A DNA stretch of 64,000 bases, taken from positions 33,956 through 97,955 of the IMG/VR virus record IMGVR_UViG_3300027659_000017. One strand, given 5' to 3'. Shown in pieces: positions 1 through 64,000 of this stretch. The stretch comes from a virus. How positions within the stretch are numbered: position 1 is the first letter of the stretch; the number at the start of each line of letters is the position of its first letter. A program made the position numbers and the translations under genes. A model generated the notes under the pieces. That model saw only the letters and a list, made by a program, of their open reading frames with translations. It was not told where the DNA came from and did no database searches.

Positions 1-1
1 T

Positions 2-3000
2 GGTCAAAGAATAACATCAGAGATTGGTTTGTACGAAGAAGACATCTGTAAGTATAGAGAGATTGTACAGGATCCTTGTTTGAATTTTGATAAAAGATAT
101 CTTATCTCTGGTGCTTCTAGAGAAAAAGAAGATTGTACTTGGCAGGTATACTGGGTAGATGCATTTAATCCAGATAGATTTTTAAATGTTGGTGACCCAC
201 AGACATGGCCAGATGCAAGTTACAACTGGGTAGGTGGTGGAGCAAATAGTATGAACTATTATTCAAATGGTAGTGATAGTACATTTCTATGGCCGGGTGT
301 TAATTGGAATAAAAACATAACAGTAATTAACGACTGTGATTTTGTTACTAATACAAATACATTAAATTGTGATCATATAAGACTTGCTAGGTTAATGGAG
401 ACACCATGTCTTAATTTGACTTTAGGACAATCTGGTGGGACCATGGCCAATGGTACTTATTTTGCAATGATTGCATATTGTATCAAAGGCCAGAAAGTAA
501 CTGACTGGTTTTCCCAAAGTAATTTTCAGTTTATATACAATGTCAATGATTTGTCAGGTTCATTAACACTTGAGGTTAATGCTGATTCAGAAAACTTTGA
601 TGAGTTTATTTTAGCAATTGTTGAAGCTACTAACCAACAGACAGTTGCTTCTCAAATGGGATTCTATTCTACTAAGACTACAAGAATTGCAATTGATCAA
701 ATTAACATTGCTACAGTTAAAATTCCATTAGAGCAGTTACCTATTACTACACCGGTATATGAAACATCAGATCAGATGACTGATGTAAATGGATATCTAT
801 TGAGAGTTGGTCCTAGATCAAAATTTGACTTTAACTATCAACCACTTGCCAATATGATCAGAGCAAAATGGGCAAGTGTAGAATACCCAGCTGATTATTA
901 TATGAAGGGTGGGAATAAAACAAACTATCTGAGAGACGAAGTATATACATTTTACATCAGATGGGTATATGATACTGGAGATAAGTCTGCATCATATCAT
1001 ATTCCAGGTAGAGCACCTAGAAGTTTTAATGTACCTGGTATAGGTTCTAGATTTGAAACAGAGGCTTTAATAGATCCAAATGCTTTAACTATAGATGATC
1101 AAGTATTTGAAGTTTACAATACGGCTTCTATTACCCCGGGAGGATTAACTGGTACAACTACTGATGATGGAGGTACTGTAATTGCAGTAGGGGATATGGG
1201 TTACTGGCAGTCTTCTGAAAGATATCCTGACAACAGACCTGACATTTGGAATCCAAGTGAATATTGTTGGACGGGTGCTGCAGCACAAAATGGTTCTTTT
1301 GATTTATGTGGTAAGAATATCAGACATCATAAGTTTCCAGAAAACTTTATTGCTAATAGTACTTCTACAGATGCAGTACACTTTAGACCAAATGCAAACA
1401 TCCCGACCAATGGTCAAGATTTTGCAATCAGGTTAATGGGTGTATACTTTGAAAACATTACTCTTCCAAAAGATCAACAAGGTAAAGACATCCCTGGTAT
1501 TGTGGGTTATGAAATTCTAAGAGGTTCTAGAGAAGGTAACAAAACTATTGTAGCAAAAGGTATGGTCAACAACTTCCGTACTTTCCAATTAAGAGGAAAG
1601 CTGGCACAAGGAAGAACTGGACTTTATGCTAACTACCCATACAACACAATTGTACCAATTGGAAGTTCTACAGATCCTGATGACCACAACTACTTGTATA
1701 ATGATCCTTACATAAAGAATGAGGACTCAGATAACAATGTGGTTAATCAATCTATACCGTCAGATATCTTTACATTCCATTCCCCGGATACAATGTTCCG
1801 TACACCTTATTTATCTACTACAGAATTTAAGTCTTATGGAATCTTGAGTGGATATGCTGACTTAGAATTCCAGGAACCAAATGGTCATCCTAATTGGAAA
1901 TTGTTAGCAAATGCTGTTGTATTTCCTATGATTGTAGGTGGAGTTGCTGAAGCTATTATTTCTATGTTAGGTAAGAGAACAGTCAATACTCCAAAAGTTT
2001 TAAGTTATACAGAACAATATAGAGGTCTTGCTGGAGTTGGTCCAATTATTTTTGCATCAGGTTCTAGTACTATTCAGAGTTCAACAGCACAAAATACAGC
2101 ACTAGGTTTAATTGGAACAGCAGCAACTGCATACAATACTTTTGTAAATAACTATTACAATGGTCCTGCAACACTTGATGTTGGTTTAATGTTGGCTTTG
2201 GGATATTCAGGTACATTATATGAAGGTGCACTATCAAACTACGTTAATGTAGTAAATACTAATGCTAATTCAGCAGGTATTCCAAAAATTGCAAAATTAG
2301 AAGGCTCATTTGAATTTCCAAAATGGGCATATTTAGATCCAGTAACAAGACTACTTGGTGCAGCAAATCAAATAGCATATTACTTTGCAGAAGGAGCAGA
2401 CATTGCACTAAAAGTGTTTTATGCAATAACACCATATAGACAATATGCTCTACAACAAGTAAGTCATGGGTTCTATGGTAATATGTTTCCAACTTCAGCT
2501 AATGCTCTAAAAAGATTTGACATAGATGATAGTTTTTATATCCGTGATAATATACAAGAGGTGAGTAAATACCAAGATGTAGTTTCCGGAGTATACCGTA
2601 CCTATTCAATCAATAATTTAAAGAGATCAGATGCTGTAGTAGTAAGAACTAAATCCGGACCATATTATAATCCAGCATATCCAACAGGTGTTAATATAGG
2701 TCCTAATCTTATTACATCTGGTATGAGAGATGTTTCTTTGATTACACTTGGTGGGGTAGTTCAATATGATTCAAGTGCGGCATTTTTAACAAATGATCTT
2801 CCAACATTTGATGATGACAAAAAAGATATACCATTCAGTTTATCAATTGCAAGTCATTACGGTGGGTTAAAGACACGAGTAAGAAATCAATATGGACAGG
2901 TAGGAAGTGAAAATGAAATTGTAATTACTACATGTGAGCAAAGATTAAAAGACTATACTTTAGCTGAGACTTCATGGACATGTCCTATTGATTCAATATT

Positions 3001-5146
3001 CTATGAATCTAAAGTAATCATCAGAACTCCATTAGTATTTGGGGGAGATACTTATATCAATAGATATACAGAAAAGAATAATATGATGTTCTTCTATGAC
3101 TGGTTGTATGGACAGCCTGATGGATTTGAATACAACTATTATTTAAGAAGCATGATTCCTCAAGCAAGATTTAAAGCAAATAGTATTGCATATGATACTG
3201 GCTACTTGTCTGAGGTATTTAATTTTGGATCACCATCTATACCTGGTACCGGTGCATTCCCTGGAGCTTTTTATAATTTGGATTACTATGTTAATAGCAA
3301 TAGGTTCTATAATTATACAAATGATGTTTCAGAAGGTAACTGGATTGGTGACAGGTACAGAGGTTTGTGGTCTGTAAAGGAAGCATATTTCTATCTTGCT
3401 AATTCTGGTATCAGAGATTTCTTTGTTGAATCTGAAGTTCTAGTTGACTTTAGAAAACAAAGTATATACGAAGGAGGAAAACATTATGATCCGTATAGAT
3501 ATACGGACTATGTTGCAATGTTTAACATGAATCCAGACGTTATGGGAAAATTGAGTGAGTACATTTATGATTACTCACTTAGTGTATCTAAACTTTACAA
3601 CCAGTATTTTTCTGCGGGAAGTACTCAAGGTAAGTACTATGATCCTAATGTAGCCAAGTTATGTTACACATACTATCCAGATAGAATTATCTATTCATTG
3701 CCTCAACAATATGAAGCAATAAAAGATAGCTGGTTCATTTACTTAATCAATAACTACAAGGAATTCAAAGGACAAATCTCTGGAGTAAAGGCAATCAACA
3801 AAAGTGGTATATTCATTACTTTCAAAAATGAAAGTCCTTTGATGTATCAGGGTGTAGATACACTTGAAACAGATTTGAATACTAAGATTACTATTGGTGA
3901 TGGAGGATTATTCTCACAACCACAACAAGCAGTAATTAATGCTGACCGTGCATATGAATATGGTTCTTCTCAAAATAGATTGTCTGTAATATCTACTCCG
4001 GTAGGTATATTCTACATGTCTCAAAATCAAGGAAGGATATTCTCGTATGGTAGTAATCTGGATGAGATTTCTCAGGCCGGATTGAAATGGTGGTTCATCT
4101 TGTACATGCCTTATAGGCTTACACAAGACTTCCCAGACTATCCTTGGAAAGATAATCCAGTAGCAGGTATTGGATGTCAAGCAACCTATGACAGCACAAG
4201 TACCATTTTATACTTTAGTAAGAAAGATTATCACTTAAGGGATGAGTATAAAGGACGTGTGACTTATCAGCCTATGACGGCAAATGGTTCAGGAGATTAC
4301 TTTATACTTGATGGTCATAAAAACTTGAGATATAACTTGGGAGATCCTCTTATATTTGAGGATGCATCATGGACTATTAGTTATGACCCTAAGAATCAGT
4401 ATTGGATTAGTTTCCATGACTGGCATCCGGATCTAGTTATTCCTACTAAAGATATATTTATCAGTTCTAAGAAGAATACTCTGTGGAAACATAACTATAT
4501 CTGTGATGGCTACTGTAACTATTATGGTGTACAGTATGGCTTTGAACTTGAATTCCCAGTTGTATCCGGTCAAACAGTAATGACTGCTAGATCTATAGAA
4601 TACATATTAGAGTGCTATCGTAGAAATGGTAATAGTTGTATTGACCAGCACCATGTGTTGGATTACAACTTTGACCAGGCTGTGATATACAACTCTGAAC
4701 AAGTATCCGGCTACCTTAACTTGAATCTATATCCTAAGAATGATATAAACCAGTCATTGCAATATCCTAAACTAAACGGGAACCTGAGCTCATATGACAT
4801 CCTTTTCTCTAAAGAAGAAAACAAGTATAGGTTTAACCAGTTCTGGGATATAACAAAGAACAGAGATGAATTCCCTATTGGTTCAAACTATCCACCAACG
4901 GGACCAGTAATTCCAGGAACGACAATACTACAAGGTTCGTACTCTTCTGAGAATACTTGGATCACATCTCAAGATGGTTTTACACGTATACTAAATCCTA
5001 ACAATATGGATTACGGGAAACCTGAATTAGAAAGAAAGAAGTTTAGACATTACTTAAATTTCATAAATTTAAGGAGAGATAAGTGTGACAATGTAAACAT
5101 GATTCTTAAAATGTCAAGTAGTAAAAATCAATTTTCTCCTAGATAA
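2..5146 (+). CDS. Large virion tail protein, crAss-like tail stabilisation/muzzle-type (5'-truncated)
   Basis: The frame is open back to the window edge (GQRITSEIGLY...), so the TTG at 29 is probably not the real start. Aromatic/beta-rich protein of >1700 aa. The C-terminal WTISYDP...WISFHDWHP...LWKHN...CNYYG segment resembles crAss-like stabilisation proteins, and the gene lies upstream of cargo/vRNAP genes. Confidence 0.6.
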   Translation, partial: GQRITSEIGLYEEDICKYREIVQDPCLNFDKRYLISGASREKEDCTWQVYWVDAFNPDRFLNVGDPQTWPDASYNWVGGGANSMNYYSNGSDSTFLWPGVNWNKNITVINDCDFVTNTNTLNCDHIRLARLMETPCLNLTLGQSGGTMANGTYFAMIAYCIKGQKVTDWFSQSNFQFIYNVNDLSGSLTLEVNADSENFDEFILAIVEATNQQTVASQMGFYSTKTTRIAIDQINIATVKIPLEQLPITTPVYETSDQMTDVNGYLLRVGPRSKFDFNYQPLANMIRAKWASVEYPADYYMKGGNKTNYLRDEVYTFYIRWVYDTGDKSASYHIPGRAPRSFNVPGIGSRFETEALIDPNALTIDDQVFEVYNTASITPGGLTGTTTDDGGTVIAVGDMGYWQSSERYPDNRPDIWNPSEYCWTGAAAQNGSFDLCGKNIRHHKFPENFIANSTSTDAVHFRPNANIPTNGQDFAIRLMGVYFENITLPKDQQGKDIPGIVGYEILRGSREGNKTIVAKGMVNNFRTFQLRGKLAQGRTGLYANYPYNTIVPIGSSTDPDDHNYLYNDPYIKNEDSDNNVVNQSIPSDIFTFHSPDTMFRTPYLSTTEFKSYGILSGYADLEFQEPNGHPNWKLLANAVVFPMIVGGVAEAIISMLGKRTVNTPKVLSYTEQYRGLAGVGPIIFASGSSTIQSSTAQNTALGLIGTAATAYNTFVNNYYNGPATLDVGLMLALGYSGTLYEGALSNYVNVVNTNANSAGIPKIAKLEGSFEFPKWAYLDPVTRLLGAANQIAYYFAEGADIALKVFYAITPYRQYALQQVSHGFYGNMFPTSANALKRFDIDDSFYIRDNIQEVSKYQDVVSGVYRTYSINNLKRSDAVVVRTKSGPYYNPAYPTGVNIGPNLITSGMRDVSLITLGGVVQYDSSAAFLTNDLPTFDDDKKDIPFSLSIASHYGGLKTRVRNQYGQVGSENEIVITTCEQRLKDYTLAETSWTCPIDSIFYESKVIIRTPLVFGGDTYINRYTEKNNMMFFYDWLYGQPDGFEYNYYLRSMIPQARFKANSIAYDTGYLSEVFNFGSPSIPGTGAFPGAFYNLDYYVNSNRFYNYTNDVSEGNWIGDRYRGLWSVKEAYFYLANSGIRDFFVESEVLVDFRKQSIYEGGKHYDPYRYTDYVAMFNMNPDVMGKLSEYIYDYSLSVSKLYNQYFSAGSTQGKYYDPNVAKLCYTYYPDRIIYSLPQQYEAIKDSWFIYLINNYKEFKGQISGVKAINKSGIFITFKNESPLMYQGVDTLETDLNTKITIGDGGLFSQPQQAVINADRAYEYGSSQNRLSVISTPVGIFYMSQNQGRIFSYGSNLDEISQAGLKWWFILYMPYRLTQDFPDYPWKDNPVAGIGCQATYDSTSTILYFSKKDYHLRDEYKGRVTYQPMTANGSGDYFILDGHKNLRYNLGDPLIFEDASWTISYDPKNQYWISFHDWHPDLVIPTKDIFISSKKNTLWKHNYICDGYCNYYGVQYGFELEFPVVSGQTVMTARSIEYILECYRRNGNSCIDQHHVLDYNFDQAVIYNSEQVSGYLNLNLYPKNDINQSLQYPKLNGNLSSYDILFSKEENKYRFNQFWDITKNRDEFPIGSNYPPTGPVIPGTTILQGSYSSENTWITSQDGFTRILNPNNMDYGKPELERKKFRHYLNFINLRRDKCDNVNMILKMSSSKNQFSPR

Positions 5147-8100
5147 TGTATAATAAAAAAGTTCTTATTGATGCTCTCAAAACTCTGGGTACACCTTCTA
5201 CACCTAAGAAGTATAACTTCAATGATGGAGGTGCAAAAAATACTGGATTAAATGAGGTACCATACAAACAAGTTAGTGTTAAGCCATCAAATGTTGCAGG
5301 TAAAGGTTTGTTTGCAGATGAGCCAATTAAGGCCGGAGAAATAATTGGTCTTTCTCATATCAAATCTTTTTATGAAAGAGGTGGTCAGAATTATATGAAG
5401 AGTCAAGAGACACCGGTTGTAGGTAAGTATTATAATCACTCTGATGATGCATTTAATGCTGGTTCTATTATTGAAGGTAACAAAAGATATTTAAGAGCTC
5501 TCAGAGATATTGAAGCTGGAGAAGAGATACTTGGTAATTACCGTGAAGATGATGATCCTTCATTGGAAAGTCCAGATGATTTTAAGAGAGGTGGTTCTTT
5601 ACCAAGAATGCCTAGAAAGAAAAACTCCAGAGGGTATTCTAGAAGTTTAGAAGCTACAAATAAGTTCTTTACTGAAAATGCATTCTTTGCCAAACCTAAG
5701 TCAAGAAAGAATAAAGTATATGATCCTAATTCAAAATACTATAGAAAAGGAGGAGCTTCTTCTCCAGAAGAATGGGAACAAGAAATTAGAGCTATAGAAA
5801 GTCAAATAGGAAATCCTAAAAACTGGACTCTAGAGGATCGTAATCTTTTACAAGATAAACTTAATGCTTATAAAAACTGGAGAGAAACAACTCCAGAAGG
5901 ACAAGCTGTTAAAGATTCTCATAATGTACCAGGTGAGTATGAGGCTTTTATACCTGAGCATTTAAACGGAGCTCCTTATAATACATCAGGTCCAAGATAC
6001 ATAGAAGAATCTATGGAACAATATCCTGTTGGTAGTGCACCAAAAGTATATGGGAATGAGCCGGAAGATTATCAAAGATTTTTAGATTACAATCAAACAG
6101 CTCCTGAAAACAGAAGAGGTTATGAAGAGTATAGATATGGAGATCCAAATTCATATGATCACTATGGTATGTGGGATGCTCTTGGTAAACCAAAAGATTT
6201 TCAAGAAGCTCTTCAAATGAATCCTGATTGGACACCAGATGAATATGATGGATCATATCATGGATTCAGTGTTAATCCTAACACAGGTGTGTTTCTTAAA
6301 TCTGGTAAACCTGGATTAAAACCTGGAGATACTACCTGGATGGAAATAGCTGGACATTATCTTAGCCCTAGAGCAGATATAGACACACCAGTATTTGATC
6401 CAGAGATAGGTAGATTTAAATATGTTCCTAATGAAGAATATATTGAAACAAAACTTTCACCAGAAGACATAGACAAGTACGTAAAAGGAGGTTATATTGT
6501 TGAAGACATTTCTGTACCTAAACTTACTAAAGCTAGAACTGGTTTAGAAGTTATTAAAACAGCTTTACCTTTTCTTAAAAAAACTGCACCAACTATGTTA
6601 GATTTAAAAAATCTTCCAGTTGGTTTTAATCCATCTGAACTTTCATTTCCATTATTAATTAATGGTTCAAGTGGTTTTATACATACTGCACCTAACAGAA
6701 AACTTAATGATAATCTTTTTCATTTTGCAGCTAGCATGAAAAACCCATTGGAAGCAGGAAGAGCATTCAATATAATCAATCAAGCTTTTCCGTTTGCCAA
6801 TCCCTCAATATTAGAACCAGCTAGTTTAAGTCTTGACTCTTTGAATCTTTTATTAAACATGGGTCAGAAACGTGATTGGGATATGAGGTATGCTGATCAT
6901 CATATTCCATTAAACTTCTTTTCTGAACATAATGATTTATTTGGTGATCTTGGTAGTACTAGAAGTGCACTACATCAAGCAATAGGTTCACAGTCTAAAA
7001 AAACTGGTAATGAAATGGTAGATAGACTGAATGCATATCTAAATGGAAGAGGGATACAACAGAAAGCATATCTACAATCACATGCTCCAGGATTAAGACA
7101 AATCATGATTCCTAACTTTCAACTAACTAGAAAATATGCTAAAGGAGGAACTAAGAATAATCCACCTGTATTAGGATCTTTACTTAAAGCTGTTACAAGA
7201 TCTAACTATAATCCATTAAGTATACCTATTAAGTTAGCTGGTGAAAAAATTGCTAGAATAGGTCCTTTACCTTATAGAACAAAAGATGAAATAATAAAAA
7301 GTTTAACAGGTAAAATGGAACCGGCTTATTTTGGGCAAACTGGTATTTATGGTTCAGATTCATCATTATTTTGGAATGACCCAGATGGTCCATTAATGAA
7401 GGATATATATGGTCTAGGTAAAAGAGATTTAATAGCTAACTATTTTAGAGGTATTGATACAGGATTCAAACCAATTGAATATGACTTTAATAATGATCCT
7501 GGTCTACAAGCTGCCATAAAACAGTATGGTCCTTTAAAAGCTTATGAACTTTTATCTCAACAAGCTCATGGTGAACCATTAGAAGATGGTCGTATTGGTT
7601 ATGCATTACGTGTGCATAATGATGCTATGAAAAAGTATGGTTTTGATCCAGCTTTGTTTATTAAATATAATGATTGGGACTTTCATAAATTTAATCCTCT
7701 TGGATCTCCAGAATTTATAAAACAAAGTTATCATGATTTGTTTGATAGATATGGACAAGAAACTATTCCAATTGAAATTCAATCTGATGCTTCAAAAGGA
7801 AATCCTGAATTTATGATGGCAGGCAATCCAGTAACTCCAGCAGATAATATTGGAGGTCATATGGGTTTCTTACAAAGAACACCTGAGGAAGAATTTAATT
7901 TTACCACAAGAGATTTGTGGGGATTCAGACCAGAAGCATACAATAGCAAATGGAATATGGATACCAAAATGAAACAAGGCCAAACACAATTGATGGATGC
8001 TTTTGGTAAACCCTTTGTTCTTACACAGACTAATCCTATTCAATTTAACACATATAAGAACTTTAAGAAGAAGTTCTTTAAGAAGGGTGGTGCTAAGACT

Positions 8101-11013
8101 AATCCACCACTTCTTGGTAATATGGCTAAGGCTATACAAAGAGGATACAGCCCTAACTTAGTAAAGTCAATATTTGAGTTAAGTCAGAATGGTCAGAACT
8201 TGCAAGCATTAAATTATCTAAAAAATAATTACCTACGAAATATGGGTTCTTTAATGGATCTACCTGGAGCTGTGCAAGGTTCTACATTAGACTTACCACA
8301 ACTTAATGCACAACAGATAGAAGCATTACTGCATCAGAAACCTATGTTAGAAAGTGATTTTCTAACTCAATACAGTGGGTATAATCCTATACAATATGAT
8401 GGAGGTTTACCAATTGTTACTGGGGGATTGACAGGTCATAAAACTTCATTCCAAAACTTTGACAGAAACTTTAGAGGAACAGGTTTTGGTAATCAAACGG
8501 GTGGTGTATATTTTACTACACAACCAACTGTTGCTGCTGAGAATGCTCAAATTAGTAGTATGGGTGGCTATGGATTTAATCCTAATACACCAACATTTAC
8601 ACCTCATATTTCAGAAGCTATATTTAAAAATCCTGATAAATTTTTACAGTATAATGCACCCATAACAGAAGAATTGGCTAAATCTATTGGAATGATTAAT
8701 GGCATAGATCCAAGAAATAGTGACACATTAGGACAGCTTGAAATTGATCTGAGAAAAAGTTTTTCAAAAACTGATGATTATAGTGATTATGATTTTGCTA
8801 TGAAATCAGCTGCTGATGCTTTAAGAGAAAAAGGAATTGCAGGTTATTTTGATCCAAGTGGTCGTATCCAAGAAATAGTGGCTTTTGATGAAGGTGATGT
8901 AAATAAAATAAAACAGTTTGAACTTTACAAAGATCTTGATGATGCTTTGATTATGGGATATCTGAAAGCAATTTCTAAAACTCCATCAACACAAACTGAT
9001 GCAGAGAAAAAATTGGTTGCTGCATTTGAAGAGTATCTGAAAACTGGTAACAAACAACAACTAATAGATAGAAAGAAAGGTGGTGCACTACCACCATCTC
9101 TATTGAAGACTCTCAAAGGAGTTAGTAAATTGACTCCAGGTAATGCTTTAAGATCTACATTGTACTCTGCTGTTAATCCAGCTAGTTATAACATTCTAAA
9201 AAAAATAAAGGCTGCACCTCTTGAGCTATACAATAACATGATGTACAATGATACTCGTCCCTTTAGAGTAGGTATGAGTTTAAAACATGGGGCTCCTGAA
9301 TTAAGAGACAACATGTTAGAACATGTTCGTATGGATTTAAACCAGTGGAATAAAACTTCATTGGCAGATCAAATGGCTGCAATAAAAAATGCATATGGTA
9401 GCAAGCATTTGAACACATTAGAAGATATTGGAAGAAGAAGATTAGATTCCTGGGCTGTAGGTTTGAAAAGACCACAGGAGCATAATACTTTAGAACAAGT
9501 GGGTGACAATACATTTAGAATGGTTGACACAGAATATACTCCTATGTACTTAAATGAACTTTACAATGATCTATTAGCTACAAAAATTGAATCTGATCCT
9601 ATGGCCAACGGCTTTGGTTCTGTTGTTGATGATGGACAATTCAGTCCACTAGAACAACTTAGTAGAGATCAGTTTAGAGTTAAGACACAATATTTTGCTT
9701 CTAATCCAGCAACAGTTCCGTACAGATTATCAGAAAAAGATAAGATAGGATATCCAAATTGGAATAGAACAAGACATGCACAAGTTGATCCTATGGGTCT
9801 TTTATCTAAGATGACTACAGGTACGGTATATGACAATGACCGTTATGGAGTAATGGGTGGTTACAATTGGAAAATTAATGAACATCCAGAAGGAATGGTT
9901 TTTCAAACCAATGACCTATGGGATTTAAATCCGTTTGAAAAAAGAATAGATCCTATGTTAAATACTGATGCTCTTAAAAATAAGTATCTAAACATGCACT
10001 ATTACAAACCATTCCAAAACTTTGAAGCACTTCGTGCAGTGGGTGGTAAACCATTTAACATACAGAACAATTTCTTGGTAGATCCTGATTCATTTAATGT
10101 ACTAAGACAATGGGCAGAAGGTGGACCATTAAAAGGGGGTCCAGAAGAACCTATAACAGATTGTCCAGAAGGCTACACATATGATCCAGATAAATTGGGT
10201 TGTGTACCAATGTCAAGTGATGTACAAGATCCTGCTCAACAACATATTTCCAACTGGTGGATGAATAGAGAAATAAAATGGCCTGAGAATAATAAAGATT
10301 ATCAAAACAATATGGAACAGATTCTTCCTACATCAAATCCAAATTCTCCTGTTATAGAGCAATTAAACAATTGGCCGGGTTATGTTTATACTGATAATTT
10401 ACCAAGACCAGATGCTGGAGGTACATATGACACTTCAAAAAAAGAACCAAGAATATTTGTAAGGAAAAGTTTTAGTCCTGAAATGAGATTGCAAACTGAA
10501 ATACATGAAGGAACTTCACATGCCAATGCTCCAGTAGCAGATCAATTATTTGATATGCATAATAGGATTATGAAACAAAATCTTATTCCAATAAATAAAG
10601 ATTGGTCACCAGCACAAAAAGATTTTTACAATTATGTGACAGCACCAGATGAAGATAACTACCACTCTTATCTTATGAATGCCAGAAAGATATTTAATGT
10701 AGATCCTAAACAAGTTGTAACTGAATCTGATATAAATAAATGGAGACAACAAGCTGAAGAAAGTGGAATGATGGATAGAGAGAGTCCTAACTTTAATGAA
10801 GAGATTTACATTTTATTTAAATTCGCAAAAGATCCAGCATCATTGACCAATATATTTAATTACATGGCAGAAAATAAAAATGAATCTGCTGAAGAAGGTC
10901 CACAGTATACTAAAGATGGTGGTAGTATTGACTACGAATTAGGTGACACAGTAGATAAAGCTACTATGGAAAAATTAAAAGAATTAGGTTATACCTTTGA
11001 ACAAATTAAGTGA
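5146..11013 (+). CDS. Modular polyvalent virion-associated protein (SET domain, ART-like domain, two DxW(D/G)xxP/GKPF modules, zincin-like domain; xKGG linkers)
   Basis: 1955-aa ORF with TAATG overlap to the upstream gene. SET motifs GKGLFA...YNHS...RDIEAGEEILGNY; ART-PolyVal-like GH..F..F....GTG....GGVYFT...EIVAF; HEGTSH. Confidence 0.75.
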   Translation: MYNKKVLIDALKTLGTPSTPKKYNFNDGGAKNTGLNEVPYKQVSVKPSNVAGKGLFADEPIKAGEIIGLSHIKSFYERGGQNYMKSQETPVVGKYYNHSDDAFNAGSIIEGNKRYLRALRDIEAGEEILGNYREDDDPSLESPDDFKRGGSLPRMPRKKNSRGYSRSLEATNKFFTENAFFAKPKSRKNKVYDPNSKYYRKGGASSPEEWEQEIRAIESQIGNPKNWTLEDRNLLQDKLNAYKNWRETTPEGQAVKDSHNVPGEYEAFIPEHLNGAPYNTSGPRYIEESMEQYPVGSAPKVYGNEPEDYQRFLDYNQTAPENRRGYEEYRYGDPNSYDHYGMWDALGKPKDFQEALQMNPDWTPDEYDGSYHGFSVNPNTGVFLKSGKPGLKPGDTTWMEIAGHYLSPRADIDTPVFDPEIGRFKYVPNEEYIETKLSPEDIDKYVKGGYIVEDISVPKLTKARTGLEVIKTALPFLKKTAPTMLDLKNLPVGFNPSELSFPLLINGSSGFIHTAPNRKLNDNLFHFAASMKNPLEAGRAFNIINQAFPFANPSILEPASLSLDSLNLLLNMGQKRDWDMRYADHHIPLNFFSEHNDLFGDLGSTRSALHQAIGSQSKKTGNEMVDRLNAYLNGRGIQQKAYLQSHAPGLRQIMIPNFQLTRKYAKGGTKNNPPVLGSLLKAVTRSNYNPLSIPIKLAGEKIARIGPLPYRTKDEIIKSLTGKMEPAYFGQTGIYGSDSSLFWNDPDGPLMKDIYGLGKRDLIANYFRGIDTGFKPIEYDFNNDPGLQAAIKQYGPLKAYELLSQQAHGEPLEDGRIGYALRVHNDAMKKYGFDPALFIKYNDWDFHKFNPLGSPEFIKQSYHDLFDRYGQETIPIEIQSDASKGNPEFMMAGNPVTPADNIGGHMGFLQRTPEEEFNFTTRDLWGFRPEAYNSKWNMDTKMKQGQTQLMDAFGKPFVLTQTNPIQFNTYKNFKKKFFKKGGAKTNPPLLGNMAKAIQRGYSPNLVKSIFELSQNGQNLQALNYLKNNYLRNMGSLMDLPGAVQGSTLDLPQLNAQQIEALLHQKPMLESDFLTQYSGYNPIQYDGGLPIVTGGLTGHKTSFQNFDRNFRGTGFGNQTGGVYFTTQPTVAAENAQISSMGGYGFNPNTPTFTPHISEAIFKNPDKFLQYNAPITEELAKSIGMINGIDPRNSDTLGQLEIDLRKSFSKTDDYSDYDFAMKSAADALREKGIAGYFDPSGRIQEIVAFDEGDVNKIKQFELYKDLDDALIMGYLKAISKTPSTQTDAEKKLVAAFEEYLKTGNKQQLIDRKKGGALPPSLLKTLKGVSKLTPGNALRSTLYSAVNPASYNILKKIKAAPLELYNNMMYNDTRPFRVGMSLKHGAPELRDNMLEHVRMDLNQWNKTSLADQMAAIKNAYGSKHLNTLEDIGRRRLDSWAVGLKRPQEHNTLEQVGDNTFRMVDTEYTPMYLNELYNDLLATKIESDPMANGFGSVVDDGQFSPLEQLSRDQFRVKTQYFASNPATVPYRLSEKDKIGYPNWNRTRHAQVDPMGLLSKMTTGTVYDNDRYGVMGGYNWKINEHPEGMVFQTNDLWDLNPFEKRIDPMLNTDALKNKYLNMHYYKPFQNFEALRAVGGKPFNIQNNFLVDPDSFNVLRQWAEGGPLKGGPEEPITDCPEGYTYDPDKLGCVPMSSDVQDPAQQHISNWWMNREIKWPENNKDYQNNMEQILPTSNPNSPVIEQLNNWPGYVYTDNLPRPDAGGTYDTSKKEPRIFVRKSFSPEMRLQTEIHEGTSHANAPVADQLFDMHNRIMKQNLIPINKDWSPAQKDFYNYVTAPDEDNYHSYLMNARKIFNVDPKQVVTESDINKWRQQAEESGMMDRESPNFNEEIYILFKFAKDPASLTNIFNYMAENKNESAEEGPQYTKDGGSIDYELGDTVDKATMEKLKELGYTFEQIK
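5272..5547 (+). other. SET (lysine methyltransferase) domain within CDS 5146..11013
   Basis: VKPSNVAGKGLFADEPIKAGEII (motif I), GKYYNHS (NHS motif) and LRALRDIEAGEEILGNY (GEEL..Y motif) match the canonical SET signature. Confidence 0.85.
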
Positions 11014-14000
11014 TGGCAAAATATAGAATAACAAGTATTCCTCAATCATTACCACAAGCTCGTAAAGGAGGGTCATTAAAGTACAAGAAAGCAAAATCTG
11101 GTAAATTAAAAAATTTCTTCTTTGGTAATGAAGGTGATTATGATAATATTGCCATGGATATGTTCAATACGGATATGATGAATGGATCTCCTAGAACTGC
11201 TGCCGGTAATCAACCTATGGTAGAAGTAGAAGGTGCACCACAACCATCATACTGGAATATGCAGCAAGGATGTCCTCCTGGAAAATTCTCTTACAATGGT
11301 CAATGTTTTACAGAAGCCGAGTATGTAGAGTATTCTAAAAGAGAAATGGAAGAGTACGAAAGAAGTATGAACCAGAAGAAAGCTGCTAGTCAACAAAGAT
11401 TTGAAGGTATAGTTCAAGAAAACCAACAACGAGCACAAGAACAAAGTACTAGGTTAAATCAAGAAGAAACTGAAAGATACTATACTAATTTCAAAAACTC
11501 AAAGAAGTCTGATAAGATAGATCCATACATGTCCATTCCTAATTTGAATATGGATAGAATGGTGGATATGGTTGATCCAGAAGGTAATCCTGTTTTAGGG
11601 GAGGATGGTAAGCCACAGCAAGAAACTTTAGGAGATCAATTAAAGAAATCTTTTCTTATTAACGTTACAGAGAATGGATATACACAACTGTATCCAAAAG
11701 ATATTGTCCATGACAGAATCGTTAAGCATGGTTTTCAAGCCGATCAGTTTAAGAATATCTGGGGATTAGATCCTAAACAAGTTAAAGAACAACTTGGAGA
11801 TATAATGAAACTGGCTGATGAACAGTACACTAATACTGTTTTGAACAAGGTTGCTAAAACTGCTATAGAAGAAGGTAAGTCACCGGAAGAAGTAATCAAA
11901 TCTTTACCTACATCATGGGGAGGAAGTGAATTGACTAAATATATTAAGCCATCTCAAGAAGAGGTTGATAAAATCTATTCTGAATTTGTTAAACAAAGTT
12001 TAGAAGGTCTTCAAAAACAAATAGGTGTTAAGGAAGAGGATGGAATGCTGCGGTATGACAGAAGTAAAAAAGCAGATAAACCAAAACTTGATTTTGATTT
12101 TGAAAGTGATATCTATTTAAATGCATATGATGATGATGGTACTTTAACAGCACAAGAAGTAGATCCTGTAAAAGCATATGCTCAGAAGTGGATAGCTTCA
12201 GGAAAGACTGCTAAAGAAAGATATGAAAGACAAATGCAAGTTGATGCTATCAACCGTAAAGATTATTCAAAAACATATGATGAAGCAGTTAAAAATGATA
12301 AAACATTTAAAGAAACATTTAATATAGATGATATTAATTTAAATGCATCCGGAGAGGATATAAATAATATGCCTCCTTCAGATAGAATGCAAACACTTAA
12401 ACTTAATGAGACACGTAGACTTAATGAGATCAATCAAAGCAATTCTGAGAGAGCTGAAGAAAATATAGGAGATAATGCTGTACAAACTAAACGTACTGAA
12501 GATTTAATAAAACTTACAGGTTTTACAGATGACTTTAATAAATTTATGCAAGAACGGCAACGTTTAACTATGTATGGTGTATATAAAAATGCATTAACAG
12601 ATTCAGGAATATCCTATGCAGATAAAGCTAAAGTTCTACAACATCTCAATGACAACAAAGGTGACTTAGCATATAACTATTTGTTTGACAGAAGCCGTGA
12701 TGCTTCTGATCCCTTATCACAAAATAATTATAATTCTGAACTAGGTAGCTTAATGGGTGGAGAAGGTTATGGAAATCTTTTGACACAGCCAAAAATTCAA
12801 CAAGGAAAAGCTCCAGGTGCCGATATTGGTGTAGGTGCTAAAACATGGGATGTCTTAACCAATTGGGGTGATGCTGCTTATCATGGATTAAATGCTTTTA
12901 TAGGTAATAAAGATTTTAGTGATAACATGTGGAGTATTCCAGGTAAATCTTTAAATGAAGTAAAAGCTGATGAAGAAAGATTAGGTATAGATCTAAGAGG
13001 TAACGATCAATTTAATGCTTCACTTGTACCTGAACTTTTAAATAAGTTAAATCCTTTGCATGCAGTAGATGAAATCTATAGAGGTTATAAAAGAAATGGA
13101 CTTAAAGGAGCTTCATCTAAAGCAAGTAAAGCAGCATGGGATGCTACTGAAACTGCAGCAATGTTTATTCCAGGGGGTCAAGGAATTAAATTACTACGTC
13201 AAGCATCTCTATTAAACAATACTCTAAATAAAGGTAGTCTATTAAATAAAATTTCTAAAGGTTTTAATGGACTACAAAGAGGAATTAATAGTCTAGGTTT
13301 GCCTGGACAATATGTAACAAACTACTTTAACAAAAGTCTACCAGCATTTGCTTTTGATGCAGTAAGACCATATGGTGAATTTCATGAAGGTTTTGAAAAT
13401 TTAACAGAAGGAAAAACAACAGAAGGTTTAAAAAACTTGGGATGGGGAACACTTGGTATAACTCCATATATAAGTAAAATACCACGTATTGAATACCAAA
13501 CTCCATCAGGTAGAACATTTGGTATTGGTAATACAGGAACAACTTGGACTACTGCACAAAATGAAAAACAATTTGCAGACTTAATGAAATCTAGTACACT
13601 TGATGATTTAAAAAAAGTTTATTCAGAAGAAAATCAAATTGCAGAAGCTGAACAAGCACTTAATAATGGAACAGCATTTCCAAATTATACATTTACACAT
13701 CCGTTAAAAAGACAAGCTCAACTTTCTGATGATTTTCAAAATATGACTAATCAAGAATTTGCTTTCAAAAATTTAGGATTTGCTCCAAAACCAGGAGGAC
13801 CTTTTCAACTTGGAACTTTCAATAGCCCATTAAAATATTCAGGAAAACTCGGACAGTTACAATTTGGTACAGGAAAATTTTTTCCAGCTAAACTTCAGGG
13901 AATAGAATACAGACCTAATATACAGTATGATACTGCACCTATGACTATTGGTTTTAGAAATGGAGGTTCTATTCCTAAAGCTAATGTAGGTATGATTGTT

Positions 14001-17000
14001 AGTGGACTGCAAAGTTTAGGTAACCCTACAAAGATGAAAACTGGTGGAGCATTACCACCACCTAACTTAGGTAAGATAGTAAAGGTAGCAAACAGTTTAG
14101 CAATTCCTACAAAACAGATGGTAAAGTCGTTACCAAGTATGGGTAATCAACCTGGTTTAGAATGGTTACAAAGGTGGTATTCAAGTCCAGAGTTAGCAAC
14201 AAGAATTTCAAACACTATTGATCCATCTTCTGCTTTTGATCTTAAAAAACATAGTGTTTCTTTAGAAAAGTTAATGGCAGCACAGCCTAAAACATATTCT
14301 CAATTAGCAGCAAAAAACGGTTTACTACAAACTATTCCTTATTATATAGGGACAGGTGGTTTGTACTCAGGTGGTAATTTATATATCAATCGTCTTTTAT
14401 CTAAAGCAAATCAAGAGTCTTTTACAGCTCATGAAGGAACTCATTTATATGATGATCCAAGACATGCTGTAACCCAACCAACGGTAACACAAGAATGGAT
14501 AGGACCTGATGGACAGAGAAGAGTTCAATTTGATGAAAATTCACTTGTCCAAGATGATTATCATTTAGATGCAAATGGAAGACCTACCTTTTTTAATCAA
14601 AAAGAAACCGAAATGTTATTAAAACCTTTTGGTCTTTCTAAACCTCCTTTGTATCCAAACAAAATGGATCTTTTTGGTAATGATTATTTTAGAAGATACT
14701 ATACACATCCAGATGAAATTCATGCTAGAATGAACCAAGGTAGATTTATGCTTAATAAATCTCCAGAAGATCCTTTTACATTAGATGATTTTAATAAAGT
14801 ACAAACTTTAGAGGACTGGTTTGGAATGGGTAAACATATAACAGATAAAAATGCTTTTCTGGATTTGATGAATAAATTCTATGGAGTTGTCCCTGCTGCA
14901 ATAGTAGGTTCTCAACTACTAGATGAAGACACAGAACAAAGAAAAAAAGGAGGATCTACACCAAAAGCTAAAGCAAATCCACCAAGAGTATTGGGAAGAA
15001 CAGTTCAAAGTATTAGTAGTATGTTGAAACCTACTTCTCAATTTAGAACTACCATGAATGCATTAGAAAATTTTGGAAGTACTTTACCTACAAATATGTC
15101 TCTTTTGAATTCAGTTGCTAAACCATTCCAAGGTATTAATAATCCTGTCATGGATTTAAATGTACAAGGCTTACTGAAGTCTCCAACTGATTTGGGTGGT
15201 ACAGGAATAATAGGTTATGGAGATGACATACATAAAGGTGATCCATGGTATCAAATAGATCCTGCAGATTATGGAGGAAGTGAGACATGGAGACAAGAAG
15301 GAAGAACTGATGCTGAAGGATCTATAGAAAGATATCTTGGTAATCTAAAACCATATGGACCGGATGCATTTAATAATATAGGAAACTTTGATTTTGAGAT
15401 AGGATCAGATGGATGGAAAGCAAGAAATGCAATGATGGGAATGGCCAGTCCACTGTACCAACCTCAGAAAACTCTAGGCACAGGAGATTTTTATACATTT
15501 GATGAGTTCAGTAATTTAGTTCAAAAACAAACACAGTATTTAAATGATAGAGCTGCTTTTGATGAAATGTATCCTGAAGACCCAGGTATGAGAATGTGGA
15601 ATGCTTTACGTGGTGATACACAAAGAGATGAAATGTTTGCTAATTTATTTCCCAATTCTGGTATACAAAACTTTAAACAAAAGTTTTATACTCCAGAACT
15701 TTTAGATCTTATGAAAAAAACAGATCGAGATGAAAAAGGTAGAAATTTATATGATCAATTGGTAAGTAATACAAACATGGGTGATAATAAAATGTTAAAC
15801 ATGAGGTCTTTAAATAGTGTAACAAAAGGAGAAGATACTTTACCTTCTACATACAAAGACTTAGTTGAGTACTTAAAACCTGATAGTTATTTATATACGG
15901 CTCCAGCTAAAGAGGTTGTTGGTGAAATGAGAGGAAGTCTTGGACTAAAATTAGAAGACATTAATAATGCTACACCAGAGCAACTTGAAAAATGGAAACA
16001 AGAAATTATTAAAAAAATGTATGAACAAGCTAAAGAAAGATGGGACAAAGATTCAACTATTCCTTTATCTGGTTATGATGCATATGAAAAATTCTTTAGT
16101 AGGTCAGGTTCTAAGAATAAACTTGGAGGAGCTATACCAAAAGCACGACTGGGGTTAAGTGTAATTGGAAAGAATGTAAATAACATAGAAAACATTCTTA
16201 ATGGTACAGCTAAATCAACAAATCTATTAAGACTAGTTGATAGAGCTATTACTCCGGTTGGTTATGGAATAGTTGGAAAAATGTTAGCATCTCCATTTAC
16301 TTATATTAAACCTTATGTGCCGCAAACTTATGGTCTTAAGAATAGATATGATGCATGGAATCTATATAATCAAATACAACCAAAATATGGAGGCCTGAGT
16401 CTTAATGAAGATGGTACAGTTGCGGTAAAAAACTTTGATATTTCAAAACCTATATTAGATCAAATAAGAAATTCAGAAAGAAACTCTTTTGAAACTGAAG
16501 AATTCAATAAGATGAATGGACATTTGGCAATTAACTTTGGTGGTGTTCATGGAAATGGTCTTGTAGCTAAAGGAGTTGATGATACTGGAAGACAGTATAT
16601 GGATTTTACTGATACATGGGATTTACACCCTTTACAAAGATTTGGTAATTTGTTACCCAAGCCAATAAGAAATATTGAAGTTGGTCAAGTAACAGGTGGT
16701 AAACCTTTTGATCTTCGTAATAGAATTTACTTTGATGGAGAAGGAAATTATTTTAATCAAGATGGTACTCCATTAATTACATATAGTAAAGAAGTACCAG
16801 GATTTGACTATACAAATGGAGCATTACAGGTACAGCAAAATGCATCAACAAGAAATATAAAAGAAATTGAATTACCAGATAATAAAAATGTTGAGTTTGT
16901 TGCAAGTTCAGGTGTACCTGAAAATGAATTTCAACAAGTAAATGAAGAATTTAATGATGCTTATCACCAGTCTAATTTAAACAAATTAGCTACAATAGGT

Positions 17001-17264
17001 ATTGGTTTGGGAATAGGTGGTATTAATTCATTTATTGATTATCAAAATAACAAACCTATGCTAATGATTGATGTAAGAACTGGTAAGGTTGTTACTGTTA
17101 CAAAAGCTGAGATGGAAGCAAACCCAGGTAGATACATTAGTACCAAAAATCTAAAACGTGGTGGTGCTATTTCCAAAAAGAAAACAGGTGGTGTAGTAAC
17201 TGAGCTCACTAAAAAAGAAATAGAGCAATATGTTAAAGATGGCTATATCATTGAAGATTACTAA
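11013..17264 (+). CDS. Modular virion-associated protein (coiled-coil N-half, HExxH zincin module, DTWDLHP/GGKPF module; xKGG linkers)
   Basis: The ATG at 11013 overlaps the upstream TGA (TGATG). HEGTH at 14430-14444 with downstream EIHAR. Modules are paralogous to those in 5146..11013. Confidence 0.7.
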   Translation: MAKYRITSIPQSLPQARKGGSLKYKKAKSGKLKNFFFGNEGDYDNIAMDMFNTDMMNGSPRTAAGNQPMVEVEGAPQPSYWNMQQGCPPGKFSYNGQCFTEAEYVEYSKREMEEYERSMNQKKAASQQRFEGIVQENQQRAQEQSTRLNQEETERYYTNFKNSKKSDKIDPYMSIPNLNMDRMVDMVDPEGNPVLGEDGKPQQETLGDQLKKSFLINVTENGYTQLYPKDIVHDRIVKHGFQADQFKNIWGLDPKQVKEQLGDIMKLADEQYTNTVLNKVAKTAIEEGKSPEEVIKSLPTSWGGSELTKYIKPSQEEVDKIYSEFVKQSLEGLQKQIGVKEEDGMLRYDRSKKADKPKLDFDFESDIYLNAYDDDGTLTAQEVDPVKAYAQKWIASGKTAKERYERQMQVDAINRKDYSKTYDEAVKNDKTFKETFNIDDINLNASGEDINNMPPSDRMQTLKLNETRRLNEINQSNSERAEENIGDNAVQTKRTEDLIKLTGFTDDFNKFMQERQRLTMYGVYKNALTDSGISYADKAKVLQHLNDNKGDLAYNYLFDRSRDASDPLSQNNYNSELGSLMGGEGYGNLLTQPKIQQGKAPGADIGVGAKTWDVLTNWGDAAYHGLNAFIGNKDFSDNMWSIPGKSLNEVKADEERLGIDLRGNDQFNASLVPELLNKLNPLHAVDEIYRGYKRNGLKGASSKASKAAWDATETAAMFIPGGQGIKLLRQASLLNNTLNKGSLLNKISKGFNGLQRGINSLGLPGQYVTNYFNKSLPAFAFDAVRPYGEFHEGFENLTEGKTTEGLKNLGWGTLGITPYISKIPRIEYQTPSGRTFGIGNTGTTWTTAQNEKQFADLMKSSTLDDLKKVYSEENQIAEAEQALNNGTAFPNYTFTHPLKRQAQLSDDFQNMTNQEFAFKNLGFAPKPGGPFQLGTFNSPLKYSGKLGQLQFGTGKFFPAKLQGIEYRPNIQYDTAPMTIGFRNGGSIPKANVGMIVSGLQSLGNPTKMKTGGALPPPNLGKIVKVANSLAIPTKQMVKSLPSMGNQPGLEWLQRWYSSPELATRISNTIDPSSAFDLKKHSVSLEKLMAAQPKTYSQLAAKNGLLQTIPYYIGTGGLYSGGNLYINRLLSKANQESFTAHEGTHLYDDPRHAVTQPTVTQEWIGPDGQRRVQFDENSLVQDDYHLDANGRPTFFNQKETEMLLKPFGLSKPPLYPNKMDLFGNDYFRRYYTHPDEIHARMNQGRFMLNKSPEDPFTLDDFNKVQTLEDWFGMGKHITDKNAFLDLMNKFYGVVPAAIVGSQLLDEDTEQRKKGGSTPKAKANPPRVLGRTVQSISSMLKPTSQFRTTMNALENFGSTLPTNMSLLNSVAKPFQGINNPVMDLNVQGLLKSPTDLGGTGIIGYGDDIHKGDPWYQIDPADYGGSETWRQEGRTDAEGSIERYLGNLKPYGPDAFNNIGNFDFEIGSDGWKARNAMMGMASPLYQPQKTLGTGDFYTFDEFSNLVQKQTQYLNDRAAFDEMYPEDPGMRMWNALRGDTQRDEMFANLFPNSGIQNFKQKFYTPELLDLMKKTDRDEKGRNLYDQLVSNTNMGDNKMLNMRSLNSVTKGEDTLPSTYKDLVEYLKPDSYLYTAPAKEVVGEMRGSLGLKLEDINNATPEQLEKWKQEIIKKMYEQAKERWDKDSTIPLSGYDAYEKFFSRSGSKNKLGGAIPKARLGLSVIGKNVNNIENILNGTAKSTNLLRLVDRAITPVGYGIVGKMLASPFTYIKPYVPQTYGLKNRYDAWNLYNQIQPKYGGLSLNEDGTVAVKNFDISKPILDQIRNSERNSFETEEFNKMNGHLAINFGGVHGNGLVAKGVDDTGRQYMDFTDTWDLHPLQRFGNLLPKPIRNIEVGQVTGGKPFDLRNRIYFDGEGNYFNQDGTPLITYSKEVPGFDYTNGALQVQQNASTRNIKEIELPDNKNVEFVASSGVPENEFQQVNEEFNDAYHQSNLNKLATIGIGLGIGGINSFIDYQNNKPMLMIDVRTGKVVTVTKAEMEANPGRYISTKNLKRGGAISKKKTGGVVTELTKKEIEQYVKDGYIIEDY

Positions 17265-17308
17265 ACTTTATAAGTTTATCCATTAAATTAAATTTTAGTA
17301 TATTTATA
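17262..17308 (+). promoter_or_regulatory. Conserved intergenic element copy 1 (TAAACTT-TAT-AAGTTTA hairpin + AAATTTTAGTATATTTA box), putative late promoter
   Basis: Gapless 34/47 identity with 24881-24927. The box ends 15 nt before the ATG at 17322. TAnnTTTA resembles the Bacteroidota -7 element TAnnTTTG. Confidence 0.55.
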
Positions 17309-17321
17309 TATATAAGAAAAT

Positions 17322-20300
17322 ATGAAGAAGCAAGTAAGGATTAGAAAAGCCCTTCCAGGAGAGACCCCGGGTTACTATAACAAGACTGCTAAGTTTTTAA
17401 AAAAGGCAGCCATGGGTATGGAAGTTTCTACTACACGTACAGATCCGGCTAGAATAAATCAAATATATGATCATGTATATATCTCCTTAAAGAATGATGG
17501 AGATGCAGATACATTATATTACCAACTACTTAATCAGTATGCATTAGATAACAATACAGCATCAATGCTTATTGATTCTGCTATGGCTAAACTTGCTGAT
17601 GAAGGATATGTTGATCCTGATACTGTTAAAACTGAAGATACAGAAGGAGCAGAAGGACAACCACAGGATCCTCAGAAAAAAGCAAATGAAGATGCAGAAA
17701 GAGCAGCTTCAGATGCTGAACAAGAAGAGTTGGCAATGTCCAATGATATTTATGCTGAGGATGAGGAAAGAATGAATGATACCTCACACTTAGAGACTGA
17801 ACAAGCCCAACAAGAACAAGGTTTTAAAACAGGTGGTTATTATGATGAAGGTGGTGAAAGTGAGGAAGATGATTCTCAGTATGTTGATCCTGAGCAAGCA
17901 GCATTAGATCAATACTACTATCCGGGTACTCAGATGCAGAGACCTTTCTCTATGGAAGAGTTACTAGCTAACACACCAGGGGTGCAGAATAATGAGATTC
18001 CAGACATACGTTATTACATGCCTGACTATAATCCTGTGTCTAGTTATTATCAAGCAGAAGATTACTTACCTACAGGAGCAGAGGGAGGAGTCACTCCTCC
18101 AATAAAAAATCTTTTTTCTGGATTAGGTTCTAAACTTACATTACCTATTATTCCAACAGGTAACCCATTAACAAACCTTTCAGCAGCTCGTAAGATAATT
18201 TCTCCTTTTACATTACTTGGAGAAGGTATGACAAGATTGCCATATCTAGGAGCTAAGTTTACACCAAAACTAACAACTCCATTTACTCAGAATAGAACTG
18301 AGTTATGGAATGTTCTTAACGGTGCTACCCCTAAATTAGGAACATTCAGTCAGAATGGTACTATGATTGGTGGAGCTGATGGAAGTTTGCAAGCAGATAG
18401 ATTGTTATTGTATCAGGATGACGTTAAGAAAATAACCGAGAAATTAAAATATGGTGAGAATAACTTTACATTAGGTGACATATATCCTACTGCTGAACAA
18501 GATGGTTTAGTTAGTGGTATATATCCAATGGAAACAAAAATCATTGGTGGAGTAGATGACAATGGTAATCAGTTTTTTGAACTCAAGCATGGATTTGGAC
18601 CAAATCAAAAGTTACCTTTTGGAACAACTTCTACTAAAGCTAAAGAAGTTACATTTAAGAATAGGTTCTATTATAACACAGATCCTGAAACTGGTGGTCT
18701 TAAGATTTTTGATCCTCTTGGTAATGAGTTAATGGCAGGTGTACAAACTAAGTCACATGTTAATAGAGGAGTATTACCTTCTTGGCTTAGTGCAAACCGT
18801 GATGTTGTAGGAAGAGACATGAACTTAAGTGGAGAAGGTACACCATTTCCTAGTTATTTTGATTCAGTTGGAAAATTTGGACGAACAAATAATATAACAG
18901 GACTTCCTCCACTTACATGGAATGATCTCAGCACTAGAGGAAAAATTGGTAGAGGTATTGAAACATTTGCAACTACCGGTCTAAATCAATTCTTTAGAAC
19001 AGGTGCAAAGAACATACAGCAAGTAGACTATCCTGTATATGGATATGCAAATGCTGCATTGGGTCCAAACATTCAGAACCCGGCATCTATTCCTTTTTCT
19101 CAAACAGCATCTGATATTAAGAATGCTATTAACTACAAGTACAGATTAGGATTAAAAACAGCATTGTATGCTGGTATTCCATCTTATTTAGGCTATCAGA
19201 TATATGACTCATTTGCAAATCCATGTCAATGTGATGATGCTAATGAACCTAACTTCATGGCCAAGGATACATTTGGTAAATGTCCATGTGGTACAGATGT
19301 GGGACCAACAAGAGTCTTAGATCCAGAAGCTATACCGGTAGAAGAAAATACTGTAGAACCAAGTGACTTGGAAAGACCTGATAGTATTCAATTCTTAGAA
19401 GGCCAACATCCATCTGACTATAATTACTACAGATACAATGATTCAAATATTGTTAATCCAAATATTCAAAATGAAGCTATAGGAGATGACTTTAAGAAAG
19501 GTGGTGTAACTAAGAACAGATTCATTAAGAAAATGGTTGAGATGTATGCCGAAGGTGGTGATACTGATTTAGGACTATTTGGTCAAGGTAAACGTACAGA
19601 TACCTTAACTGATGATGTTACAAATAGAAAGACTTCTTTCTTAAATACATTAAAGAATAATTCAAACAAAGCAGTATCTGCAGATATCTATAAAAATGCC
19701 CAAGGAAATCCACAGGTTCTAAACATGTTGATGAAAGATGGTCCTAAAGAAAATCTTGCAGAAGATGCATTTGAAACAAATAAGTTAAGCACTGATCCTA
19801 CTGCAGCATATGGGGGATTCATTGATATGGATTCTGATGATCCTCTTACAAAATTTATTTATGGAGGAGATGAGACTGAGTACTATGAGCCATATGGATT
19901 AACTCAAGCAAGAGATGGTATTACTATTCAGAATAGAGCAGGAGATCTAAGAGGTGTGCAAGGTCAAATGGACTTTGATGAATGGTCTCAAGGAGAACAA
20001 GAAGATTGGGAAGCTGCAAATCCAGGTGAAGATTTTGAAGCATGGAGAAGCAGTCCAGAAGCACAGGATTCATATATTAATTACATTAATTTTTATAATG
20101 ATTCTTTGGATGAGTACTTTAATGAGGGTCAGAGAACAAGAACATTTGATCCTAATGCACCTGGTGTAGTGTCTGATACTTTTAATCCTTGTGGTCCGGG
20201 TACAGTTTGGAGTAAAACATACCAAACATGTGTCCCAAAAGCTACAATAAATCCCATCCCTACACCAGTAAGAATGCCTCAAGGTTTATTCAGAACACTA

Positions 20301-21431
20301 GCTCCTTGGAATCCAGCATTAACTGCAGCTGGATCATGGGTAAAACAAAAAGGTACTCCATACTATATCAATGATGGTCAATCATACAATGGTCTAATGC
20401 CTTCAACACCTGTAGCTAGTTATACTACCAAAGCAGGTAGAAATGGTGAACGTAAGAAATGGCTTGATATCTATGAAGTAGATGGTGATGGTACAGGTAC
20501 TGAAGTTCCTATGGAAGATTTAAGTCAGTTTGAACAGATGATGAGACATCGTCCTAATAAAGCTGGTAAGAAACCTAGCCGTAAAGAATATCTTAACTCA
20601 AAGTTGAGAGAAGATTCTTGGAACAATGAAAATTGGGATCAATTATCTGAAAGAGATAAGAGAGCAGCTAGAAATACCTACACATTTGAAAATGAAGATG
20701 AGAGAAACTTGTGGGATAATATAAGATATAGAGCTCAAGGAACTAGATATAGTGAATCTGGTAGAACCAAAAAAGTAAAAGAAAGAAGATTGGGTGGTGA
20801 AAGTGAATCCACTAATGGCTTTGGTAACAGTTCTAATTCATCTGTACTAGACCCATTCTCTGCATCAGGAAATCTATCTGCAAATCAGTCTCAAGCAAAT
20901 TCATTAGGTCAGCCCCCTATTAATTATAACCCTATGGGAGATAATCCTTTTTCTTTTGATAAAGAACAAGGACATACCCTAGGTAAATCTGAAAATGCTG
21001 GAGATAAAAAATATGTAGGTGTTGAACGGAAACGAAAGGATATCTACAATCTTGACCCTGAAGGTATGATCAATGTTGGTAATAATGCTGCCAGAGGTGT
21101 ATTAGGTGCCTGGGATAGAATAAAGAATGCAAAGATTGAGTTCAATAACACTCTAGACATCACAGATCCGTATAATAACTATGCATCATCTTATGATATT
21201 AGAAAAGGAAACTGGAATGACACTGGACATAAAGCAGGTTCATTGAATTATGATCAAAAAGGTTCTGATAGAAATAGTCAATCAACCTTTGGTAGTGGTA
21301 AAAGATATGGTGGTTATATGGCCTATGGTGGTTATACTGAACCAGGATATGAAGATGACGAAGAAGTTTACATGACTCCAGAAGAACTAGAACAATTCTT
21401 AGCAGCAGGAGGACAAGTTGAATATTTATAA
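17322..21431 (+). CDS. Large low-complexity virion-associated protein with multiple xxGG motifs and Cys-rich microdomains
   Basis: 1369-aa ORF with FKTGG, YDEGG, AEGG, FKKGG, YAEGG, AAYGG, RRLGG and KRYGGYMAYGG. Contains CQC...CPC and CGPG...CVP motifs. C-terminal tag is shared with neighbours. Confidence 0.65.
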   Translation: MKKQVRIRKALPGETPGYYNKTAKFLKKAAMGMEVSTTRTDPARINQIYDHVYISLKNDGDADTLYYQLLNQYALDNNTASMLIDSAMAKLADEGYVDPDTVKTEDTEGAEGQPQDPQKKANEDAERAASDAEQEELAMSNDIYAEDEERMNDTSHLETEQAQQEQGFKTGGYYDEGGESEEDDSQYVDPEQAALDQYYYPGTQMQRPFSMEELLANTPGVQNNEIPDIRYYMPDYNPVSSYYQAEDYLPTGAEGGVTPPIKNLFSGLGSKLTLPIIPTGNPLTNLSAARKIISPFTLLGEGMTRLPYLGAKFTPKLTTPFTQNRTELWNVLNGATPKLGTFSQNGTMIGGADGSLQADRLLLYQDDVKKITEKLKYGENNFTLGDIYPTAEQDGLVSGIYPMETKIIGGVDDNGNQFFELKHGFGPNQKLPFGTTSTKAKEVTFKNRFYYNTDPETGGLKIFDPLGNELMAGVQTKSHVNRGVLPSWLSANRDVVGRDMNLSGEGTPFPSYFDSVGKFGRTNNITGLPPLTWNDLSTRGKIGRGIETFATTGLNQFFRTGAKNIQQVDYPVYGYANAALGPNIQNPASIPFSQTASDIKNAINYKYRLGLKTALYAGIPSYLGYQIYDSFANPCQCDDANEPNFMAKDTFGKCPCGTDVGPTRVLDPEAIPVEENTVEPSDLERPDSIQFLEGQHPSDYNYYRYNDSNIVNPNIQNEAIGDDFKKGGVTKNRFIKKMVEMYAEGGDTDLGLFGQGKRTDTLTDDVTNRKTSFLNTLKNNSNKAVSADIYKNAQGNPQVLNMLMKDGPKENLAEDAFETNKLSTDPTAAYGGFIDMDSDDPLTKFIYGGDETEYYEPYGLTQARDGITIQNRAGDLRGVQGQMDFDEWSQGEQEDWEAANPGEDFEAWRSSPEAQDSYINYINFYNDSLDEYFNEGQRTRTFDPNAPGVVSDTFNPCGPGTVWSKTYQTCVPKATINPIPTPVRMPQGLFRTLAPWNPALTAAGSWVKQKGTPYYINDGQSYNGLMPSTPVASYTTKAGRNGERKKWLDIYEVDGDGTGTEVPMEDLSQFEQMMRHRPNKAGKKPSRKEYLNSKLREDSWNNENWDQLSERDKRAARNTYTFENEDERNLWDNIRYRAQGTRYSESGRTKKVKERRLGGESESTNGFGNSSNSSVLDPFSASGNLSANQSQANSLGQPPINYNPMGDNPFSFDKEQGHTLGKSENAGDKKYVGVERKRKDIYNLDPEGMINVGNNAARGVLGAWDRIKNAKIEFNNTLDITDPYNNYASSYDIRKGNWNDTGHKAGSLNYDQKGSDRNSQSTFGSGKRYGGYMAYGGYTEPGYEDDEEVYMTPEELEQFLAAGGQVEYL

Positions 21432-21439
21432 GCAAACCA

Positions 21440-24400
21440 ATGATAAAAGTTAGAATTAAAAAATTGCCGAAGGCAAAAACAGGATACCAACTTCAAGGAG
21501 CTTTGGTTAATGATGTTCCTGCAATGGGAGGAGCAGATTACAATGCATACATTGGTAAAGAAAAACTTAGAGAGAGTAAATATATTACTGCTGTTCCAAG
21601 AGATAAAGCTAATCTAGAGGCTGAGGGAGGTGAAACTGTTTACGGTGACATCAATGGAGATGGAATGCCGGAACATAAAATCATCAAAGGACCAAGACAC
21701 CATGCTGGTGGAGTACCACTAAGTCTTCCTGAAGATACATTTATCTTTAGTGATACAAGAAGTATGAGAGTTAAGGACCCGACAATACTTGCTATGTTTG
21801 GTAAGTCTCCTGGTAAGTCTTATACCCCAGCTGAATTGGCTAAACAATATGATATCCAGAAGTACAGAAAGATTTTAGAAGATCCTGATACAGATGCAAT
21901 AGAAAGAAAGTCTGCTGAGTTGATGATCAAAAAGTATGTTATTAAGTTAGGATGTCTTGCTCTTGCACAAGAGTCAATGAAAGGATTCCCACAAGGGATT
22001 CCTGTTGTTGCTAAACCATGTATGGAAGCAAGAGGTATTACAGAAGAACAAATCTTGCCAAGTAAAGAAATCTCTGGTTTGAATGATCAGCTGAAGAAAC
22101 AAATGGAGCAGCAACAGAATTCTGAAGAGACAATGGAATCAGAGAATCAGCAGAATCCTATGGAAGAAGCTCAGGAGATGAACCAAGGTCAACCAGTAGC
22201 TCAAGCACAACAAAGTCCATCACCAGAAGCAATGATGAGATTTGGTGGTATGAGAAGATTGAGAAGAGCTGCAGAAGGAATGATGCAACCATCTCCAGAA
22301 GAGATGGCTATGATGCAACAACAACAGCAACAACCACAACAAGGTGGGGGTGATGAGATGATGCAAATCATGCAAGAGGTTCAGGCTGCACTACAAAGAG
22401 GTGCACAACCTAATGAAGTTGTTATGAGTTTATTACAGAATGGTCTTCCACCTGAAGCTATAGTACAGATATTTACACAACTTGGTGCTTCACAAGAAGA
22501 GGCTGTGGGTATTATCCAACAAGCTATGTCTCAACAACAAGGTGGTGGAGAAGATCCAATGATGGCTCAAGGTCCTCCAATGTCTGAGCAAGAAATGATG
22601 CAGCAACAAGGAGCTCCAATGGCAATGTATGGTATGTCTATGGGAGGGTATGATATGCCTTTCTATGATATTCCACAAGCTGAGTATGGTATGGCAATGG
22701 GTGCTAACCCACAAAACTATCAAGGAAGACAAGGTAGAGTACCTTCTACAGGTCCTATGTACAATTTAGCTAAAGCACAAAATGGTGTAGAAACACCTGC
22801 ACCAATTGTCATTGATGGTACTGCAATGACTGATGCACAAATTGAACAAGAAATTTGGAACATTAAACAAAAAGACCCAAATGCTGTAGTACATGTTAAA
22901 CGTAAGGATGAAAAAGGAAATGTTAAAACACAAGTATTAAAACAATCTGGTTTTACAGTTCCTACTGGAAAAGATCTTGATGCTGCTGGTTTAGAGGGGT
23001 TCCCTGATACACCAAATGGTAGAATGGCAGCTGCACAGTATTTATTGATTAAAGAAAATATGTCTAACCCAGCGGTTAGAAAAGAAATGATTGCTAATAC
23101 AAGATCAGTTGTTGAAAATCCAGAAGCTTGGAGAGGAAAAGGTTCAACAAGTGCCGATCCAAATGATAAATGGTCTGTTAAATACGGTACTGAACCAACT
23201 GATGAGGAAATCATTAATGCTTCTTTGATGTTAAATAAAAGAAACTTGATGTTCCAAGCAAATGATGTGGATCCTCAATTGTTTTCTGACGTAGGTAATA
23301 AATTAGATGACCCAGCTACTGTAGTTAGTGAAGGTTATATAAATCCTAAAACACAAAAACCTTATACTACAACAGAGGCAACAGCTGCTATTAATGATTT
23401 AAGAAGTAAAGGTTTTACAAGTGTAGCCACAATGGCACAAAATCTTGGAGTTCCATTGGATCCAAGAGGTAAAGACAGAGTACTTCAACAATCTACAATG
23501 CATGCTTATGCACTTTCACATAAAAACTTTAGTGAAGGTAAATATGATAACGACCCTAATACAAAGTATGCAATGGATAACTTCTTGGGTAATGTTAATC
23601 AAGTACAATCCGGAGCTGGTGATGAATCTACTATGGGAGGTTTATATGGTGCATTAGGTAATAAGATTTCACCTCTTGATGACGAGTATGATTATTCAAA
23701 TAACAATTGGTATCAAACAAATTCAAGAGGTAGTCTTCAAAGAGGTAAATATACAACTTGGGGTGATACTCAAGCTGGTGAATACTTTATGGTAGGTAAA
23801 AGAAGTCAAGTTTATGACGATTTACCAGCAGATCCAAACTGTCAATGTGAAGATCAAAGTAAACCTAACTATAGTACATACAAAGATGACAAAGGAAACT
23901 GTACATGTACACCACCTACTGAAGTAAAGAATTGTCCTTGTGTTAAATCAGATGGTACTGAGATAAACATGACACCTAATCCGGATAATACATGTCCTCC
24001 TTGTACTGAAGATAAGCAAGTTCCAGTTCCTAAACCTCCTGCTGAGTTTTGGTTGCAAGATACAATCAAGACTGCTGGTGCATTTGGGGATTTGATGGGT
24101 GTTAAAAAATACATGGGATGGTCACCGGGAATGGATTACAAAAATCCACGACCTACATTCTTAGATCCTACAAGAGAACTTGCTGCCAATTCAGAACAAG
24201 CAGGTATTCAATCTCAAGCATTAGGTCAATTTGCTGGGTCACAAGCATTGTCTGCAAGATCAGCAGGTATTCAAGGTCAAGCTGGCAAGAATGCTGCAGA
24301 TATACTTTCTAAGTATAACAATGCTAATGTCAACATAGCAAATCAATTTGAGTTAAAAGGTACTGATATTGCAAACCAAAACACTGCATTAAGACAAGCA

Positions 24401-24883
24401 AATGCTTCTAAACTTTATGACCAGAATACTATTGCAAATCAGCAGTTTGATAATTCTAAGTTGGCATTGAGAAACAACTTGAGAAACTACTATACTAATG
24501 CTATTACTAATAAATGGAAGACAGATGCATTAAATCAAATGTATCCTAACTATGCAGTAAGACCTGGTAATGGTGGTGAGATGGGATTCCAACCAACACC
24601 AAGATCAGTAACTGGTCAAGGAGCTGGTAGTACTACAGGTAGTTGGCAAAAAGCAATGGATGAATGTAAAGCAAACAACCCTGGAGCAAGTGAAGCAGTA
24701 TTGTTAGCTTGTGCTAAATCTTCAACAGGTTCATATGGTTCACAACCAAGTACAGGAGCTAATGCAAATGCTGTCAATACAATGTATGGTTCTCAACAAC
24801 CTCAACGTGAAAGAGATGGAGGAGAAATATATGATGATGGTGGTTATGTTCACATTAACTCATGGCTTCCATTTATCTTGTAA
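21440..24883 (+). CDS. Virion-associated protein (N-terminal EAEGGE...HxxGG domain, Gln/Met-rich region, Cys-rich motif, Asn/Gln-rich helical C-terminus)
   Basis: 1147-aa ORF. NLEAEGGETV...GPRHHAGGVPL..PEDTFIFSD resembles a domain recurrent in crAss-like structural regions. Q/M-rich tract at ~22090-22700. Confidence 0.6.
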   Translation: MIKVRIKKLPKAKTGYQLQGALVNDVPAMGGADYNAYIGKEKLRESKYITAVPRDKANLEAEGGETVYGDINGDGMPEHKIIKGPRHHAGGVPLSLPEDTFIFSDTRSMRVKDPTILAMFGKSPGKSYTPAELAKQYDIQKYRKILEDPDTDAIERKSAELMIKKYVIKLGCLALAQESMKGFPQGIPVVAKPCMEARGITEEQILPSKEISGLNDQLKKQMEQQQNSEETMESENQQNPMEEAQEMNQGQPVAQAQQSPSPEAMMRFGGMRRLRRAAEGMMQPSPEEMAMMQQQQQQPQQGGGDEMMQIMQEVQAALQRGAQPNEVVMSLLQNGLPPEAIVQIFTQLGASQEEAVGIIQQAMSQQQGGGEDPMMAQGPPMSEQEMMQQQGAPMAMYGMSMGGYDMPFYDIPQAEYGMAMGANPQNYQGRQGRVPSTGPMYNLAKAQNGVETPAPIVIDGTAMTDAQIEQEIWNIKQKDPNAVVHVKRKDEKGNVKTQVLKQSGFTVPTGKDLDAAGLEGFPDTPNGRMAAAQYLLIKENMSNPAVRKEMIANTRSVVENPEAWRGKGSTSADPNDKWSVKYGTEPTDEEIINASLMLNKRNLMFQANDVDPQLFSDVGNKLDDPATVVSEGYINPKTQKPYTTTEATAAINDLRSKGFTSVATMAQNLGVPLDPRGKDRVLQQSTMHAYALSHKNFSEGKYDNDPNTKYAMDNFLGNVNQVQSGAGDESTMGGLYGALGNKISPLDDEYDYSNNNWYQTNSRGSLQRGKYTTWGDTQAGEYFMVGKRSQVYDDLPADPNCQCEDQSKPNYSTYKDDKGNCTCTPPTEVKNCPCVKSDGTEINMTPNPDNTCPPCTEDKQVPVPKPPAEFWLQDTIKTAGAFGDLMGVKKYMGWSPGMDYKNPRPTFLDPTRELAANSEQAGIQSQALGQFAGSQALSARSAGIQGQAGKNAADILSKYNNANVNIANQFELKGTDIANQNTALRQANASKLYDQNTIANQQFDNSKLALRNNLRNYYTNAITNKWKTDALNQMYPNYAVRPGNGGEMGFQPTPRSVTGQGAGSTTGSWQKAMDECKANNPGASEAVLLACAKSSTGSYGSQPSTGANANAVNTMYGSQQPQRERDGGEIYDDGGYVHINSWLPFIL

Positions 24884-24927
24884 ACTTTAGAGGTTTATTA
24901 AACTTATAAAATTTTAATAGTTTTACA
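24881..24927 (+). promoter_or_regulatory. Conserved intergenic element copy 2 (hairpin + AAATTTTAATAGTTTTA box), putative late promoter
   Basis: Aligns without gaps to 17262-17308; the box ends 14 nt before the ATG at 24940. Confidence 0.55.
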
Positions 24928-24939
24928 CAAACATAAATT

Positions 24940-27900
24940 ATGGCAACGTATTTACAAGGAGTCACAGATTATATACCAGATTATCAGCCGTTTCAACCTG
25001 ATTTAAATTTCTATGGTAATTTACTACAAGCTAAGCAAAATCAATATGATACTAACTGGCAATCATTAAATAATTTATATGGTCAACTTTACGGTGCAGA
25101 TTTAACTCACGAGTTAAATATTAAAAAGAAAGATGAGCTTCTAAAACAAATTGATTTCAATGTTAAAAGAATAACAGGTCTGGATCTTTCCCTAGAGCAG
25201 AATGTAACTCAAGCTATGCAAGTATTCAAACCATTCTATGAGGATAGGTATCTTATGAAAGATATGGCCTGGACTAAGAACTGGAAGAATACATATAACT
25301 CAGCTAATGCATTAAAGAACTCACAAGACGAGAAGCAAAGAAAACAATGGTGGTCTACAGGTGTTCAGGGACTAGATATTAGAAGACAAATGTTTAAGGA
25401 TGCTACATTAGATGAGACCTTAAATATGGGTAATGCACAGTATACTCCATTTGTAAATGCAGTTACTGAGTATTTAGATCTTGCAAAGAAGTATGATGTT
25501 GGTGCCGTAACACAGTTACCTGATGAGTCTGGTTTGTATTTGGTACGAAAGAAAAATGGTGAATTGATTTTACCTACTCTACAGAATATGTTCTTGGCTG
25601 AATATACTAATAGACCTGACATACAGGATATGTATAGAGAGCAGGCATTTGTAGAAAGAATGAATTATTCTTATCAGAATGCTGAGAAGTTTGGTGGTAG
25701 TAAATTAGAAGCTGAGAAGGATTACATCAAAGCAAAATATGATTGGTTGCAGAAATATTCAGAAAGTAAGAATGTTAAAGCACAAGATGAATTAAATACT
25801 ACTAAGAACTTACAAGGACAGCTTGAACAAGATATCAATAAAGGTAATGTGAATCCTCAACAGTTATCTTATGCAGAAAGACTTAATCAAGGTCTCAAAG
25901 TAAATAGTGCTATTGCTGAAGATGCTCAAAAGTTAGATGATCAAATTAATGATAAGCAAAATACTGTTGCTACTCAAGGTTACAATGAAGATATCTTAAG
26001 TGATATAGAACTTGCAAGATTAAAAGTAGACTCAGGATTTGCTTCTGTGGCAGCTGAACAAGATATTATGAGAGCTGCCAATGATTATGCTATGACTAAC
26101 TACGAAGTTGAGTACAAAGCTAATCCTGTTGGTCTAGAGTTCTTAAGAGATAAACAAGCAAGAGCAAGACAAAGACAAGGTCACACGGATAGATTGGAAG
26201 AAATCCAAGCTCAAAGTGATGCTAGAATGTGGGAAAAAGCTGTTGATTACAATGTTGGAAAGAACTATTGGAGTTTTGATAAAGATGGTAAGATAAATAC
26301 CAATCCTCAAGTAAATGGATTTGGTATTACGTTTACTACTCCTGACGGAACATCATCTGGTGAAGTTATGTCTATAGATGCAGCAAATCAATTGATGAGA
26401 ACTCAAATGATTAGTGAGCATGCTACTGAACCAGTAAGTAACTTGATGAAGTTTGTGCAGAATGGTGTTAATTCTAATTCATTTACTGCTGCACAGATTG
26501 CTCAGTTTGTATTGAAACTTAACCCAAGTGATCCTCTGGCAAAGAAGATTATGAAAGAAGGTAGTAAAAATTACAGACCGGAAATCATTAAAGTATGGAA
26601 TAGTGTATGGCAAAGTTATAATGCAGATCCAACTGGCTTTACTCAAAAAACTGTAAACTCGGGACAGATTTATAACATCAATGAGTTGATGCAAAGTTGG
26701 GCTACTAAACATGCTGGAAGTGAGTTGTCTAAAACATATTTTGGAGATCAATCAATGGTTAAGTTGAACCAACTTGCACGAACTGATGATGCATTGAATA
26801 GTGTAAGAAATAAAAACTACGATAAGATCCGAAATAAGTTTACTACTGACTTGAATTATATTGTTCAGAATGTAAAAAGTAAAGATCCGGAAACTTATGC
26901 TAATGTTACAGATGCAAAGGTTCAACAAGCTGTAGAACTAATGATGACAAGATATATCTTAGATGGTAAAGGTAATACAGATGATTTTGAAAAAATTGCA
27001 CCTGAAGTAGATAAGCAAGTTGCAGCTATACTAGGTTTCAATATTGGTAAGAAAACAGACCAAAAGGCAGATATGAACTGGTATAACTATGTATTCCCAT
27101 TAACCAATGTTCCTAAAATAGTTAATTCTGGTAGAGAAGTAGTAAGAGATGAGGCTTCTTGGGTAAAAGATGTATTTGATAATTCATTTGAAGAACTTGC
27201 TATGGATATGAATCCTGAAACAGGACTTCAAACATATCCTAATAATGCCACTAAAAGATCTGGTGACAAAGTATCATTAGCTACTGAAACTGGAAACATG
27301 ATGGTAGCTCCAGGTATTAGATGGGATCCAGGAAATCAGTCTGCTTCTCAAATGTTTACAACTATCATGGGTACTAACTGGGGCCAAGATGAGTATAAAT
27401 ATAGAATTACTACTAATGGTAACATACTTCCAGGTTCTGAAGAAGAATGGGAAGATACAGGAGTTTCTCAAAGTGAAGCCGTTGCAATTGTTAGAGAACT
27501 ACAGATGAGACTTAACACAGATAAGGAGCTTTCAAACTTTATGATTGGTGCCACTACAATGTCTATGGAAAGCAATGGTTTGGGTTCTATGAAAGTAAAT
27601 GCTCCAAGAGACCTGATTGAAAAGGTTATTAAAGGAATGGCTGGTGAAGATGCAAAAGAAAATGATCTTAAAAATAAGATTGACAAAATCTACCAGAACG
27701 GTATTACTTTTATTGCACCTAAAAATGTATGGGAAAGTAACAAACTATTTGGTATGCAGTTCCCGTCTCCTACTGAAATTCTCCTAAGACAGGGTCCTAT
27801 TGAATATGAAGATCCTGCTGGAAATGGTTTTTACAAAATTGAAAAAACAACTGGTAGCGGTGATTACATTGGTAATGGAACATTTTATGAAATGTTACCT

Positions 27901-28128
27901 GATGGTTCTAAGAAAGAACATCAGAGATACTTTGATAATAATGTAATGAGTGGTAGGACTATTGAAGAGAAAGAACAATTGTTTCACAACATACTTACGA
28001 AAACATTAACTCTAAACTTTGATATGTTTAGAAAGATCCATCAATCAGGGAATCAAGAAGCAATTCAAAGAGCACAGGATAATTTTGGTGCAACAGTTAC
28101 AAATCCTTTTTGGAAATATAATAAGTAA
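24940..28128 (+). CDS. Putative virion cargo/ejection protein
   Basis: 1062-aa helical-looking ORF, first of the giant-gene cluster containing the virion RNAP. No catalytic motif recognised. Confidence 0.55.
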   Translation: MATYLQGVTDYIPDYQPFQPDLNFYGNLLQAKQNQYDTNWQSLNNLYGQLYGADLTHELNIKKKDELLKQIDFNVKRITGLDLSLEQNVTQAMQVFKPFYEDRYLMKDMAWTKNWKNTYNSANALKNSQDEKQRKQWWSTGVQGLDIRRQMFKDATLDETLNMGNAQYTPFVNAVTEYLDLAKKYDVGAVTQLPDESGLYLVRKKNGELILPTLQNMFLAEYTNRPDIQDMYREQAFVERMNYSYQNAEKFGGSKLEAEKDYIKAKYDWLQKYSESKNVKAQDELNTTKNLQGQLEQDINKGNVNPQQLSYAERLNQGLKVNSAIAEDAQKLDDQINDKQNTVATQGYNEDILSDIELARLKVDSGFASVAAEQDIMRAANDYAMTNYEVEYKANPVGLEFLRDKQARARQRQGHTDRLEEIQAQSDARMWEKAVDYNVGKNYWSFDKDGKINTNPQVNGFGITFTTPDGTSSGEVMSIDAANQLMRTQMISEHATEPVSNLMKFVQNGVNSNSFTAAQIAQFVLKLNPSDPLAKKIMKEGSKNYRPEIIKVWNSVWQSYNADPTGFTQKTVNSGQIYNINELMQSWATKHAGSELSKTYFGDQSMVKLNQLARTDDALNSVRNKNYDKIRNKFTTDLNYIVQNVKSKDPETYANVTDAKVQQAVELMMTRYILDGKGNTDDFEKIAPEVDKQVAAILGFNIGKKTDQKADMNWYNYVFPLTNVPKIVNSGREVVRDEASWVKDVFDNSFEELAMDMNPETGLQTYPNNATKRSGDKVSLATETGNMMVAPGIRWDPGNQSASQMFTTIMGTNWGQDEYKYRITTNGNILPGSEEEWEDTGVSQSEAVAIVRELQMRLNTDKELSNFMIGATTMSMESNGLGSMKVNAPRDLIEKVIKGMAGEDAKENDLKNKIDKIYQNGITFIAPKNVWESNKLFGMQFPSPTEILLRQGPIEYEDPAGNGFYKIEKTTGSGDYIGNGTFYEMLPDGSKKEHQRYFDNNVMSGRTIEEKEQLFHNILTKTLTLNFDMFRKIHQSGNQEAIQRAQDNFGATVTNPFWKYNK

Positions 28129-28133
28129 TAGAA

Positions 28134-31100
28134 ATGGCTGAGGAAACATTAAACAATGTAGAGAATTTAGAAAATCAACCTTCTGGAGTTAGTCAATTGA
28201 TGGCTCAGAGTAATTTTCTAAATCCGGCAAGTATTGAACAACCACTTGCCCCACAAATTAATTGGCCAGACAATTTTGTTAACACTACAAATTATATTAA
28301 AGATAATACATCCGGAGTATCACCAGACTATCCTCCTTCTCAAGTAAGAGCTGATAGATCAAATGGTGTTTCTCAAGGTGGATTTGGTGCAATGCTGGAC
28401 AGAGAAATGGCTCAGATAAATAATTTATCTGATGTCAGTAGATATGCTGAACCTTATGCATATGATTCATCTCCTAAAGGTACATTTAGAGCAAGATATA
28501 AAGCTTATGGTCAGGATACTTTTAACAAAGTAGGTTTCCATCCTTTGATTGATAACGAGACATTCTTCAATCAGAATACAACCTTTGGTGATGACCTACA
28601 AAGATGGGCAACACATTCTGCATGGCCTATGTTGTCTAAAGGATTTATGGATCCTATTAGATCATATAAGAGTATCATGGATGGTAATGGTTTGTTTGAT
28701 GCAGATCCTGAAAGTGCACGAGACTATGAATACTACAATGCAATTGGTGCATCAAGTAAAGGTGGTTTAGGTGGATTTACAGTAAACTTGTTGAACTCTG
28801 CTTCATACTCTATGGGTATTCTTACAGAAGGTGCTATGGAAGGTGCCTTGATTGGAAGTTTATTTAGTGGAGGAAATGCTGCTACCGGTGCTATTGAAGG
28901 TAGTACAACTTTCTTAAACAAATTGGGAGCTCTACCTAAAGCATTGATACAAACTACCAAAGCTACAGGAGAACTTTTAACTAGTGTAAAGAACTATTCT
29001 AATCTGAGTAGAGCAAAAGAATTGTATGCTGCGGCAGGTAGAAACTTTGGTAACTTTATCAATCCTCTACATAATACTACCCAAGCATTTCATGAATTAA
29101 AGAATACAGATAACCTTACAAACTTGGCAAGGAGTGCAACCACTGCTGGTGCATTGTGGCATGATGTAATGGTTATGAATATGGCTCTTTCAGAAGGTAA
29201 ACTGGAAGGAGGTTTTACAAGATATCAAACATATGATAGATTGTATAACCAACATTTACAAGACAATAATGGTAAGGCACCAACTCTTGATCAACAAGAG
29301 TCTATGATGAGACAAGCATCAAAGGGTGCTTGGTGGAATACCCTTAACAATACAGCATTGATATACTATTCTAATAAGTTAGTATTCCCTTCTATTACCA
29401 ATGCTAGCTTCCTGAAAGGGATGCCTAAGTTTGGTTTTGGTAAAGTGGTTACTAATGTAGGAAAGGAATACCAAATCTTATTTCAACCGGGAAAGAATGC
29501 AATTGAGGGTGCCTTTACTAAACAAAGAGTAAGTTTTGTTAATGCAATTAAGTCATTGGCTAAACCTGCCACATATGGAAGAGTAGGTCTTAATTATTTT
29601 AAGGCAAACCTTGTTGAAGGTACACAAGAGGTATTACAAGATGTATTACAAGAGGCAACTCAAAACTATTATGTAGATACTTTTAAAAATCCTGATGCTA
29701 GAAACTTTAGATATGCTTCTGGATTACTAAGTGAGTCAATAGGAAAACAATGGAGTTCACAAGGACTTGAAACGTTCCTGTCTGGTTTCTTAATGGGTTC
29801 TATATTACAAGCTCCCGGGGCAATTAAAAAGTATGCAACTGTTGGATACAATGATTACCTACAAAAGAATCCTGAATATCAAACATACCTAAAGGATAGA
29901 GAACAACTGGCTGATACAGTGGTAGAGCAAATGAATACCATGTATAAGAATGGGCAGTATTTCTTTGACCCAAGAATAAGCAACTATGCTAATATTGGTT
30001 TGTTAGGTAGAGTAATTGATGATCCAGATAATCATACTACCAAAGACATTAAAGACACAGAGTTTGCTGCATTTCAAGCAGCAGTATTAAGTTCTTTACA
30101 GAATGGAACCTTTGACATGTTCTTGAAACATTATGAGGGATACAAACAAGCTTCTCCTAAAGACATTGAAGAAGCATGGGGATTGCAATCTGGTCAAGGT
30201 CCAAAAGCATTAGAAAGATTTGACAAGTCATTGGAGAGTGCAAAACAAATGTCCACTAGATGGACTGTAGCCAAGGAGAAAATGAAATTCATGGCTAATC
30301 TAGATGACTATAAAAAAGATACAGAAGAATATAGAATGGCCGAGATATACAATAAAGCCTATAACCAGGCATTGTATAACTATGTCTTCTTACATGGATC
30401 TTTTGATGACAATGTACATCGTGAAAAGAAACTTTACGAGAACTTGTCTAAACTATCTGCCATTAAAGAATCTAATTTCTCTGACATAGCTGCATTAACA
30501 GATCCAAATAGATTGCAGAGAGAGATTGAAATGATGAAGACAGAGGTTGAAAATCTTGAGAATTTCAACACTGCAGAATCAATAGCTGAAGCATCTAGAA
30601 AAAGAGAGTTGCTTGAACTATATTCTAATTTCCATGAGAAGCAGGAAAACTTGGTAGATTTATTCATAAACAAGTCAATCCTTGACAACATTAAAGCAGA
30701 GATCATAAAGGAGAATCCTGATATGACTGATGCTGAAGCTAGCACAAGTGCAATTGATAAGATTATTGAAGATTATGACAATGGTAGAAGTAATGAATTC
30801 TTAGATTACAAAGAATCATTTGCTACATTATTGAAAGGACTGGCAACTACATCACAGCAGAAACTCCAATTGGAGAGAGAAATGCAAGACATGGGTGGTA
30901 TTGATGAGCTATTTGATAATCTACTTGACACACATGTATTAAGAAATGAAACAGCACGGGTTGCTGAATATGTTAACCTGTTGTCTAATCCAAGAGACTT
31001 CTATGAGCACGTTATGAGAAACTTCAAATTCATGAAGGATCTATATAACAACAGAGAAGAGATTGTCAAAGAGATTGTTAACCAAGAAATCTCAGCTATT

Positions 31101-34100
31101 GAAAATAACACTTTGTTAAATACATTAGCTGACCAAGGTATCTATGTTGACTTAGATGAATTTTCTAAGTGGATTCAGGACCCTAGAAATTTACCGGAGT
31201 CTTTTATTGATGTAAGAGATAACAAAATAATCAATAAAGGCAGTATCCTATATCAGGAGTATATTGGTACATTCATGAGAGCAGCACAACTTGCAGAAAA
31301 GAAACCTGCAGGTGACCCACTTTCACAAAAGCAAATGCTTGACAAAAGAGTTCAAGAGATGCAGGATGAGAGAGCTAAGTTGATTAGAGGGGAACGTGAT
31401 AAGTACAATGCTAAGTTCAAGGATAAGTATGGTCTAACAGAAGAAGAATACCTGGCACAAGAAGAACAACGAGTTGCTGAAAATGAACTTACTGAAGAAG
31501 ACAAGAAAAAACTAGAAGCTGAAAAGAAACTGATCATTTCTGCTATTGAGAAACTTGCATCAGAAAATTATGTAGATGTACTAGCTGCAGCAGAAATCTT
31601 TGCTGAGAAAATTCTAGCAGAACAAGGAGTTAATGTAGAAGAGTTCTGGGAGAATAAGGTTGCCGAACAACAACAAACTCCTGAGACAAAAAAAGCTATT
31701 TTTGATAAGTCTCAGACATATGATGTATCTGATATAGAAGATCAACAAGAGGCATTTAATACAAGTATAGAGACTGCACTTAAGTCAACTATATATGGTA
31801 AAGCTGCTGCAGATAGACTTCAGGATATTGAGAATGAGTTAAACAAAAAAGCTGCTGAGCCTACAATAGATGTTAAAAATACACCTGAGTACTTGGCATA
31901 CCAAGAAGCAGTTGATGAGATCAATGAGAAGTATGATAACATCATTGCTGATATAAAGGATGACTTCAAGAAAAAGGGTATTGATGAAAATACTCCGGAT
32001 AATTATACAACCAAAACTGCCTTTGATGATTTTGACGCTGAGTTCCAGCAAGAGATTACAGAGTTGTTTGATGAGTATCTAGTTGATGTCTTACAAGAAC
32101 CAATAGACTTGAAGAATACTAATCCGGATAACTATGAGAAGTTCAGAGATAACTGGTTAGAAAGACAAGGTCCACTGATTGAATCTTTCAATGAGAGAGC
32201 TAAAGAAAAGGCATATGCAAGAGCAAAGAAACTTGCTGAACCACCTGTTCTTAAATTCATTCCAGTAAAAATTAACTCTCAAACGACTACTTATACAATA
32301 TCTAGTCTTGTTAAAAGGTTTCAAAAGTTTTTGGCCGATGGTCAATACGAGAACCCTAAAAAGAAGAATGAGTTTATACAGTTAACTCCAGAAGATATTG
32401 CAAACATTAATGAAGATATAGCAGCTTTAAATGGGTATCTTAATGCAAGAGTAACTTCTGCTGAGCCTAGAAATATTGCTGAGGAAACATTTGAAATCAT
32501 TCAGGAGTATGTAATCAATAAGCAAAATGAACTTGTTGATGTGGTTGATGAAGATGGTAATGTGATTGGTAGAACCTTTAGAGATAGAGGACCTAATGAT
32601 CCTGTACCAGATCGTACTACTAAGGTAGCAGAGGAAGTTGAAAATGAGTTGAAACAAAAAGATTCATTTGAGTATAGTCCTATTAAACCTAAAGTTGATG
32701 CTGATGGGAATGTTGGACCTTCTCCTGTTGAGAGTATCTATAACCAATTCTTTAATGACACAGAGATTGTACCAGAAGATCGTATTAGACTCTTCATGGA
32801 AGCATTCAAGAGAGAAGCATTTAGAGGTTGGAAAGAATTTAGATTCCAAGAAAAACTTGATGCCGTTGAGAACTCACTAAAAACTGTGGGTACATATGAG
32901 CATCTAAGAGATACAATTAAGAAGCAAGCCTTCAAAGAATCTGCCGATGGTGGAGACTATGTGGATGGTTTGATTAGAATATTCCTGACTCCTAATGCTG
33001 CTACTGCATCTAAGTTTAGTGAGTTCAGTTATGATTCTACTGTTCAGCTTAAAGGCAAGGACATAAAGATATCAGATATCATGTCTAGAAAGGCATTTGA
33101 TAAACTGTTCGGACCAGTAAGTACTACAAGTCCTGGTGGTATTGTTACTAAGTTTAGACTTGGTGTCATAGATGGTACATATAGAATCCTTTCTGAGAAC
33201 GTAAAACTCTTTGACAAAAGACTAAGAGATGGTAGAGGTGTAACAGGGGAGGTGGATTTACTTCTTTTAAGAGAAGATGGTTCAGTTGCCATTGTAGATA
33301 TCAAGACCAAAACCATGAAGGAAAGAAAAGAGGGTCTGGTTAGTGGATGGAAAGACTTCGGTAATCCAAATGCTAAGTATGAAAGCTCTATCTACTTTAG
33401 GGGTCAACAGTCTATCTATGGATATCAGTTCTTCAATAGTACAGGAATCACACCTGAACTTAAATTGATGCCGTTTGATATGACACTCAGTAAAACTAAG
33501 GTTGGTTACATTGAGGATATTGAGTTGGCTGAGATTGTTGAGGATGGTAAAGACACAATTGACCTTGAATACTTGCCGGAGATTGAGAACTTTGGTATTG
33601 TCAAAATACAACCAGAGATTAAAGCTCCTACAAAAAAGACTTCTACAACTGAAGAAGAAGGTGGTGAAGAGGCAACTAAAGCTGGTATACCTGAATCAGA
33701 TCCTACTAAAAATACATTAGATGATAATGTAGGTAAGCCTGTTATGTATCATGGTCGTCCAGGAAGACTTGTATTGAATACAGATGGTAGTTTTGGAGTT
33801 GAGATAGTTGTTAATGATGACATGTCAACTATGCAACTTACATTAGATGCACTACAAGCAAACTTAATTCTTGAAAAAGAGTACAATAATGAGGAAAACA
33901 TAAAACAACTTGAACAAGATATTCGTAAGATGTCTGAAATGATCAAGTCAGCCGAAGGATTTAAAAGTGTTTTCCCTCTTCAAAAGGATGGTAGAAATGT
34001 GTACAATGGTACTTTGACTGTAAATGAACTGGGTCTGCAATTGATATTTGCAACACAAGGAGTGGGTCAAGTATCAACTGTCAATGGCAAAATCATAAAT

Positions 34101-35642
34101 GCATCTTTCTCAAATAAAGAAGAAACTATTGCTACTATAAATGGAGTAAGATATGATGTGCTCAGAAATGATGCGGGTAACATTACTGTTTTAAGTTACA
34201 TGACCAATGATGCTGAGATCAGTAAGATTGATAAGCAGATTGGAGACATGGCTCAGAAAATTGGGAACCTCCGCAAATCTTTATCTACAGAAACAGACTC
34301 TACTAAAAAAGATGCTATGATTAGTAGAATAGATAAACTACAAGAAAGCATCAAACTACTCAATGGTAAAAGAGGTTCTTTGGCAGAATCTAACAAGAAG
34401 ATGTTTGTTCATGGAGAGAATGCTAATGACTTAATCTTTGCATTGAATAGACTACCTAACAGTTTCCAGAGAGCTACTAAAAATGCTAACAAAGCAAATG
34501 AAACACAGGATCTAAAGTCAATAGAAAATCTATCTTTGTCAAGAACAATTGCTACTACTATTACTGAGATTCTAAGTGAGAATTATCCGGAAGTATTGGA
34601 TACTTTGATAGAACAAGGTGTTAGTGCAATTAAGAAGGCAGACCTTACCACAATTACCAAATGGGCAAATGAAACTATTGAAAAATTAGAGTCACTTGGT
34701 TATACAGTAATCAACCGTGGAGATATTGTAGATGATATTAATAATCAAATCAATGCACTGAATGCATTGTTGAATGACTTACAATCAATTAATCTTACCA
34801 AGAATGGAAGAATCAGCAAAAAACAAGAAGCAGCAGACCAACTCTTCGGGCCAGGACAGCAAGAAGTACCGAACAGGACTAGTGTACCTAAGAATGAAGG
34901 GACTACCAGAAAGCAGACAACGGGAGTTTCTAGACCAGCTACAAGAACGGAACTTGAAAACATTGTCAAACAAGCAAGAGAAGAAAATCTAGAATCACAA
35001 TTGACTGATGAAGCTAGTGTACCTACACCAGCATCTGATGCAGTAAGTGAAGCTATAGAAAAGATTTCTAATGCTACTTTAGATACTATTGAATTGATAT
35101 ATGAAGAAGAGTTTTTAAAGATACAAGCATTAGAAACTTCAAATGTTATGGATGCTATAGATCTTAATGCTACTTATACTGAAAGAATGAAAGAATTAAC
35201 TACAATTGTTTCTATTCCAAATGTAAATGTAGGTGAATATCTAATAAGCAAAAATCCTATCTTTACAAAAAATGTATCTGGTGAGATAGTTCAAGTTGTG
35301 GAAATTTGGTACGGTACTATTGTTACAGATGATACTGAAGTTGATGATCGTGCAACAGAAGAAATGCATGTCACATTGAAAAATATTAAGACTGAAGAAA
35401 CTAGAGCATTTACAGAAGCAGAACTTGTAGAAAATTTTGAAAAGACAACCATGGAAGCAACACAACCACAACCACCCGTTGACATTACTGAAGATGATGT
35501 ACAAGAATCTGAAGAATCAAAAGATGTAGTCAAAGATTTTCAAAAAGATGCTGATGCAATAGCAAATGCTAAAGCAAAAGCTGAATCAACAGAAACCAGT
35601 ACACTGTGGAATAATTTAGGAAATAACTCAATACTTTGTTAA
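28134..35642 (+). CDS. Giant virion cargo protein with embedded PD-(D/E)XK nuclease-like domain
   Basis: 2502 aa. Gly/Ala-rich hydrophobic N-terminal stretch and long acidic coiled coils. GEVDLLLLREDGSVAIVDIKT...QQSIY at ~33246-33420. Confidence 0.65.
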   Translation: MAEETLNNVENLENQPSGVSQLMAQSNFLNPASIEQPLAPQINWPDNFVNTTNYIKDNTSGVSPDYPPSQVRADRSNGVSQGGFGAMLDREMAQINNLSDVSRYAEPYAYDSSPKGTFRARYKAYGQDTFNKVGFHPLIDNETFFNQNTTFGDDLQRWATHSAWPMLSKGFMDPIRSYKSIMDGNGLFDADPESARDYEYYNAIGASSKGGLGGFTVNLLNSASYSMGILTEGAMEGALIGSLFSGGNAATGAIEGSTTFLNKLGALPKALIQTTKATGELLTSVKNYSNLSRAKELYAAAGRNFGNFINPLHNTTQAFHELKNTDNLTNLARSATTAGALWHDVMVMNMALSEGKLEGGFTRYQTYDRLYNQHLQDNNGKAPTLDQQESMMRQASKGAWWNTLNNTALIYYSNKLVFPSITNASFLKGMPKFGFGKVVTNVGKEYQILFQPGKNAIEGAFTKQRVSFVNAIKSLAKPATYGRVGLNYFKANLVEGTQEVLQDVLQEATQNYYVDTFKNPDARNFRYASGLLSESIGKQWSSQGLETFLSGFLMGSILQAPGAIKKYATVGYNDYLQKNPEYQTYLKDREQLADTVVEQMNTMYKNGQYFFDPRISNYANIGLLGRVIDDPDNHTTKDIKDTEFAAFQAAVLSSLQNGTFDMFLKHYEGYKQASPKDIEEAWGLQSGQGPKALERFDKSLESAKQMSTRWTVAKEKMKFMANLDDYKKDTEEYRMAEIYNKAYNQALYNYVFLHGSFDDNVHREKKLYENLSKLSAIKESNFSDIAALTDPNRLQREIEMMKTEVENLENFNTAESIAEASRKRELLELYSNFHEKQENLVDLFINKSILDNIKAEIIKENPDMTDAEASTSAIDKIIEDYDNGRSNEFLDYKESFATLLKGLATTSQQKLQLEREMQDMGGIDELFDNLLDTHVLRNETARVAEYVNLLSNPRDFYEHVMRNFKFMKDLYNNREEIVKEIVNQEISAIENNTLLNTLADQGIYVDLDEFSKWIQDPRNLPESFIDVRDNKIINKGSILYQEYIGTFMRAAQLAEKKPAGDPLSQKQMLDKRVQEMQDERAKLIRGERDKYNAKFKDKYGLTEEEYLAQEEQRVAENELTEEDKKKLEAEKKLIISAIEKLASENYVDVLAAAEIFAEKILAEQGVNVEEFWENKVAEQQQTPETKKAIFDKSQTYDVSDIEDQQEAFNTSIETALKSTIYGKAAADRLQDIENELNKKAAEPTIDVKNTPEYLAYQEAVDEINEKYDNIIADIKDDFKKKGIDENTPDNYTTKTAFDDFDAEFQQEITELFDEYLVDVLQEPIDLKNTNPDNYEKFRDNWLERQGPLIESFNERAKEKAYARAKKLAEPPVLKFIPVKINSQTTTYTISSLVKRFQKFLADGQYENPKKKNEFIQLTPEDIANINEDIAALNGYLNARVTSAEPRNIAEETFEIIQEYVINKQNELVDVVDEDGNVIGRTFRDRGPNDPVPDRTTKVAEEVENELKQKDSFEYSPIKPKVDADGNVGPSPVESIYNQFFNDTEIVPEDRIRLFMEAFKREAFRGWKEFRFQEKLDAVENSLKTVGTYEHLRDTIKKQAFKESADGGDYVDGLIRIFLTPNAATASKFSEFSYDSTVQLKGKDIKISDIMSRKAFDKLFGPVSTTSPGGIVTKFRLGVIDGTYRILSENVKLFDKRLRDGRGVTGEVDLLLLREDGSVAIVDIKTKTMKERKEGLVSGWKDFGNPNAKYESSIYFRGQQSIYGYQFFNSTGITPELKLMPFDMTLSKTKVGYIEDIELAEIVEDGKDTIDLEYLPEIENFGIVKIQPEIKAPTKKTSTTEEEGGEEATKAGIPESDPTKNTLDDNVGKPVMYHGRPGRLVLNTDGSFGVEIVVNDDMSTMQLTLDALQANLILEKEYNNEENIKQLEQDIRKMSEMIKSAEGFKSVFPLQKDGRNVYNGTLTVNELGLQLIFATQGVGQVSTVNGKIINASFSNKEETIATINGVRYDVLRNDAGNITVLSYMTNDAEISKIDKQIGDMAQKIGNLRKSLSTETDSTKKDAMISRIDKLQESIKLLNGKRGSLAESNKKMFVHGENANDLIFALNRLPNSFQRATKNANKANETQDLKSIENLSLSRTIATTITEILSENYPEVLDTLIEQGVSAIKKADLTTITKWANETIEKLESLGYTVINRGDIVDDINNQINALNALLNDLQSINLTKNGRISKKQEAADQLFGPGQQEVPNRTSVPKNEGTTRKQTTGVSRPATRTELENIVKQAREENLESQLTDEASVPTPASDAVSEAIEKISNATLDTIELIYEEEFLKIQALETSNVMDAIDLNATYTERMKELTTIVSIPNVNVGEYLISKNPIFTKNVSGEIVQVVEIWYGTIVTDDTEVDDRATEEMHVTLKNIKTEETRAFTEAELVENFEKTTMEATQPQPPVDITEDDVQESEESKDVVKDFQKDADAIANAKAKAESTETSTLWNNLGNNSILC

Positions 35643-35643
35643 A

Positions 35644-38600
35644 ATGGCATGTAAATTAAATAAATTCCAGGTAGAGGATTTATATACTGTACTTTATGCA
35701 GAAATATCTGATAGAATAAAAAACCCTGAATTACCTCCTATAGATATAAATGATTTAGTAAAAGAAGCATACAATGTTGTGAATACTAATACAGGTGATC
35801 CTGTTAAAGCTATGTACTTTGCACAAGCTATTCCTGATGTATTCCAGTTAGTTGTACAAGATGAGAAAGCTAATGATTACTTGGTAGAAAATGACTTTGA
35901 TTTTAATGGTCTTGCAAAAATGAGAAAAGCTTTTGCTGATCTTATTGAAGTTGGTAAAGCTGTTGAGACTCCAAAAAAAAGTAAACAGGAAATTGATTCT
36001 GAAATCAAGAATGTAAACAGAGCAAAAAAAGATTTTGCTCCACAAATCAATGAGGAAAGTTTCTGGTCTCACAATGAAGATAATGGTGCTAAGGTAGCTT
36101 ATCCTCTTGTGACTTCATTACAGTGGGCATATGCAATGAACCCTGAAAGTCTTACGGAAGAAGAAAGAAATAAATTGGATCCGGAGAAGAAGTTGTTTTT
36201 TGAAGTCATTAAAGCCATAGTAGAGTTATCTAAAAGAAGAGTTGGTGCAGAACCACTTAAATATGGAGACGAAGTTATTGCATTGACTGCCCAGTTAACG
36301 AGAAACATCCCAAGAGAACTTCTAACAAGAGATAGTAGAGAGCACCTAGATAAATATCCAGATGACAATGGTATTGCTGTTGTGATTTCTGATACAAAAG
36401 GAAACCCTTTATACTTCAAACCAGATGGTACTCTTACTGATAATCCAGAAGAAGGTCGTATAGTATACCAATATCTAAGAAAAGTTAATTTAGTAGATGG
36501 AAAACTTTTACTTTCTAATAGAAGTAACCGTCACTATAATCTTGTAGAACCAGAAGCTATTGCCACAAGACAGAAAAATCTTATTGAGCAAGAAAGTAAT
36601 GGTAAGGTCAAGATGACCAATCAAGAATACAAAGAACTTGTTGCATCTATCAGGGAACGTCAGGAGAGAGAAATGAATCAGTTATATCAATTGAGAAAGT
36701 TGATTGAAGAAAATGATTCTAATTTACAAGTAATTCTTCCTATTCTAGGTGGGAGCTTTGGTATCCCTGTTGAAGCAGTTAAGACAATGACTATTGAGCA
36801 AGCTGGACTTACTGAAAAAGAAGTAACAGGTTATACTGCTATTACAACAGGTAAAGATAAAGGTAAGCAGTATCTAATAGTTAGCAGAACAAAAGCCGGT
36901 GGACTTGTAGTAGATCAAGAGATCTTTTTACAAAGATCTGATATGTATAAAGAACTGGCAGAACAAATTGCAACTGTCTTAACTACTAAAGCTAAATTAA
37001 AAGGTAGAGAGTTAACACCAGACGAGAGAAAGACTTACTTTGAAATCTTCATCAATAATACATTGATGAAAGATCCTGCTTCTGGGTATAAGAAAAATCT
37101 TCCGTATAACAGAGATAGAATTAGAACTGTTGTCCGTATAGTAAATAATAAGAAGACTCTATTTGTAGAATTGAATGGTAAGGAAATCCCACAGGATGTA
37201 TTATCTACTGAAGAAGGAAGAGATTTAATCATCAATCATTTGATGAGTGCTAGACCAAAGGATAAAGTAAAGAATGCTTTTTGGCCAGCAAACATTCATT
37301 ATAACAATAGTCTTAATGGAAAAGTATTTACAGAATATGAAATTGTTGGGGATAAGATTGTAGAATCAACAAGAAAGTATTTTGATTTTATCAAACCTCT
37401 AATGAAAGTAGAGTACCCTGATGAGACTAATGCTTATGAGAATGGTATAAACTCATATCTAGCATATGCAATTCCAGAAGGAACTGTTGAATCTAAGGGT
37501 ATTATTCCTATTGGAAGACCAAAACCAGCATCTTCACCTACCTATAGTAGAGTAAAACAAGATAAGGAAACAACAACACCGGCTCCAAAAAGACAATCTA
37601 GACCAGCCCCGGCAACTACTGCCACTGCTAAGACCACAGAAGATAGTCCTTATACTACTTCTATGAAACAACAGATTGAAGCAGCCGGTGGGAAAAGTGA
37701 AAACTATAAAGCTGGAATGAAAGTAAAAGATCTAGCTGAAAAGGTAGAACTTACAGAAGAACAAATAGTTGAATTTAGAAAGAATGCATTGGATTCAGTT
37801 CCTGCTCCTACTCCTGCTGCAAAAAAACCGGCAACTCCAGCTACAGAAGAAGAAGTCAAAGAAACAAATGTTCAAGTCAATCCTGCTACAAGAATAAACC
37901 TGATTGATGACATCATCAACGGTTCATCTAATTCAGCATTCTATAAGAAGAAAGGACTAGATAGATCTAAACTTAGAAGTAAGTACTTAGATAAAGTCTT
38001 TACATCAAAAGCAGATAGACAATCTGCTGAAACTTGGTGGGATAAATCTCCACTTAATATAAAAAATGGTGGTTTTATAACTCTTGAAAGAATTACTGAA
38101 ATAGTAAACTCTGATGCATTTGCAACATGGTCCGGATATGGTATCACTTTGTATGAAGCTGATGGTGGTACTATGGTTGATGTGTATCATGAAGCATGGC
38201 ACGGTTTCTCTCAATTACTTTTGACTAAGGATGAGAAAATTAAACTTTACCAAGAGATACAAGGGCTAGCTAAATATAAAGGAAAAAGTTTCTTTGATAT
38301 AGAGGAAGACCTGGCTGAAGAATTTAGAGCTTATGCTAAGTCTAAAGGTAAAAAAGAAACTAAAGGATTCCTTGGTAAAATCTTTAACAAGATTTACCAG
38401 TTCATCAAAAAGATGTTCGGTAGAACTACTAAGAAACAGGTTGCTACAAATCTTCAAGACATTGATACTGTTAAAGAATTATTTGACAAGTTGTACAGAG
38501 CCTCTGAAAATCCAGAGATTCTGTCTACTCTAAAACCTTCTATGGATAATGTTATGTTTGGGAAACTAAACAGAAGCAAGACTATCAATGATGACTTTAC

Positions 38601-41600
38601 ATTAGAAGAGTCTAAGAAGATTGCTGATGCAATGGACAGTATGATGGCTGTTATTTTCCAAGCACACAACAGAGACTTCAATACAACAGCAGCAGCATTA
38701 AAGCTTCTTAAAGATCCGGAGAATAAGAAAGACTTATATAGAGATATCTATGACAGGTTTGAAAGATTGAGAGTAGCATATGCTCAGCAGTTAGAAGACA
38801 ACATTGATTTAGTTTTGGATCCGGAGTTTTCATACAACTTTGAGTTGTTAGAAAAAATCACATCTAACTTTGGTAATCTTACAGGAACTTTAGATGGTAA
38901 TGATAAGAACAATGTCATTGCATATCACGTTGAGAAATCTAGATTCCGTGTTCTAAGAGATCAGTATGTTGAGATAGAAGATCCAAGTAACATTGAGAAG
39001 ACCAATCTTTTTAAACTAAATGACGGAGGCAACTCAATTTCTGCTAAAGAACTTGCAAGTGAAGATACTATGATGCTATTAGCAAGTATCTTTAAAGTAA
39101 CAAGAGAAGATGGACAAATTGTAAATAATAGAGAAGGTCTATTCGGTCTTCCTGAACTACAAGATATCAATGTCACATGGAATAGACTAGCTAAAATATT
39201 AGAAGGGTCTTTTGATGAGATTGATATGTATGTAAGGATTCATGAAAATTCTGAAAATTATCCAGAACTTAAACAGTTAGAAACATTACTTCCAAACCCA
39301 TTCTTCACTATTGAAAGTGCAATGGGTATGTATAACCCATTGGAGTTTGATGCAGAAACTAACTTCTGGCAAGATTTCAAAAAACCAAGAGTACCTTTTA
39401 TACAGCTCAACTTAAATAAAGAGACAACAAGAGAAGAGGGTAAAACAAACGTTAACTTTGAAGCTAGAGTAGCTAAAGCAAACTTTGATGTTTATCAGGT
39501 AATTCAGGATTGGAAGTCTAATCTAATTACAGCTGACACAAGTATCAATCCGTATATCATAAAGATAACTGATACTGGTGTAAACATACTAGATACAGAA
39601 AAGATTGTAAAAGACTTTGGTGTTAATGGTAAGTTTAATTACAGATTGGCCAATGAATTTTTACAAGCAATTGGTATTGTATTAGACCAATCTAGTAGTG
39701 CCATCAAACAGATTATCAATAACAGAGAAGGAGAACCCTTCCATAGTAAGTTTGGTGTTGATAGGATGTATGAAGTCATCAAGAAAGTAAACAGTAGTAA
39801 ATCCCCGGATGCATTTAAGTTTAAAAAGGATCCATTATTCTATCTAATCAATGGTCTACCAAAAGAACTAAGAGATAGTGAATCACAAAGTGAAGATATA
39901 CAAGGTAGAATTAGAGCTTTGGCAGGACTACAAAATGCATTCTCTGATAGCTATTCTAACTTTAGTGTTCAAACTCCAGAAGGAAACAAGGTATGGGAAC
40001 ACATGGTTGATAGTACTATTACAAGAATTGTAACAGCTATCAACTATGCAAACAACTGGCAGGAATTAACTACAGCAGCAGCAGATCCTAATGGTGTGTT
40101 TAAACATATGAGATGGTTGAATGAAAGTAATAATACTTTCAGCATGTTCTCTAAAATCTTGAACACTATATTTGATTTGGATCCTATGTCTGCCACATAT
40201 GGTGAGAAGATTTCAAAGAATAAAATCACATTACATAATGTAGGTGGTACACAGCTGGTAAGCAAGAAGAATGAAGGAGGTACTTCTACAGCATCAATGG
40301 ATGCTACTAGTAAATATCTGCAAGAAATACATACAATGTTGCTCAATGGTGTTGAGGAGTTTATGAGACATGCCTCCAAGAATACTGCAATGGGTCTTAC
40401 AATGGATGGCTCAATCAGAACTTACAATGGTAAGAAAGATGGTAAGCTCTATATAGACATGGAGTCTTTCCTTCCTTATTCTGATGGTGAAATCAAAGGT
40501 TATGATATTGTTGAAGGTTACCTAGCTGCAGAAGCAAATAGGATTGTTAGATTCCAACAGGACCTTGATAAGTTTAAGAACTTTGCTGGCTACAATAGAA
40601 AAGTCAAAAGAAAGGATGGTTCTAAAACTCAGGTAATGGCAGGTCAAGCATTCACTGCTTTTGATGACATGCTTACTCAGACCACTCAGAAACAGATCTA
40701 TGATATACTTGATAAGGTTTCAAAAGATAATCTGGCTGATTTTAATTTGATGGATGAACTGGATAATAATCCTAAGTTGAGAAATCTTATTAGAGCAGAC
40801 ATACAGAAATATTTTGAAATGGATGCTACAGAGAACTATAAAAGGTTACAGAAAGCTAAGTATGTAGATCAAGGTTTGGTTGAGAGAATGAGAGCCGGGA
40901 ATGAGGACTTGAGTCAAAAAGATATTGAAATGTCTTTGATGAAAGCCTATACATACAACTCTTTCATTCATAAAATGGAAACTGTTATTCTTGCCTATGG
41001 TGATTTGGTACAATATAACCATGCAAAAGAAGAGTTCCATAAAAGAAATGCAGGTTTGGCATCTGGTGGTAGAGGATTCCGTGCAGATAAAAGAGCACAA
41101 CTCTATATCAGTTCTCTTAAGAATTACTATGCAGAACAACAAGGTCATGAAGTAAGAAACTATGACGGTACCTTCCAAACAGCTATCATAAAAGAGATGC
41201 AGTTTAACTCTGTCATGTATGATGAGTATAGAGAAGAGCTTGAGGAAGCAGCATATATCAGGACTAAAAACAAAAAGCTTGCAAAAGAAATGGCTGACAA
41301 AGCTACTGGTGAGTACTTCTCAGCTGATAAAAAACAGATGAAGATTGCTGATGGTCAGGGTATGGTAAGTTTTGAAACTTATAGAATCTTGAAGAAACTT
41401 GAAGGTAACTGGAGTGACTACCAAGAACTTTTGTATAGAGATGTTTCTATGGGTAAGAGTATTGGTGTAAATGATATCATAGAGTTCTTCCCACCATATA
41501 AGTTGCAGCACTTTGGTAATATAGATTCTACAGGTCTCCCTGTAACTTCTTTCCATAAGTTCTCACTTGCTCCTATCATTCCTGGTGTAGCTAAAGAAGG

Positions 41601-44600
41601 TACTCCTTTGTATGATTTACATCAGAAAATGATGAAGGATCAGATAGACTATGTGGTATTTGAATCAGGTTCTAAGATTGGTCATATTGGTACCGGGGAT
41701 GTTGTAATGAATGAAGATGGTACGTTTAACAAGAACTCAACGTTTACTGTTAATAGAATCTATGCTGACTATCTGAAAAACCAAACTGAAATAAATCCAT
41801 CTTACAAAGGTAAATCAATCTTCTCAACTCAGTTGCGTAAGTTGATCCTAGAAGGATTGTATGTTAAAGGTAAAATCACATCTGTAGAGTATCAAGATAT
41901 CACAGACAAGAGAGTTAAACAATATGTTGATCGTGTAGAGGAATACACTAATCTATTGAAGCTAGAACTTCTAGAAGAAATGGGTTATGAAGAAACTTCT
42001 CCCGGGGAATATAAACCTAAAGATAAGTCTAGCATTTCCAAGCTAGTGAATATGATTAGACAGAACCTTGAAAGAGAAGATCTTTTAAGTGATGATCTTA
42101 TTGAATTCATTGATACATATGATGAAAGTGGGGACTTAGTTCACGACCTTTCTTTCCATCCTGAGGCTGCTAAGATAGAGAAGTTATTGCTTTCCATGAT
42201 TAACAAGAGAGTAATCAAACAGAAAGTTGCCGGTGAGCCACTGATTCAAGTATCAGTTGGTATGTATGCTAATCAATTTACTGAACCAGATTTAAGAAAA
42301 GCAACTAAAGCTGAACTTAAAAAGTGGGCATCTAAGACATACTTGTTACCTACCTACAACAGGAAAGTAACTGACTTGGATGAACTCTATAAAGGTGCTA
42401 CTAAAGAACAACTACAATCTACACTAGCAGACAAGAAAAGAATCCTTTCAGAACATGGGGCTTACTGGACTGATAGACATAAAAAAGCTAGCAGAGATGA
42501 GATAAGTTATCTAGAAGATGTAATTGCTGGTAAAAAACCAAAGGTGACCCAAATGTCCAATGGATTTACTGCAGCTGCAAAGGTTATGATTGCAATGCAG
42601 GGGACTTACTATAACCTATTTAATTTAGAATATGAGAATGACGAAACAGTAGGTGTGTATGATGACAATGGTGTCTTAAATATGGATGAATCTTTAGCTA
42701 GATTAAATGAGAAGCTTAAAGATGATACATGGTTAGATAAGAATAATGGAGCTAACAGAAAAGCAATTACACTTGTGGGTGTTAGGATCCCGGTTCAGGG
42801 ACTTAACTCTATGGAATTTGCAGAGGTGTTTGAATTCTTACCACCACAAGCAGGTAACATCATCATACAACCAGCAGAGATTGTAGCCAAGTCAGGGGGT
42901 GACTTTGATATTGATAAGTTGACTATTTTCATGAACACATTAGATGAAGATGGTAAAGTCATTAAGAGAAGTTACAAGGACAATGAAGAGATTAAAAACT
43001 TGAGAGGTACTGCTGATTTTGCCAGTGCCGTGAAGAATCAAAAAGCAGCATTAGAAAATGAACTTATTGATGACATCAAGAATATTCTTGAATTGCCTGA
43101 TAACTATGCATCTTTGGTAATGCCAAATGGTACGTTTATCTTAAAAGAAATTGCAGATAAACTAGCATCAAAGGTTATGGAATATAACCCTAAGAAAAAT
43201 AAGATGACTGATGACACAGGGGAAATCAGTCCTACAAGAGTATTAGAAGCATTGTATAACGTATACAAACATGAGTCTAACATTGTAGGTAAGAAAACCC
43301 TTGGTCTTGGTGCCATTGAAAATACCTTCAATGTTATCCTGAATACTCTAGGGGCATACATGCCGGCAGAGTATACCATCAGTAAGGTTAATAGAGTAAG
43401 TAACATGAGATTGAGACATAACAAGATGACCACAAAAGATGGTACTGAAGTTATTTCTATGTCAGATCTCTATGATGTTGATGGAGTAAACAGGGTGGCC
43501 GATGTTATCTCTCAGATGATGAACGGATGGGTAGACGTTGAAAAGGATGCATGGATCTTCTTTATCCAGGGTAACTATGAGGTTGCTCCAACATTATTAT
43601 ATCTTGTTAAAGCTGGTGTACCTGTAGAAGAAGCAATTCTATTTGTATCTAATCCACTCGTTAGAGAATATGTATATGAGCAACGTCTTGCTAAATCTAC
43701 ATATGCTGATGTCTTAAAGAAAAAACCTAAAACTCCGGGTCTTGCAAAGTATTCTGCAGCATCTGCTGTAATTAAGAAGTTCTTTAACAAAGAAGAGCTA
43801 GCAGCTAATTCTAAGAATGACCAGAGATACTTAAAGGGACAAGAGTTACTAGAAAAGTATTTTGCTGATAGTAAAAATAAGAACTTTACATCTGAAGAGA
43901 TGTGGAAACTTGTTAATGATTCTGCTCCAGATGCCAAGACTGTTAAAGTTCTGGCAGATGCAACGATCACAGAAATGAAAACATTTGAAGGTAGTGAGGC
44001 TGCAAAGAGTGATATAGCAAAAGCTATGTTCTTGCACTATCTTGAACTGGAACAACAGATTTCAGGATACACTGCATTAAAGATGTCGTCTAATCCAGAT
44101 ACAAGTACTAAGTCTACACTATCTGATGTAGAGCAGACAGAAGCAAACATTGGGGAATTATTCTTTGATTCAAGAGTTCCATTGGAGATTGTTGAAGCTA
44201 TGATGGATGATTCTATCTTGAAGTCATTCTTTAATGGGCCCCTTGCACTGGCAGTTAGTAGACCTTTATTTAAATTAAGATACCACAGAATCATTAGTGA
44301 TTACTTGATTTCTAAAAAGAATCGGATTAGAAATGATCTTGAATTAACTTTCCCAGGTAAGAACATTGAAATGTTTAGTAATGTATTCCGTAATGATATT
44401 GTAAGTTTCATGCTTCAGAATGCTCTAAGAAAGTTTACTACTGAAGAAGGATTTATGTCTCTAGGTGTAGAGAACAAAGTTCCTGTATCACTTGCTAAAG
44501 AACTCAAGAGAGGTGCATTTGTTAAGGACGGTGTCATGTACATTGACCAGAAGCAACTTCAAAAAGAGTTTGATCAGAGAGCATGGTCCTATGATACTGA

Positions 44601-46515
44601 TGCAGAAAATAGTTATGAGGAAAGAGGATTGTATCCATTACATCCTGCAACGTTTATGAACAATGAAGAAACAAATTTCAATGAGTATCAAAGATTTGTT
44701 GTAGAACGTGAGTACCTCAGATTCATTAATCCACTTATAACAGAGTATGCTAATTCTGTAGAGTTTCAAACTGAGCTTACTAATACTAAAGAGCTGTCAC
44801 CAGAACTTAGTAATGAGAAAGCTGTAAGATATACATATGAAAAACTATTGGCCATCAAAGCCCTAGATAAGTCATATAACTTCTTTAATCTTTTTCAAGA
44901 CAGTGAGAATTCATTTGCAATCAGGTTCTCTAAAATGATTCAGACTTATCCTGACTTAGCTAAAAACTATCCTGTGGTAAGTAAGTTGAAGTTGGACTCT
45001 AGTAAAGATGACAGTGCATTTAGCATCTTGTTATCTGAGAAGAGTTTTAACAATGATTTATCTAATCTCTACACACAGAACTTAAAAGACTTATCTAACC
45101 CTACAGTTATAAAAGTTAAGGATCCTGCAGAGAATAAAAGAATCAGTGAGATGTTTACTTACTTAAACATGTATGCTTTCTTGCAGACTGGTTTGAATAA
45201 AACTAAGTTGAGCTTTACAAATGTGGTAGATTATACTCAGTTCTTATCTATAGTAGAAGAAGAATCTGACAAGTTCATAAATGCAATAGAACAATCAGAG
45301 TTTGCATTCCTAGATAAATTCTATGATCAGTTCCTTATCTTGAATAATAAAGATCTTACTCCTAACAAAGAAAGATTTAAAGATTACATATCTGGAATGG
45401 ACTATGAGAAGCCTGGAACAATTAAAGCAAAAGACACAACAGAGTCTCAGATAACTGATAAAAATTATACTAGACAAGATGTCCAAAAAAATCCAGATAC
45501 AGCTTATGTGTTTACTGAAAATACACATAGTATAACGGCATTTCCAGACAGACCTGGAGGTGGTTCTGCTATAATCAGAGGATTGAATAATGCATATGCT
45601 ATTGTAACTAAGAAGAAATATGATTATAATACCAAAGAGAACGTAGACTATTCTGATACAGAAGAAGACTTTCAAGAGTTTGTTAATGTAAATACTAGAC
45701 TTATTGATGAACTTAAAAACTCTGGTAAATCTAAAATTGTATTCCCTCAAGGTTTTGCAACAGATAAAGCTACGATGCCAACAAGATTTGCATTGTGGTT
45801 ACAAGAAGCTTTATTAGATAACTTTGGATTAGTAACAGAACTTGATTCTAAGAAGACGGGCTTAGTAAGTAAATCAGTACAATCTACTAAAGAAACTACT
45901 GTGGATCCTGCTAACATGGACACTCCTAACGAAGCAGTAAGATTTGGTTTAAAAAATACAGACCAAGATGCTATCTTATCCTATGATGATACTGAGGCAG
46001 AGAATAATTTCTACTACACTAACATAGCTAAGAATAACCCGGATGTAATCTTTGTATACAATAATACTGTCTTTGAGATTCTACCAGAACAAGTAGCTAA
46101 AGGTGTAAACCTTGGTGGTTCTTCTACATTTATGGATGAAGCACCAAGTATGTCTATTAATATGCCTACAGATTTAGCTGTTGGTATGTCAAATGGACAA
46201 GTAGTACAATTGGATCCTAGTAAGTACAATACTCTTAAAACCATTTGGGAAAAGAGAATGGATGCTATAGAACAACTAATCAGTAAAAATGGTAAAATTG
46301 CATTTCCTGAGTATGGTTTTGGAGATCCTAACACTCTGCCTCAAGAATTATTCGTATATTTAAGTAAAAGATTATTTGAAAGATTCCAATACATTAATCC
46401 TGGTTCTACTATGTATAATGAAGTCAGAGACATGGTAGCGGCAAGTCAAGGTATTTCAGATGATGAGATATTACTACAATTAGAATTAGAAGAAGATCCA
46501 TTTAAATGTTCATAA
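35644..46515 (+). CDS. Virion-encapsidated DNA-dependent RNA polymerase, crAss-like (phi14:2 gp66-type), with zincin and tandem C-terminal accessory domains
   Basis: 3623 aa. Catalytic GGDFDIDK (DFDIDK at 42901-42918) preceded by RIPVQGLNSM. Upstream ADGQG (41350), FESGSKIG and TQLRKLI motifs. HEAWH at 38188. Confidence 0.88.
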   Translation: MACKLNKFQVEDLYTVLYAEISDRIKNPELPPIDINDLVKEAYNVVNTNTGDPVKAMYFAQAIPDVFQLVVQDEKANDYLVENDFDFNGLAKMRKAFADLIEVGKAVETPKKSKQEIDSEIKNVNRAKKDFAPQINEESFWSHNEDNGAKVAYPLVTSLQWAYAMNPESLTEEERNKLDPEKKLFFEVIKAIVELSKRRVGAEPLKYGDEVIALTAQLTRNIPRELLTRDSREHLDKYPDDNGIAVVISDTKGNPLYFKPDGTLTDNPEEGRIVYQYLRKVNLVDGKLLLSNRSNRHYNLVEPEAIATRQKNLIEQESNGKVKMTNQEYKELVASIRERQEREMNQLYQLRKLIEENDSNLQVILPILGGSFGIPVEAVKTMTIEQAGLTEKEVTGYTAITTGKDKGKQYLIVSRTKAGGLVVDQEIFLQRSDMYKELAEQIATVLTTKAKLKGRELTPDERKTYFEIFINNTLMKDPASGYKKNLPYNRDRIRTVVRIVNNKKTLFVELNGKEIPQDVLSTEEGRDLIINHLMSARPKDKVKNAFWPANIHYNNSLNGKVFTEYEIVGDKIVESTRKYFDFIKPLMKVEYPDETNAYENGINSYLAYAIPEGTVESKGIIPIGRPKPASSPTYSRVKQDKETTTPAPKRQSRPAPATTATAKTTEDSPYTTSMKQQIEAAGGKSENYKAGMKVKDLAEKVELTEEQIVEFRKNALDSVPAPTPAAKKPATPATEEEVKETNVQVNPATRINLIDDIINGSSNSAFYKKKGLDRSKLRSKYLDKVFTSKADRQSAETWWDKSPLNIKNGGFITLERITEIVNSDAFATWSGYGITLYEADGGTMVDVYHEAWHGFSQLLLTKDEKIKLYQEIQGLAKYKGKSFFDIEEDLAEEFRAYAKSKGKKETKGFLGKIFNKIYQFIKKMFGRTTKKQVATNLQDIDTVKELFDKLYRASENPEILSTLKPSMDNVMFGKLNRSKTINDDFTLEESKKIADAMDSMMAVIFQAHNRDFNTTAAALKLLKDPENKKDLYRDIYDRFERLRVAYAQQLEDNIDLVLDPEFSYNFELLEKITSNFGNLTGTLDGNDKNNVIAYHVEKSRFRVLRDQYVEIEDPSNIEKTNLFKLNDGGNSISAKELASEDTMMLLASIFKVTREDGQIVNNREGLFGLPELQDINVTWNRLAKILEGSFDEIDMYVRIHENSENYPELKQLETLLPNPFFTIESAMGMYNPLEFDAETNFWQDFKKPRVPFIQLNLNKETTREEGKTNVNFEARVAKANFDVYQVIQDWKSNLITADTSINPYIIKITDTGVNILDTEKIVKDFGVNGKFNYRLANEFLQAIGIVLDQSSSAIKQIINNREGEPFHSKFGVDRMYEVIKKVNSSKSPDAFKFKKDPLFYLINGLPKELRDSESQSEDIQGRIRALAGLQNAFSDSYSNFSVQTPEGNKVWEHMVDSTITRIVTAINYANNWQELTTAAADPNGVFKHMRWLNESNNTFSMFSKILNTIFDLDPMSATYGEKISKNKITLHNVGGTQLVSKKNEGGTSTASMDATSKYLQEIHTMLLNGVEEFMRHASKNTAMGLTMDGSIRTYNGKKDGKLYIDMESFLPYSDGEIKGYDIVEGYLAAEANRIVRFQQDLDKFKNFAGYNRKVKRKDGSKTQVMAGQAFTAFDDMLTQTTQKQIYDILDKVSKDNLADFNLMDELDNNPKLRNLIRADIQKYFEMDATENYKRLQKAKYVDQGLVERMRAGNEDLSQKDIEMSLMKAYTYNSFIHKMETVILAYGDLVQYNHAKEEFHKRNAGLASGGRGFRADKRAQLYISSLKNYYAEQQGHEVRNYDGTFQTAIIKEMQFNSVMYDEYREELEEAAYIRTKNKKLAKEMADKATGEYFSADKKQMKIADGQGMVSFETYRILKKLEGNWSDYQELLYRDVSMGKSIGVNDIIEFFPPYKLQHFGNIDSTGLPVTSFHKFSLAPIIPGVAKEGTPLYDLHQKMMKDQIDYVVFESGSKIGHIGTGDVVMNEDGTFNKNSTFTVNRIYADYLKNQTEINPSYKGKSIFSTQLRKLILEGLYVKGKITSVEYQDITDKRVKQYVDRVEEYTNLLKLELLEEMGYEETSPGEYKPKDKSSISKLVNMIRQNLEREDLLSDDLIEFIDTYDESGDLVHDLSFHPEAAKIEKLLLSMINKRVIKQKVAGEPLIQVSVGMYANQFTEPDLRKATKAELKKWASKTYLLPTYNRKVTDLDELYKGATKEQLQSTLADKKRILSEHGAYWTDRHKKASRDEISYLEDVIAGKKPKVTQMSNGFTAAAKVMIAMQGTYYNLFNLEYENDETVGVYDDNGVLNMDESLARLNEKLKDDTWLDKNNGANRKAITLVGVRIPVQGLNSMEFAEVFEFLPPQAGNIIIQPAEIVAKSGGDFDIDKLTIFMNTLDEDGKVIKRSYKDNEEIKNLRGTADFASAVKNQKAALENELIDDIKNILELPDNYASLVMPNGTFILKEIADKLASKVMEYNPKKNKMTDDTGEISPTRVLEALYNVYKHESNIVGKKTLGLGAIENTFNVILNTLGAYMPAEYTISKVNRVSNMRLRHNKMTTKDGTEVISMSDLYDVDGVNRVADVISQMMNGWVDVEKDAWIFFIQGNYEVAPTLLYLVKAGVPVEEAILFVSNPLVREYVYEQRLAKSTYADVLKKKPKTPGLAKYSAASAVIKKFFNKEELAANSKNDQRYLKGQELLEKYFADSKNKNFTSEEMWKLVNDSAPDAKTVKVLADATITEMKTFEGSEAAKSDIAKAMFLHYLELEQQISGYTALKMSSNPDTSTKSTLSDVEQTEANIGELFFDSRVPLEIVEAMMDDSILKSFFNGPLALAVSRPLFKLRYHRIISDYLISKKNRIRNDLELTFPGKNIEMFSNVFRNDIVSFMLQNALRKFTTEEGFMSLGVENKVPVSLAKELKRGAFVKDGVMYIDQKQLQKEFDQRAWSYDTDAENSYEERGLYPLHPATFMNNEETNFNEYQRFVVEREYLRFINPLITEYANSVEFQTELTNTKELSPELSNEKAVRYTYEKLLAIKALDKSYNFFNLFQDSENSFAIRFSKMIQTYPDLAKNYPVVSKLKLDSSKDDSAFSILLSEKSFNNDLSNLYTQNLKDLSNPTVIKVKDPAENKRISEMFTYLNMYAFLQTGLNKTKLSFTNVVDYTQFLSIVEEESDKFINAIEQSEFAFLDKFYDQFLILNNKDLTPNKERFKDYISGMDYEKPGTIKAKDTTESQITDKNYTRQDVQKNPDTAYVFTENTHSITAFPDRPGGGSAIIRGLNNAYAIVTKKKYDYNTKENVDYSDTEEDFQEFVNVNTRLIDELKNSGKSKIVFPQGFATDKATMPTRFALWLQEALLDNFGLVTELDSKKTGLVSKSVQSTKETTVDPANMDTPNEAVRFGLKNTDQDAILSYDDTEAENNFYYTNIAKNNPDVIFVYNNTVFEILPEQVAKGVNLGGSSTFMDEAPSMSINMPTDLAVGMSNGQVVQLDPSKYNTLKTIWEKRMDAIEQLISKNGKIAFPEYGFGDPNTLPQELFVYLSKRLFERFQYINPGSTMYNEVRDMVAASQGISDDEILLQLELEEDPFKCS

Positions 46516-46516
46516 T

Positions 46517-49500
46517 ATGGTTTGTCAGGTACAATTAAACTCAATAAAATACTTACAAGAACAAGGTGCAACAGATGATGTAAGAAAGATTATTGATGAG
46601 CAACTGTTTAATGAAATAAATGATAAGCTAACAGAACTTGCTGAGAAAAAGTATGGTCTAAGAACTGATGGTTCAAAACTGTTCAGTGTTAATATGTCTG
46701 AACATATTGATGCTGGACGTTCTACTTATTGGAGAGATGCAAAGTACAGAATACTGAGAGCTGAACCTAATACAAAACTCTTTGAGAAACTACAAGAGTT
46801 GTTTAATTCTCGACCTGATCAACCTATGATGATGAGAGATATTGCATCTAAATTAAATGTGATAACTCAAGATGATAAAAGTTATTATAGAGGTCAGATT
46901 GAAGAACCTACTATAGACAAAGATGGTAATCTTGTTTTATATGCAAGAGAAGATGAACTTTATAAAAGGGCAGGTTTAAAAAGTAAAGGTGTTTCAATGA
47001 CAGATAATTTACAATCTGCAATTGAATACGGAAATGGACAGTTAGATGTAGCATTAAATCTAGCTTCACAAAGTTATGACTCAGATACTGAGTCAGATAG
47101 ACTATTAGAAAATGGATATTATCTTATTCAGATACCTAAAAATGTATCTAATGAGATTGTTCAAGAGGCAGGAGAAGTTAAGGTTATTGGTGACAGAGTA
47201 GTTATACCAAAAGGTCAATACAAGATTGAACAGATAAATGATGAAAATGAATCTGCAAAATCTAAAATAGATCCTTCTCTTCAGGAAATCAATGGAGTTC
47301 TATTCATGGATGTCAAGTTAGATGAACTGCAGAATGAGAGATCCAGAGAGGTTGCTGATGTACTTGCTCAAAAACTTTCTCGTAGTATAGGTGTCAAGTT
47401 TGAGAATATCACACCAGAAGAAGCATCTAATATCTTAAAGAATAGAGCTGTTAAATATAATGGAGAACCTGCATTTTACTATGCCGGTACCATATATGTG
47501 GTTGGAGATAACGTCAATGTAAGAACTGTACTACATGAGTTTGCTCACCCACTTCTTCAAGGACTAAGAAAGAATAACAATATCCTATTCCAGAGTCTAT
47601 ACAATCAAGCTCTAGCTACTGAAGAGGGACAGGGTATCTTCTATTATGTAAAGACAATGTACCCTGAACTAGATGAGAATACAGATCTATTCAAGGAAGA
47701 GGTATTAGCATATACTTTACAGTTAAAAGCTCTTAACAAAGTCAACAAAGAAATTGAGACAGAGGGATACCAGAACTTTATAAATAAACTTCTTGCTGCA
47801 CTGAAACAATTGCTCAGAGGAATATTTGGTACTAAGGTAGACGTAGCCAAGTTAGATGTAGATACTACATTAGAGGAGATGGCTGATATGCTCTTGGATG
47901 CAGATTTTGAATTCAGTACTTTGAATGTTACAGAGGAAGACCTTGTGATGTTCTCCCGGAACGTTGTTGAAAGAGCTAAAGAGTTAGCAAGTTTCTCTAA
48001 TGCTGAGTCACAAATCAATGTTGTGAAGGAAATGTTTGAAACCAATAAAAGGATTCTAACAGAGGCTGAAAACTTTAAAGGGGACAAAGCATCTAAAAAA
48101 TTATTGAGAGAGACCTTATTTGAGAAAGGTACTAATAGATATCTCCGAGAAGTTGTAAGTACATTAAGAGACAACCTTAATACAAACACTGAAGGTTTTA
48201 CTGAAGATGAAATGATTCAGAATGCCATAGATGCAGCAAAAGATAACCTGGAGGTGGATCTACAAAGAGCTATTTCATTAGTAAATACATTAGATAATGT
48301 AAACAGCATGACAAAGAACATGCTTCTTGATGTATCTAGACTTAGTCAAACCAATATAAATAATAGAAGTACCATTGCTTTATTGATGTTATACAAACAG
48401 AATTCAAAAGCATGGTTAAAAATGGTGGAGTCTATTGATAAGTCTCTTTCAAGTAACGGTCAGATAGTAGAAAGTAATAATCCATTCTACCAAACCCTAA
48501 ATGAGATTGTACTGAACATCACTCGTATCAATACCAACATTGCAAACATTCTAAAGAATAATAATGTACAGTTCTATGTGGAGATAACAGGATACATGTC
48601 CAAATATGTTCAAGATAGACTGAAGGGTAATCTAGGTATTGCATTGAAGAAGACTTTCCCGGCTGACCAGTTGGAAAAAGAAGTGGATGACTTATATAAC
48701 AAAGTTGTACAACAATCACTTACTGATGCTGATATAGATGCATTGGTACAGAAAGGTGTTCCAGCTGACATCCTGAAAGGATTCTTAAAAGAATACAAAG
48801 ACTTAGTTGTTGATGAAGATAAAATTAGAGCTGCTCTAACAGGAGGGGCTCAAGATATTACCTGGTTTAATAGATGGTTAGAAAGCTATAGTTCAAGTAA
48901 TGATGTTATAGTAGGACCATTAGCAATGTTTATTCAGAATGAACGTACTCAGGTACAGAATCTTGTTTGGGATCAGTCTATGAAGTTCAGAAAAAAGTTA
49001 GAAGAACTTTTACCTAGAGTAGGATTTAGTAAACTGAATTCTATTCAACTGAGACAAAAGGTTGCTTTCAAGGATAAGATTATGTACTTTGATAAGGAGA
49101 CTGGTAAACCAATTGAGAGAGAGGTTTGGTCTTACTTGGATAAATACAAGGACTACAGATATCATTATGATTTATTAGAGTGGAACGTTGAAGAAGCAAA
49201 GAAGTCAGAAGATAAAGAAAAGATTGCTACTGCCATTATGGAGTTTGATGAGTTCAAACGGGACTATATGTGGCAGGAATATGTTCCTGAGTTCTATGAG
49301 AAGGATGACATCTTTAAGAAATCAGAGGTGGGTAGATTAGCATACTACGTCAGAAAACAAAAACTCAAAGCTTATAACAACCTACTTAACAGTATGGAGA
49401 ATGAGATGGAGAGATTTGAAAAGTATTCTACTACACAAGCTGCATTTAGAGAGTTCCAACAGTTGTATTCTTTGACTTATGAAGATGGTACTGCTAAGGT

Positions 49501-52500
49501 AGATGACCCAGAGAATGGTGTTTATGATTTGAGTATTGCACAAGTACTACAAGAACACAGAGCTGCCACACGAGGATTCTATGAGTGGAGACCAATTGAA
49601 GGATTGCTACAAAGTGCCTACAATGAATTTGTAGACTTATTAGAGACTAAGAAAATCTATCCGGGGTCTAAAGACTTTGAGGTTGAATTAGAAAAATGGA
49701 GAAGACAGAACCTAAGAATGGAGTATGATCCAGCCTTTTGGGAAAGTAGAAATGCATTGGTAAGTGAACTTAGAGAACTTCAAGCAAAAATGAATGAGGT
49801 TGCTAAGTCACAATATGATGTTGCCCAGGCATTCCAGACTATCAATGATCTCATTTATAGTTACCGGGATGAACAAGGTGAACCTGATAGTACTGCTATG
49901 GGTAAAACAAGACTTGAAAGAATCAGAGATATAGAACAGTCTATTGCTGATTTCAAGTTTAGGTTTGATATGTCCACTGGTTTATCTAAAGAAGACTCTG
50001 AAGAGTTGAAAGCACTATCAGAGAAAGCAAGAAAGGGACTATTGCAAGCAGGTACACCGGAGTCTAAAAGATACATGTACCTGTTAAAGATGCAGGATGT
50101 AGAAGGTATAAATCCAGAAGATGCTTCAAGAATCCAGGATATATTCTCTGAACTCTCTGACTTATCTATGAATATACCTACTGTATATTATTTAGAGACA
50201 TTGAATTACAATCTATCTAAGCAGAACATTCATGAACTAGAAGAAGATGAGATTGATGATTTTATAAATTCAGAAGAGTTTCAGGAAATCTTAGATGCTG
50301 ATGAAAGCTTTAGAGACTGGTTTGAAATGAACCACATTGTTATACAGTCTTATGATAAAACTCTAAAAACTTACGTTTCTAAGTACAAAAGAACTAAGGC
50401 CAATACAGTTGCAATTCCAAGAGATGAGAAGCATATCAAGTTTACTAAAATTCTTGATAGAAATGGTGACGAGGTAATCCTAATGGGTGCACCTAATGCC
50501 AGACACTCTAGATATGAAGTGAAGGATCAGTATAGAACTATTCCATTTGGTGCTAGCAAAGAAGACTATGTAGGTAAATTCATTGACAATAAGAATCAAT
50601 GGTTGCCTAGAATGTATGATCCTAATGACAGATATAGTGCCCGGGATAAAAGATTCATGAATGAGAGGTACTTTGAAATGCAAGCTGCCAATAGTCCAGA
50701 GTTTAAATTACTAGAGGCTATTAAAGAATATCACCTAGAGAATCAAAAGGGTCAAAGTAACTATAGTAAGTTGTATAATGACATGCCTAGATATGCTCTC
50801 AAAAAAGGAGACATATATCAGGCTATGCAGAAAGGTGCCTATGGTCAGAGGTTCTCTGAATTAGGGAAGAATGTTAAGGAGTGGTATAACCAAGCTCTTG
50901 GTAAATCTGTGATGGATGCTGAGAATGACTTGAACTACAACCCAGAAAACAACCTTGTAAATACAGATTTGGATGGTAATCAAATATCATACATCCCTGT
51001 ATCAGGTATCTATAACCTTGATATTGATGTACAAGATGCTGATGTATTCCAAGGTCTATTCAGATATGCTCTTTCTATTCAGACACAAGGGAAACTTCTA
51101 GAGAGTTTACCTCTTGTTCAAAGTATCTTGGATACATTAGAGGATCCCAACAATGCTCCTAAAGAATTAGAAAAGTTTGATAAGAACATCTATAACCTTA
51201 AAGGAACGTTGTCATTAGCTAAGAAGAAGTTTGCTACTAACAACAGACTTGGTCAGGTAAAAGCTTTGATTGAAAGAGAGTACTACGGTAAGATGGTTGA
51301 GGGGATTGAGGAAACTCACCCTGGATTTGGTAAGTGGATTAACCAACTTCAAGGTTTATCTGCTATGGGTTCATTAGCTATCAACATTTCTTCTGACTGG
51401 AAGAATAAGTATGGAGCATATGTACAGTTGATAATTGAAGGTTCAGGTGCTGAGTTCATCAATCTTAAAGATATTGCATTAGCAAGACCATGGGCAGAGA
51501 AAGCCATGTTAGAGTGGAGTACAAAAGGTATCTATCAAACGGGACCTGGAGCAGTATCTACACAATTGATTCAGATGTTTGACCCTACATTCAAATTCAA
51601 AGATCAATTTGGTAGAGAGGTTGAGAGATCCATGGTAAAGGACTTGGTCAATATGGAGTGGATGTACATGCACCGTAAGTTTGGTGAGATGCAGGTTGCT
51701 GTTTCATTGTTTGGTGCCTTTATGTATGGTCAGAAAGTAGACCAGATTCTTAGTGATGGTACTAAGAAGTCAATGAGATATCTTGAAGCATGGGAAAAAG
51801 ATGCTGATGGTATAGTCAGATTGAAAAAAGGGGTACACCCTGGTTGGAGTAATCTTCCAGTTTACCATGAGTATGTTAAAGGAGAAACTTTAGAACAAAT
51901 TGCTAAACAGTACTCTATTCCTGTAGAAGAACTAAAAGCTAAGAACAGAATCAAATCTGAAGTGCAGCTTGAAGATGGTCAAGAGATTGTTATAGCCAAG
52001 TCAGAGTTATTCATGGGTCTCAAGAACAGAATTCAAGGGACATCAAGAAAATTATTTGGTGCCTATGATGACATGGGTCAAGCTGAAGGTAATAAATTAC
52101 TACTCTATAGAATGTTCTTCTTTATGAGAAAGTGGTTTACACCAATGTTGATGAATAGATTTGGTTTTGATTCTAAGACTTTGACCTGGACCAGAGGTGG
52201 AGAAAGATATGATTGGGCAACAGGTTCTTACGGTAAAGGTTTCTACATCACAGCCTTCCAAGCAATGTTGAAGACAATGAAATCAGGTTTCAAAAACTAT
52301 AGCTACCTGACTGACCAAGAAAAGTCTGCTGTTAGAAAACTATCTTCTGAAGCTTTCTTTGCAATTGGACTTGCATTACTAGGTCTGATGGTATTTGGAT
52401 TTGACCCAGATGATGATGAGAAATGGAAAAAACTAAGAGCAAAATCTGGAGCCCTCAGTGAAGATACTTTCAATACATATGGATTCATGTCTAATCACAT

Positions 52501-52858
52501 GTTACTTTTGTTGATGGGAGTACAAGCTGAGACAAGTGCCTTTATTCCATTACCGGGTATTAAAGGTATAAACTTCGGTGCAGATGATTATGTAAAGATG
52601 ATTACACAAACAACAACATCCTGGTATAATACAGTTGTACTTTATATTGATATCTTTGGAGACATATTAGACTTTGTAACGTTCTCTGAGATGGATAGAT
52701 ACAAAAGAGATACTGGGCCTTATTCTTGGAAAGAAGAGGGACAATTAAAAATTTGGAGTAAATTAGGAAAGATAGTTGGACTCAGTGGAGCCACAGGAGA
52801 TCCAGTTACTCAGTACGAAAACATGTTTAAAAATAGTTCTAAATTAGGAGGTAATTAA
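46517..52858 (+). CDS. Giant virion cargo protein with ART-like insert, HExxH zincin, LysM domain and C-terminal hydrophobic segments
   Basis: 2113 aa. YYRG...GVSMT...EAGEV (46883-47179); HEFAH (47534) with downstream KEEVLA; LysM-like VKGETLEQIAKQYSIPVEELKAKNRI....LEDGQEIVI (51863-51994); AFFAIGLALLGLMVFGF. Confidence 0.7.
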   Translation: MVCQVQLNSIKYLQEQGATDDVRKIIDEQLFNEINDKLTELAEKKYGLRTDGSKLFSVNMSEHIDAGRSTYWRDAKYRILRAEPNTKLFEKLQELFNSRPDQPMMMRDIASKLNVITQDDKSYYRGQIEEPTIDKDGNLVLYAREDELYKRAGLKSKGVSMTDNLQSAIEYGNGQLDVALNLASQSYDSDTESDRLLENGYYLIQIPKNVSNEIVQEAGEVKVIGDRVVIPKGQYKIEQINDENESAKSKIDPSLQEINGVLFMDVKLDELQNERSREVADVLAQKLSRSIGVKFENITPEEASNILKNRAVKYNGEPAFYYAGTIYVVGDNVNVRTVLHEFAHPLLQGLRKNNNILFQSLYNQALATEEGQGIFYYVKTMYPELDENTDLFKEEVLAYTLQLKALNKVNKEIETEGYQNFINKLLAALKQLLRGIFGTKVDVAKLDVDTTLEEMADMLLDADFEFSTLNVTEEDLVMFSRNVVERAKELASFSNAESQINVVKEMFETNKRILTEAENFKGDKASKKLLRETLFEKGTNRYLREVVSTLRDNLNTNTEGFTEDEMIQNAIDAAKDNLEVDLQRAISLVNTLDNVNSMTKNMLLDVSRLSQTNINNRSTIALLMLYKQNSKAWLKMVESIDKSLSSNGQIVESNNPFYQTLNEIVLNITRINTNIANILKNNNVQFYVEITGYMSKYVQDRLKGNLGIALKKTFPADQLEKEVDDLYNKVVQQSLTDADIDALVQKGVPADILKGFLKEYKDLVVDEDKIRAALTGGAQDITWFNRWLESYSSSNDVIVGPLAMFIQNERTQVQNLVWDQSMKFRKKLEELLPRVGFSKLNSIQLRQKVAFKDKIMYFDKETGKPIEREVWSYLDKYKDYRYHYDLLEWNVEEAKKSEDKEKIATAIMEFDEFKRDYMWQEYVPEFYEKDDIFKKSEVGRLAYYVRKQKLKAYNNLLNSMENEMERFEKYSTTQAAFREFQQLYSLTYEDGTAKVDDPENGVYDLSIAQVLQEHRAATRGFYEWRPIEGLLQSAYNEFVDLLETKKIYPGSKDFEVELEKWRRQNLRMEYDPAFWESRNALVSELRELQAKMNEVAKSQYDVAQAFQTINDLIYSYRDEQGEPDSTAMGKTRLERIRDIEQSIADFKFRFDMSTGLSKEDSEELKALSEKARKGLLQAGTPESKRYMYLLKMQDVEGINPEDASRIQDIFSELSDLSMNIPTVYYLETLNYNLSKQNIHELEEDEIDDFINSEEFQEILDADESFRDWFEMNHIVIQSYDKTLKTYVSKYKRTKANTVAIPRDEKHIKFTKILDRNGDEVILMGAPNARHSRYEVKDQYRTIPFGASKEDYVGKFIDNKNQWLPRMYDPNDRYSARDKRFMNERYFEMQAANSPEFKLLEAIKEYHLENQKGQSNYSKLYNDMPRYALKKGDIYQAMQKGAYGQRFSELGKNVKEWYNQALGKSVMDAENDLNYNPENNLVNTDLDGNQISYIPVSGIYNLDIDVQDADVFQGLFRYALSIQTQGKLLESLPLVQSILDTLEDPNNAPKELEKFDKNIYNLKGTLSLAKKKFATNNRLGQVKALIEREYYGKMVEGIEETHPGFGKWINQLQGLSAMGSLAINISSDWKNKYGAYVQLIIEGSGAEFINLKDIALARPWAEKAMLEWSTKGIYQTGPGAVSTQLIQMFDPTFKFKDQFGREVERSMVKDLVNMEWMYMHRKFGEMQVAVSLFGAFMYGQKVDQILSDGTKKSMRYLEAWEKDADGIVRLKKGVHPGWSNLPVYHEYVKGETLEQIAKQYSIPVEELKAKNRIKSEVQLEDGQEIVIAKSELFMGLKNRIQGTSRKLFGAYDDMGQAEGNKLLLYRMFFFMRKWFTPMLMNRFGFDSKTLTWTRGGERYDWATGSYGKGFYITAFQAMLKTMKSGFKNYSYLTDQEKSAVRKLSSEAFFAIGLALLGLMVFGFDPDDDEKWKKLRAKSGALSEDTFNTYGFMSNHMLLLLMGVQAETSAFIPLPGIKGINFGADDYVKMITQTTTSWYNTVVLYIDIFGDILDFVTFSEMDRYKRDTGPYSWKEEGQLKIWSKLGKIVGLSGATGDPVTQYENMFKNSSKLGGN

Positions 52859-52859
52859 A

Positions 52860-52997
52860 ATGGCAAAGGCAACAACATCAATCAAGTCTTACCAAAAGAA
52901 GTTGGTAATACGTCCTGGCATTCATGCTAAAACTAAGACTTCAAAGTTAAAGAAGTCTAAGAATTACAAAAAAGCATACAGAGCTCAAGGTAGGTAA
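52860..52997 (+). CDS. Small very basic protein (45 aa), probable nucleic-acid-binding virion protein
   Basis: Not in the ORF track. MAKATTSIKSYQKKLVIRPGIHAKTKTSKLKKSKNYKKAYRAQGR*. Starts 1 nt after the upstream stop and ends just before the terminator. Confidence 0.7.
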   Translation: MAKATTSIKSYQKKLVIRPGIHAKTKTSKLKKSKNYKKAYRAQGR

Positions 52998-52998
52998 G

Positions 52999-53028
52999 AA
53001 AAAAAAAGGGGAACCCGAAGGCTCCCCT
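52999..53028 (-). terminator. Intrinsic terminator (cUUCGg loop)
   Basis: Minus strand AGGGGAGCC-TTCG-GGTTCCCCT followed by a T-run, at the convergence of the two gene blocks. Confidence 0.85.
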
Positions 53029-53032
53029 AAAT

Positions 53033-53209
53033 TTATTCATCATCATCATCACAACAATCACACTCTTGTGACTCTTGTGCTCCGTATTCATTATCAAACC
53101 ATTCAGCAGCATCTTGTTTTGTTCTTCTTTCATAACAACCACAGTACATACTTTCTGAACCTGCAATGTATGCTTCTATCAGTGCTTTTCTAAATGCTAT
53201 TGGATGCAT
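53033..53209 (-). CDS. Small acidic Cys-containing protein (58 aa)
   Basis: Not in the ORF track. MHPIAFRKALIEAYIAGSESMYCGCYERRTKQDAAEWFDNEYGAQESQECDCCDDDDE*. Fills the gap between two terminators. Confidence 0.6.
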   Translation of the reverse strand: MHPIAFRKALIEAYIAGSESMYCGCYERRTKQDAAEWFDNEYGAQESQECDCCDDDDE

Positions 53210-53239
53210 AGTACTTAATTTAAATCTTTACTAAAATAG

Positions 53240-53268
53240 AAAAAAAAGGGACAGCCGAAGCTATCCCT
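53240..53268 (-). terminator. Intrinsic terminator (cUUCGg loop)
   Basis: Minus strand AGGGATAGC-TTCG-GCTGTCCCT followed by a T-run, just downstream of the 53290 stop. Confidence 0.85.
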
Positions 53269-53289
53269 AATTGATATATTATTCATTAA

Positions 53290-54489
53290 CTAAAAGAAGT
53301 CTGGAAGTTCATCCGGATCTTCATTAGCATCTTCTGTGAAGTCTAAACTGAAGTTGTCTTCTAATGCAAAGTCATCTTCCTTTTCTTCAACAATTTCTAT
53401 TACAGGTACTACCTCTTCTTCTATAACTTCTTCTGCTGTTACAGCATTGTGGAAGTCAATAGCTTCAAAAGTATTACCGGCAGGATCAGTGTACTGAATT
53501 ATATCATCTATAATAGAATGACTAATTTCAGCATTATGGTTATTTACACCATATAACTCTTCAGCTAAGTCTTCTTCACTGATTATAGGAACATAGATAC
53601 CTGTTGAAACTTCTTCTACTTCAGGCCATACATCATCATCAGCCATAAGTGTAGATTCAATCTCAGCAATCTGGTCCAGGATGTTAGTCTGATTAGGAAT
53701 AACTGTCAAAGGATCCTCCGGGACATCTTCTACTGGTGTATTAAGTACAGGAACTGGTGTGGCAGGTGCATTAGCTGCAAAGTTTGCTACTGTATCAATA
53801 AAGTAATGAAGAACACGTTGGTCTTCCATCCATGTCTTTGGATGTGAAAACTGTAGTGCATAAGTAACATAATTGTAGAAAGCCCATAAACTATCTGTAT
53901 TACTAAAGATATGAAGAGGTTTCTTCATAAGGTCTCTTATCATACTAGATTGTTCAGTAGTCAAGATCTCATACTCAGCAAACAATACACCTAACAATTG
54001 AGCTTGTTTCCTCTTGTTAAGAGTAACTGTTTCCATGACAGCTTTATCAGAACACAATTGGTTATAATACATATGTGCATTGGTAATATAATCATCAATT
54101 GTTGCTTTGGTCTCTGTATCTGCAGACCCCGTGTGCTTTCTAACCCAGGAACCAATATCACCAGAAATCATAACTGAACCAGTGTTGTTGATATAGGCAC
54201 CAATAACACATTTAAACTTTACTTGTTTATTATAACTGTTTGTCCAAGCAAACATCATTGACAACTCAGGATCATTATTAAAGTTTAGTTTGTAAACTCC
54301 TTGAGCAATCTGTCCATCGGCAGTACATCTGTACTCCTCATCTATAATTCCAAACCCTGCAGTAGCAAGGGCTTGGTAAGCATAATCAATAACAAACTGG
54401 TGACTAATTACAGTGTAACTAGCAGCATGGTTTGGTAATGCAACACTGATTAAATCAGCTTTTGTTGTGTTTTGAATTTTTCTAGGCAT
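53290..54489 (-). CDS. DUF932-like protein with long acidic C-terminal tail
   Basis: N-terminal SYTVISH...NSYNKQ...SLWAFYNYVTYAL pattern resembles DUF932 phage proteins. The last ~150 aa are Glu/Asp-rich. Confidence 0.55.
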   Translation of the reverse strand: MPRKIQNTTKADLISVALPNHAASYTVISHQFVIDYAYQALATAGFGIIDEEYRCTADGQIAQGVYKLNFNNDPELSMMFAWTNSYNKQVKFKCVIGAYINNTGSVMISGDIGSWVRKHTGSADTETKATIDDYITNAHMYYNQLCSDKAVMETVTLNKRKQAQLLGVLFAEYEILTTEQSSMIRDLMKKPLHIFSNTDSLWAFYNYVTYALQFSHPKTWMEDQRVLHYFIDTVANFAANAPATPVPVLNTPVEDVPEDPLTVIPNQTNILDQIAEIESTLMADDDVWPEVEEVSTGIYVPIISEEDLAEELYGVNNHNAEISHSIIDDIIQYTDPAGNTFEAIDFHNAVTAEEVIEEEVVPVIEIVEEKEDDFALEDNFSLDFTEDANEDPDELPDFF

Positions 54490-54491
54490 AA

Positions 54492-56390
54492 TTAAAATAA
54501 ACTTAATTGATTAGTATTAGGTTCAAGAGACTCAATCTCTTTCCTAATCTTACTTAGATAATAATCATAATTGATATCATATTCAGAAAAAGGACGTTCT
54601 ATGTGGTTGGTGTATACAGTTTGCATCCATTTACCGGCTTCAATTTGTATGTCCCGTCCATCATTAAGATGCTTTTTCATGATTTTGCTACCTGAATTAG
54701 AGATGAAATACCTAATGGTATTCTGCAACTCTTTCTCCTTATAGATTCCATTGACTATACTTTGTTCTTCAAATTTCCAATCACCTTTAATCTTGACACC
54801 ACCACAAAAATCAAAAATGTTTAGATTATCCATGATAAACTTTTCAGGTTTAATACCTTCAACAAAATATGCATGCAGTGCTTTTGGAATGATTAAGAAA
54901 CTTTTGTTCTTATGTAAGGCCAGATTGTTATACTCAAATCTACCTTTACATTTAGACTTACCATCTTCAGTAACGGCAATATAATTATTTACATCACCTA
55001 GTACTATCTTAGAATACTTGTCGTGTTCTAATTGTAGATTAGTAATCTGTTCCCAACGAGCACAAATCTCCATGTATTTGTCAATGTGTTCCCGTGGAAT
55101 CATAGTTTCAAGACCATCTGTATTCTGCATCAGAGGTACGGCATTTGGAATCTCTTCACAAATCATCTCATACAACATAGTAAGACTTAACTGACCATTG
55201 ATAGTAATCCTCATAGTAAACTCAGGATCATACAGGAAACTATTCTCATCATTACTCAACCCATAGGTTGAATTTAGAATAATCTTATATACATAATTTT
55301 TGATGTCCTTCTTGCTGATTTTCTTTCTTTCATCAAAGAACCATTCATACAATTCACAGAACTCATCTTTCGGTAAATGGGCAGGAGACCATTTATTTCT
55401 AATAGCCAGGTTAGGATAATAACTCACAACATCTGAAGTAATGATAACCATATCTTCAGTAGAGTTATAGACTTTGCTAGCTCTTGCACCATGAATACCA
55501 CCAAGACCGTAGTCTGTTTTGACACCTTTGTACTGCACAGAATACTTAAATCCACCTTTTGTGTCACTAGAATGTAGTACTACATCCTGAAACTTTTTCA
55601 ATAGATTTTGAAATGTAGCTGTCTTGAATTCAATATAGGGAAGAATGATGTCTTTAAAGACAATCTGATCCCTATGAGTTCTCATCTTTCTCAACTCCCA
55701 TTTCTTAATCCCAGTACTGTTGCTTAGGAAATGCAAAAACAATTCTTTAGATATTCTAGGCTCAGAGGCAGAGAATAAATCTATATCATATTCTTGTGTC
55801 AATGCTTTTCTCAGATTGATTTGCTCCTTACTCAGTTGCATAATCTGTTTAGTAGACTTGACATCATTAATACAATACCTGATAATTTCTGGTATCTCAT
55901 CTTCATGAATGTGACTAGTATGATGAATTGGCATGTCAACAATGTTGTGCCAATCCATAGTATACTGAATCCACTTTAATGAACTTCTCTTGGCCGGATT
56001 ATCCCAATGGTTAAGTTTGAATACATCTACCTGGTGGATCTGAAGATCTTTTGGACTGAATTCTAAGAACTCACCGGCATTTTGTTTACTGATAACTAAT
56101 TGTGCTGCTAAATATAGATACTCAGCTATCTCACGTCCCGTCATATCTTCAAACCGATAATGGTTACGCAGGATATACTCTGTAATCTGACTGTCAAATC
56201 CAAGACCATTGAAACTAACATGCCACTCATTGAGATTATTATTTCTCCTTAAGAAGTTTACTAAATCTTCAATATCATTTCTAGATTCATGAATAACAAA
56301 TACTTCTTGATGTTCAGACTTAATGTCTTCAAATACTGCTATGAAACAATTACTAAGAGTTTCATAGTCCATTACCCAATGTGTCTTCAT
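54492..56390 (-). CDS. polB: DNA polymerase family B
   Basis: Exo I DYET, Exo II FNGLGFD, Exo III YCINDV; Pol A DVVSYYPN, Pol B KIILNSTYG, Pol C NTDG. Confidence 0.92.
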   Translation of the reverse strand: MKTHWVMDYETLSNCFIAVFEDIKSEHQEVFVIHESRNDIEDLVNFLRRNNNLNEWHVSFNGLGFDSQITEYILRNHYRFEDMTGREIAEYLYLAAQLVISKQNAGEFLEFSPKDLQIHQVDVFKLNHWDNPAKRSSLKWIQYTMDWHNIVDMPIHHTSHIHEDEIPEIIRYCINDVKSTKQIMQLSKEQINLRKALTQEYDIDLFSASEPRISKELFLHFLSNSTGIKKWELRKMRTHRDQIVFKDIILPYIEFKTATFQNLLKKFQDVVLHSSDTKGGFKYSVQYKGVKTDYGLGGIHGARASKVYNSTEDMVIITSDVVSYYPNLAIRNKWSPAHLPKDEFCELYEWFFDERKKISKKDIKNYVYKIILNSTYGLSNDENSFLYDPEFTMRITINGQLSLTMLYEMICEEIPNAVPLMQNTDGLETMIPREHIDKYMEICARWEQITNLQLEHDKYSKIVLGDVNNYIAVTEDGKSKCKGRFEYNNLALHKNKSFLIIPKALHAYFVEGIKPEKFIMDNLNIFDFCGGVKIKGDWKFEEQSIVNGIYKEKELQNTIRYFISNSGSKIMKKHLNDGRDIQIEAGKWMQTVYTNHIERPFSEYDINYDYYLSKIRKEIESLEPNTNQLSLF

Positions 56391-56629
56391 AGTACTTTTT
56401 TAAATAAATTTTCATGAATAGGATCAAGTAGCTTTTCTACACTGATACTTAACCAAATCTTTTTAAGATGTATTTTTGATACACAGTTGTCACAAAAATC
56501 TACTTTTTGATGGTGTGTTTCATCATGACAGCATTCACACACAATTGGAAAGTTGATAAAGGTTCTTTTTACTTCCATTCCAAAAGCACCACAAATATCA
56601 CAATGTCCACTAGTTAAATTAGTTACCAT
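56387..56629 (-). CDS. Small Cys-rich putative zinc-binding protein
   Basis: 80 aa with CDIC, CECC and CDNC; ATGA overlap with the polB start. Confidence 0.6.
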   Translation of the reverse strand: MVTNLTSGHCDICGAFGMEVKRTFINFPIVCECCHDETHHQKVDFCDNCVSKIHLKKIWLSISVEKLLDPIHENLFKKVL

Positions 56630-56671
56630 AGACTTGATGTTCAGTTAAGCTGTCCCCCCTTTTAGGTTAAT

Positions 56672-56703
56672 AAAAAAGGGAGTGCCTGTAGTTCACTCCC
56701 TTT
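56672..56703 (-). terminator. Intrinsic terminator
   Basis: Minus strand AAAGGGAGTG-(9 nt)-CACTCCCTTT-TTT, downstream of the 56726 stop. Confidence 0.75.
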
Positions 56704-56725
56704 CTCTTGGTAGAATTTAAACTAT

Positions 56726-57082
56726 TTATGCTGGTTCTGATTCCGACATAAATTTTTTATAATCAAAAGTATCTGCATTAATTGCAAAGAGTTTGATTAG
56801 TTCTTGCATTGCTTCAAAATCTTCAACATAGAATTCTTGAAATACTTCTAATTTGTGTCTTTCCTGTTTCATACCTTTATTTCCGGTAAGTGGTTGACCA
56901 TACTCATCTAACTTCGGCAACATATGTAATGTTGTCTTCTTGATTTTAGATATTACTACAAATACTTTTGTACTTGGGTCAAAGATACACTCAACATAAG
57001 GGCAATCATTGCCAGTTGGGATCATTCTAAAAGTTTGGCTTTCTTGCCAAGTTGCTTGTACAAGCATCATTGATTTACTCAT
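56726..57082 (-). CDS. Hypothetical protein
   Basis: 118-aa ORF with ATGA-type overlap to the upstream gene. Confidence 0.7.
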   Translation of the reverse strand: MSKSMMLVQATWQESQTFRMIPTGNDCPYVECIFDPSTKVFVVISKIKKTTLHMLPKLDEYGQPLTGNKGMKQERHKLEVFQEFYVEDFEAMQELIKLFAINADTFDYKKFMSESEPA

Positions 57083-57666
57083 TTTGAAGGTTTTGACAAA
57101 TTTAACAATTTTTCATCTATGTTCCCTAAATCTGCTACATCTAAGATTAATGTTTCTTTTTCTGTATCAGGCTTACTACATAGTTCTCCAACTTTAATTA
57201 ACATTTGAACATCTGCTCCTAATAATTCGGCATAGTTTTCAAAATACTTTTCAGGTATCAGATAACTGTGCATATACGCATAGTTACCACTGTATTTATC
57301 AAAGAAGTTAAGGATTTTTTGCTTTAAATTCAGACTAATTTTGCTATACTTCCCATTCATAAAATGGGACCAATCATCTTCTAAATCAGAAAAGTCGAAT
57401 GTAAAAACAGCTTGAGAGTTTACTTTAACATAATCACTGAGTCTGTTATGATTCAGTAATACATTCTTTTCAAAGTTCATATACTCAGCATCTGTCCTTA
57501 CGTCATATAGACAAATCAACTTCATATCCTCAGCGGTACAGTGACCTTCCCAACTGACATATGTCTCTACGGGAATAACACTTGTACCTCTTTTAATCCC
57601 AAGGAGCGGATATAAAAACACCTTGGACTTTTGAAAATACTTCTTATAAACAGAATTTAAAGCCAT
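57079..57666 (-). CDS. Hypothetical protein
   Basis: 195-aa ORF, tightly packed in the operon. Confidence 0.7.
   Translation of the reverse strand: MALNSVYKKYFQKSKVFLYPLLGIKRGTSVIPVETYVSWEGHCTAEDMKLICLYDVRTDAEYMNFEKNVLLNHNRLSDYVKVNSQAVFTFDFSDLEDDWSHFMNGKYSKISLNLKQKILNFFDKYSGNYAYMHSYLIPEKYFENYAELLGADVQMLIKVGELCSKPDTEKETLILDVADLGNIDEKLLNLSKPSK
57097..57104 (-). promoter_or_regulatory. Possible Bacteroidota sigma-A -7 element (TAAATTTG)
   Basis: Exact TAnnTTTG 14 nt upstream of the ATG at 57082. No clean TTTG -33 element, and the site lies inside the upstream CDS. Confidence 0.35.
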
Positions 57667-57670
57667 AATT

Positions 57671-58687
57671 TTACAATTTTACATTACCAACTGCTAGGTC
57701 GTATGGTAAGTCAAATCTTTTGTTGTTGTAATGCCATAGGGCACACTGTACAACACTTTTGAAATCACTATTCCATTTAACCAATGTTTCAGGAGAAACC
57801 TGAAAAGGGTAAACTAAATTGTATTTGTCAATTACAATAAAAGTTACTTGAACTTTCCAGTCATTCCTGTCTGGTAAATCTTTCAAAAACTTTTCTGAAG
57901 CTAAAATAACATAAATACTGGCTTGTATCCAATACTTATAGTATTCTACTGCATCAGGGAAATCTTGAACAGATTTGCCAGTTGTTTTGAGGTCATTGAT
58001 GAATAACACCTTTGCCTCATTATCAACTACGACATTGTCAAGAACTCCGTGGAAACCAAAAGGTAATTTGTCATGGTCAACCTTAATGTGCAACTCATTG
58101 TAGGCTTCAATGTGTGTGTCTTCCTCAGTTTTATCTAGCTGTAATAAAGCTCTAACATCTTTATTACTTTTTAGTATTTCAACTTGTACTTTGCAGCCAT
58201 TCAAAGTAGGTTCATCTACTACTGTTTTGTCTAGACTTTTCTTAAGGAATTCAAAATACTCTTTGTTCTCTTCGGTGAGAATCTTTTCAAGTCTTTGTTG
58301 ATCTGTTTTAAGAGATTGGTAAAGATTTGCTGTAAGTAGCTGTGTGAGTATATCTTGTGAGTAATCATCCAAAACTAATGAATTATTTCCAATACCACAA
58401 TGGATTCGGAAAATATTATCAATAATTTTTCTTTGACTATCTGTAGGAAGTTTACCTGGCATAGACATAAATTGGTCATCATAGTTGTCAGGTTCAAACA
58501 AAAGACAGTGCAGAACCCGTCCCCCAATGAGGTGCGGGTCTGTACCATCCTCCCTTTGTTGCAGCACATAATGATTGTAAAATAATCCAGGTGAGTATAG
58601 TAGTTTATTTAAACCACTGTAACTAAAATAAAACTTTTTTTGATAAAACTTCTCTAGCTCATCAGAACCATTCAAAACCATCTCCAT
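57671..58687 (-). CDS. PD-(D/E)XK exonuclease (RecB/Cas4/exonuclease VIII-like)
   Basis: FSYSGL N-terminal motif, GVLDNVVVD, INDLKTT and YWIQASIY. Confidence 0.8.
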   Translation of the reverse strand: MEMVLNGSDELEKFYQKKFYFSYSGLNKLLYSPGLFYNHYVLQQREDGTDPHLIGGRVLHCLLFEPDNYDDQFMSMPGKLPTDSQRKIIDNIFRIHCGIGNNSLVLDDYSQDILTQLLTANLYQSLKTDQQRLEKILTEENKEYFEFLKKSLDKTVVDEPTLNGCKVQVEILKSNKDVRALLQLDKTEEDTHIEAYNELHIKVDHDKLPFGFHGVLDNVVVDNEAKVLFINDLKTTGKSVQDFPDAVEYYKYWIQASIYVILASEKFLKDLPDRNDWKVQVTFIVIDKYNLVYPFQVSPETLVKWNSDFKSVVQCALWHYNNKRFDLPYDLAVGNVKL

Positions 58688-59954
58688 TGTTTTCTTCTAT
58701 TTGATTGTTATTTGATTCTTCTTCTGGTTCCATTAACTCTTCTTCTGTTATAGGATTGGCTATATCTAATGCTATTAACTCTTCCTTGAGTTCATTTCTT
58801 TCAATTCTAGATATTGCAGTTTCTATATCTTCATCAGTGATTTCAATATCATCTACTACTTCCGCAACTATATCTTGGCCTACAACTACAACAACATAAT
58901 CTTCTCTAGATGTATGTATAAAGTTTTCATTGATAACTCTGTTAGCTTCTTCAGATAAAGTGATAGTTTTAACTTTAAAGTATTTAGTATCTCCACGGTC
59001 CTCTATTTCACTAGCATATCTTTTCATTAGAATTTCTGCCATCTCAATTGTAAAAACACCTTTGGTAATTAAAGATTCTACAACTTCATCTAGACTAGTA
59101 TACATATAGTTTTTATCCTTACCTAAAAAACTGAGTAAAGATTTGAAATTTACATGGTTTTTAGTGTGACAGTTACCTATTTGATAAGCATACTCTTTGA
59201 ATAAGAGTTCCATATATAATAGGCTATCAATATAATTACTATTAGCCATGATTTCCATTGCGAGAATATGATTGTCTGTATCTGAACTCTTAAACATAAC
59301 AGATAACTGTTCATACATATCCGCATCTATAGTCACTGCATCAGCACCATTGATATATTTTAGCAACTTTGATTCATCATAGATGTCTAAAGAAAGAATA
59401 GCCGGAAAAAATGATTTGTACTCATCAATAACTGTTTGCATAGGAGCAGAAGAGTATAGAAAATCTCTTGCAGTTTTTGAAGCTTTTATTAGATGTACAT
59501 TTTCAGTATTTCTAATATCAGAGGCCGAAGAATAATCTAAAATAATTACATCTTCAGTATACTGATCAAGAACTTCTCTTACATTTTCTGAATAAAATTC
59601 ATCCATGTGATCTTTTACATCTTCAAATATCTTACGTATTTCTTCTGTAGGTAATCTATATGACCATGAGTTGTTTACCATTTTAGGTCTACTATTTTTA
59701 CCCGCAAAAATATGTGTAGCATCATCTATATTTCTAACAGATTTAATATCATATTGCATGGTTAAATCTTTCAACTTTACTCGTGGGATGTTAACTCCCG
59801 GCAAGAAATAAAGTTTGTCCCCTTTTGTAGGGGTATAATCATCTTTTTTTATTCCTAATACATCATCGTCAGTTAAACTACAGTATAGTGGTTCAACTCG
59901 CATGATTATTTCTTTTTCATCAGATTTAATCTCAAATTTTAAATAGTGCTTCAT
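58662..59954 (-). CDS. Hypothetical protein with acidic tail
   Basis: 430-aa ORF. Contains a helical segment (KSSDTDNHILAMEI) shared with 62387..62809. Confidence 0.7.
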   Translation of the reverse strand: MKHYLKFEIKSDEKEIIMRVEPLYCSLTDDDVLGIKKDDYTPTKGDKLYFLPGVNIPRVKLKDLTMQYDIKSVRNIDDATHIFAGKNSRPKMVNNSWSYRLPTEEIRKIFEDVKDHMDEFYSENVREVLDQYTEDVIILDYSSASDIRNTENVHLIKASKTARDFLYSSAPMQTVIDEYKSFFPAILSLDIYDESKLLKYINGADAVTIDADMYEQLSVMFKSSDTDNHILAMEIMANSNYIDSLLYMELLFKEYAYQIGNCHTKNHVNFKSLLSFLGKDKNYMYTSLDEVVESLITKGVFTIEMAEILMKRYASEIEDRGDTKYFKVKTITLSEEANRVINENFIHTSREDYVVVVVGQDIVAEVVDDIEITDEDIETAISRIERNELKEELIALDIANPITEEELMEPEEESNNNQIEENNGDGFEWF

Positions 59955-59965
59955 AGGATTAATAT

Positions 59966-59990
59966 AAAAGGGAGAGTTTTACCTCTCCCT
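59966..59990 (-). terminator. Intrinsic terminator
   Basis: Minus strand AGGGAGAG-GTAAAA-CTCTCCCT-TTTATATT, after the ATPase gene. Confidence 0.7.
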
Positions 59991-60046
59991 ATGTTTGTTT
60001 TTAATTAAACTAATGGGTTTTTAAAGTGGAAACCGTCTATGTTGAT

Positions 60047-61216
60047 TTACTTTACAGCCATCTTCACCACGTCCTGGTTCATCATCAATTGCCCAAACTT
60101 AACTTTATTACCATTGACAATCTCCTTGACCATATAATATCTCAAGTCATTTGTAAATGCATCACAGTCTGTCGTCAGTTTTGCAATTCTGTCAATGATT
60201 GGTTTACCTACTGAACCTTTATCAGCTACAGCCAATGAGAAGTTGATGATTCTGGTTGCAATAACACTAGAGATATCAGCACGGAATTCATCACCTTTTC
60301 CTACTGCATTAGTAAGAGAGTTCATTACATACTGCTCATCTTTGGTCAGGATGTCTTGTGGACTAATGATTCTATCCAACTTGTTATTAATGAACATAGT
60401 GAACATAGAACTAAAATCAGGACCAACAGAACCTTCACCAATCATTTGGATCAACGGTAGATCATCTTCAAACTTTGGAACAGAACTAATAGCATTAAAG
60501 AAAGTGGTAATTGCTCTTGGATTTACTCTTTGAGTTACCAATTCTGGATGCATCAACATGAAGTTAATACATCTACCATCAATCTTTGCCTTCTCAGCCC
60601 ACTTAGCCCATACATCTGCATCATATTTCAACTCAACAGAAATAAATCTTGTCTTCTGAGCAACATCTAGACTGGTTACATTATAGTCACCATTGTCTGG
60701 ATTAGTAGTCAAGATGACATGCCAGTTCTTTGGTAGCTTCCAAGAAACATATTCTTGTCTATCCAAAATCTCCATCGTGGCTTGCATAAATCTTTGATCA
60801 GCACGAGTATAATCATCAAGAATCAAGAAACCACCTTCACCTTTACCCTGAATCCAATCAGGAGCAGCATGACTCATTCTTTTATCTACAACTTTATAAC
60901 CTTTTGCACTTGCTGCAGCTATCTGAGACTCATTAATCCAAGTAGTCTTACCTTCTGCATTCTGAATCTGAAATTCTTTAACCGGGAAACCTACCAAATC
61001 ACCTAATTCCTCTAACTGAGACAAATTAAGTTTTACAACGTCCATTTGCATTTCTTTACCCAACTGTATGATTGCAGAAGTCTTTCCTAATCCTGCATCA
61101 CCTTCAATATTGATAGCCACAGGAACTTTTCCTTCAGACTGAATATGCTGGTTATTCTTAACCATGTGTTTGATAAAAGATTTTAACTCTTCAACGTTTA
61201 ACTGTACTTGATTCAT
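60047..61216 (-). CDS. MoxR-like AAA+ ATPase
   Basis: Walker A GDAGLGKT, Walker B LILDD, sensor TTNP, LDVAQKTRF; adjacent to a VWA gene. Confidence 0.85.
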   Translation of the reverse strand: MNQVQLNVEELKSFIKHMVKNNQHIQSEGKVPVAINIEGDAGLGKTSAIIQLGKEMQMDVVKLNLSQLEELGDLVGFPVKEFQIQNAEGKTTWINESQIAAASAKGYKVVDKRMSHAAPDWIQGKGEGGFLILDDYTRADQRFMQATMEILDRQEYVSWKLPKNWHVILTTNPDNGDYNVTSLDVAQKTRFISVELKYDADVWAKWAEKAKIDGRCINFMLMHPELVTQRVNPRAITTFFNAISSVPKFEDDLPLIQMIGEGSVGPDFSSMFTMFINNKLDRIISPQDILTKDEQYVMNSLTNAVGKGDEFRADISSVIATRIINFSLAVADKGSVGKPIIDRIAKLTTDCDAFTNDLRYYMVKEIVNGNKVKFGQLMMNQDVVKMAVK

Positions 61217-61227
61217 AACTGTTTTTT

Positions 61228-62412
61228 TTATAATTCTAATTTAATCACTTTGCCCGGTAGGTCATTATTCATAGCAGATCTCTCTGATATTACCCAAAGA
61301 ACATTACCCTTTGGTTTTACTGTTGCATAACATTCACCATCAGTAAAATATATCAGGCTTGTATATTTTCTTAGGTTTTCATTATAATATTCTAGGACGG
61401 GATCAAATTCAGTCCCACCTCTTCCATGAACATTAAGATCTTTCTGACCTTTGTAAGGTTCAACAGATTTGATATTTGTATCACATTGAATCACAGTAAT
61501 GTCTACTCCACATTTATAGATATGGTGCATTTCTGACATAAATTCTATCAACTCATCATCATTTACAGAGGCTGAAGTATCAATAGCCAACAACATGTGT
61601 TGTCTCATCTTAATCTTCAGACCTGGATTATCACTGAATCTACGGTTCTCTTTTCGTCTGATTTTCTTAGTAAATACTCTTGTACTTACACCTGTAAATC
61701 TTCTGATGTAACCTCTCCAATCAAATTTAGGTGGAGTAATTTCATCTATGACAATAACTCCTTCTATCTCACCAGGAACTGTACCTCTTTTCTTGATAGT
61801 CTGTTCTTTAGCATCAGATAAAACTTTCTGAAGTTGCTTATCAATCAGCTTCTTTTCTGCTTCAGTAAGATTTTCAAACTCTTCCCAAGTATCATGATTA
61901 GGAGTATTTCCGTTTTCAATATCTTCTAGAAGACCGTCCATTTTAGCACATCCACAAGAACCAGATTTATCTTTCTCATCTTGAAGTTGCTTCAATTTGT
62001 CATAATAATATCTGGCACCGGCTTTTCTATCAAGATTTAGGCTATCATCATAGTTATCTATATCAATACCACCTTCAGGAAGATAATCCTTATCTATGTA
62101 TTGATTAATTTCCATATCCATTGCAACATTAGCAAGTCTCTTATCAGTAAACTTAAAGAATGTAGTCAAGTGACCAAAAGCGATATGAAGTAGCTCATGT
62201 TTCAGTAATCCTAATCTATGGTCTTCAGATAGACTTTCCCAAAATTCAGGATTAATAGCAAGTTGATAGTTAATACCATTCTTACTTACACCTGCAGTAG
62301 GGACACGTTTACTGTCCCATAATTTATTTAGCATAATCAAAAAGAACCCATAATATGGCTCTTTCAACATTAGCTCTTTACTTGTTTTACTTAGACTTTG
62401 TTGCTTGTCCAT
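61228..62412 (-). CDS. Metallopeptidase-like (HExxH) + VWA domain protein (DUF2201-like)
   Basis: HELLHIAFGH, ANVAMDMEINQ, MIDAS-like AIDTSAS, GRGGTEF and YFTDG. Likely start is MDKQQ at 62412. Confidence 0.82.
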   Translation of the reverse strand: MDKQQSLSKTSKELMLKEPYYGFFLIMLNKLWDSKRVPTAGVSKNGINYQLAINPEFWESLSEDHRLGLLKHELLHIAFGHLTTFFKFTDKRLANVAMDMEINQYIDKDYLPEGGIDIDNYDDSLNLDRKAGARYYYDKLKQLQDEKDKSGSCGCAKMDGLLEDIENGNTPNHDTWEEFENLTEAEKKLIDKQLQKVLSDAKEQTIKKRGTVPGEIEGVIVIDEITPPKFDWRGYIRRFTGVSTRVFTKKIRRKENRRFSDNPGLKIKMRQHMLLAIDTSASVNDDELIEFMSEMHHIYKCGVDITVIQCDTNIKSVEPYKGQKDLNVHGRGGTEFDPVLEYYNENLRKYTSLIYFTDGECYATVKPKGNVLWVISERSAMNNDLPGKVIKLEL

Positions 62413-62809
62413 TTTCTTTAAGTTTAATGTTAATTTCAAAATTATCTACGGGATACCCAATCTGTTCTAACATAGAAGTCATATCTCTGACAAAGTATTC
62501 CATGAAAAGCTCAATTGAGTTTTCAGAACCTTTATTCTCTATGATAAGACTTAATGTTCTGGGTCCCGTAAGGTTACTTGCAGAGACAAAACTATTTACA
62601 TGTCCTTCAAGTATTGAACCAAGAGGGGAACAGTTAGTTTTCCAACTTTCCAAGTTGTGACCTCCGTATTTAAATAATACAAGTAATTCTCCAATACTCT
62701 TTTTAGTATTGATATTTCTCAAAGTCTCAAATGCTATAATGTGATTATCTGCATCTTCAGATTTCAACATCATCATAAGATTTCTTGTTTCTTCTTTGTC
62801 AAAAATCAT
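62387..62809 (-). CDS. Hypothetical protein
   Basis: 140-aa ORF; N-terminus is similar to an internal segment of 58662..59954. Confidence 0.7.
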   Translation of the reverse strand: MIFDKEETRNLMMMLKSEDADNHIIAFETLRNINTKKSIGELLVLFKYGGHNLESWKTNCSPLGSILEGHVNSFVSASNLTGPRTLSLIIENKGSENSIELFMEYFVRDMTSMLEQIGYPVDNFEINIKLKENGQATKSK

Positions 62810-62901
62810 AATCTTGATATTACTAAATAATTTGCATATGCATCTTCATATGTCTTAGCCCAGATTCTGTAGCCATCAATTATAAACAGTTGTTTTTCCA
62901 T
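62806..62901 (-). CDS. Small hypothetical protein (31 aa)
   Basis: Not in the ORF track. MEKQLFIIDGYRIWAKTYEDAYANYLVISRL*. Coupled at both ends (TGATG and ATGA overlaps). Confidence 0.65.
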   Translation of the reverse strand: MEKQLFIIDGYRIWAKTYEDAYANYLVISRL

Positions 62902-63206
62902 CAGTCTTCAATTTTATAACCTAATACTTTTGTTACATATTCTTTATACTCTGCTCTAGTCAGTATATGAAGACCTTCATAAGCTTCTTCATTATCAAAT
63001 AACTTTTTTATAGTCATTAATACATTAACAGTATCCATATACATACTACCCATAAATGAAGCTTCTGTACTAAATACAAGTGGATCTAAACCAACATTAG
63101 TAGCTTTTGTATCCCCATCTTTTTTACATTCAAATTCTATAAATAATTCTTTTTCATCAGAATTTGTTTCATTTCTAAAAACTATTTTAATCTTTACATC
63201 TTCCAT
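62901..63206 (-). CDS. Hypothetical protein (repeat-flanked cassette)
   Basis: 101 aa, begins ME and ends KIED. Confidence 0.7.
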   Translation of the reverse strand: MEDVKIKIVFRNETNSDEKELFIEFECKKDGDTKATNVGLDPLVFSTEASFMGSMYMDTVNVLMTIKKLFDNEEAYEGLHILTRAEYKEYVTKVLGYKIED

Positions 63207-63505
63207 TAGTCTTCTATTTTAAATAAGTGTATACCAAGTTTAAGATCTTTTATTAATTTTTCACTAAACGGTTTTTTAATAGTAGGATGCCTGCTTTTAT
63301 CATCTAATACTAAACCATCTTTCCCATTTTCATCTTTAGTAGCAAACGCTACATATATTTGATGACCATTATATTTATCTTCAGTTAGTATATCACCTCT
63401 TTCAAATGGTGAACCTTCAGGTATCTGATATACTCCCGTTACTTTTATGTAACTACCATCTTCTATTACAGTATCCACTGTAAATATGTTGATTCTTTTT
63501 TCCAT
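63206..63505 (-). CDS. Hypothetical protein (repeat-flanked cassette)
   Basis: 99 aa, begins ME and ends KIED. Confidence 0.7.
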   Translation of the reverse strand: MEKRINIFTVDTVIEDGSYIKVTGVYQIPEGSPFERGDILTEDKYNGHQIYVAFATKDENGKDGLVLDDKSRHPTIKKPFSEKLIKDLKLGIHLFKIED

Positions 63506-63846
63506 TAGTCTTCAATTTTAAGTGTTCTTACCATCCATTCTGTAGGTGTATTAATGTTATCCACCCATTCTTTTGCAGTAGGAATGTAATTATTACAATC
63601 CTCCTTGACATGCTGTTCTCCTACATATCTTGTGTATACAGTTTTACCAGCAGAGTTGACAAAAGATACACCAAATACCTTCTCACATTCAAAGATACCT
63701 TCAGCATGATGTCTAAACATCCTATGCTTACTGTGAGCTATCCATGCTTTAGTAGCGTCAAACCACTCATGAATGTGATGGTAATCTTCAGGTATACCCC
63801 CAAACTTTCTAGTTGATGATTTTGAATGTTCCCAAGGATGTGCCAT
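63505..63846 (-). CDS. His-rich conserved phage protein (DUF6915-like)
   Basis: MAHPWEHSKSS.RKFGG.PEDY..IH.WFD.TK......HR..RHH..GI pattern, recalled as DUF6915. Confidence 0.65.
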   Translation of the reverse strand: MAHPWEHSKSSTRKFGGIPEDYHHIHEWFDATKAWIAHSKHRMFRHHAEGIFECEKVFGVSFVNSAGKTVYTRYVGEQHVKEDCNNYIPTAKEWVDNINTPTEWMVRTLKIED

Positions 63847-64000
63847 TACTTTTCAGCTTTACTTAACAAATCACCTTCATGCTGATAATCTTCAGTTTCA
63901 GTAATTCTGATGTGACTGTTTACAATGTATTTTCCTGAAGGAACACAAATACATAATTGACCCCAACCACCTTCATTATTCCACCAATCTTCAATGTCAT
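63846..64000 (-). CDS. Partial hypothetical protein (5' end outside window)
   Basis: Open frame ...DIEDWWNNEGGWGQLCICVPSGKYIVNSHIRITETEDYQHEGDLLSKAEK*, with TAATG overlap into the next gene. Confidence 0.65.
   Translation of the reverse strand, partial: DIEDWWNNEGGWGQLCICVPSGKYIVNSHIRITETEDYQHEGDLLSKAEK

What the first reader, a model, noticed from the sequence alone, without database searches (positions are those of the whole stretch)
5146..24883. Candidate virion 'polyprotein effector cargo' system: four adjacent proteins built from modules separated by recurring basic-x-Gly-Gly / KAxxG linkers
Seen: a short motif recurs at apparent domain boundaries. In 5146..11013: FNDGG (~5218), FKRGG (5581), YRKGG (5740), KARTG (6529), YAKGG (7135), FKKGG (8077), RKKGG (9070), WAEGG (10111), TKDGG (10909). 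In 11013..17264: ARKGG, FRNGG (13953), MKTGG (14034), RKKGG (14940), NKLGG (16116), LKRGG, KKTGG. Many more occur in the next two ORFs (FKTGG, FKKGG, YAEGG, RRLGG, KRYGG, MRFGG, ERDGG, KAQNG). The SET domain, ART-like domain, both zincins and the three GKPF modules are each bracketed by such motifs. I did not see comparable regular punctuation in the giant genes downstream. Established: Gly-Gly-directed processing of virion polyproteins occurs in ASFV and adenovirus, and T4/phiKZ head proteases cut internal head proteins at short motifs. Inference: these are packaged precursors cut into separate enzymes for injection, or the motifs are repeated capsid/scaffold docking tags. Either would give the phage a plug-and-play way to load host-takeover effectors.
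Basis: partly seen in the sequence, partly recalled or inferred. Interest (0 to 1): 0.9.

Follow-up and report, generated by a model that had tools for sequence, protein, structure and literature searches.

The report
Gly-Gly seams in crAss-phage cargo proteins
Four large proteins that this uncultured crAss-like phage probably carries in its particle share a short conserved peptide ending in Gly-Gly at every module joint and chain end. Two of the four are strings of swappable modules, but nothing yet shows that the peptide is cut.

Summary
The motif is real. The window lies in a 98-kb uncultured crAss-like phage. The four genes after the muzzle gene carry [KR]-x-G-G 20 times, against 5.5±2.3 in shuffles. 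Aromatic/Met-x-x-G-G is 2-6x enriched in the same four gene slots of 16 related phage loci, and depleted in the muzzle protein and the downstream giants. Homology breakpoints, AlphaFold confidence dips, and cassette loss and permutation in orthologues all fall on the motif.

The four proteins are of two kinds. A and B are hypervariable 'polyvalent' proteins with fixed end-pieces and swappable middles. C and D are conserved, colinear core proteins with invariant Gly-Gly inside variable linkers. A, B and C end in a tail; B, C and D start with a leader; both occur fused inside A.

Cutting is unproven and somewhat disfavoured:
- No known maturation-protease family was found.
- The embedded zincin-like modules are absent or degenerate in many relatives that keep the motif.
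- crAss001 cargo protein gp45 carries the motif at the edges of its portal-bound and tail-bound segments, once inside a continuously modelled stretch.

Best reading: an uncut seam or handle; cleavage about 30%. This scan has noted the motif in at least eight other crAss-like genomes. I found no paper describing it.

The parts
2..5146 (+). Muzzle protein gene (context; upstream anchor of the cargo block). It is motif-poor.
   Evidence: Pfam crAss_MUZ, E 8.8e-11. No [KR]xGG. Phi-xx-GG 3 against 1.6 expected.
5146..11013 (+). Slot A, 1955 aa. A hypervariable polyvalent protein with a fixed N-terminal piece (MYNKKVLID..) and a fixed C-terminal piece (..YELGD..LGYTFEQIK).
   Evidence: 92 homologues of 1076-3304 aa share the ends but not the middles. 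In related loci the slot length runs from 458 to 1741 aa.
5299..5541 (+). SET domain (aa 52-132), bracketed by FNDGG (aa 25-29) and FKRGG (aa 146-150).
   Evidence: Pfam PF00856, 30 bits against a cut-off of 22.4. Present in most homologues.
5581..5595 (+). Seam FKRGG.
   Evidence: Breakpoint peak at aa 145.
5740..5754 (+). Seam YRKGG.
   Evidence: Breakpoint peak at aa 203.
6436..6555 (+). Internal fused 'tail + leader' (aa 431-470: ..LSPEDIDKYVKGGYIVEDIS + VPKLTKARTG). It has the same grammar as an ORF end followed by an ORF start.
   Evidence: Breakpoint peaks at aa 437 and 469. AlphaFold pLDDT below 50 over aa 447-479. Common in homologues.
6583..7140 (+). Folded alpha/beta module (aa 480-665) of unknown function. 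Its last strand ends at TRKYAKGG.
   Evidence: AlphaFold block pLDDT mostly about 80-90. No PDB match.
7135..7149 (+). Seam YAKGG.
   Evidence: GG invariant in 19 aligned sequences. pLDDT below 50 from here onward. The cassette-loss seam against P0005.
7150..8076 (+). Cassette 'GKPF1' (aa 669-976): a Pro-rich linker, an amphipathic first helix, then a confident domain that ends ..FGKPFVLTQTNP.
   Evidence: AlphaFold mean pLDDT 81, pTM 0.79. No PDB fold. The whole cassette is absent from the 79-94% identical orthologue P0005. Not hit by the GKPF profile built on B.
8077..8091 (+). Seam FKKGG.
   Evidence: Breakpoint peak at aa 972. pLDDT below 50 over aa 980-1000.
8092..9069 (+). Module aa 983-1307.
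   Evidence: 11 homologues, with different neighbours. No Pfam hit, and no ART-PolyVal hit. Its order is permuted in P0006.
9070..9084 (+). Seam RKKGG.
   Evidence: Breakpoint peak exactly at aa 1312. P0007 lacks the following cassette, with the seam at DRKLGG.
9085..10110 (+). Cassette 'GKPF2' (aa 1314-1655).
   Evidence: The GKPF profile hits aa 1403-1650.
10111..10125 (+). Seam WAEGG, followed by PLKGG.
   Evidence: Breakpoint peak at aa 1657.
10213..10905 (+). Zincin-like module with HEGTSH (an HExxxH; nt 10504-10521).
   Evidence: Homologous to the B zincin. In this subfamily the second His is often missing. No Pfam hit.
10909..11010 (+). Seam TKDGG plus the slot-A C-terminal tail.
   Evidence: The tail is conserved in nearly all 92 homologues, always a few residues after GG.
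11010..17264 (+). Slot B, 2084 aa from the GTG. It more likely starts at the ATG at 11013 (MAKYRITSIPQ..). Hypervariable, with a fixed leader and a fixed tail (..GYIIEDY).
   Evidence: Homologues start MAKYRITSIPQ. Slot length runs from 863 to 1934 aa in related loci. Module-wise hits appear in 162 representatives.
11058..11072 (+). Leader seam ARKGG (aa 17-21).
   Evidence: Relatives have FKDGG, YRNGG or YAPGG at aa 12-16.
13953..14048 (+). Two tandem seam-leader units (FRNGG-SIPKANVG.., then MKTGG-ALPPPNLG..).
   Evidence: A DNA repeat family D1 of only 72-80% identity reflects the peptide.
14049..14939 (+). Zincin module with a canonical HEGTH (nt 14430-14444) and a downstream PDEIHAR.
   Evidence: H, E, H and the E of ..EIHAR are invariant or nearly so in 21 sequences. 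More than 100 relatives. Weak PDB profile hit to minigluzincin MJ1213, E 0.9. No Pfam MPTase-PolyVal hit.
14940..14954 (+). Seam RKKGG.
   Evidence: Representative hits start at query 331-356, which is aa 1310-1335.
14955..16115 (+). Module aa 1316-1702, unknown function. It also exists as stand-alone proteins.
   Evidence: P0100 (376 aa) is this module plus KNKNGG plus a tail.
16116..16130 (+). Seam NKLGG.
   Evidence: Hits end at query 728-735, which is aa 1707-1714.
16131..16889 (+). Cassette 'GKPF3'.
   Evidence: Profile hit at aa 1721-1915. Stand-alone relatives P0130, P0136, P0146 and P0152.
17151..17261 (+). Seams LKRGG and KKTGG, plus the slot-B tail (..ELTKKEIEQYVKDGYIIEDY).
17322..21431 (+). 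Slot C, 1369 aa. A conserved colinear core protein with a leader (MKKQVRIRKALPGETPG..), a tail (..MTPEELEQFLAAGGQVEYL), 6 Phi-xx-GG sites, and a GKPF-like domain at aa 291-424.
   Evidence: Many of the 84 homologues cover 100% of the query at about 50% identity. Most GG pairs are invariant or nearly so in 48 sequences, some inside variable flanks. GKPF profile hit at 2.9e-18.
21440..24883 (+). Slot D, 1147 aa. The most conserved core protein, with a leader (MIKVRIKKLPKAKTG..), a Q/M-rich low-complexity middle, and a C-terminus ..GG..GGYVHINSWLPFIL.
   Evidence: 1503 homologues, mostly full-length. GG at aa 269, 402 and 1127 is 99-100% conserved in poorly conserved surroundings. A protein-atlas lead to crAss_CARG1 was not confirmed.

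Best explanation
SHOWN. The window comes from an uncultured crAss-like phage. The four genes after the muzzle gene occupy fixed slots, MUZ-A-B-C-D-E-F, across a large metagenomic clade.
- Slots A and B are polyvalent proteins of the kind described by Iyer et al. 2017. They have constant end-pieces and, between them, interchangeable cassettes: a SET domain, zincin-like modules, and several confident folds with no known relative.
- Slots C and D are conserved core proteins.
- All four share one short-linear-motif grammar. A seam [FYMW]-[KQRA]-x-G-G sits in a predicted disordered linker at each module boundary. It is usually followed by a Pro-rich stretch and an amphipathic helix (consensus ..LPKAQLGxIVK..) that starts the next module.
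- A, B and C end in a tail (L-[ST]-x-x-E-[IL]-x-x-aromatic-x-x-G-G-hydrophobic-x-E..). B, C and D begin with a basic leader that ends in the seam or a KAxxG variant.
- Tail plus leader also occur fused inside proteins. ORF boundaries and internal joints are therefore equivalent.

INFERRED.
- The proteins are packaged cargo that is ejected into the host.
- The seam is mainly an uncut flexible joint plus a recognition handle. It lets any cassette be inserted without disturbing packaging and domain-by-domain threading through portal and tail.
- The terminal tails and leaders serve as packaging or ordering handles.
- Cutting at some seams, in the head or after ejection, remains possible.
For: Phage identity: crAss_MUZ, Crass_capsid, CrAss_Ring_1 and CrAss_Ring_2 all hit.

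Slot synteny and slot-specific ends appear in 16 IMG/VR loci.

Enrichment and depletion of the motif.

Seams coincide with homology breakpoints. They coincide with AlphaFold pLDDT below 50 next to domains at 80-95. They coincide with cassette loss and permutation in orthologues.

GG is invariant inside variable linkers of C and D.

GG codons vary between GGT and GGA, and there are no long DNA repeats. The constraint is therefore on the peptide.

The same motif occurs in small, very basic proteins of the head-gene module.

crAss001 gp45 (cargo C1) carries the motif as follows:
- AYGG at 207-210, just before the tail-barrel-bound helix 214-245.
- FAEGG at 260-264, just after that helix.
- AFGG at 425-428, at the start of the portal-bound segment 425-552.
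- FAYGG at 559-563, just after that segment, followed by a tail-like MSVEELEALMVQSG (weak hhalign match).
The segment boundaries are from PMC10172136. The stretch 425-552 is described there as one modelled segment, so G428-W429 is uncut.

The crAss001 giants run at 150, 270 and over 300 kDa, so they are packaged unprocessed (PMC6235969).

No known maturation-protease family was found in the record.
Against: No experiment exists on any member of this clade. Packaging, ejection and the uncut state are all inferred.

The pattern is exactly how T4 and phiKZ protease motifs look: one short motif on many probable head-internal proteins, often 12-30 residues from the N-terminus. Conserved P-side residues (aromatic, then K or Q) and a small residue after GG are also typical of a protease site.

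B has an apparently intact HExxH...E zincin.

The genome record is only 82% complete by CheckV, so a protease could lie in the missing part or be of an unknown family.

The crAss001 giants that run full-length lack the motif, so they say little.

Sequence homology between these proteins and gp45 was not established.
Confidence: 0.5

Rival explanations
1. Polyprotein processing. The seam is the recognition site of a protease, either the embedded zincin-like modules or an unidentified head protease. That protease dices A-D and trims the leaders, in the head or after ejection, releasing separate enzymes.
For: The motif has conserved P-side residues and invariant GG.

It sits in exposed disordered linkers.

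It occurs 12-30 residues from many N-termini, like a T4 capsid-targeting peptide that ends in the cut site.

The B zincin keeps HExxH plus a downstream Glu.

Iyer et al. proposed zincin processing of polyvalent proteins, and phage P1 DdrB is processed.

Modules exist as stand-alone proteins.
Against: No S78, S77, C48, C5 or C39 family was found.

No zincin-like module was found in slots A and B of 9 of the 16 related loci, which keep 4-7 motifs per 1000 residues in C.

The slot-A zincin subfamily often lacks the second His.

Motifs often come in pairs 6-18 residues apart. In the C-terminal tails a cut would release only 5-7 residues.

crAss001 gp45 residues 425-552 are modelled continuously through AFGG-W (PMC10172136).

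N4 vRNAP and the crAss001 giants are packaged uncut.
Confidence: 0.3
2. Passive seam. The motif is only a good flexible linker that travels with cassettes when they are duplicated or recombined. It is a fossil of how modules are joined, and nothing recognises it.
For: Gly-Gly is a natural helix breaker. The seams are where cassettes are gained, lost and permuted. The internal tail+leader looks like a fossil ORF boundary.
Against: Generic linkers keep composition, not positions. Here GG is 92-100% conserved at fixed columns where the flanks are 20-50% conserved.

The aromatic and K/Q positions are also non-random.

The same roughly 20-residue seam+leader precedes non-homologous domains.

There is no DNA-level conservation that would make it a recombination substrate.

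The motif is shared with conserved, non-shuffled proteins C and D, and with crAss001 gp45.
Confidence: 0.13
3. Sticker motif for a cargo condensate. Aromatic plus basic residues next to glycine, in Q/G/M-rich disordered linkers, act as multivalent 'stickers'. They condense the cargo, together with the small basic proteins and DNA, into the capsid cargo zone.
For: D has a Q/M/G-rich low-complexity region with YG and MGG motifs. The motif recurs on lysine-rich small head-module proteins. crAss001 has a distinct protein zone inside the capsid.
Against: Positional invariance of single sites is unusual for sticker-spacer regions. A and B linkers are short (10-30 residues) and sit between folded domains. 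There is no direct evidence.
Confidence: 0.07

Closest known systems
Polyvalent proteins of phages and conjugative elements (Iyer, Burroughs, Anand, de Souza, Aravind 2017, PMC5512222)
   Same: Giant phage proteins that combine unrelated enzyme-type domains in one chain. They are encoded beside virion genes and are thought to be injected with the DNA. Zincin-like metallopeptidase modules are frequent, including HExxH-xxD and HExxxH variants like the two seen here. Relatives P0048 and P0082 carry Pfam ART-PolyVal.
   Different: That paper does not mention linkers or crAss phages (0 occurrences of 'linker' and 'crAss'). The features here are not described there: a conserved seam peptide, slot-specific end-pieces, matched tails and leaders, and a fixed two-slot arrangement next to conserved core proteins. 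Pfam MPTase-PolyVal and ART-PolyVal do not match this genome.
Cargo proteins C1 (gp45) and C2 (gp46) of Bacteroides phage crAss001 (Bayfield et al. 2023, PMC10172136)
   Same: Genes directly after the muzzle gene and before the giant RNA-polymerase-type genes. gp45 is Gly-rich (12.6% Gly, 21 GG). It starts with a basic leader ending FDTGG. It carries aromatic-x-x-GG at the edges of the segments seen bound to the tail barrel and the portal.
   Different: No detectable sequence homology: no PDB sequence hit, no crAss_CARG1 match, and hhalign gives nothing except a 35-residue tail-like stretch at E 0.068. crAss001 has two modest cargo proteins (842 and 534 aa). This phage has four of 1147-2084 aa, two of them hypervariable enzyme carriers. 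The paper does not mention the motif or any cleavage.
T4 internal proteins with a capsid-targeting sequence cut by gp21, and phiKZ/SPN3US head-protease processing of ejection proteins (own knowledge; PMC10052503 listed)
   Same: One short motif shared by many head-internal proteins. Short N-terminal leaders end in that motif.
   Different: Those motifs end in Glu, not Gly-Gly, and depend on an S77-type prohead protease. None was found here. No cleavage data exist for crassviruses.
Gly-Gly-directed processing by adenovirus protease and ASFV pS273R (clan CE), and double-glycine leaders cut by C39 peptidases (own knowledge)
   Same: A hydrophobic residue a few positions before G-G, with a small residue after it.
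   Different: The hydrophobic residue is one position further from GG than in the adenain consensus. No C5, C48 or C39 family is in the record. These are eukaryotic viruses or bacteriocin exporters.
Cargo-loading peptides of encapsulins, and docking domains of modular synthases (analogy only, own knowledge)
   Same: Short terminal peptides that address cargo to an HK97-fold shell, or that order separate polypeptides head-to-tail. This is what the tails and leaders could do.
   Different: No sequence relation. The function here is untested.

Membership tests
Polyvalent proteins (Iyer et al. 2017) | Several unrelated domains of disparate activity in one polypeptide | tested here: met
   A holds a SET domain (Pfam), a zincin-like module, and two AlphaFold-confident domains without known relatives. 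B holds an HExxH zincin and further modules. Only SET has database-level support.
Polyvalent proteins (Iyer et al. 2017) | Encoded by a phage next to virion or packaging genes | tested here: met
   The genes lie between the muzzle/ring genes and the giant downstream genes, in a genome with Crass_capsid.
Polyvalent proteins (Iyer et al. 2017) | Zincin-like MPTase hub domain | tested here: inconclusive
   HExxH plus a downstream Glu is conserved in B and in more than 100 relatives. A has HExxxH. Pfam MPTase-PolyVal gives no match in the genome. The PDB profile hit to a minigluzincin reaches only E 0.9.
Polyvalent proteins (Iyer et al. 2017) | Delivered into the host with the DNA | not testable with these tools
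   This needs virion and infected-cell proteomics.
Crassvirus cargo proteins (crAss001 C1/C2) | Gene position directly after the muzzle gene, same strand, before the giant RNAP-type genes | tested here: met
Crassvirus cargo proteins (crAss001 C1/C2) | Sequence membership in Pfam crAss_CARG1 (PF25725), or homology to gp45 | tested here: inconclusive
   No PF25725 match in the genome. The hhalign comparison of the D profile with gp45 is negative. The protein atlas gives only a lead, score 0.91 at rank 11. Motif-level resemblance only.
Crassvirus cargo proteins (crAss001 C1/C2) | Presence inside the virion | not testable with these tools
   The clade is uncultured. No phage record holds a homologue of A, B, C or D.
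Gly-Gly-directed viral polyprotein processing (adenain / pS273R, clan CE) | A clan CE cysteine protease encoded by the virus | tested here: not met
   No PF02902 or PF00770 match at E up to 1 and 10 respectively. Caveat: the record is 82% complete.
Gly-Gly-directed viral polyprotein processing (adenain / pS273R, clan CE) | Cleavage after or within G-G demonstrated | not testable with these tools
   No proteomic data exist. One gp45 motif appears uncut in the published model (PMC10172136).
T4/phiKZ-type head maturation with capsid-targeting leaders | Prohead protease of family S77 or S78 | tested here: not met
   No match. No protease family appears among 20 structural-region ORFs scanned with Pfam.
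T4/phiKZ-type head maturation with capsid-targeting leaders | Short N-terminal leader ending in the shared motif | tested here: inconclusive
   Leaders ending in Phi-xx-GG at residues 5-30 occur in A, B, D, many relatives, the small basic proteins and gp45. Removal of the leader has not been shown.
Double-glycine leader / C39 peptidase systems | C39 peptidase domain | tested here: not met
   No PF03412 match.

The most novel reading that the evidence does not exclude
The seam, leader and tail peptides form a virion cargo-addressing code. [quoted passage not shown] The cargo is thereby loaded and ejected as one ordered string. Any enzyme cassette framed by the seam can be dropped into slot A or B and delivered without changing the machinery. 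A covalent joint (the fused tail+leader inside A) and a non-covalent joint (an ORF boundary) would be interchangeable.
Probability: 0.2. Interest if true: 0.85.

Novelty: new variant of a known kind. Interest (0 to 1): 0.6.

Why it matters
Crassviruses are among the most abundant phages known, yet how they load and eject several megadaltons of protein is open.

A conserved peptide code marks every module joint and chain end. It is shared from an uncultured clade with more than 1500 protein clusters to the structurally solved crAss001 cargo protein. This gives a concrete, mutable handle on that problem.

It also shows how these phages exchange injected enzymes as cassettes: SET methyltransferase, metallopeptidase-like modules, ART, phosphatase and unknown folds.

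If the seams are cut, this would be a new phage maturation system. If they are handles, it is a new cargo-loading principle with obvious use for loading foreign proteins into phage particles.

Tried and rejected
1. A DNA-level signal (Shine-Dalgarno-like AAAGGAGG, or a recombination repeat). Rejected: GG codons are a mix of GGT and GGA, and the longest junction repeats are 25 nt at 72-80% identity.

2. Known phage relatives. tblastn of A, B, C and D against 50,697 phage records found nothing. The capsid protein finds only matches of 29% identity or less.

3. Single-protein pattern scans of viral contigs with B and C found nothing. An alignment of C homologues worked.

4. Pfam and PHROGs on A-D and on ten sub-segments gave nothing above threshold except SET. 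PHROGs on E-H gave only LysM.

5. PDB sequence and profile searches for A, B, C, D and the zincin gave nothing significant.

6. Fold searches of both AlphaFold models found nothing. Foldseek gave no match at E up to 0.001. VIA-align gave a best Z of 3.1, to RNase Sa. The absence of a match is reported only here and is not evidence of a new fold.

7. Protease families S78, S77, C48, C39 and C5, and Pfam MPTase-PolyVal, ART-PolyVal and crAss_CARG1, gave no match in the genome.

8. The D = C1 homology suggested by the protein atlas was not confirmed.

The genomic context of individual homologues therefore came only from the search for related loci.

10. The 'three GKPF modules' are not one family. 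The profile joins A 1403-1650, B 1721-1915 and C 291-424, but not A 669-976.

11. Both AlphaFold jobs went to A. No model was made of B, C, D or of a tail-leader pair.

Full report
WHAT THE WINDOW IS

The window is the right-hand 64 kb of a 97,955-bp IMG/VR virus record. The record is linear and 82% complete by CheckV. Pfam identifies the crassvirus major capsid protein, tail ring proteins 1 and 2, and the muzzle protein. The muzzle gene ends at 5146.

Eight large genes follow on the same strand:
- A, 5146-11013
- B, 11010-17264
- C, 17322-21431
- D, 21440-24883
- E to H, running up to 52858

A replication block lies on the other strand. In crAss001 the genes after the muzzle gene encode the packaged cargo proteins gp45 and gp46 and the virion RNA-polymerase giants. 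Virion packaging of A-D is therefore an inference from position, not a result.

In the window:
- [KR]-x-G-G occurs 20 times in A-D against 5.5±2.3 in 2000 shuffles.
- It occurs 6 times in the 11,014 residues of the muzzle protein plus E-H.
- Plain GG is barely enriched, so the context of GG is what is special.

In 92 homologues of A the motif is 3.3 times over expectation. The consensus is aromatic or Met, then K/Q/R/A, then any residue, then G-G.

In 16 related loci the observed/expected ratios for aromatic-x-x-G-G are 5.8 (A), 1.9 (B), 4.2 (C) and 3.6 (D). They are 0.6 (E), 0.3 (F) and 0.5 (muzzle).

GG codons vary freely, and no long DNA repeat underlies the junctions. The constraint acts on the peptide.

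THE MOTIF MARKS MODULE BOUNDARIES

Three independent lines agree.

1. Homology breakpoints. In A they cluster at residues 36, 145, 203, 437, 469, 675, 972, 1312, 1657 and 1926, which are the motif sites. Over 237 family proteins, 42% of 1569 breakpoints lie within 12 residues of GG against 17% expected, with a sharp peak at 0 to -10.

2. AlphaFold models built with homologue alignments.
- For A 395-700, the folded core is A 480-665. Confidence is below 50 over the internal tail+leader and from YAKGG onward.
- For A 655-1000, mean pLDDT is 81. Confidence is below 50 only over the two seams. The amphipathic helix after each seam is the first helix of the next module.

3. Orthologue comparison.
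- P0005 is 79-94% identical and lacks exactly the cassette A 669-982, with the joint at YAKGG.
- P0006 has two cassettes in the opposite order.
- P0007 lacks the cassette after DRK-x-GG.
- The same module is followed by different neighbours in different proteins, always through a seam.
- Some modules exist as stand-alone proteins.

TWO KINDS OF PROTEIN

A and B are hypervariable. Their homologues share only the first 20-45 and last roughly 30 residues, and have different middles. In related phages slot A ranges from 458 to 1741 aa and slot B from 863 to 1934 aa. In one phage the two slots are a single 751-aa protein.

C and D are conserved and colinear. D has 1503 homologues. Many C and D homologues cover the full length at about 50% identity. 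In C and D the Gly-Gly pairs are invariant columns inside poorly conserved linkers. Examples are C 1158 and D 269 and 1127.

A WIDER GRAMMAR

- A, B and C end in a tail of the form L-[ST]-x-x-E-[IL]-x-x-aromatic-x-x-G-G-hydrophobic-x-E.
- B, C and D begin with a basic leader (..RI..P..A.xG).
- The two occur fused inside A (aa 431-470) and in many homologues as ..ELTPEEIEEYAKGGYIIEDIS-VPELTKAxxG... ORF boundaries and internal joints are thus equivalent.
- The motif also occurs on small, lysine-rich proteins of the head-gene module outside the window.

MODULE IDENTITIES

- Only the SET domain has database support.
- B has a canonical HEGTH with a conserved downstream ..EIHAR. This is shared by more than 100 relatives.
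- A has HEGTSH. It belongs to a subfamily in which the second His is often lost.
- The two zincin-like modules are homologous to each other.
- Pfam MPTase-PolyVal and ART-PolyVal do not match this genome. However, two homologues of A carry ART-PolyVal.
- The 'ART-like' label for A 983-1307 is unsupported.
- Of the three 'GKPF' modules, two are homologous to each other and to a conserved domain of C (aa 291-424). The third is not detectably related.
- Neither modelled domain has a significant PDB match.

CUT OR NOT

Points in favour of cutting:
- The P-side residues are conserved and the linkers are exposed.
- Leaders resemble T4 capsid-targeting peptides.
- B carries an apparently intact zincin.
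- Iyer et al. proposed that embedded zincins process polyvalent proteins.

Points against obligatory cutting:
- No S78, S77, C48, C5 or C39 family is in the record.
- My profiles find no zincin-like module in slots A and B of 9 of the 16 related loci, although those phages keep the motif in C and D.
- Many sites come in pairs 6-18 residues apart, and a cut in the tails would free only 5-7 residues.
- The crAss001 giants migrate at 150, 270 and over 300 kDa.

The most telling point concerns crAss001 gp45, which carries the same motif:
- FDTGG ends its leader.
- AYGG (207-210) lies four residues before the tail-barrel-bound helix 214-245, and FAEGG (260-264) lies after it.
- AFGG (425-428) lies at the start of the portal-bound segment 425-552, and FAYGG (559-563) lies just after it.
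- The paper describes 425-552 as one resolved segment, so the bond after G428 is intact in the virion.

This places the motif at the edges of bound, ordered segments of a real cargo protein. That is what a hinge-plus-handle would look like. None of this excludes cutting at other sites, or cutting after ejection.

COMPARISON WITH WHAT IS KNOWN

A and B fit the published class of polyvalent proteins (PMC5512222). All four fit the positional class of crassvirus cargo proteins (PMC10172136).

I did not find the following in either paper or in library searches:
- the conserved seam peptide,
- the slot-specific end-pieces,
- the matched tails and leaders,
- the two-slot cassette arrangement.

Other first-stage readers of this genome, and follow-up reports on at least eight other crAss-like genomes in this scan, describe the same motif and leave the same question open. 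It is a recurrent clade-wide feature, not a peculiarity of this window.

VERDICT

My odds for what the seam is:
- an uncut seam or handle: about 0.5
- a protease site: about 0.3
- a passive linker: about 0.13
- condensate stickers: about 0.07

It is a new variant of a known kind. Interest 0.6.

Noticed in passing
window 11010-11015: B is listed from a GTG at 11010. All homologues start MAKYRITSIPQ, so the ATG at 11013 is the likely start. It overlaps the TGA stop of A by one base (TGATG), which suggests translational coupling of A and B.
   Followed up: partly
window 18192-18593 (C aa 291-424): The profile built on the B 'GKPF' cassette hits a conserved domain of core protein C (E 2.9e-18) and its homologues in 9 related loci. 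The swappable cassette is therefore a paralogue of a core cargo domain.
   Followed up: partly
window 10159-10215 (A), about 11265-11310 (B), 19224-19290 and 20181-20237 (C), about 23840-24010 (D): Short Cys-rich motifs recur in all four proteins: CPEGYTYDPDKLGC, CPPGKFSYNGQC, CGPGTVW..C, CQCDD..CPCGTD, and CQCED..CTC..CPC..CPPC. They are conserved in C and D homologues. They may be small metal-binding or disulfide knots.
   Followed up: no
window about 22080-22730 (D aa 215-430): A Q/M/G-rich low-complexity region with a repeated MM-aromatic-GG-xRRLRRAxEGM unit. One homologue (P0263) has the unit duplicated.
   Followed up: partly
window about 16975-17040 (B aa 1990-2010): A hydrophobic, Gly-rich segment (LATIGIGLGIGGINSFI) follows the GKPF cassette. 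Stand-alone GKPF proteins have a similar hydrophobic stretch. It may be a membrane-inserting segment.
   Followed up: no
outside the window: genome 7738-8106, 19933-20472, 21109-21960, 22114-22734 (L001/L002): Small, very lysine-rich proteins in the head-gene module carry the same seam motif. The 283-aa one has six copies and ends ..RERFGG. They may be internal head or DNA-associated proteins.
   Followed up: partly
window 35644-46515 and 46517-52858: Giant G (3623 aa) has only a DUF7831 hit near its C-terminus. Giant H (2113 aa) has a LysM domain at aa 1788-1826 and ends ..SKLGGN. No RNA-polymerase family was detected by Pfam or PHROGs in E-H.
   Followed up: no
L017 7682-9937: In one related phage, slots A and B are a single 751-aa protein. 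It has an A-type N-terminus and a B-type tail.
   Followed up: no
L016 and L018, 10004-14702: In two related contigs, core protein C is split into two ORFs. The second (249 aa) starts with a fresh leader, MYSKKQLRRFLPGG. This is another case of an ORF boundary placed at a seam.
   Followed up: no

Follow-up and report, generated by a model that had tools for sequence, protein, structure and literature searches.

A predicted minimal SET-domain methyltransferase as an exchangeable payload of a putative crAss-like phage cargo protein

In an uncultured crAss-like phage of ~98 kb, the gene directly downstream of the muzzle gene encodes a 1955-aa modular protein that carries a minimal SET domain near its N terminus. 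On balance, we lean towards reading this domain as a lysine methyltransferase that is an exchangeable payload of a probably injected crAss-like cargo protein and that would act early in the new host. The DNA analysed (the window) is a stretch of 64,000 nucleotides, positions 33,956 to 97,955 of IMG/VR record IMGVR_UViG_3300027659_000017.

The 1955-aa protein has a mass of ~220 kDa and is devoid of transmembrane helices. The stop codon of the muzzle gene overlaps the start of its gene (TAATG), and its own stop codon overlaps the start of the next giant gene (TGATG). Across 120 homologs, the modules are reshuffled, with breakpoints at [YF]x[KR]GG junctions. The gene and its principal modules are as follows:

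5146..11013, + strand: gene of the modular (polyvalent-type) putative cargo protein, 1955 aa, identified from its ORF and from the module shuffling
5146..5232, + strand: N-terminal tag, aa 1-29, MYNKKVLIDALK..., which ends in FNDGG and is conserved in relatives
5233..5595, + strand: predicted SET methyltransferase cassette, aa 30-150, ~13.4 kDa, no Cys; Pfam core aa 52-132, confident fold aa 41-135
5596..5754, + strand: very basic conserved module (M2), aa 151-203, net charge +12
10141..10923, + strand: zincin-like C-terminal module, aa 1666-1926, with HEGTSH (HExxxH) at nt 10504-10521; HExxH in homologs
10924..11010, + strand: conserved C-terminal tag, aa 1927-1955, preceded by TKDGG

The motifs originally quoted for this region, namely FNDGG, GKGLFA, YNHS, GEEILGNY and FKRGG, are all in frame in this ORF, and the span first assigned to the domain (5272-5547, aa 43-134) corresponds to the SET core. 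The proposed flanking linkers are also real: FNDGG occupies aa 25-29 (nt 5218-5232) and FKRGG aa 146-150 (nt 5581-5595). At the downstream junction, F146 is found in 100% of 92 relatives, and G149 and G150 in 88%. In the N-terminal tag, M1, N3 and L14 are invariant among 40 aligned relatives, while K4, K5, V6, I8 and D9 are nearly so; the tag is also found in relatives that do not carry the SET domain. In a Pfam search at E<=1, SET is the sole family found in the 1955-aa protein, with no crAss cargo family among the matches, and tblastn with the full-length protein found no match among 50,697 phage records.

The initial claim of a complete minimal SET domain is borne out by the HMM, the fold and the invariant catalytic residues. 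The proposed search with Pfam PF00856 scores aa 1-185 at 37.3 bits (E 3.9e-9) and the full-length protein at 30 bits, both above the gathering cut-off of 22.4 bits and well beyond a chance match; the SET domains of relatives score 26-48 bits. In the AlphaFold model, the SET core has a pLDDT of 83-95, and two structural comparisons of this model, Foldseek and VIA, agree on the SET fold. Foldseek finds 221 matches in the PDB at E<=1e-3, and among the matches listed, all are SET or PR-domain proteins. VIA aligns 84-109 residues with SET structures at Z 9.6-11.4, the values being 11.4 for EZH2, 10.7 for P. falciparum 4rz0 and 9.9 for chlorovirus vSET. By sequence profile and modelled fold, aa ~41-135 are thus confirmed as a true SET domain. 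The 121 aa between the two GG junctions contain zero cysteines, and there is no Cys-rich pre-SET or post-SET module. The post-SET tail, which is expected to close the lysine channel, has a low pLDDT (54-69), and the VIA superposition on SET structures extends through aa 132-149. The functional motifs and the tail map as follows:

5299..5316, + strand: GKGLFA, aa 52-57, predicted GxG SAM-binding motif
5431..5442, + strand: YNHS, aa 96-99, predicted NH(S) SAM-binding and pseudoknot motif
5518..5541, + strand: GEEILGNY, aa 125-132, with the predicted catalytic Tyr132
5557..5595, + strand: conserved post-SET tail and junction (P138, L140, E141, P143, D145, F146, then K/R-G-G), from the alignment of the 92 relatives

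The 92 relatives in the active-site alignment are about 40-99% identical, and G54, F56, H71, N97, H98, E127 and Y132 are invariant among them, while G52 is kept in 99% and S99 in 85%. In the alignment with vSET and EZH2, G52-x-G54, N97-H98-S99, E127 and Y132 fall on their counterparts, Y132 on the Tyr of the vSET segment '...ISYGDD' and of the EZH2 segment '...FDYRY'. Because the active-site residues are invariant despite the divergence of the relatives, the domain appears catalytically competent and, as judged from its residues, is apparently active as a protein lysine methyltransferase. It is very improbable that the SET domain is instead catalytically inert, a beta-clip module that the cargo protein retains for binding or structural purposes. 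Such a role would be in keeping with the missing post-SET zinc module, with F103 in the window copy, where 82% of relatives have P, and with a sub-threshold SAF (beta-clip) match of segment 114-136; it is at odds with the retention of GxG, NH and the catalytic Tyr throughout a family whose overall identity is ~40-60%, as well as with the SET or PR-domain identity of the significant structural neighbours listed. The Phe/Tyr-switch position was considered as a predictor of mono- versus tri-methylation and was dropped, as the alignment around NHS-x-D-x-P-N is ambiguous.

The closest known parallel to a catalytic domain of this kind is vSET of chlorovirus PBCV-1 (A612L; PDB 1n3j/3kma). Both are virus-encoded, minimal SET domains of ~120 aa without pre-SET or post-SET zinc modules, and both share the motifs G-x-G-hFA, NHS and GEEI..Y. 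Their folds are alike (Foldseek TM 0.69 for 3kma, with the VIA score given above), while their sequence identity is only ~26% (phmmer E 0.37). vSET is carried in the virion and acts on host chromatin proteins. The two differ in that vSET, from a eukaryotic virus, is a stand-alone dimer and methylates histone H3K27, whereas the SET domain in the window is a cassette in a 1955-aa phage protein, and the host of the phage is a bacterium without histones. Pre-SET and post-SET zinc modules are likewise missing from SET8 and SET7/9. Legionella LegAS4/RomA (PDB 5czy, Foldseek rank 31) is another SET methyltransferase delivered by an injection device, as is presumed here; it reaches eukaryotic histones by type IV secretion, whereas here the presumed target is bacterial and the vehicle a phage tail.

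As originally proposed, the SET domain is embedded in a giant protein that is encoded in a block of virion genes. The genes directly upstream match Pfam CrAss_Ring_2, CrAss_Ring_1 and crAss_MUZ. Two other genes in the window are:

2..5146, + strand: crassvirus muzzle protein gene, upstream neighbour, Pfam crAss_MUZ PF25731 (41 bits vs. a cut-off of 27)
35644..46515, + strand: homolog of the crAss-like virion RNA polymerase, 3623 aa, downstream, with DFDID at nt 42901-42915

The 5' end of the muzzle gene precedes the window; the full protein has 1814 aa, and its homologs include 'structural proteins' from phages of Flavobacterium and Cellulophaga. The 3623-aa protein, encoded on the same strand as the SET gene, has a phmmer match to PDB 6VR4 (phi14:2 gp66; E 1e-10) that spans the DFDID motif. 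The gene order ring2-ring1-muzzle-SET locus is kept in 49/49 IMG/VR loci with full coverage of the ring genes, and the remaining loci of the 61 compared agree with it as far as their DNA reaches. In crAss001, the corresponding order is R1 gp43, muzzle gp44 and cargo C1 gp45, and mass spectrometry of virions revealed the cargo proteins (PMC10172136). The window protein and gp45 thus occupy the same slot, directly downstream of the muzzle gene and upstream of the RNA-polymerase giants, but gp45, with a mass of 90.8 kDa, is predicted to have a transmembrane helix and lacks enzyme domains, whereas the window protein carries shuffled enzyme-like cassettes and shows no detectable sequence similarity to it. 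A mention of 'SET domain' in the crAss001 paper (PMC10172136) refers to a 'C2-set' immunoglobulin and is unrelated.

Delivery by the virion, as the original prediction had it, would follow from analogy with these cargo proteins. The position of the locus after the ring and muzzle genes and the lysozyme, amidase and ART-PolyVal domains of relatives speak for it, while the missing sequence homology to crAss001 gp45 speaks against it. Alternatively, the protein might not be packaged at all and be a late cytoplasmic multi-enzyme protein, with its synteny to cargo genes being coincidental. This is improbable. In its favour, the 1955-aa protein has no transmembrane helix, and homology to crAss001 gp45 or gp46 could not be detected. 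Against it, all 61 loci keep the gene in the slot next to the muzzle gene, the peptidoglycan hydrolase and ART-PolyVal domains of relatives are typical of ejected proteins (PMC5512222), and in the related Flavobacterium phage FPSV-S29 the giant genes carry a structural annotation.

The exchangeable nature of the cassette is seen among the relatives. SET is present in 30 of the 61 syntenic IMG/VR loci, always in the cargo-position gene, and a ring-protein tree implies at least 6 gains or losses of it. In relatives, the same gene also carries Phage_lysozyme, Amidase_2 (61 bits) or ART-PolyVal (50 bits). As half of the lineage does without it, SET is dispensable. It is best read as an interchangeable effector unit of a polyvalent cargo protein that is ejected. 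The initial view that such a domain is unusual for a tailed phage holds for deposited phage records, 50,697 of which yield only three weak matches; it does not hold for the present uncultured lineage, in which SET is common (398 representatives of 50%-identity clusters). Among 185,579 species genomes, this family is virtually absent, with matches only in 2 short MAG contigs, and gives no clue to the host. The Bacteroidota -7 promoter motif TAnnTTTG was considered as host evidence and dropped, since its count in the window (75) is not above the expected 80.

We propose that aa ~30-150 form a catalytically competent, SAM-dependent protein lysine methyltransferase that serves a crAss-like podovirus as an exchangeable payload cassette in its first cargo protein. 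The cargo protein would be produced late, at the same time as the tail ring and muzzle proteins, and, by analogy with crAss001, would probably be packed in the cargo space of the capsid or tail and pushed into the host, probably a member of the Bacteroidota, ahead of the DNA. Since SAM is found only in the cytoplasm, SET would act inside the newly infected cell; a late-operon enzyme that needs cytoplasmic SAM would be most useful if carried into the next cell. Its targets may be lysine residues in host proteins, or in phage proteins injected along with it, as soon as infection begins, and the enzyme may work while still attached to the cargo protein or once freed at the GG junctions on either side. 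As a counterpoint, the pseudoknotted SET domain would have to unfold for passage through the tail.

The same late structural operon could also place SET activity in the producer cell, where virion or cargo proteins of the phage itself might be methylated as particles assemble, for instance at the Lys-rich junctions or M2, which could tune processing, packing or protease resistance. Lys-rich K-K/R-G-G junctions and the +12 M2 do adjoin SET, and automethylation is frequent among SET enzymes. However, no other piece of the cargo-protein family is shared as widely as M2, which also occurs in relatives that do not carry SET. M2 and the GG junctions are just as well conserved in the SET-less part of the lineage, roughly half of it, and are therefore independent of SET, and AlphaFold placed no M2 in the SET groove (pLDDT there 54-70). 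We thus consider action in the producer cell unlikely, and M2 as a cis-substrate of SET was rejected as the main reading on account of its equal conservation without SET.

For action in the newly infected cell, a more specific scenario may be put forward tentatively. A large uncultured crAss-like lineage would inject the lysine methyltransferase ahead of its DNA, SET would be freed at the GG junctions, perhaps by the protein's own zincin module, and it would methylate nucleoid, translation or defence proteins of the host as a means of early takeover or counter-defence. By its motif, the C-terminal module looks like a zincin: H-E is invariant, and many homologs have HExxH where the window copy has HEGTSH. 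In a wide VIA search, ~45 of the top 50 matches are zincins, but at Z <=5.5. Foldseek against the PDB gave no significant match for this module, and it has no Pfam match, including to the MPTase-PolyVal model.

An HExxxH variant of the HExxH zincin motif is described for polyvalent proteins by Iyer et al. 2017 (PMC5512222). As described there, these proteins resemble the window family in being giant, in being encoded in the late or packaging region and in carrying several effector-type enzyme domains; in the window family, the junctions are short conserved [YF]x[KR]GG peptides. The passages of PMC5512222 found by a term search mention no lysine or protein methylation and contain 'set' only as an ordinary word. 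Likewise, no account of a SET domain in polyvalent or cargo proteins of phages was found in the literature searched, which included PMC5512222, PMC7824862 and PMC10172136.

With its active site intact, SET recurs as an optional payload in a widespread environmental crAss-like lineage, in which it shares its slot with the ADP-ribosyltransferase or cell-wall hydrolase cassettes of relatives. This favours a picture of crassvirus cargo proteins as modular carriers of effectors, and not merely as parts of the channel or the polymerase. Host-modifying enzymes injected by phages are known to ADP-ribosylate, acetylate, phosphorylate, cleave or hydrolyse their targets. To our knowledge, no bacteriophage is known to deliver a protein lysine methyltransferase, and a literature search likewise found none. 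If the proposed reading is true, this would be an undescribed route by which phages modify proteins and the first phage-delivered protein-methylating effector, an analogue of vSET that acts on a bacterium.

At 13 kDa and easily expressed, the SET domain is a concrete candidate for a new class of phage effectors, and its presence or absence across relatives provides a natural series for addressing the question of its target. A word-index search found no stand-alone close relatives of 66-212 aa. The shortest natural form seen has 183 aa and consists of SET, M2 and the tag only. Small stand-alone SET proteins occur in other phage contigs.

The original prediction, made from the sequence alone, placed a virion-delivered SET lysine methyltransferase at window positions 5272-5547, which correspond to aa 43-134 of P0001, a modular putative cargo protein. 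The three SET motifs and two flanking linkers on which it was built are all found in frame, and two further modules of P0001 are listed with them.

Features of P0001
Window 5146..11013, + strand: P0001 ORF, 1955 aa
P0001 aa 25-29: FNDGG, in frame
P0001 aa 52-57: GKGLFA, in frame
P0001 aa 96-99: YNHS, in frame
P0001 aa 125-132: GEEILGNY, in frame
P0001 aa 146-150: FKRGG, in frame
Window 5596-5754, P0001 aa 151-203: basic module M2, 53 aa, net charge +12
Window 10141-10923, P0001 aa 1666-1926: C-terminal module with HEGTSH (HExxxH)

P0001 overlaps its neighbours at both ends: its start shares TAATG with the stop of the giant ORF before it, and its stop shares TGATG with the start of the next. 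In the HMM check, the Pfam PF00856 profile clears its curated cut-off (22.4 bits) both with aa 1-185, at 37.3 bits (E 3.9e-9), and with the entire protein, at 30 bits; the second profile match is PHROG 28741 (function unknown; E 4.5e-6). Matches to PDB sequences by phmmer are weak (EZH2, E 0.11; PBCV-1 vSET, E 0.37), and these alignments pair G52-K-G54 with GxG, N97-H98-S99 with NHS, and Y132 with the Tyr that is catalytic in vSET and EZH2. The fold itself agrees with the prediction: an AlphaFold2 model built from 40 family sequences has a pLDDT of 83-95 across aa 41-135, and Foldseek matches it to 221 PDB chains with E<=1e-3, all of them SET or PR-domain among the matches listed, including P. 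falciparum 4rz0, SETD8, S. pombe Set7, MLL1, EZH2, Legionella LegAS4 and vSET 3kma (TM 0.69 on target). With VIA-align, 245 chains reach Z>=8 (EZH2, 11.4; 4rz0, 10.7; vSET, 9.9). The module has a mass of ~13.4 kDa, and cysteine is absent from the 121 residues separating the two GG junctions; zinc modules of the pre-SET or post-SET kind are thus lacking, which makes it a minimal SET. Every defining feature that could be tested is present, and the N-terminal module of P0001 belongs to the SET superfamily.

Conservation was assessed in 92 SET modules taken from the 120 best relatives (~40-99% identical). S48, G54, G68, H71, N97, H98, E127, Y132, L140 and F146 are invariant in 92/92, so that the NH pair and the catalytic Tyr are retained throughout, while conservation is 99% for G52 and F56 and 94% for G125. 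This residue pattern is what purifying selection for SAM binding and catalysis would give. Set beside it, a reading in which the module has the fold but serves as a non-catalytic beta-clip module is very improbable. Downstream, a conserved post-SET tail (P138, L140, E141, P143, D145, F146, then the K/R-G-G junction) lies in a low-confidence region of the AlphaFold model; the analogy of other minimal SETs suggests that it may close off the channel for cofactor and lysine.

The carrier genome is that of a phage (97,955 bp) encoding crAss-type TerL, portal and major capsid protein; the closest TerL sequences, at ~25% identity, are those of Flavobacterium phages Fpv20/21 and Bacteroides crAss-like phages. 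Nine giant genes (1062-3623 aa) stand in succession on the + strand, and the replication genes lie on the - strand.

Genes bearing on the position of P0001
Window 2-5146: muzzle gene (Pfam crAss_MUZ)
L002:13995-15652 (IMG/VR locus): tail ring protein 1 and 2 genes (Pfam CrAss_Ring_1, CrAss_Ring_2)
Window 11010-17264: next giant protein, 2084 aa; no Pfam/PHROG match, GG junction motif present
Window 17322-21431: second next giant protein, 1369 aa; no Pfam/PHROG match, GG junction motif present
35644..46515, + strand: virion RNA polymerase homolog, 3623 aa; PDB 6VR4 match, E 1e-10

The three genes immediately upstream of P0001 match CrAss_Ring_2 (78 bits), CrAss_Ring_1 (44 bits) and crAss_MUZ (41 bits; cut-off 27 bits). 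Since these are Pfam crassvirus families, this divergent phage is placed in the crAss-like assemblage. PDB 6VR4 is gp66 of crAss-like phage phi14:2, a virion RNA polymerase of 2194 aa, and the match to it spans the catalytic DFDID (DxDxD; nt 42901-42915); the window protein greatly exceeds gp66 in length. The genes of crAss001 run in the order R1 gp43, muzzle gp44, cargo C1 gp45, C2 gp46, followed by the RNA-polymerase giants; its cargo proteins were detected in virions by mass spectrometry, and C1 sits partly in the tail, poised for first exit (PMC10172136). Together with the upstream ring and muzzle genes, this order makes P0001 the positional equivalent of C1, whose genomic placement it shares; sequence homology to gp45 was not detected with Pfam profiles or by tblastn against phage records. 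P0001 is without a hydrophobic helix (top 19-residue Kyte-Doolittle mean, 0.86).

We lean, by somewhat better than even chances, towards an effector role for SET: an exchangeable cassette, borne by a polyvalent cargo protein that is ejected, it would methylate lysines in the next host. P0001 would be synthesised late, packed alongside the other giants and carried into the next host cell, where SET, tethered or once released at GG junctions, would use cytoplasmic SAM to methylate host or co-injected proteins at lysines. The original interpretation holds in part: the data show the fold, the conservation of its active site, the position of the gene, the distribution of SET and the shuffling of modules, whereas packaging, ejection, cleavage, enzymatic activity and target are inferred. 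A P0001 that is equally late and stays unpackaged would fit the C1-like placement poorly and is improbable; a SET that acts on proteins of the phage itself while still in the producing cell is somewhat less so, if still unlikely.

The distribution of SET bears on its exchangeability. A word-index search returned 229 P0001 relatives (1075-3422 aa), the majority with PF00856 and some additionally carrying Phage_lysozyme, Amidase_2, VanY, LysM or ART-PolyVal; it found no close stand-alone SET relatives of 66-212 aa. An exhaustive HMMER search with the SET module alone hit 398 cluster representatives (clustering at 50% identity), of which 128 have E<=1e-10; long proteins make up almost all of the 398, and SET begins within the first ~200 residues in ~92% of the 150 matches listed. 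A scan of 185,579 species genomes yielded only two matches, both short MAG contigs; the family is thus in essence confined to phages. We also scanned IMG/VR with patterns placed outside SET, in M2 and in the conserved C-terminal end tag (aa 1927-1955). The order ring 2, ring 1, muzzle, P0001-type gene holds in all of the 61 loci (contigs up to ~122 kb) with sufficient flank. Of the 61, exactly 30 have SET, in one copy each and without exception in the gene directly after the muzzle gene. On a 50-tip tree of three conserved upstream proteins, SET presence requires at least 6 changes versus 16.8 for shuffled labels; it is therefore inherited within clades, yet repeatedly gained or lost. In SET-less relatives (L040-L070, e.g. 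L047:9735-10000), an unrelated conserved ~60-aa module (GQW..PG..TRIPS..ITM.GV.YPV...DYVDEYP) occupies the SET slot. Other enzymes lie in the same polypeptide at the same locus: Phage_lysozyme in L016 and L025, Amidase_2 in L023 (61 bits) and ART-PolyVal in L020 (50 bits). At L033:9965-10513, a natural 183-aa protein after the muzzle gene consists solely of SET, M2 and the end tag.

By BLAST against relatives, P0001 divides into blocks (aa 1-152, 147-208, about 275/303-431, 432-668, 679-986, 1007-1314, 1311-1662, 1653-1954 and 1923-1954) that reappear in differing orders and combinations. Break points are no more than 20 aa from a [YF]x[KRD]GG site in 70% of cases versus 19% for random positions; GG sites fall at aa 28, 149, 202, 448, 667, 981, 1312, 1659/1664 and 1925, with the family consensus [YFM]-[KQR]-[KD]-G-G. 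No other piece of the family is as conserved or as widely shared as M2 (consensus ...KKNSKAYSRSLEATNRFF...KPKSRKNKIYDPNAKYY-x-GG), which occurs with or without SET. Junctions of the form [YF]x[KRD]GG bound cassettes shuffled among relatives across window 5146-21431, which takes in P0001 and the two giant genes after it; they may be cleavage sites, recombination joints or linkers.

In mode of working, the closest known system is chlorovirus vSET, a minimal viral SET; vSET is a stand-alone protein, whereas the P0001 SET is embedded in 1955 aa and so is no stand-alone protein of the vSET type. P0001 is built like the polyvalent proteins of Iyer et al. 2017 (PMC5512222); in a term search of that paper, "set" came up only as an ordinary word and lysine or protein methylation was unmentioned. 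The term "SET domain" is likewise absent from a 2021 jumbo-phage survey, and a full-text literature search found no paper on SET in phage cargo or virion proteins. The claim that such an enzyme is unusual for a tailed phage calls for qualification, since SET domains as such also exist in phages outside this lineage. Prochlorococcus phage P-SSM7 and a marine virus have weak relatives, and other IMG/VR viral contigs (L003, L004, L006 and L007; 62-217 kb) encode small stand-alone SET proteins of 150-197 aa that share DIEAGEEI (match regions near 10001-10378); phage SET enzymes may therefore be more widespread than annotation suggests. Uroviricota SET clusters in the ESM Atlas provide a lead only (score <0.9). 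With the P0001 SET, an enzyme of this kind is met in a carrier and a context that are new; protein lysine methylation is thereby proposed as an activity that phages deliver, and a small enzyme is offered for testing.

In the C-terminal module, H-E is invariant, and many relatives have HExxH (HEKGH, HENNH, HEFGH); the HExxxH variant is given for polyvalent-protein metallopeptidases in PMC5512222. Its AlphaFold model (pLDDT 81) has no significant Foldseek match. In a wide VIA search, zincins account for ~45 of the top 50 chains (neprilysin, PepO, Zmp1, anthrax LF, PPEP, PprI, thermolysin and Wss1 among them), but with Z only <=5.5, so that the modelled fold is likely, rather than established to be, zincin-like, and the module is a candidate processing protease or effector.
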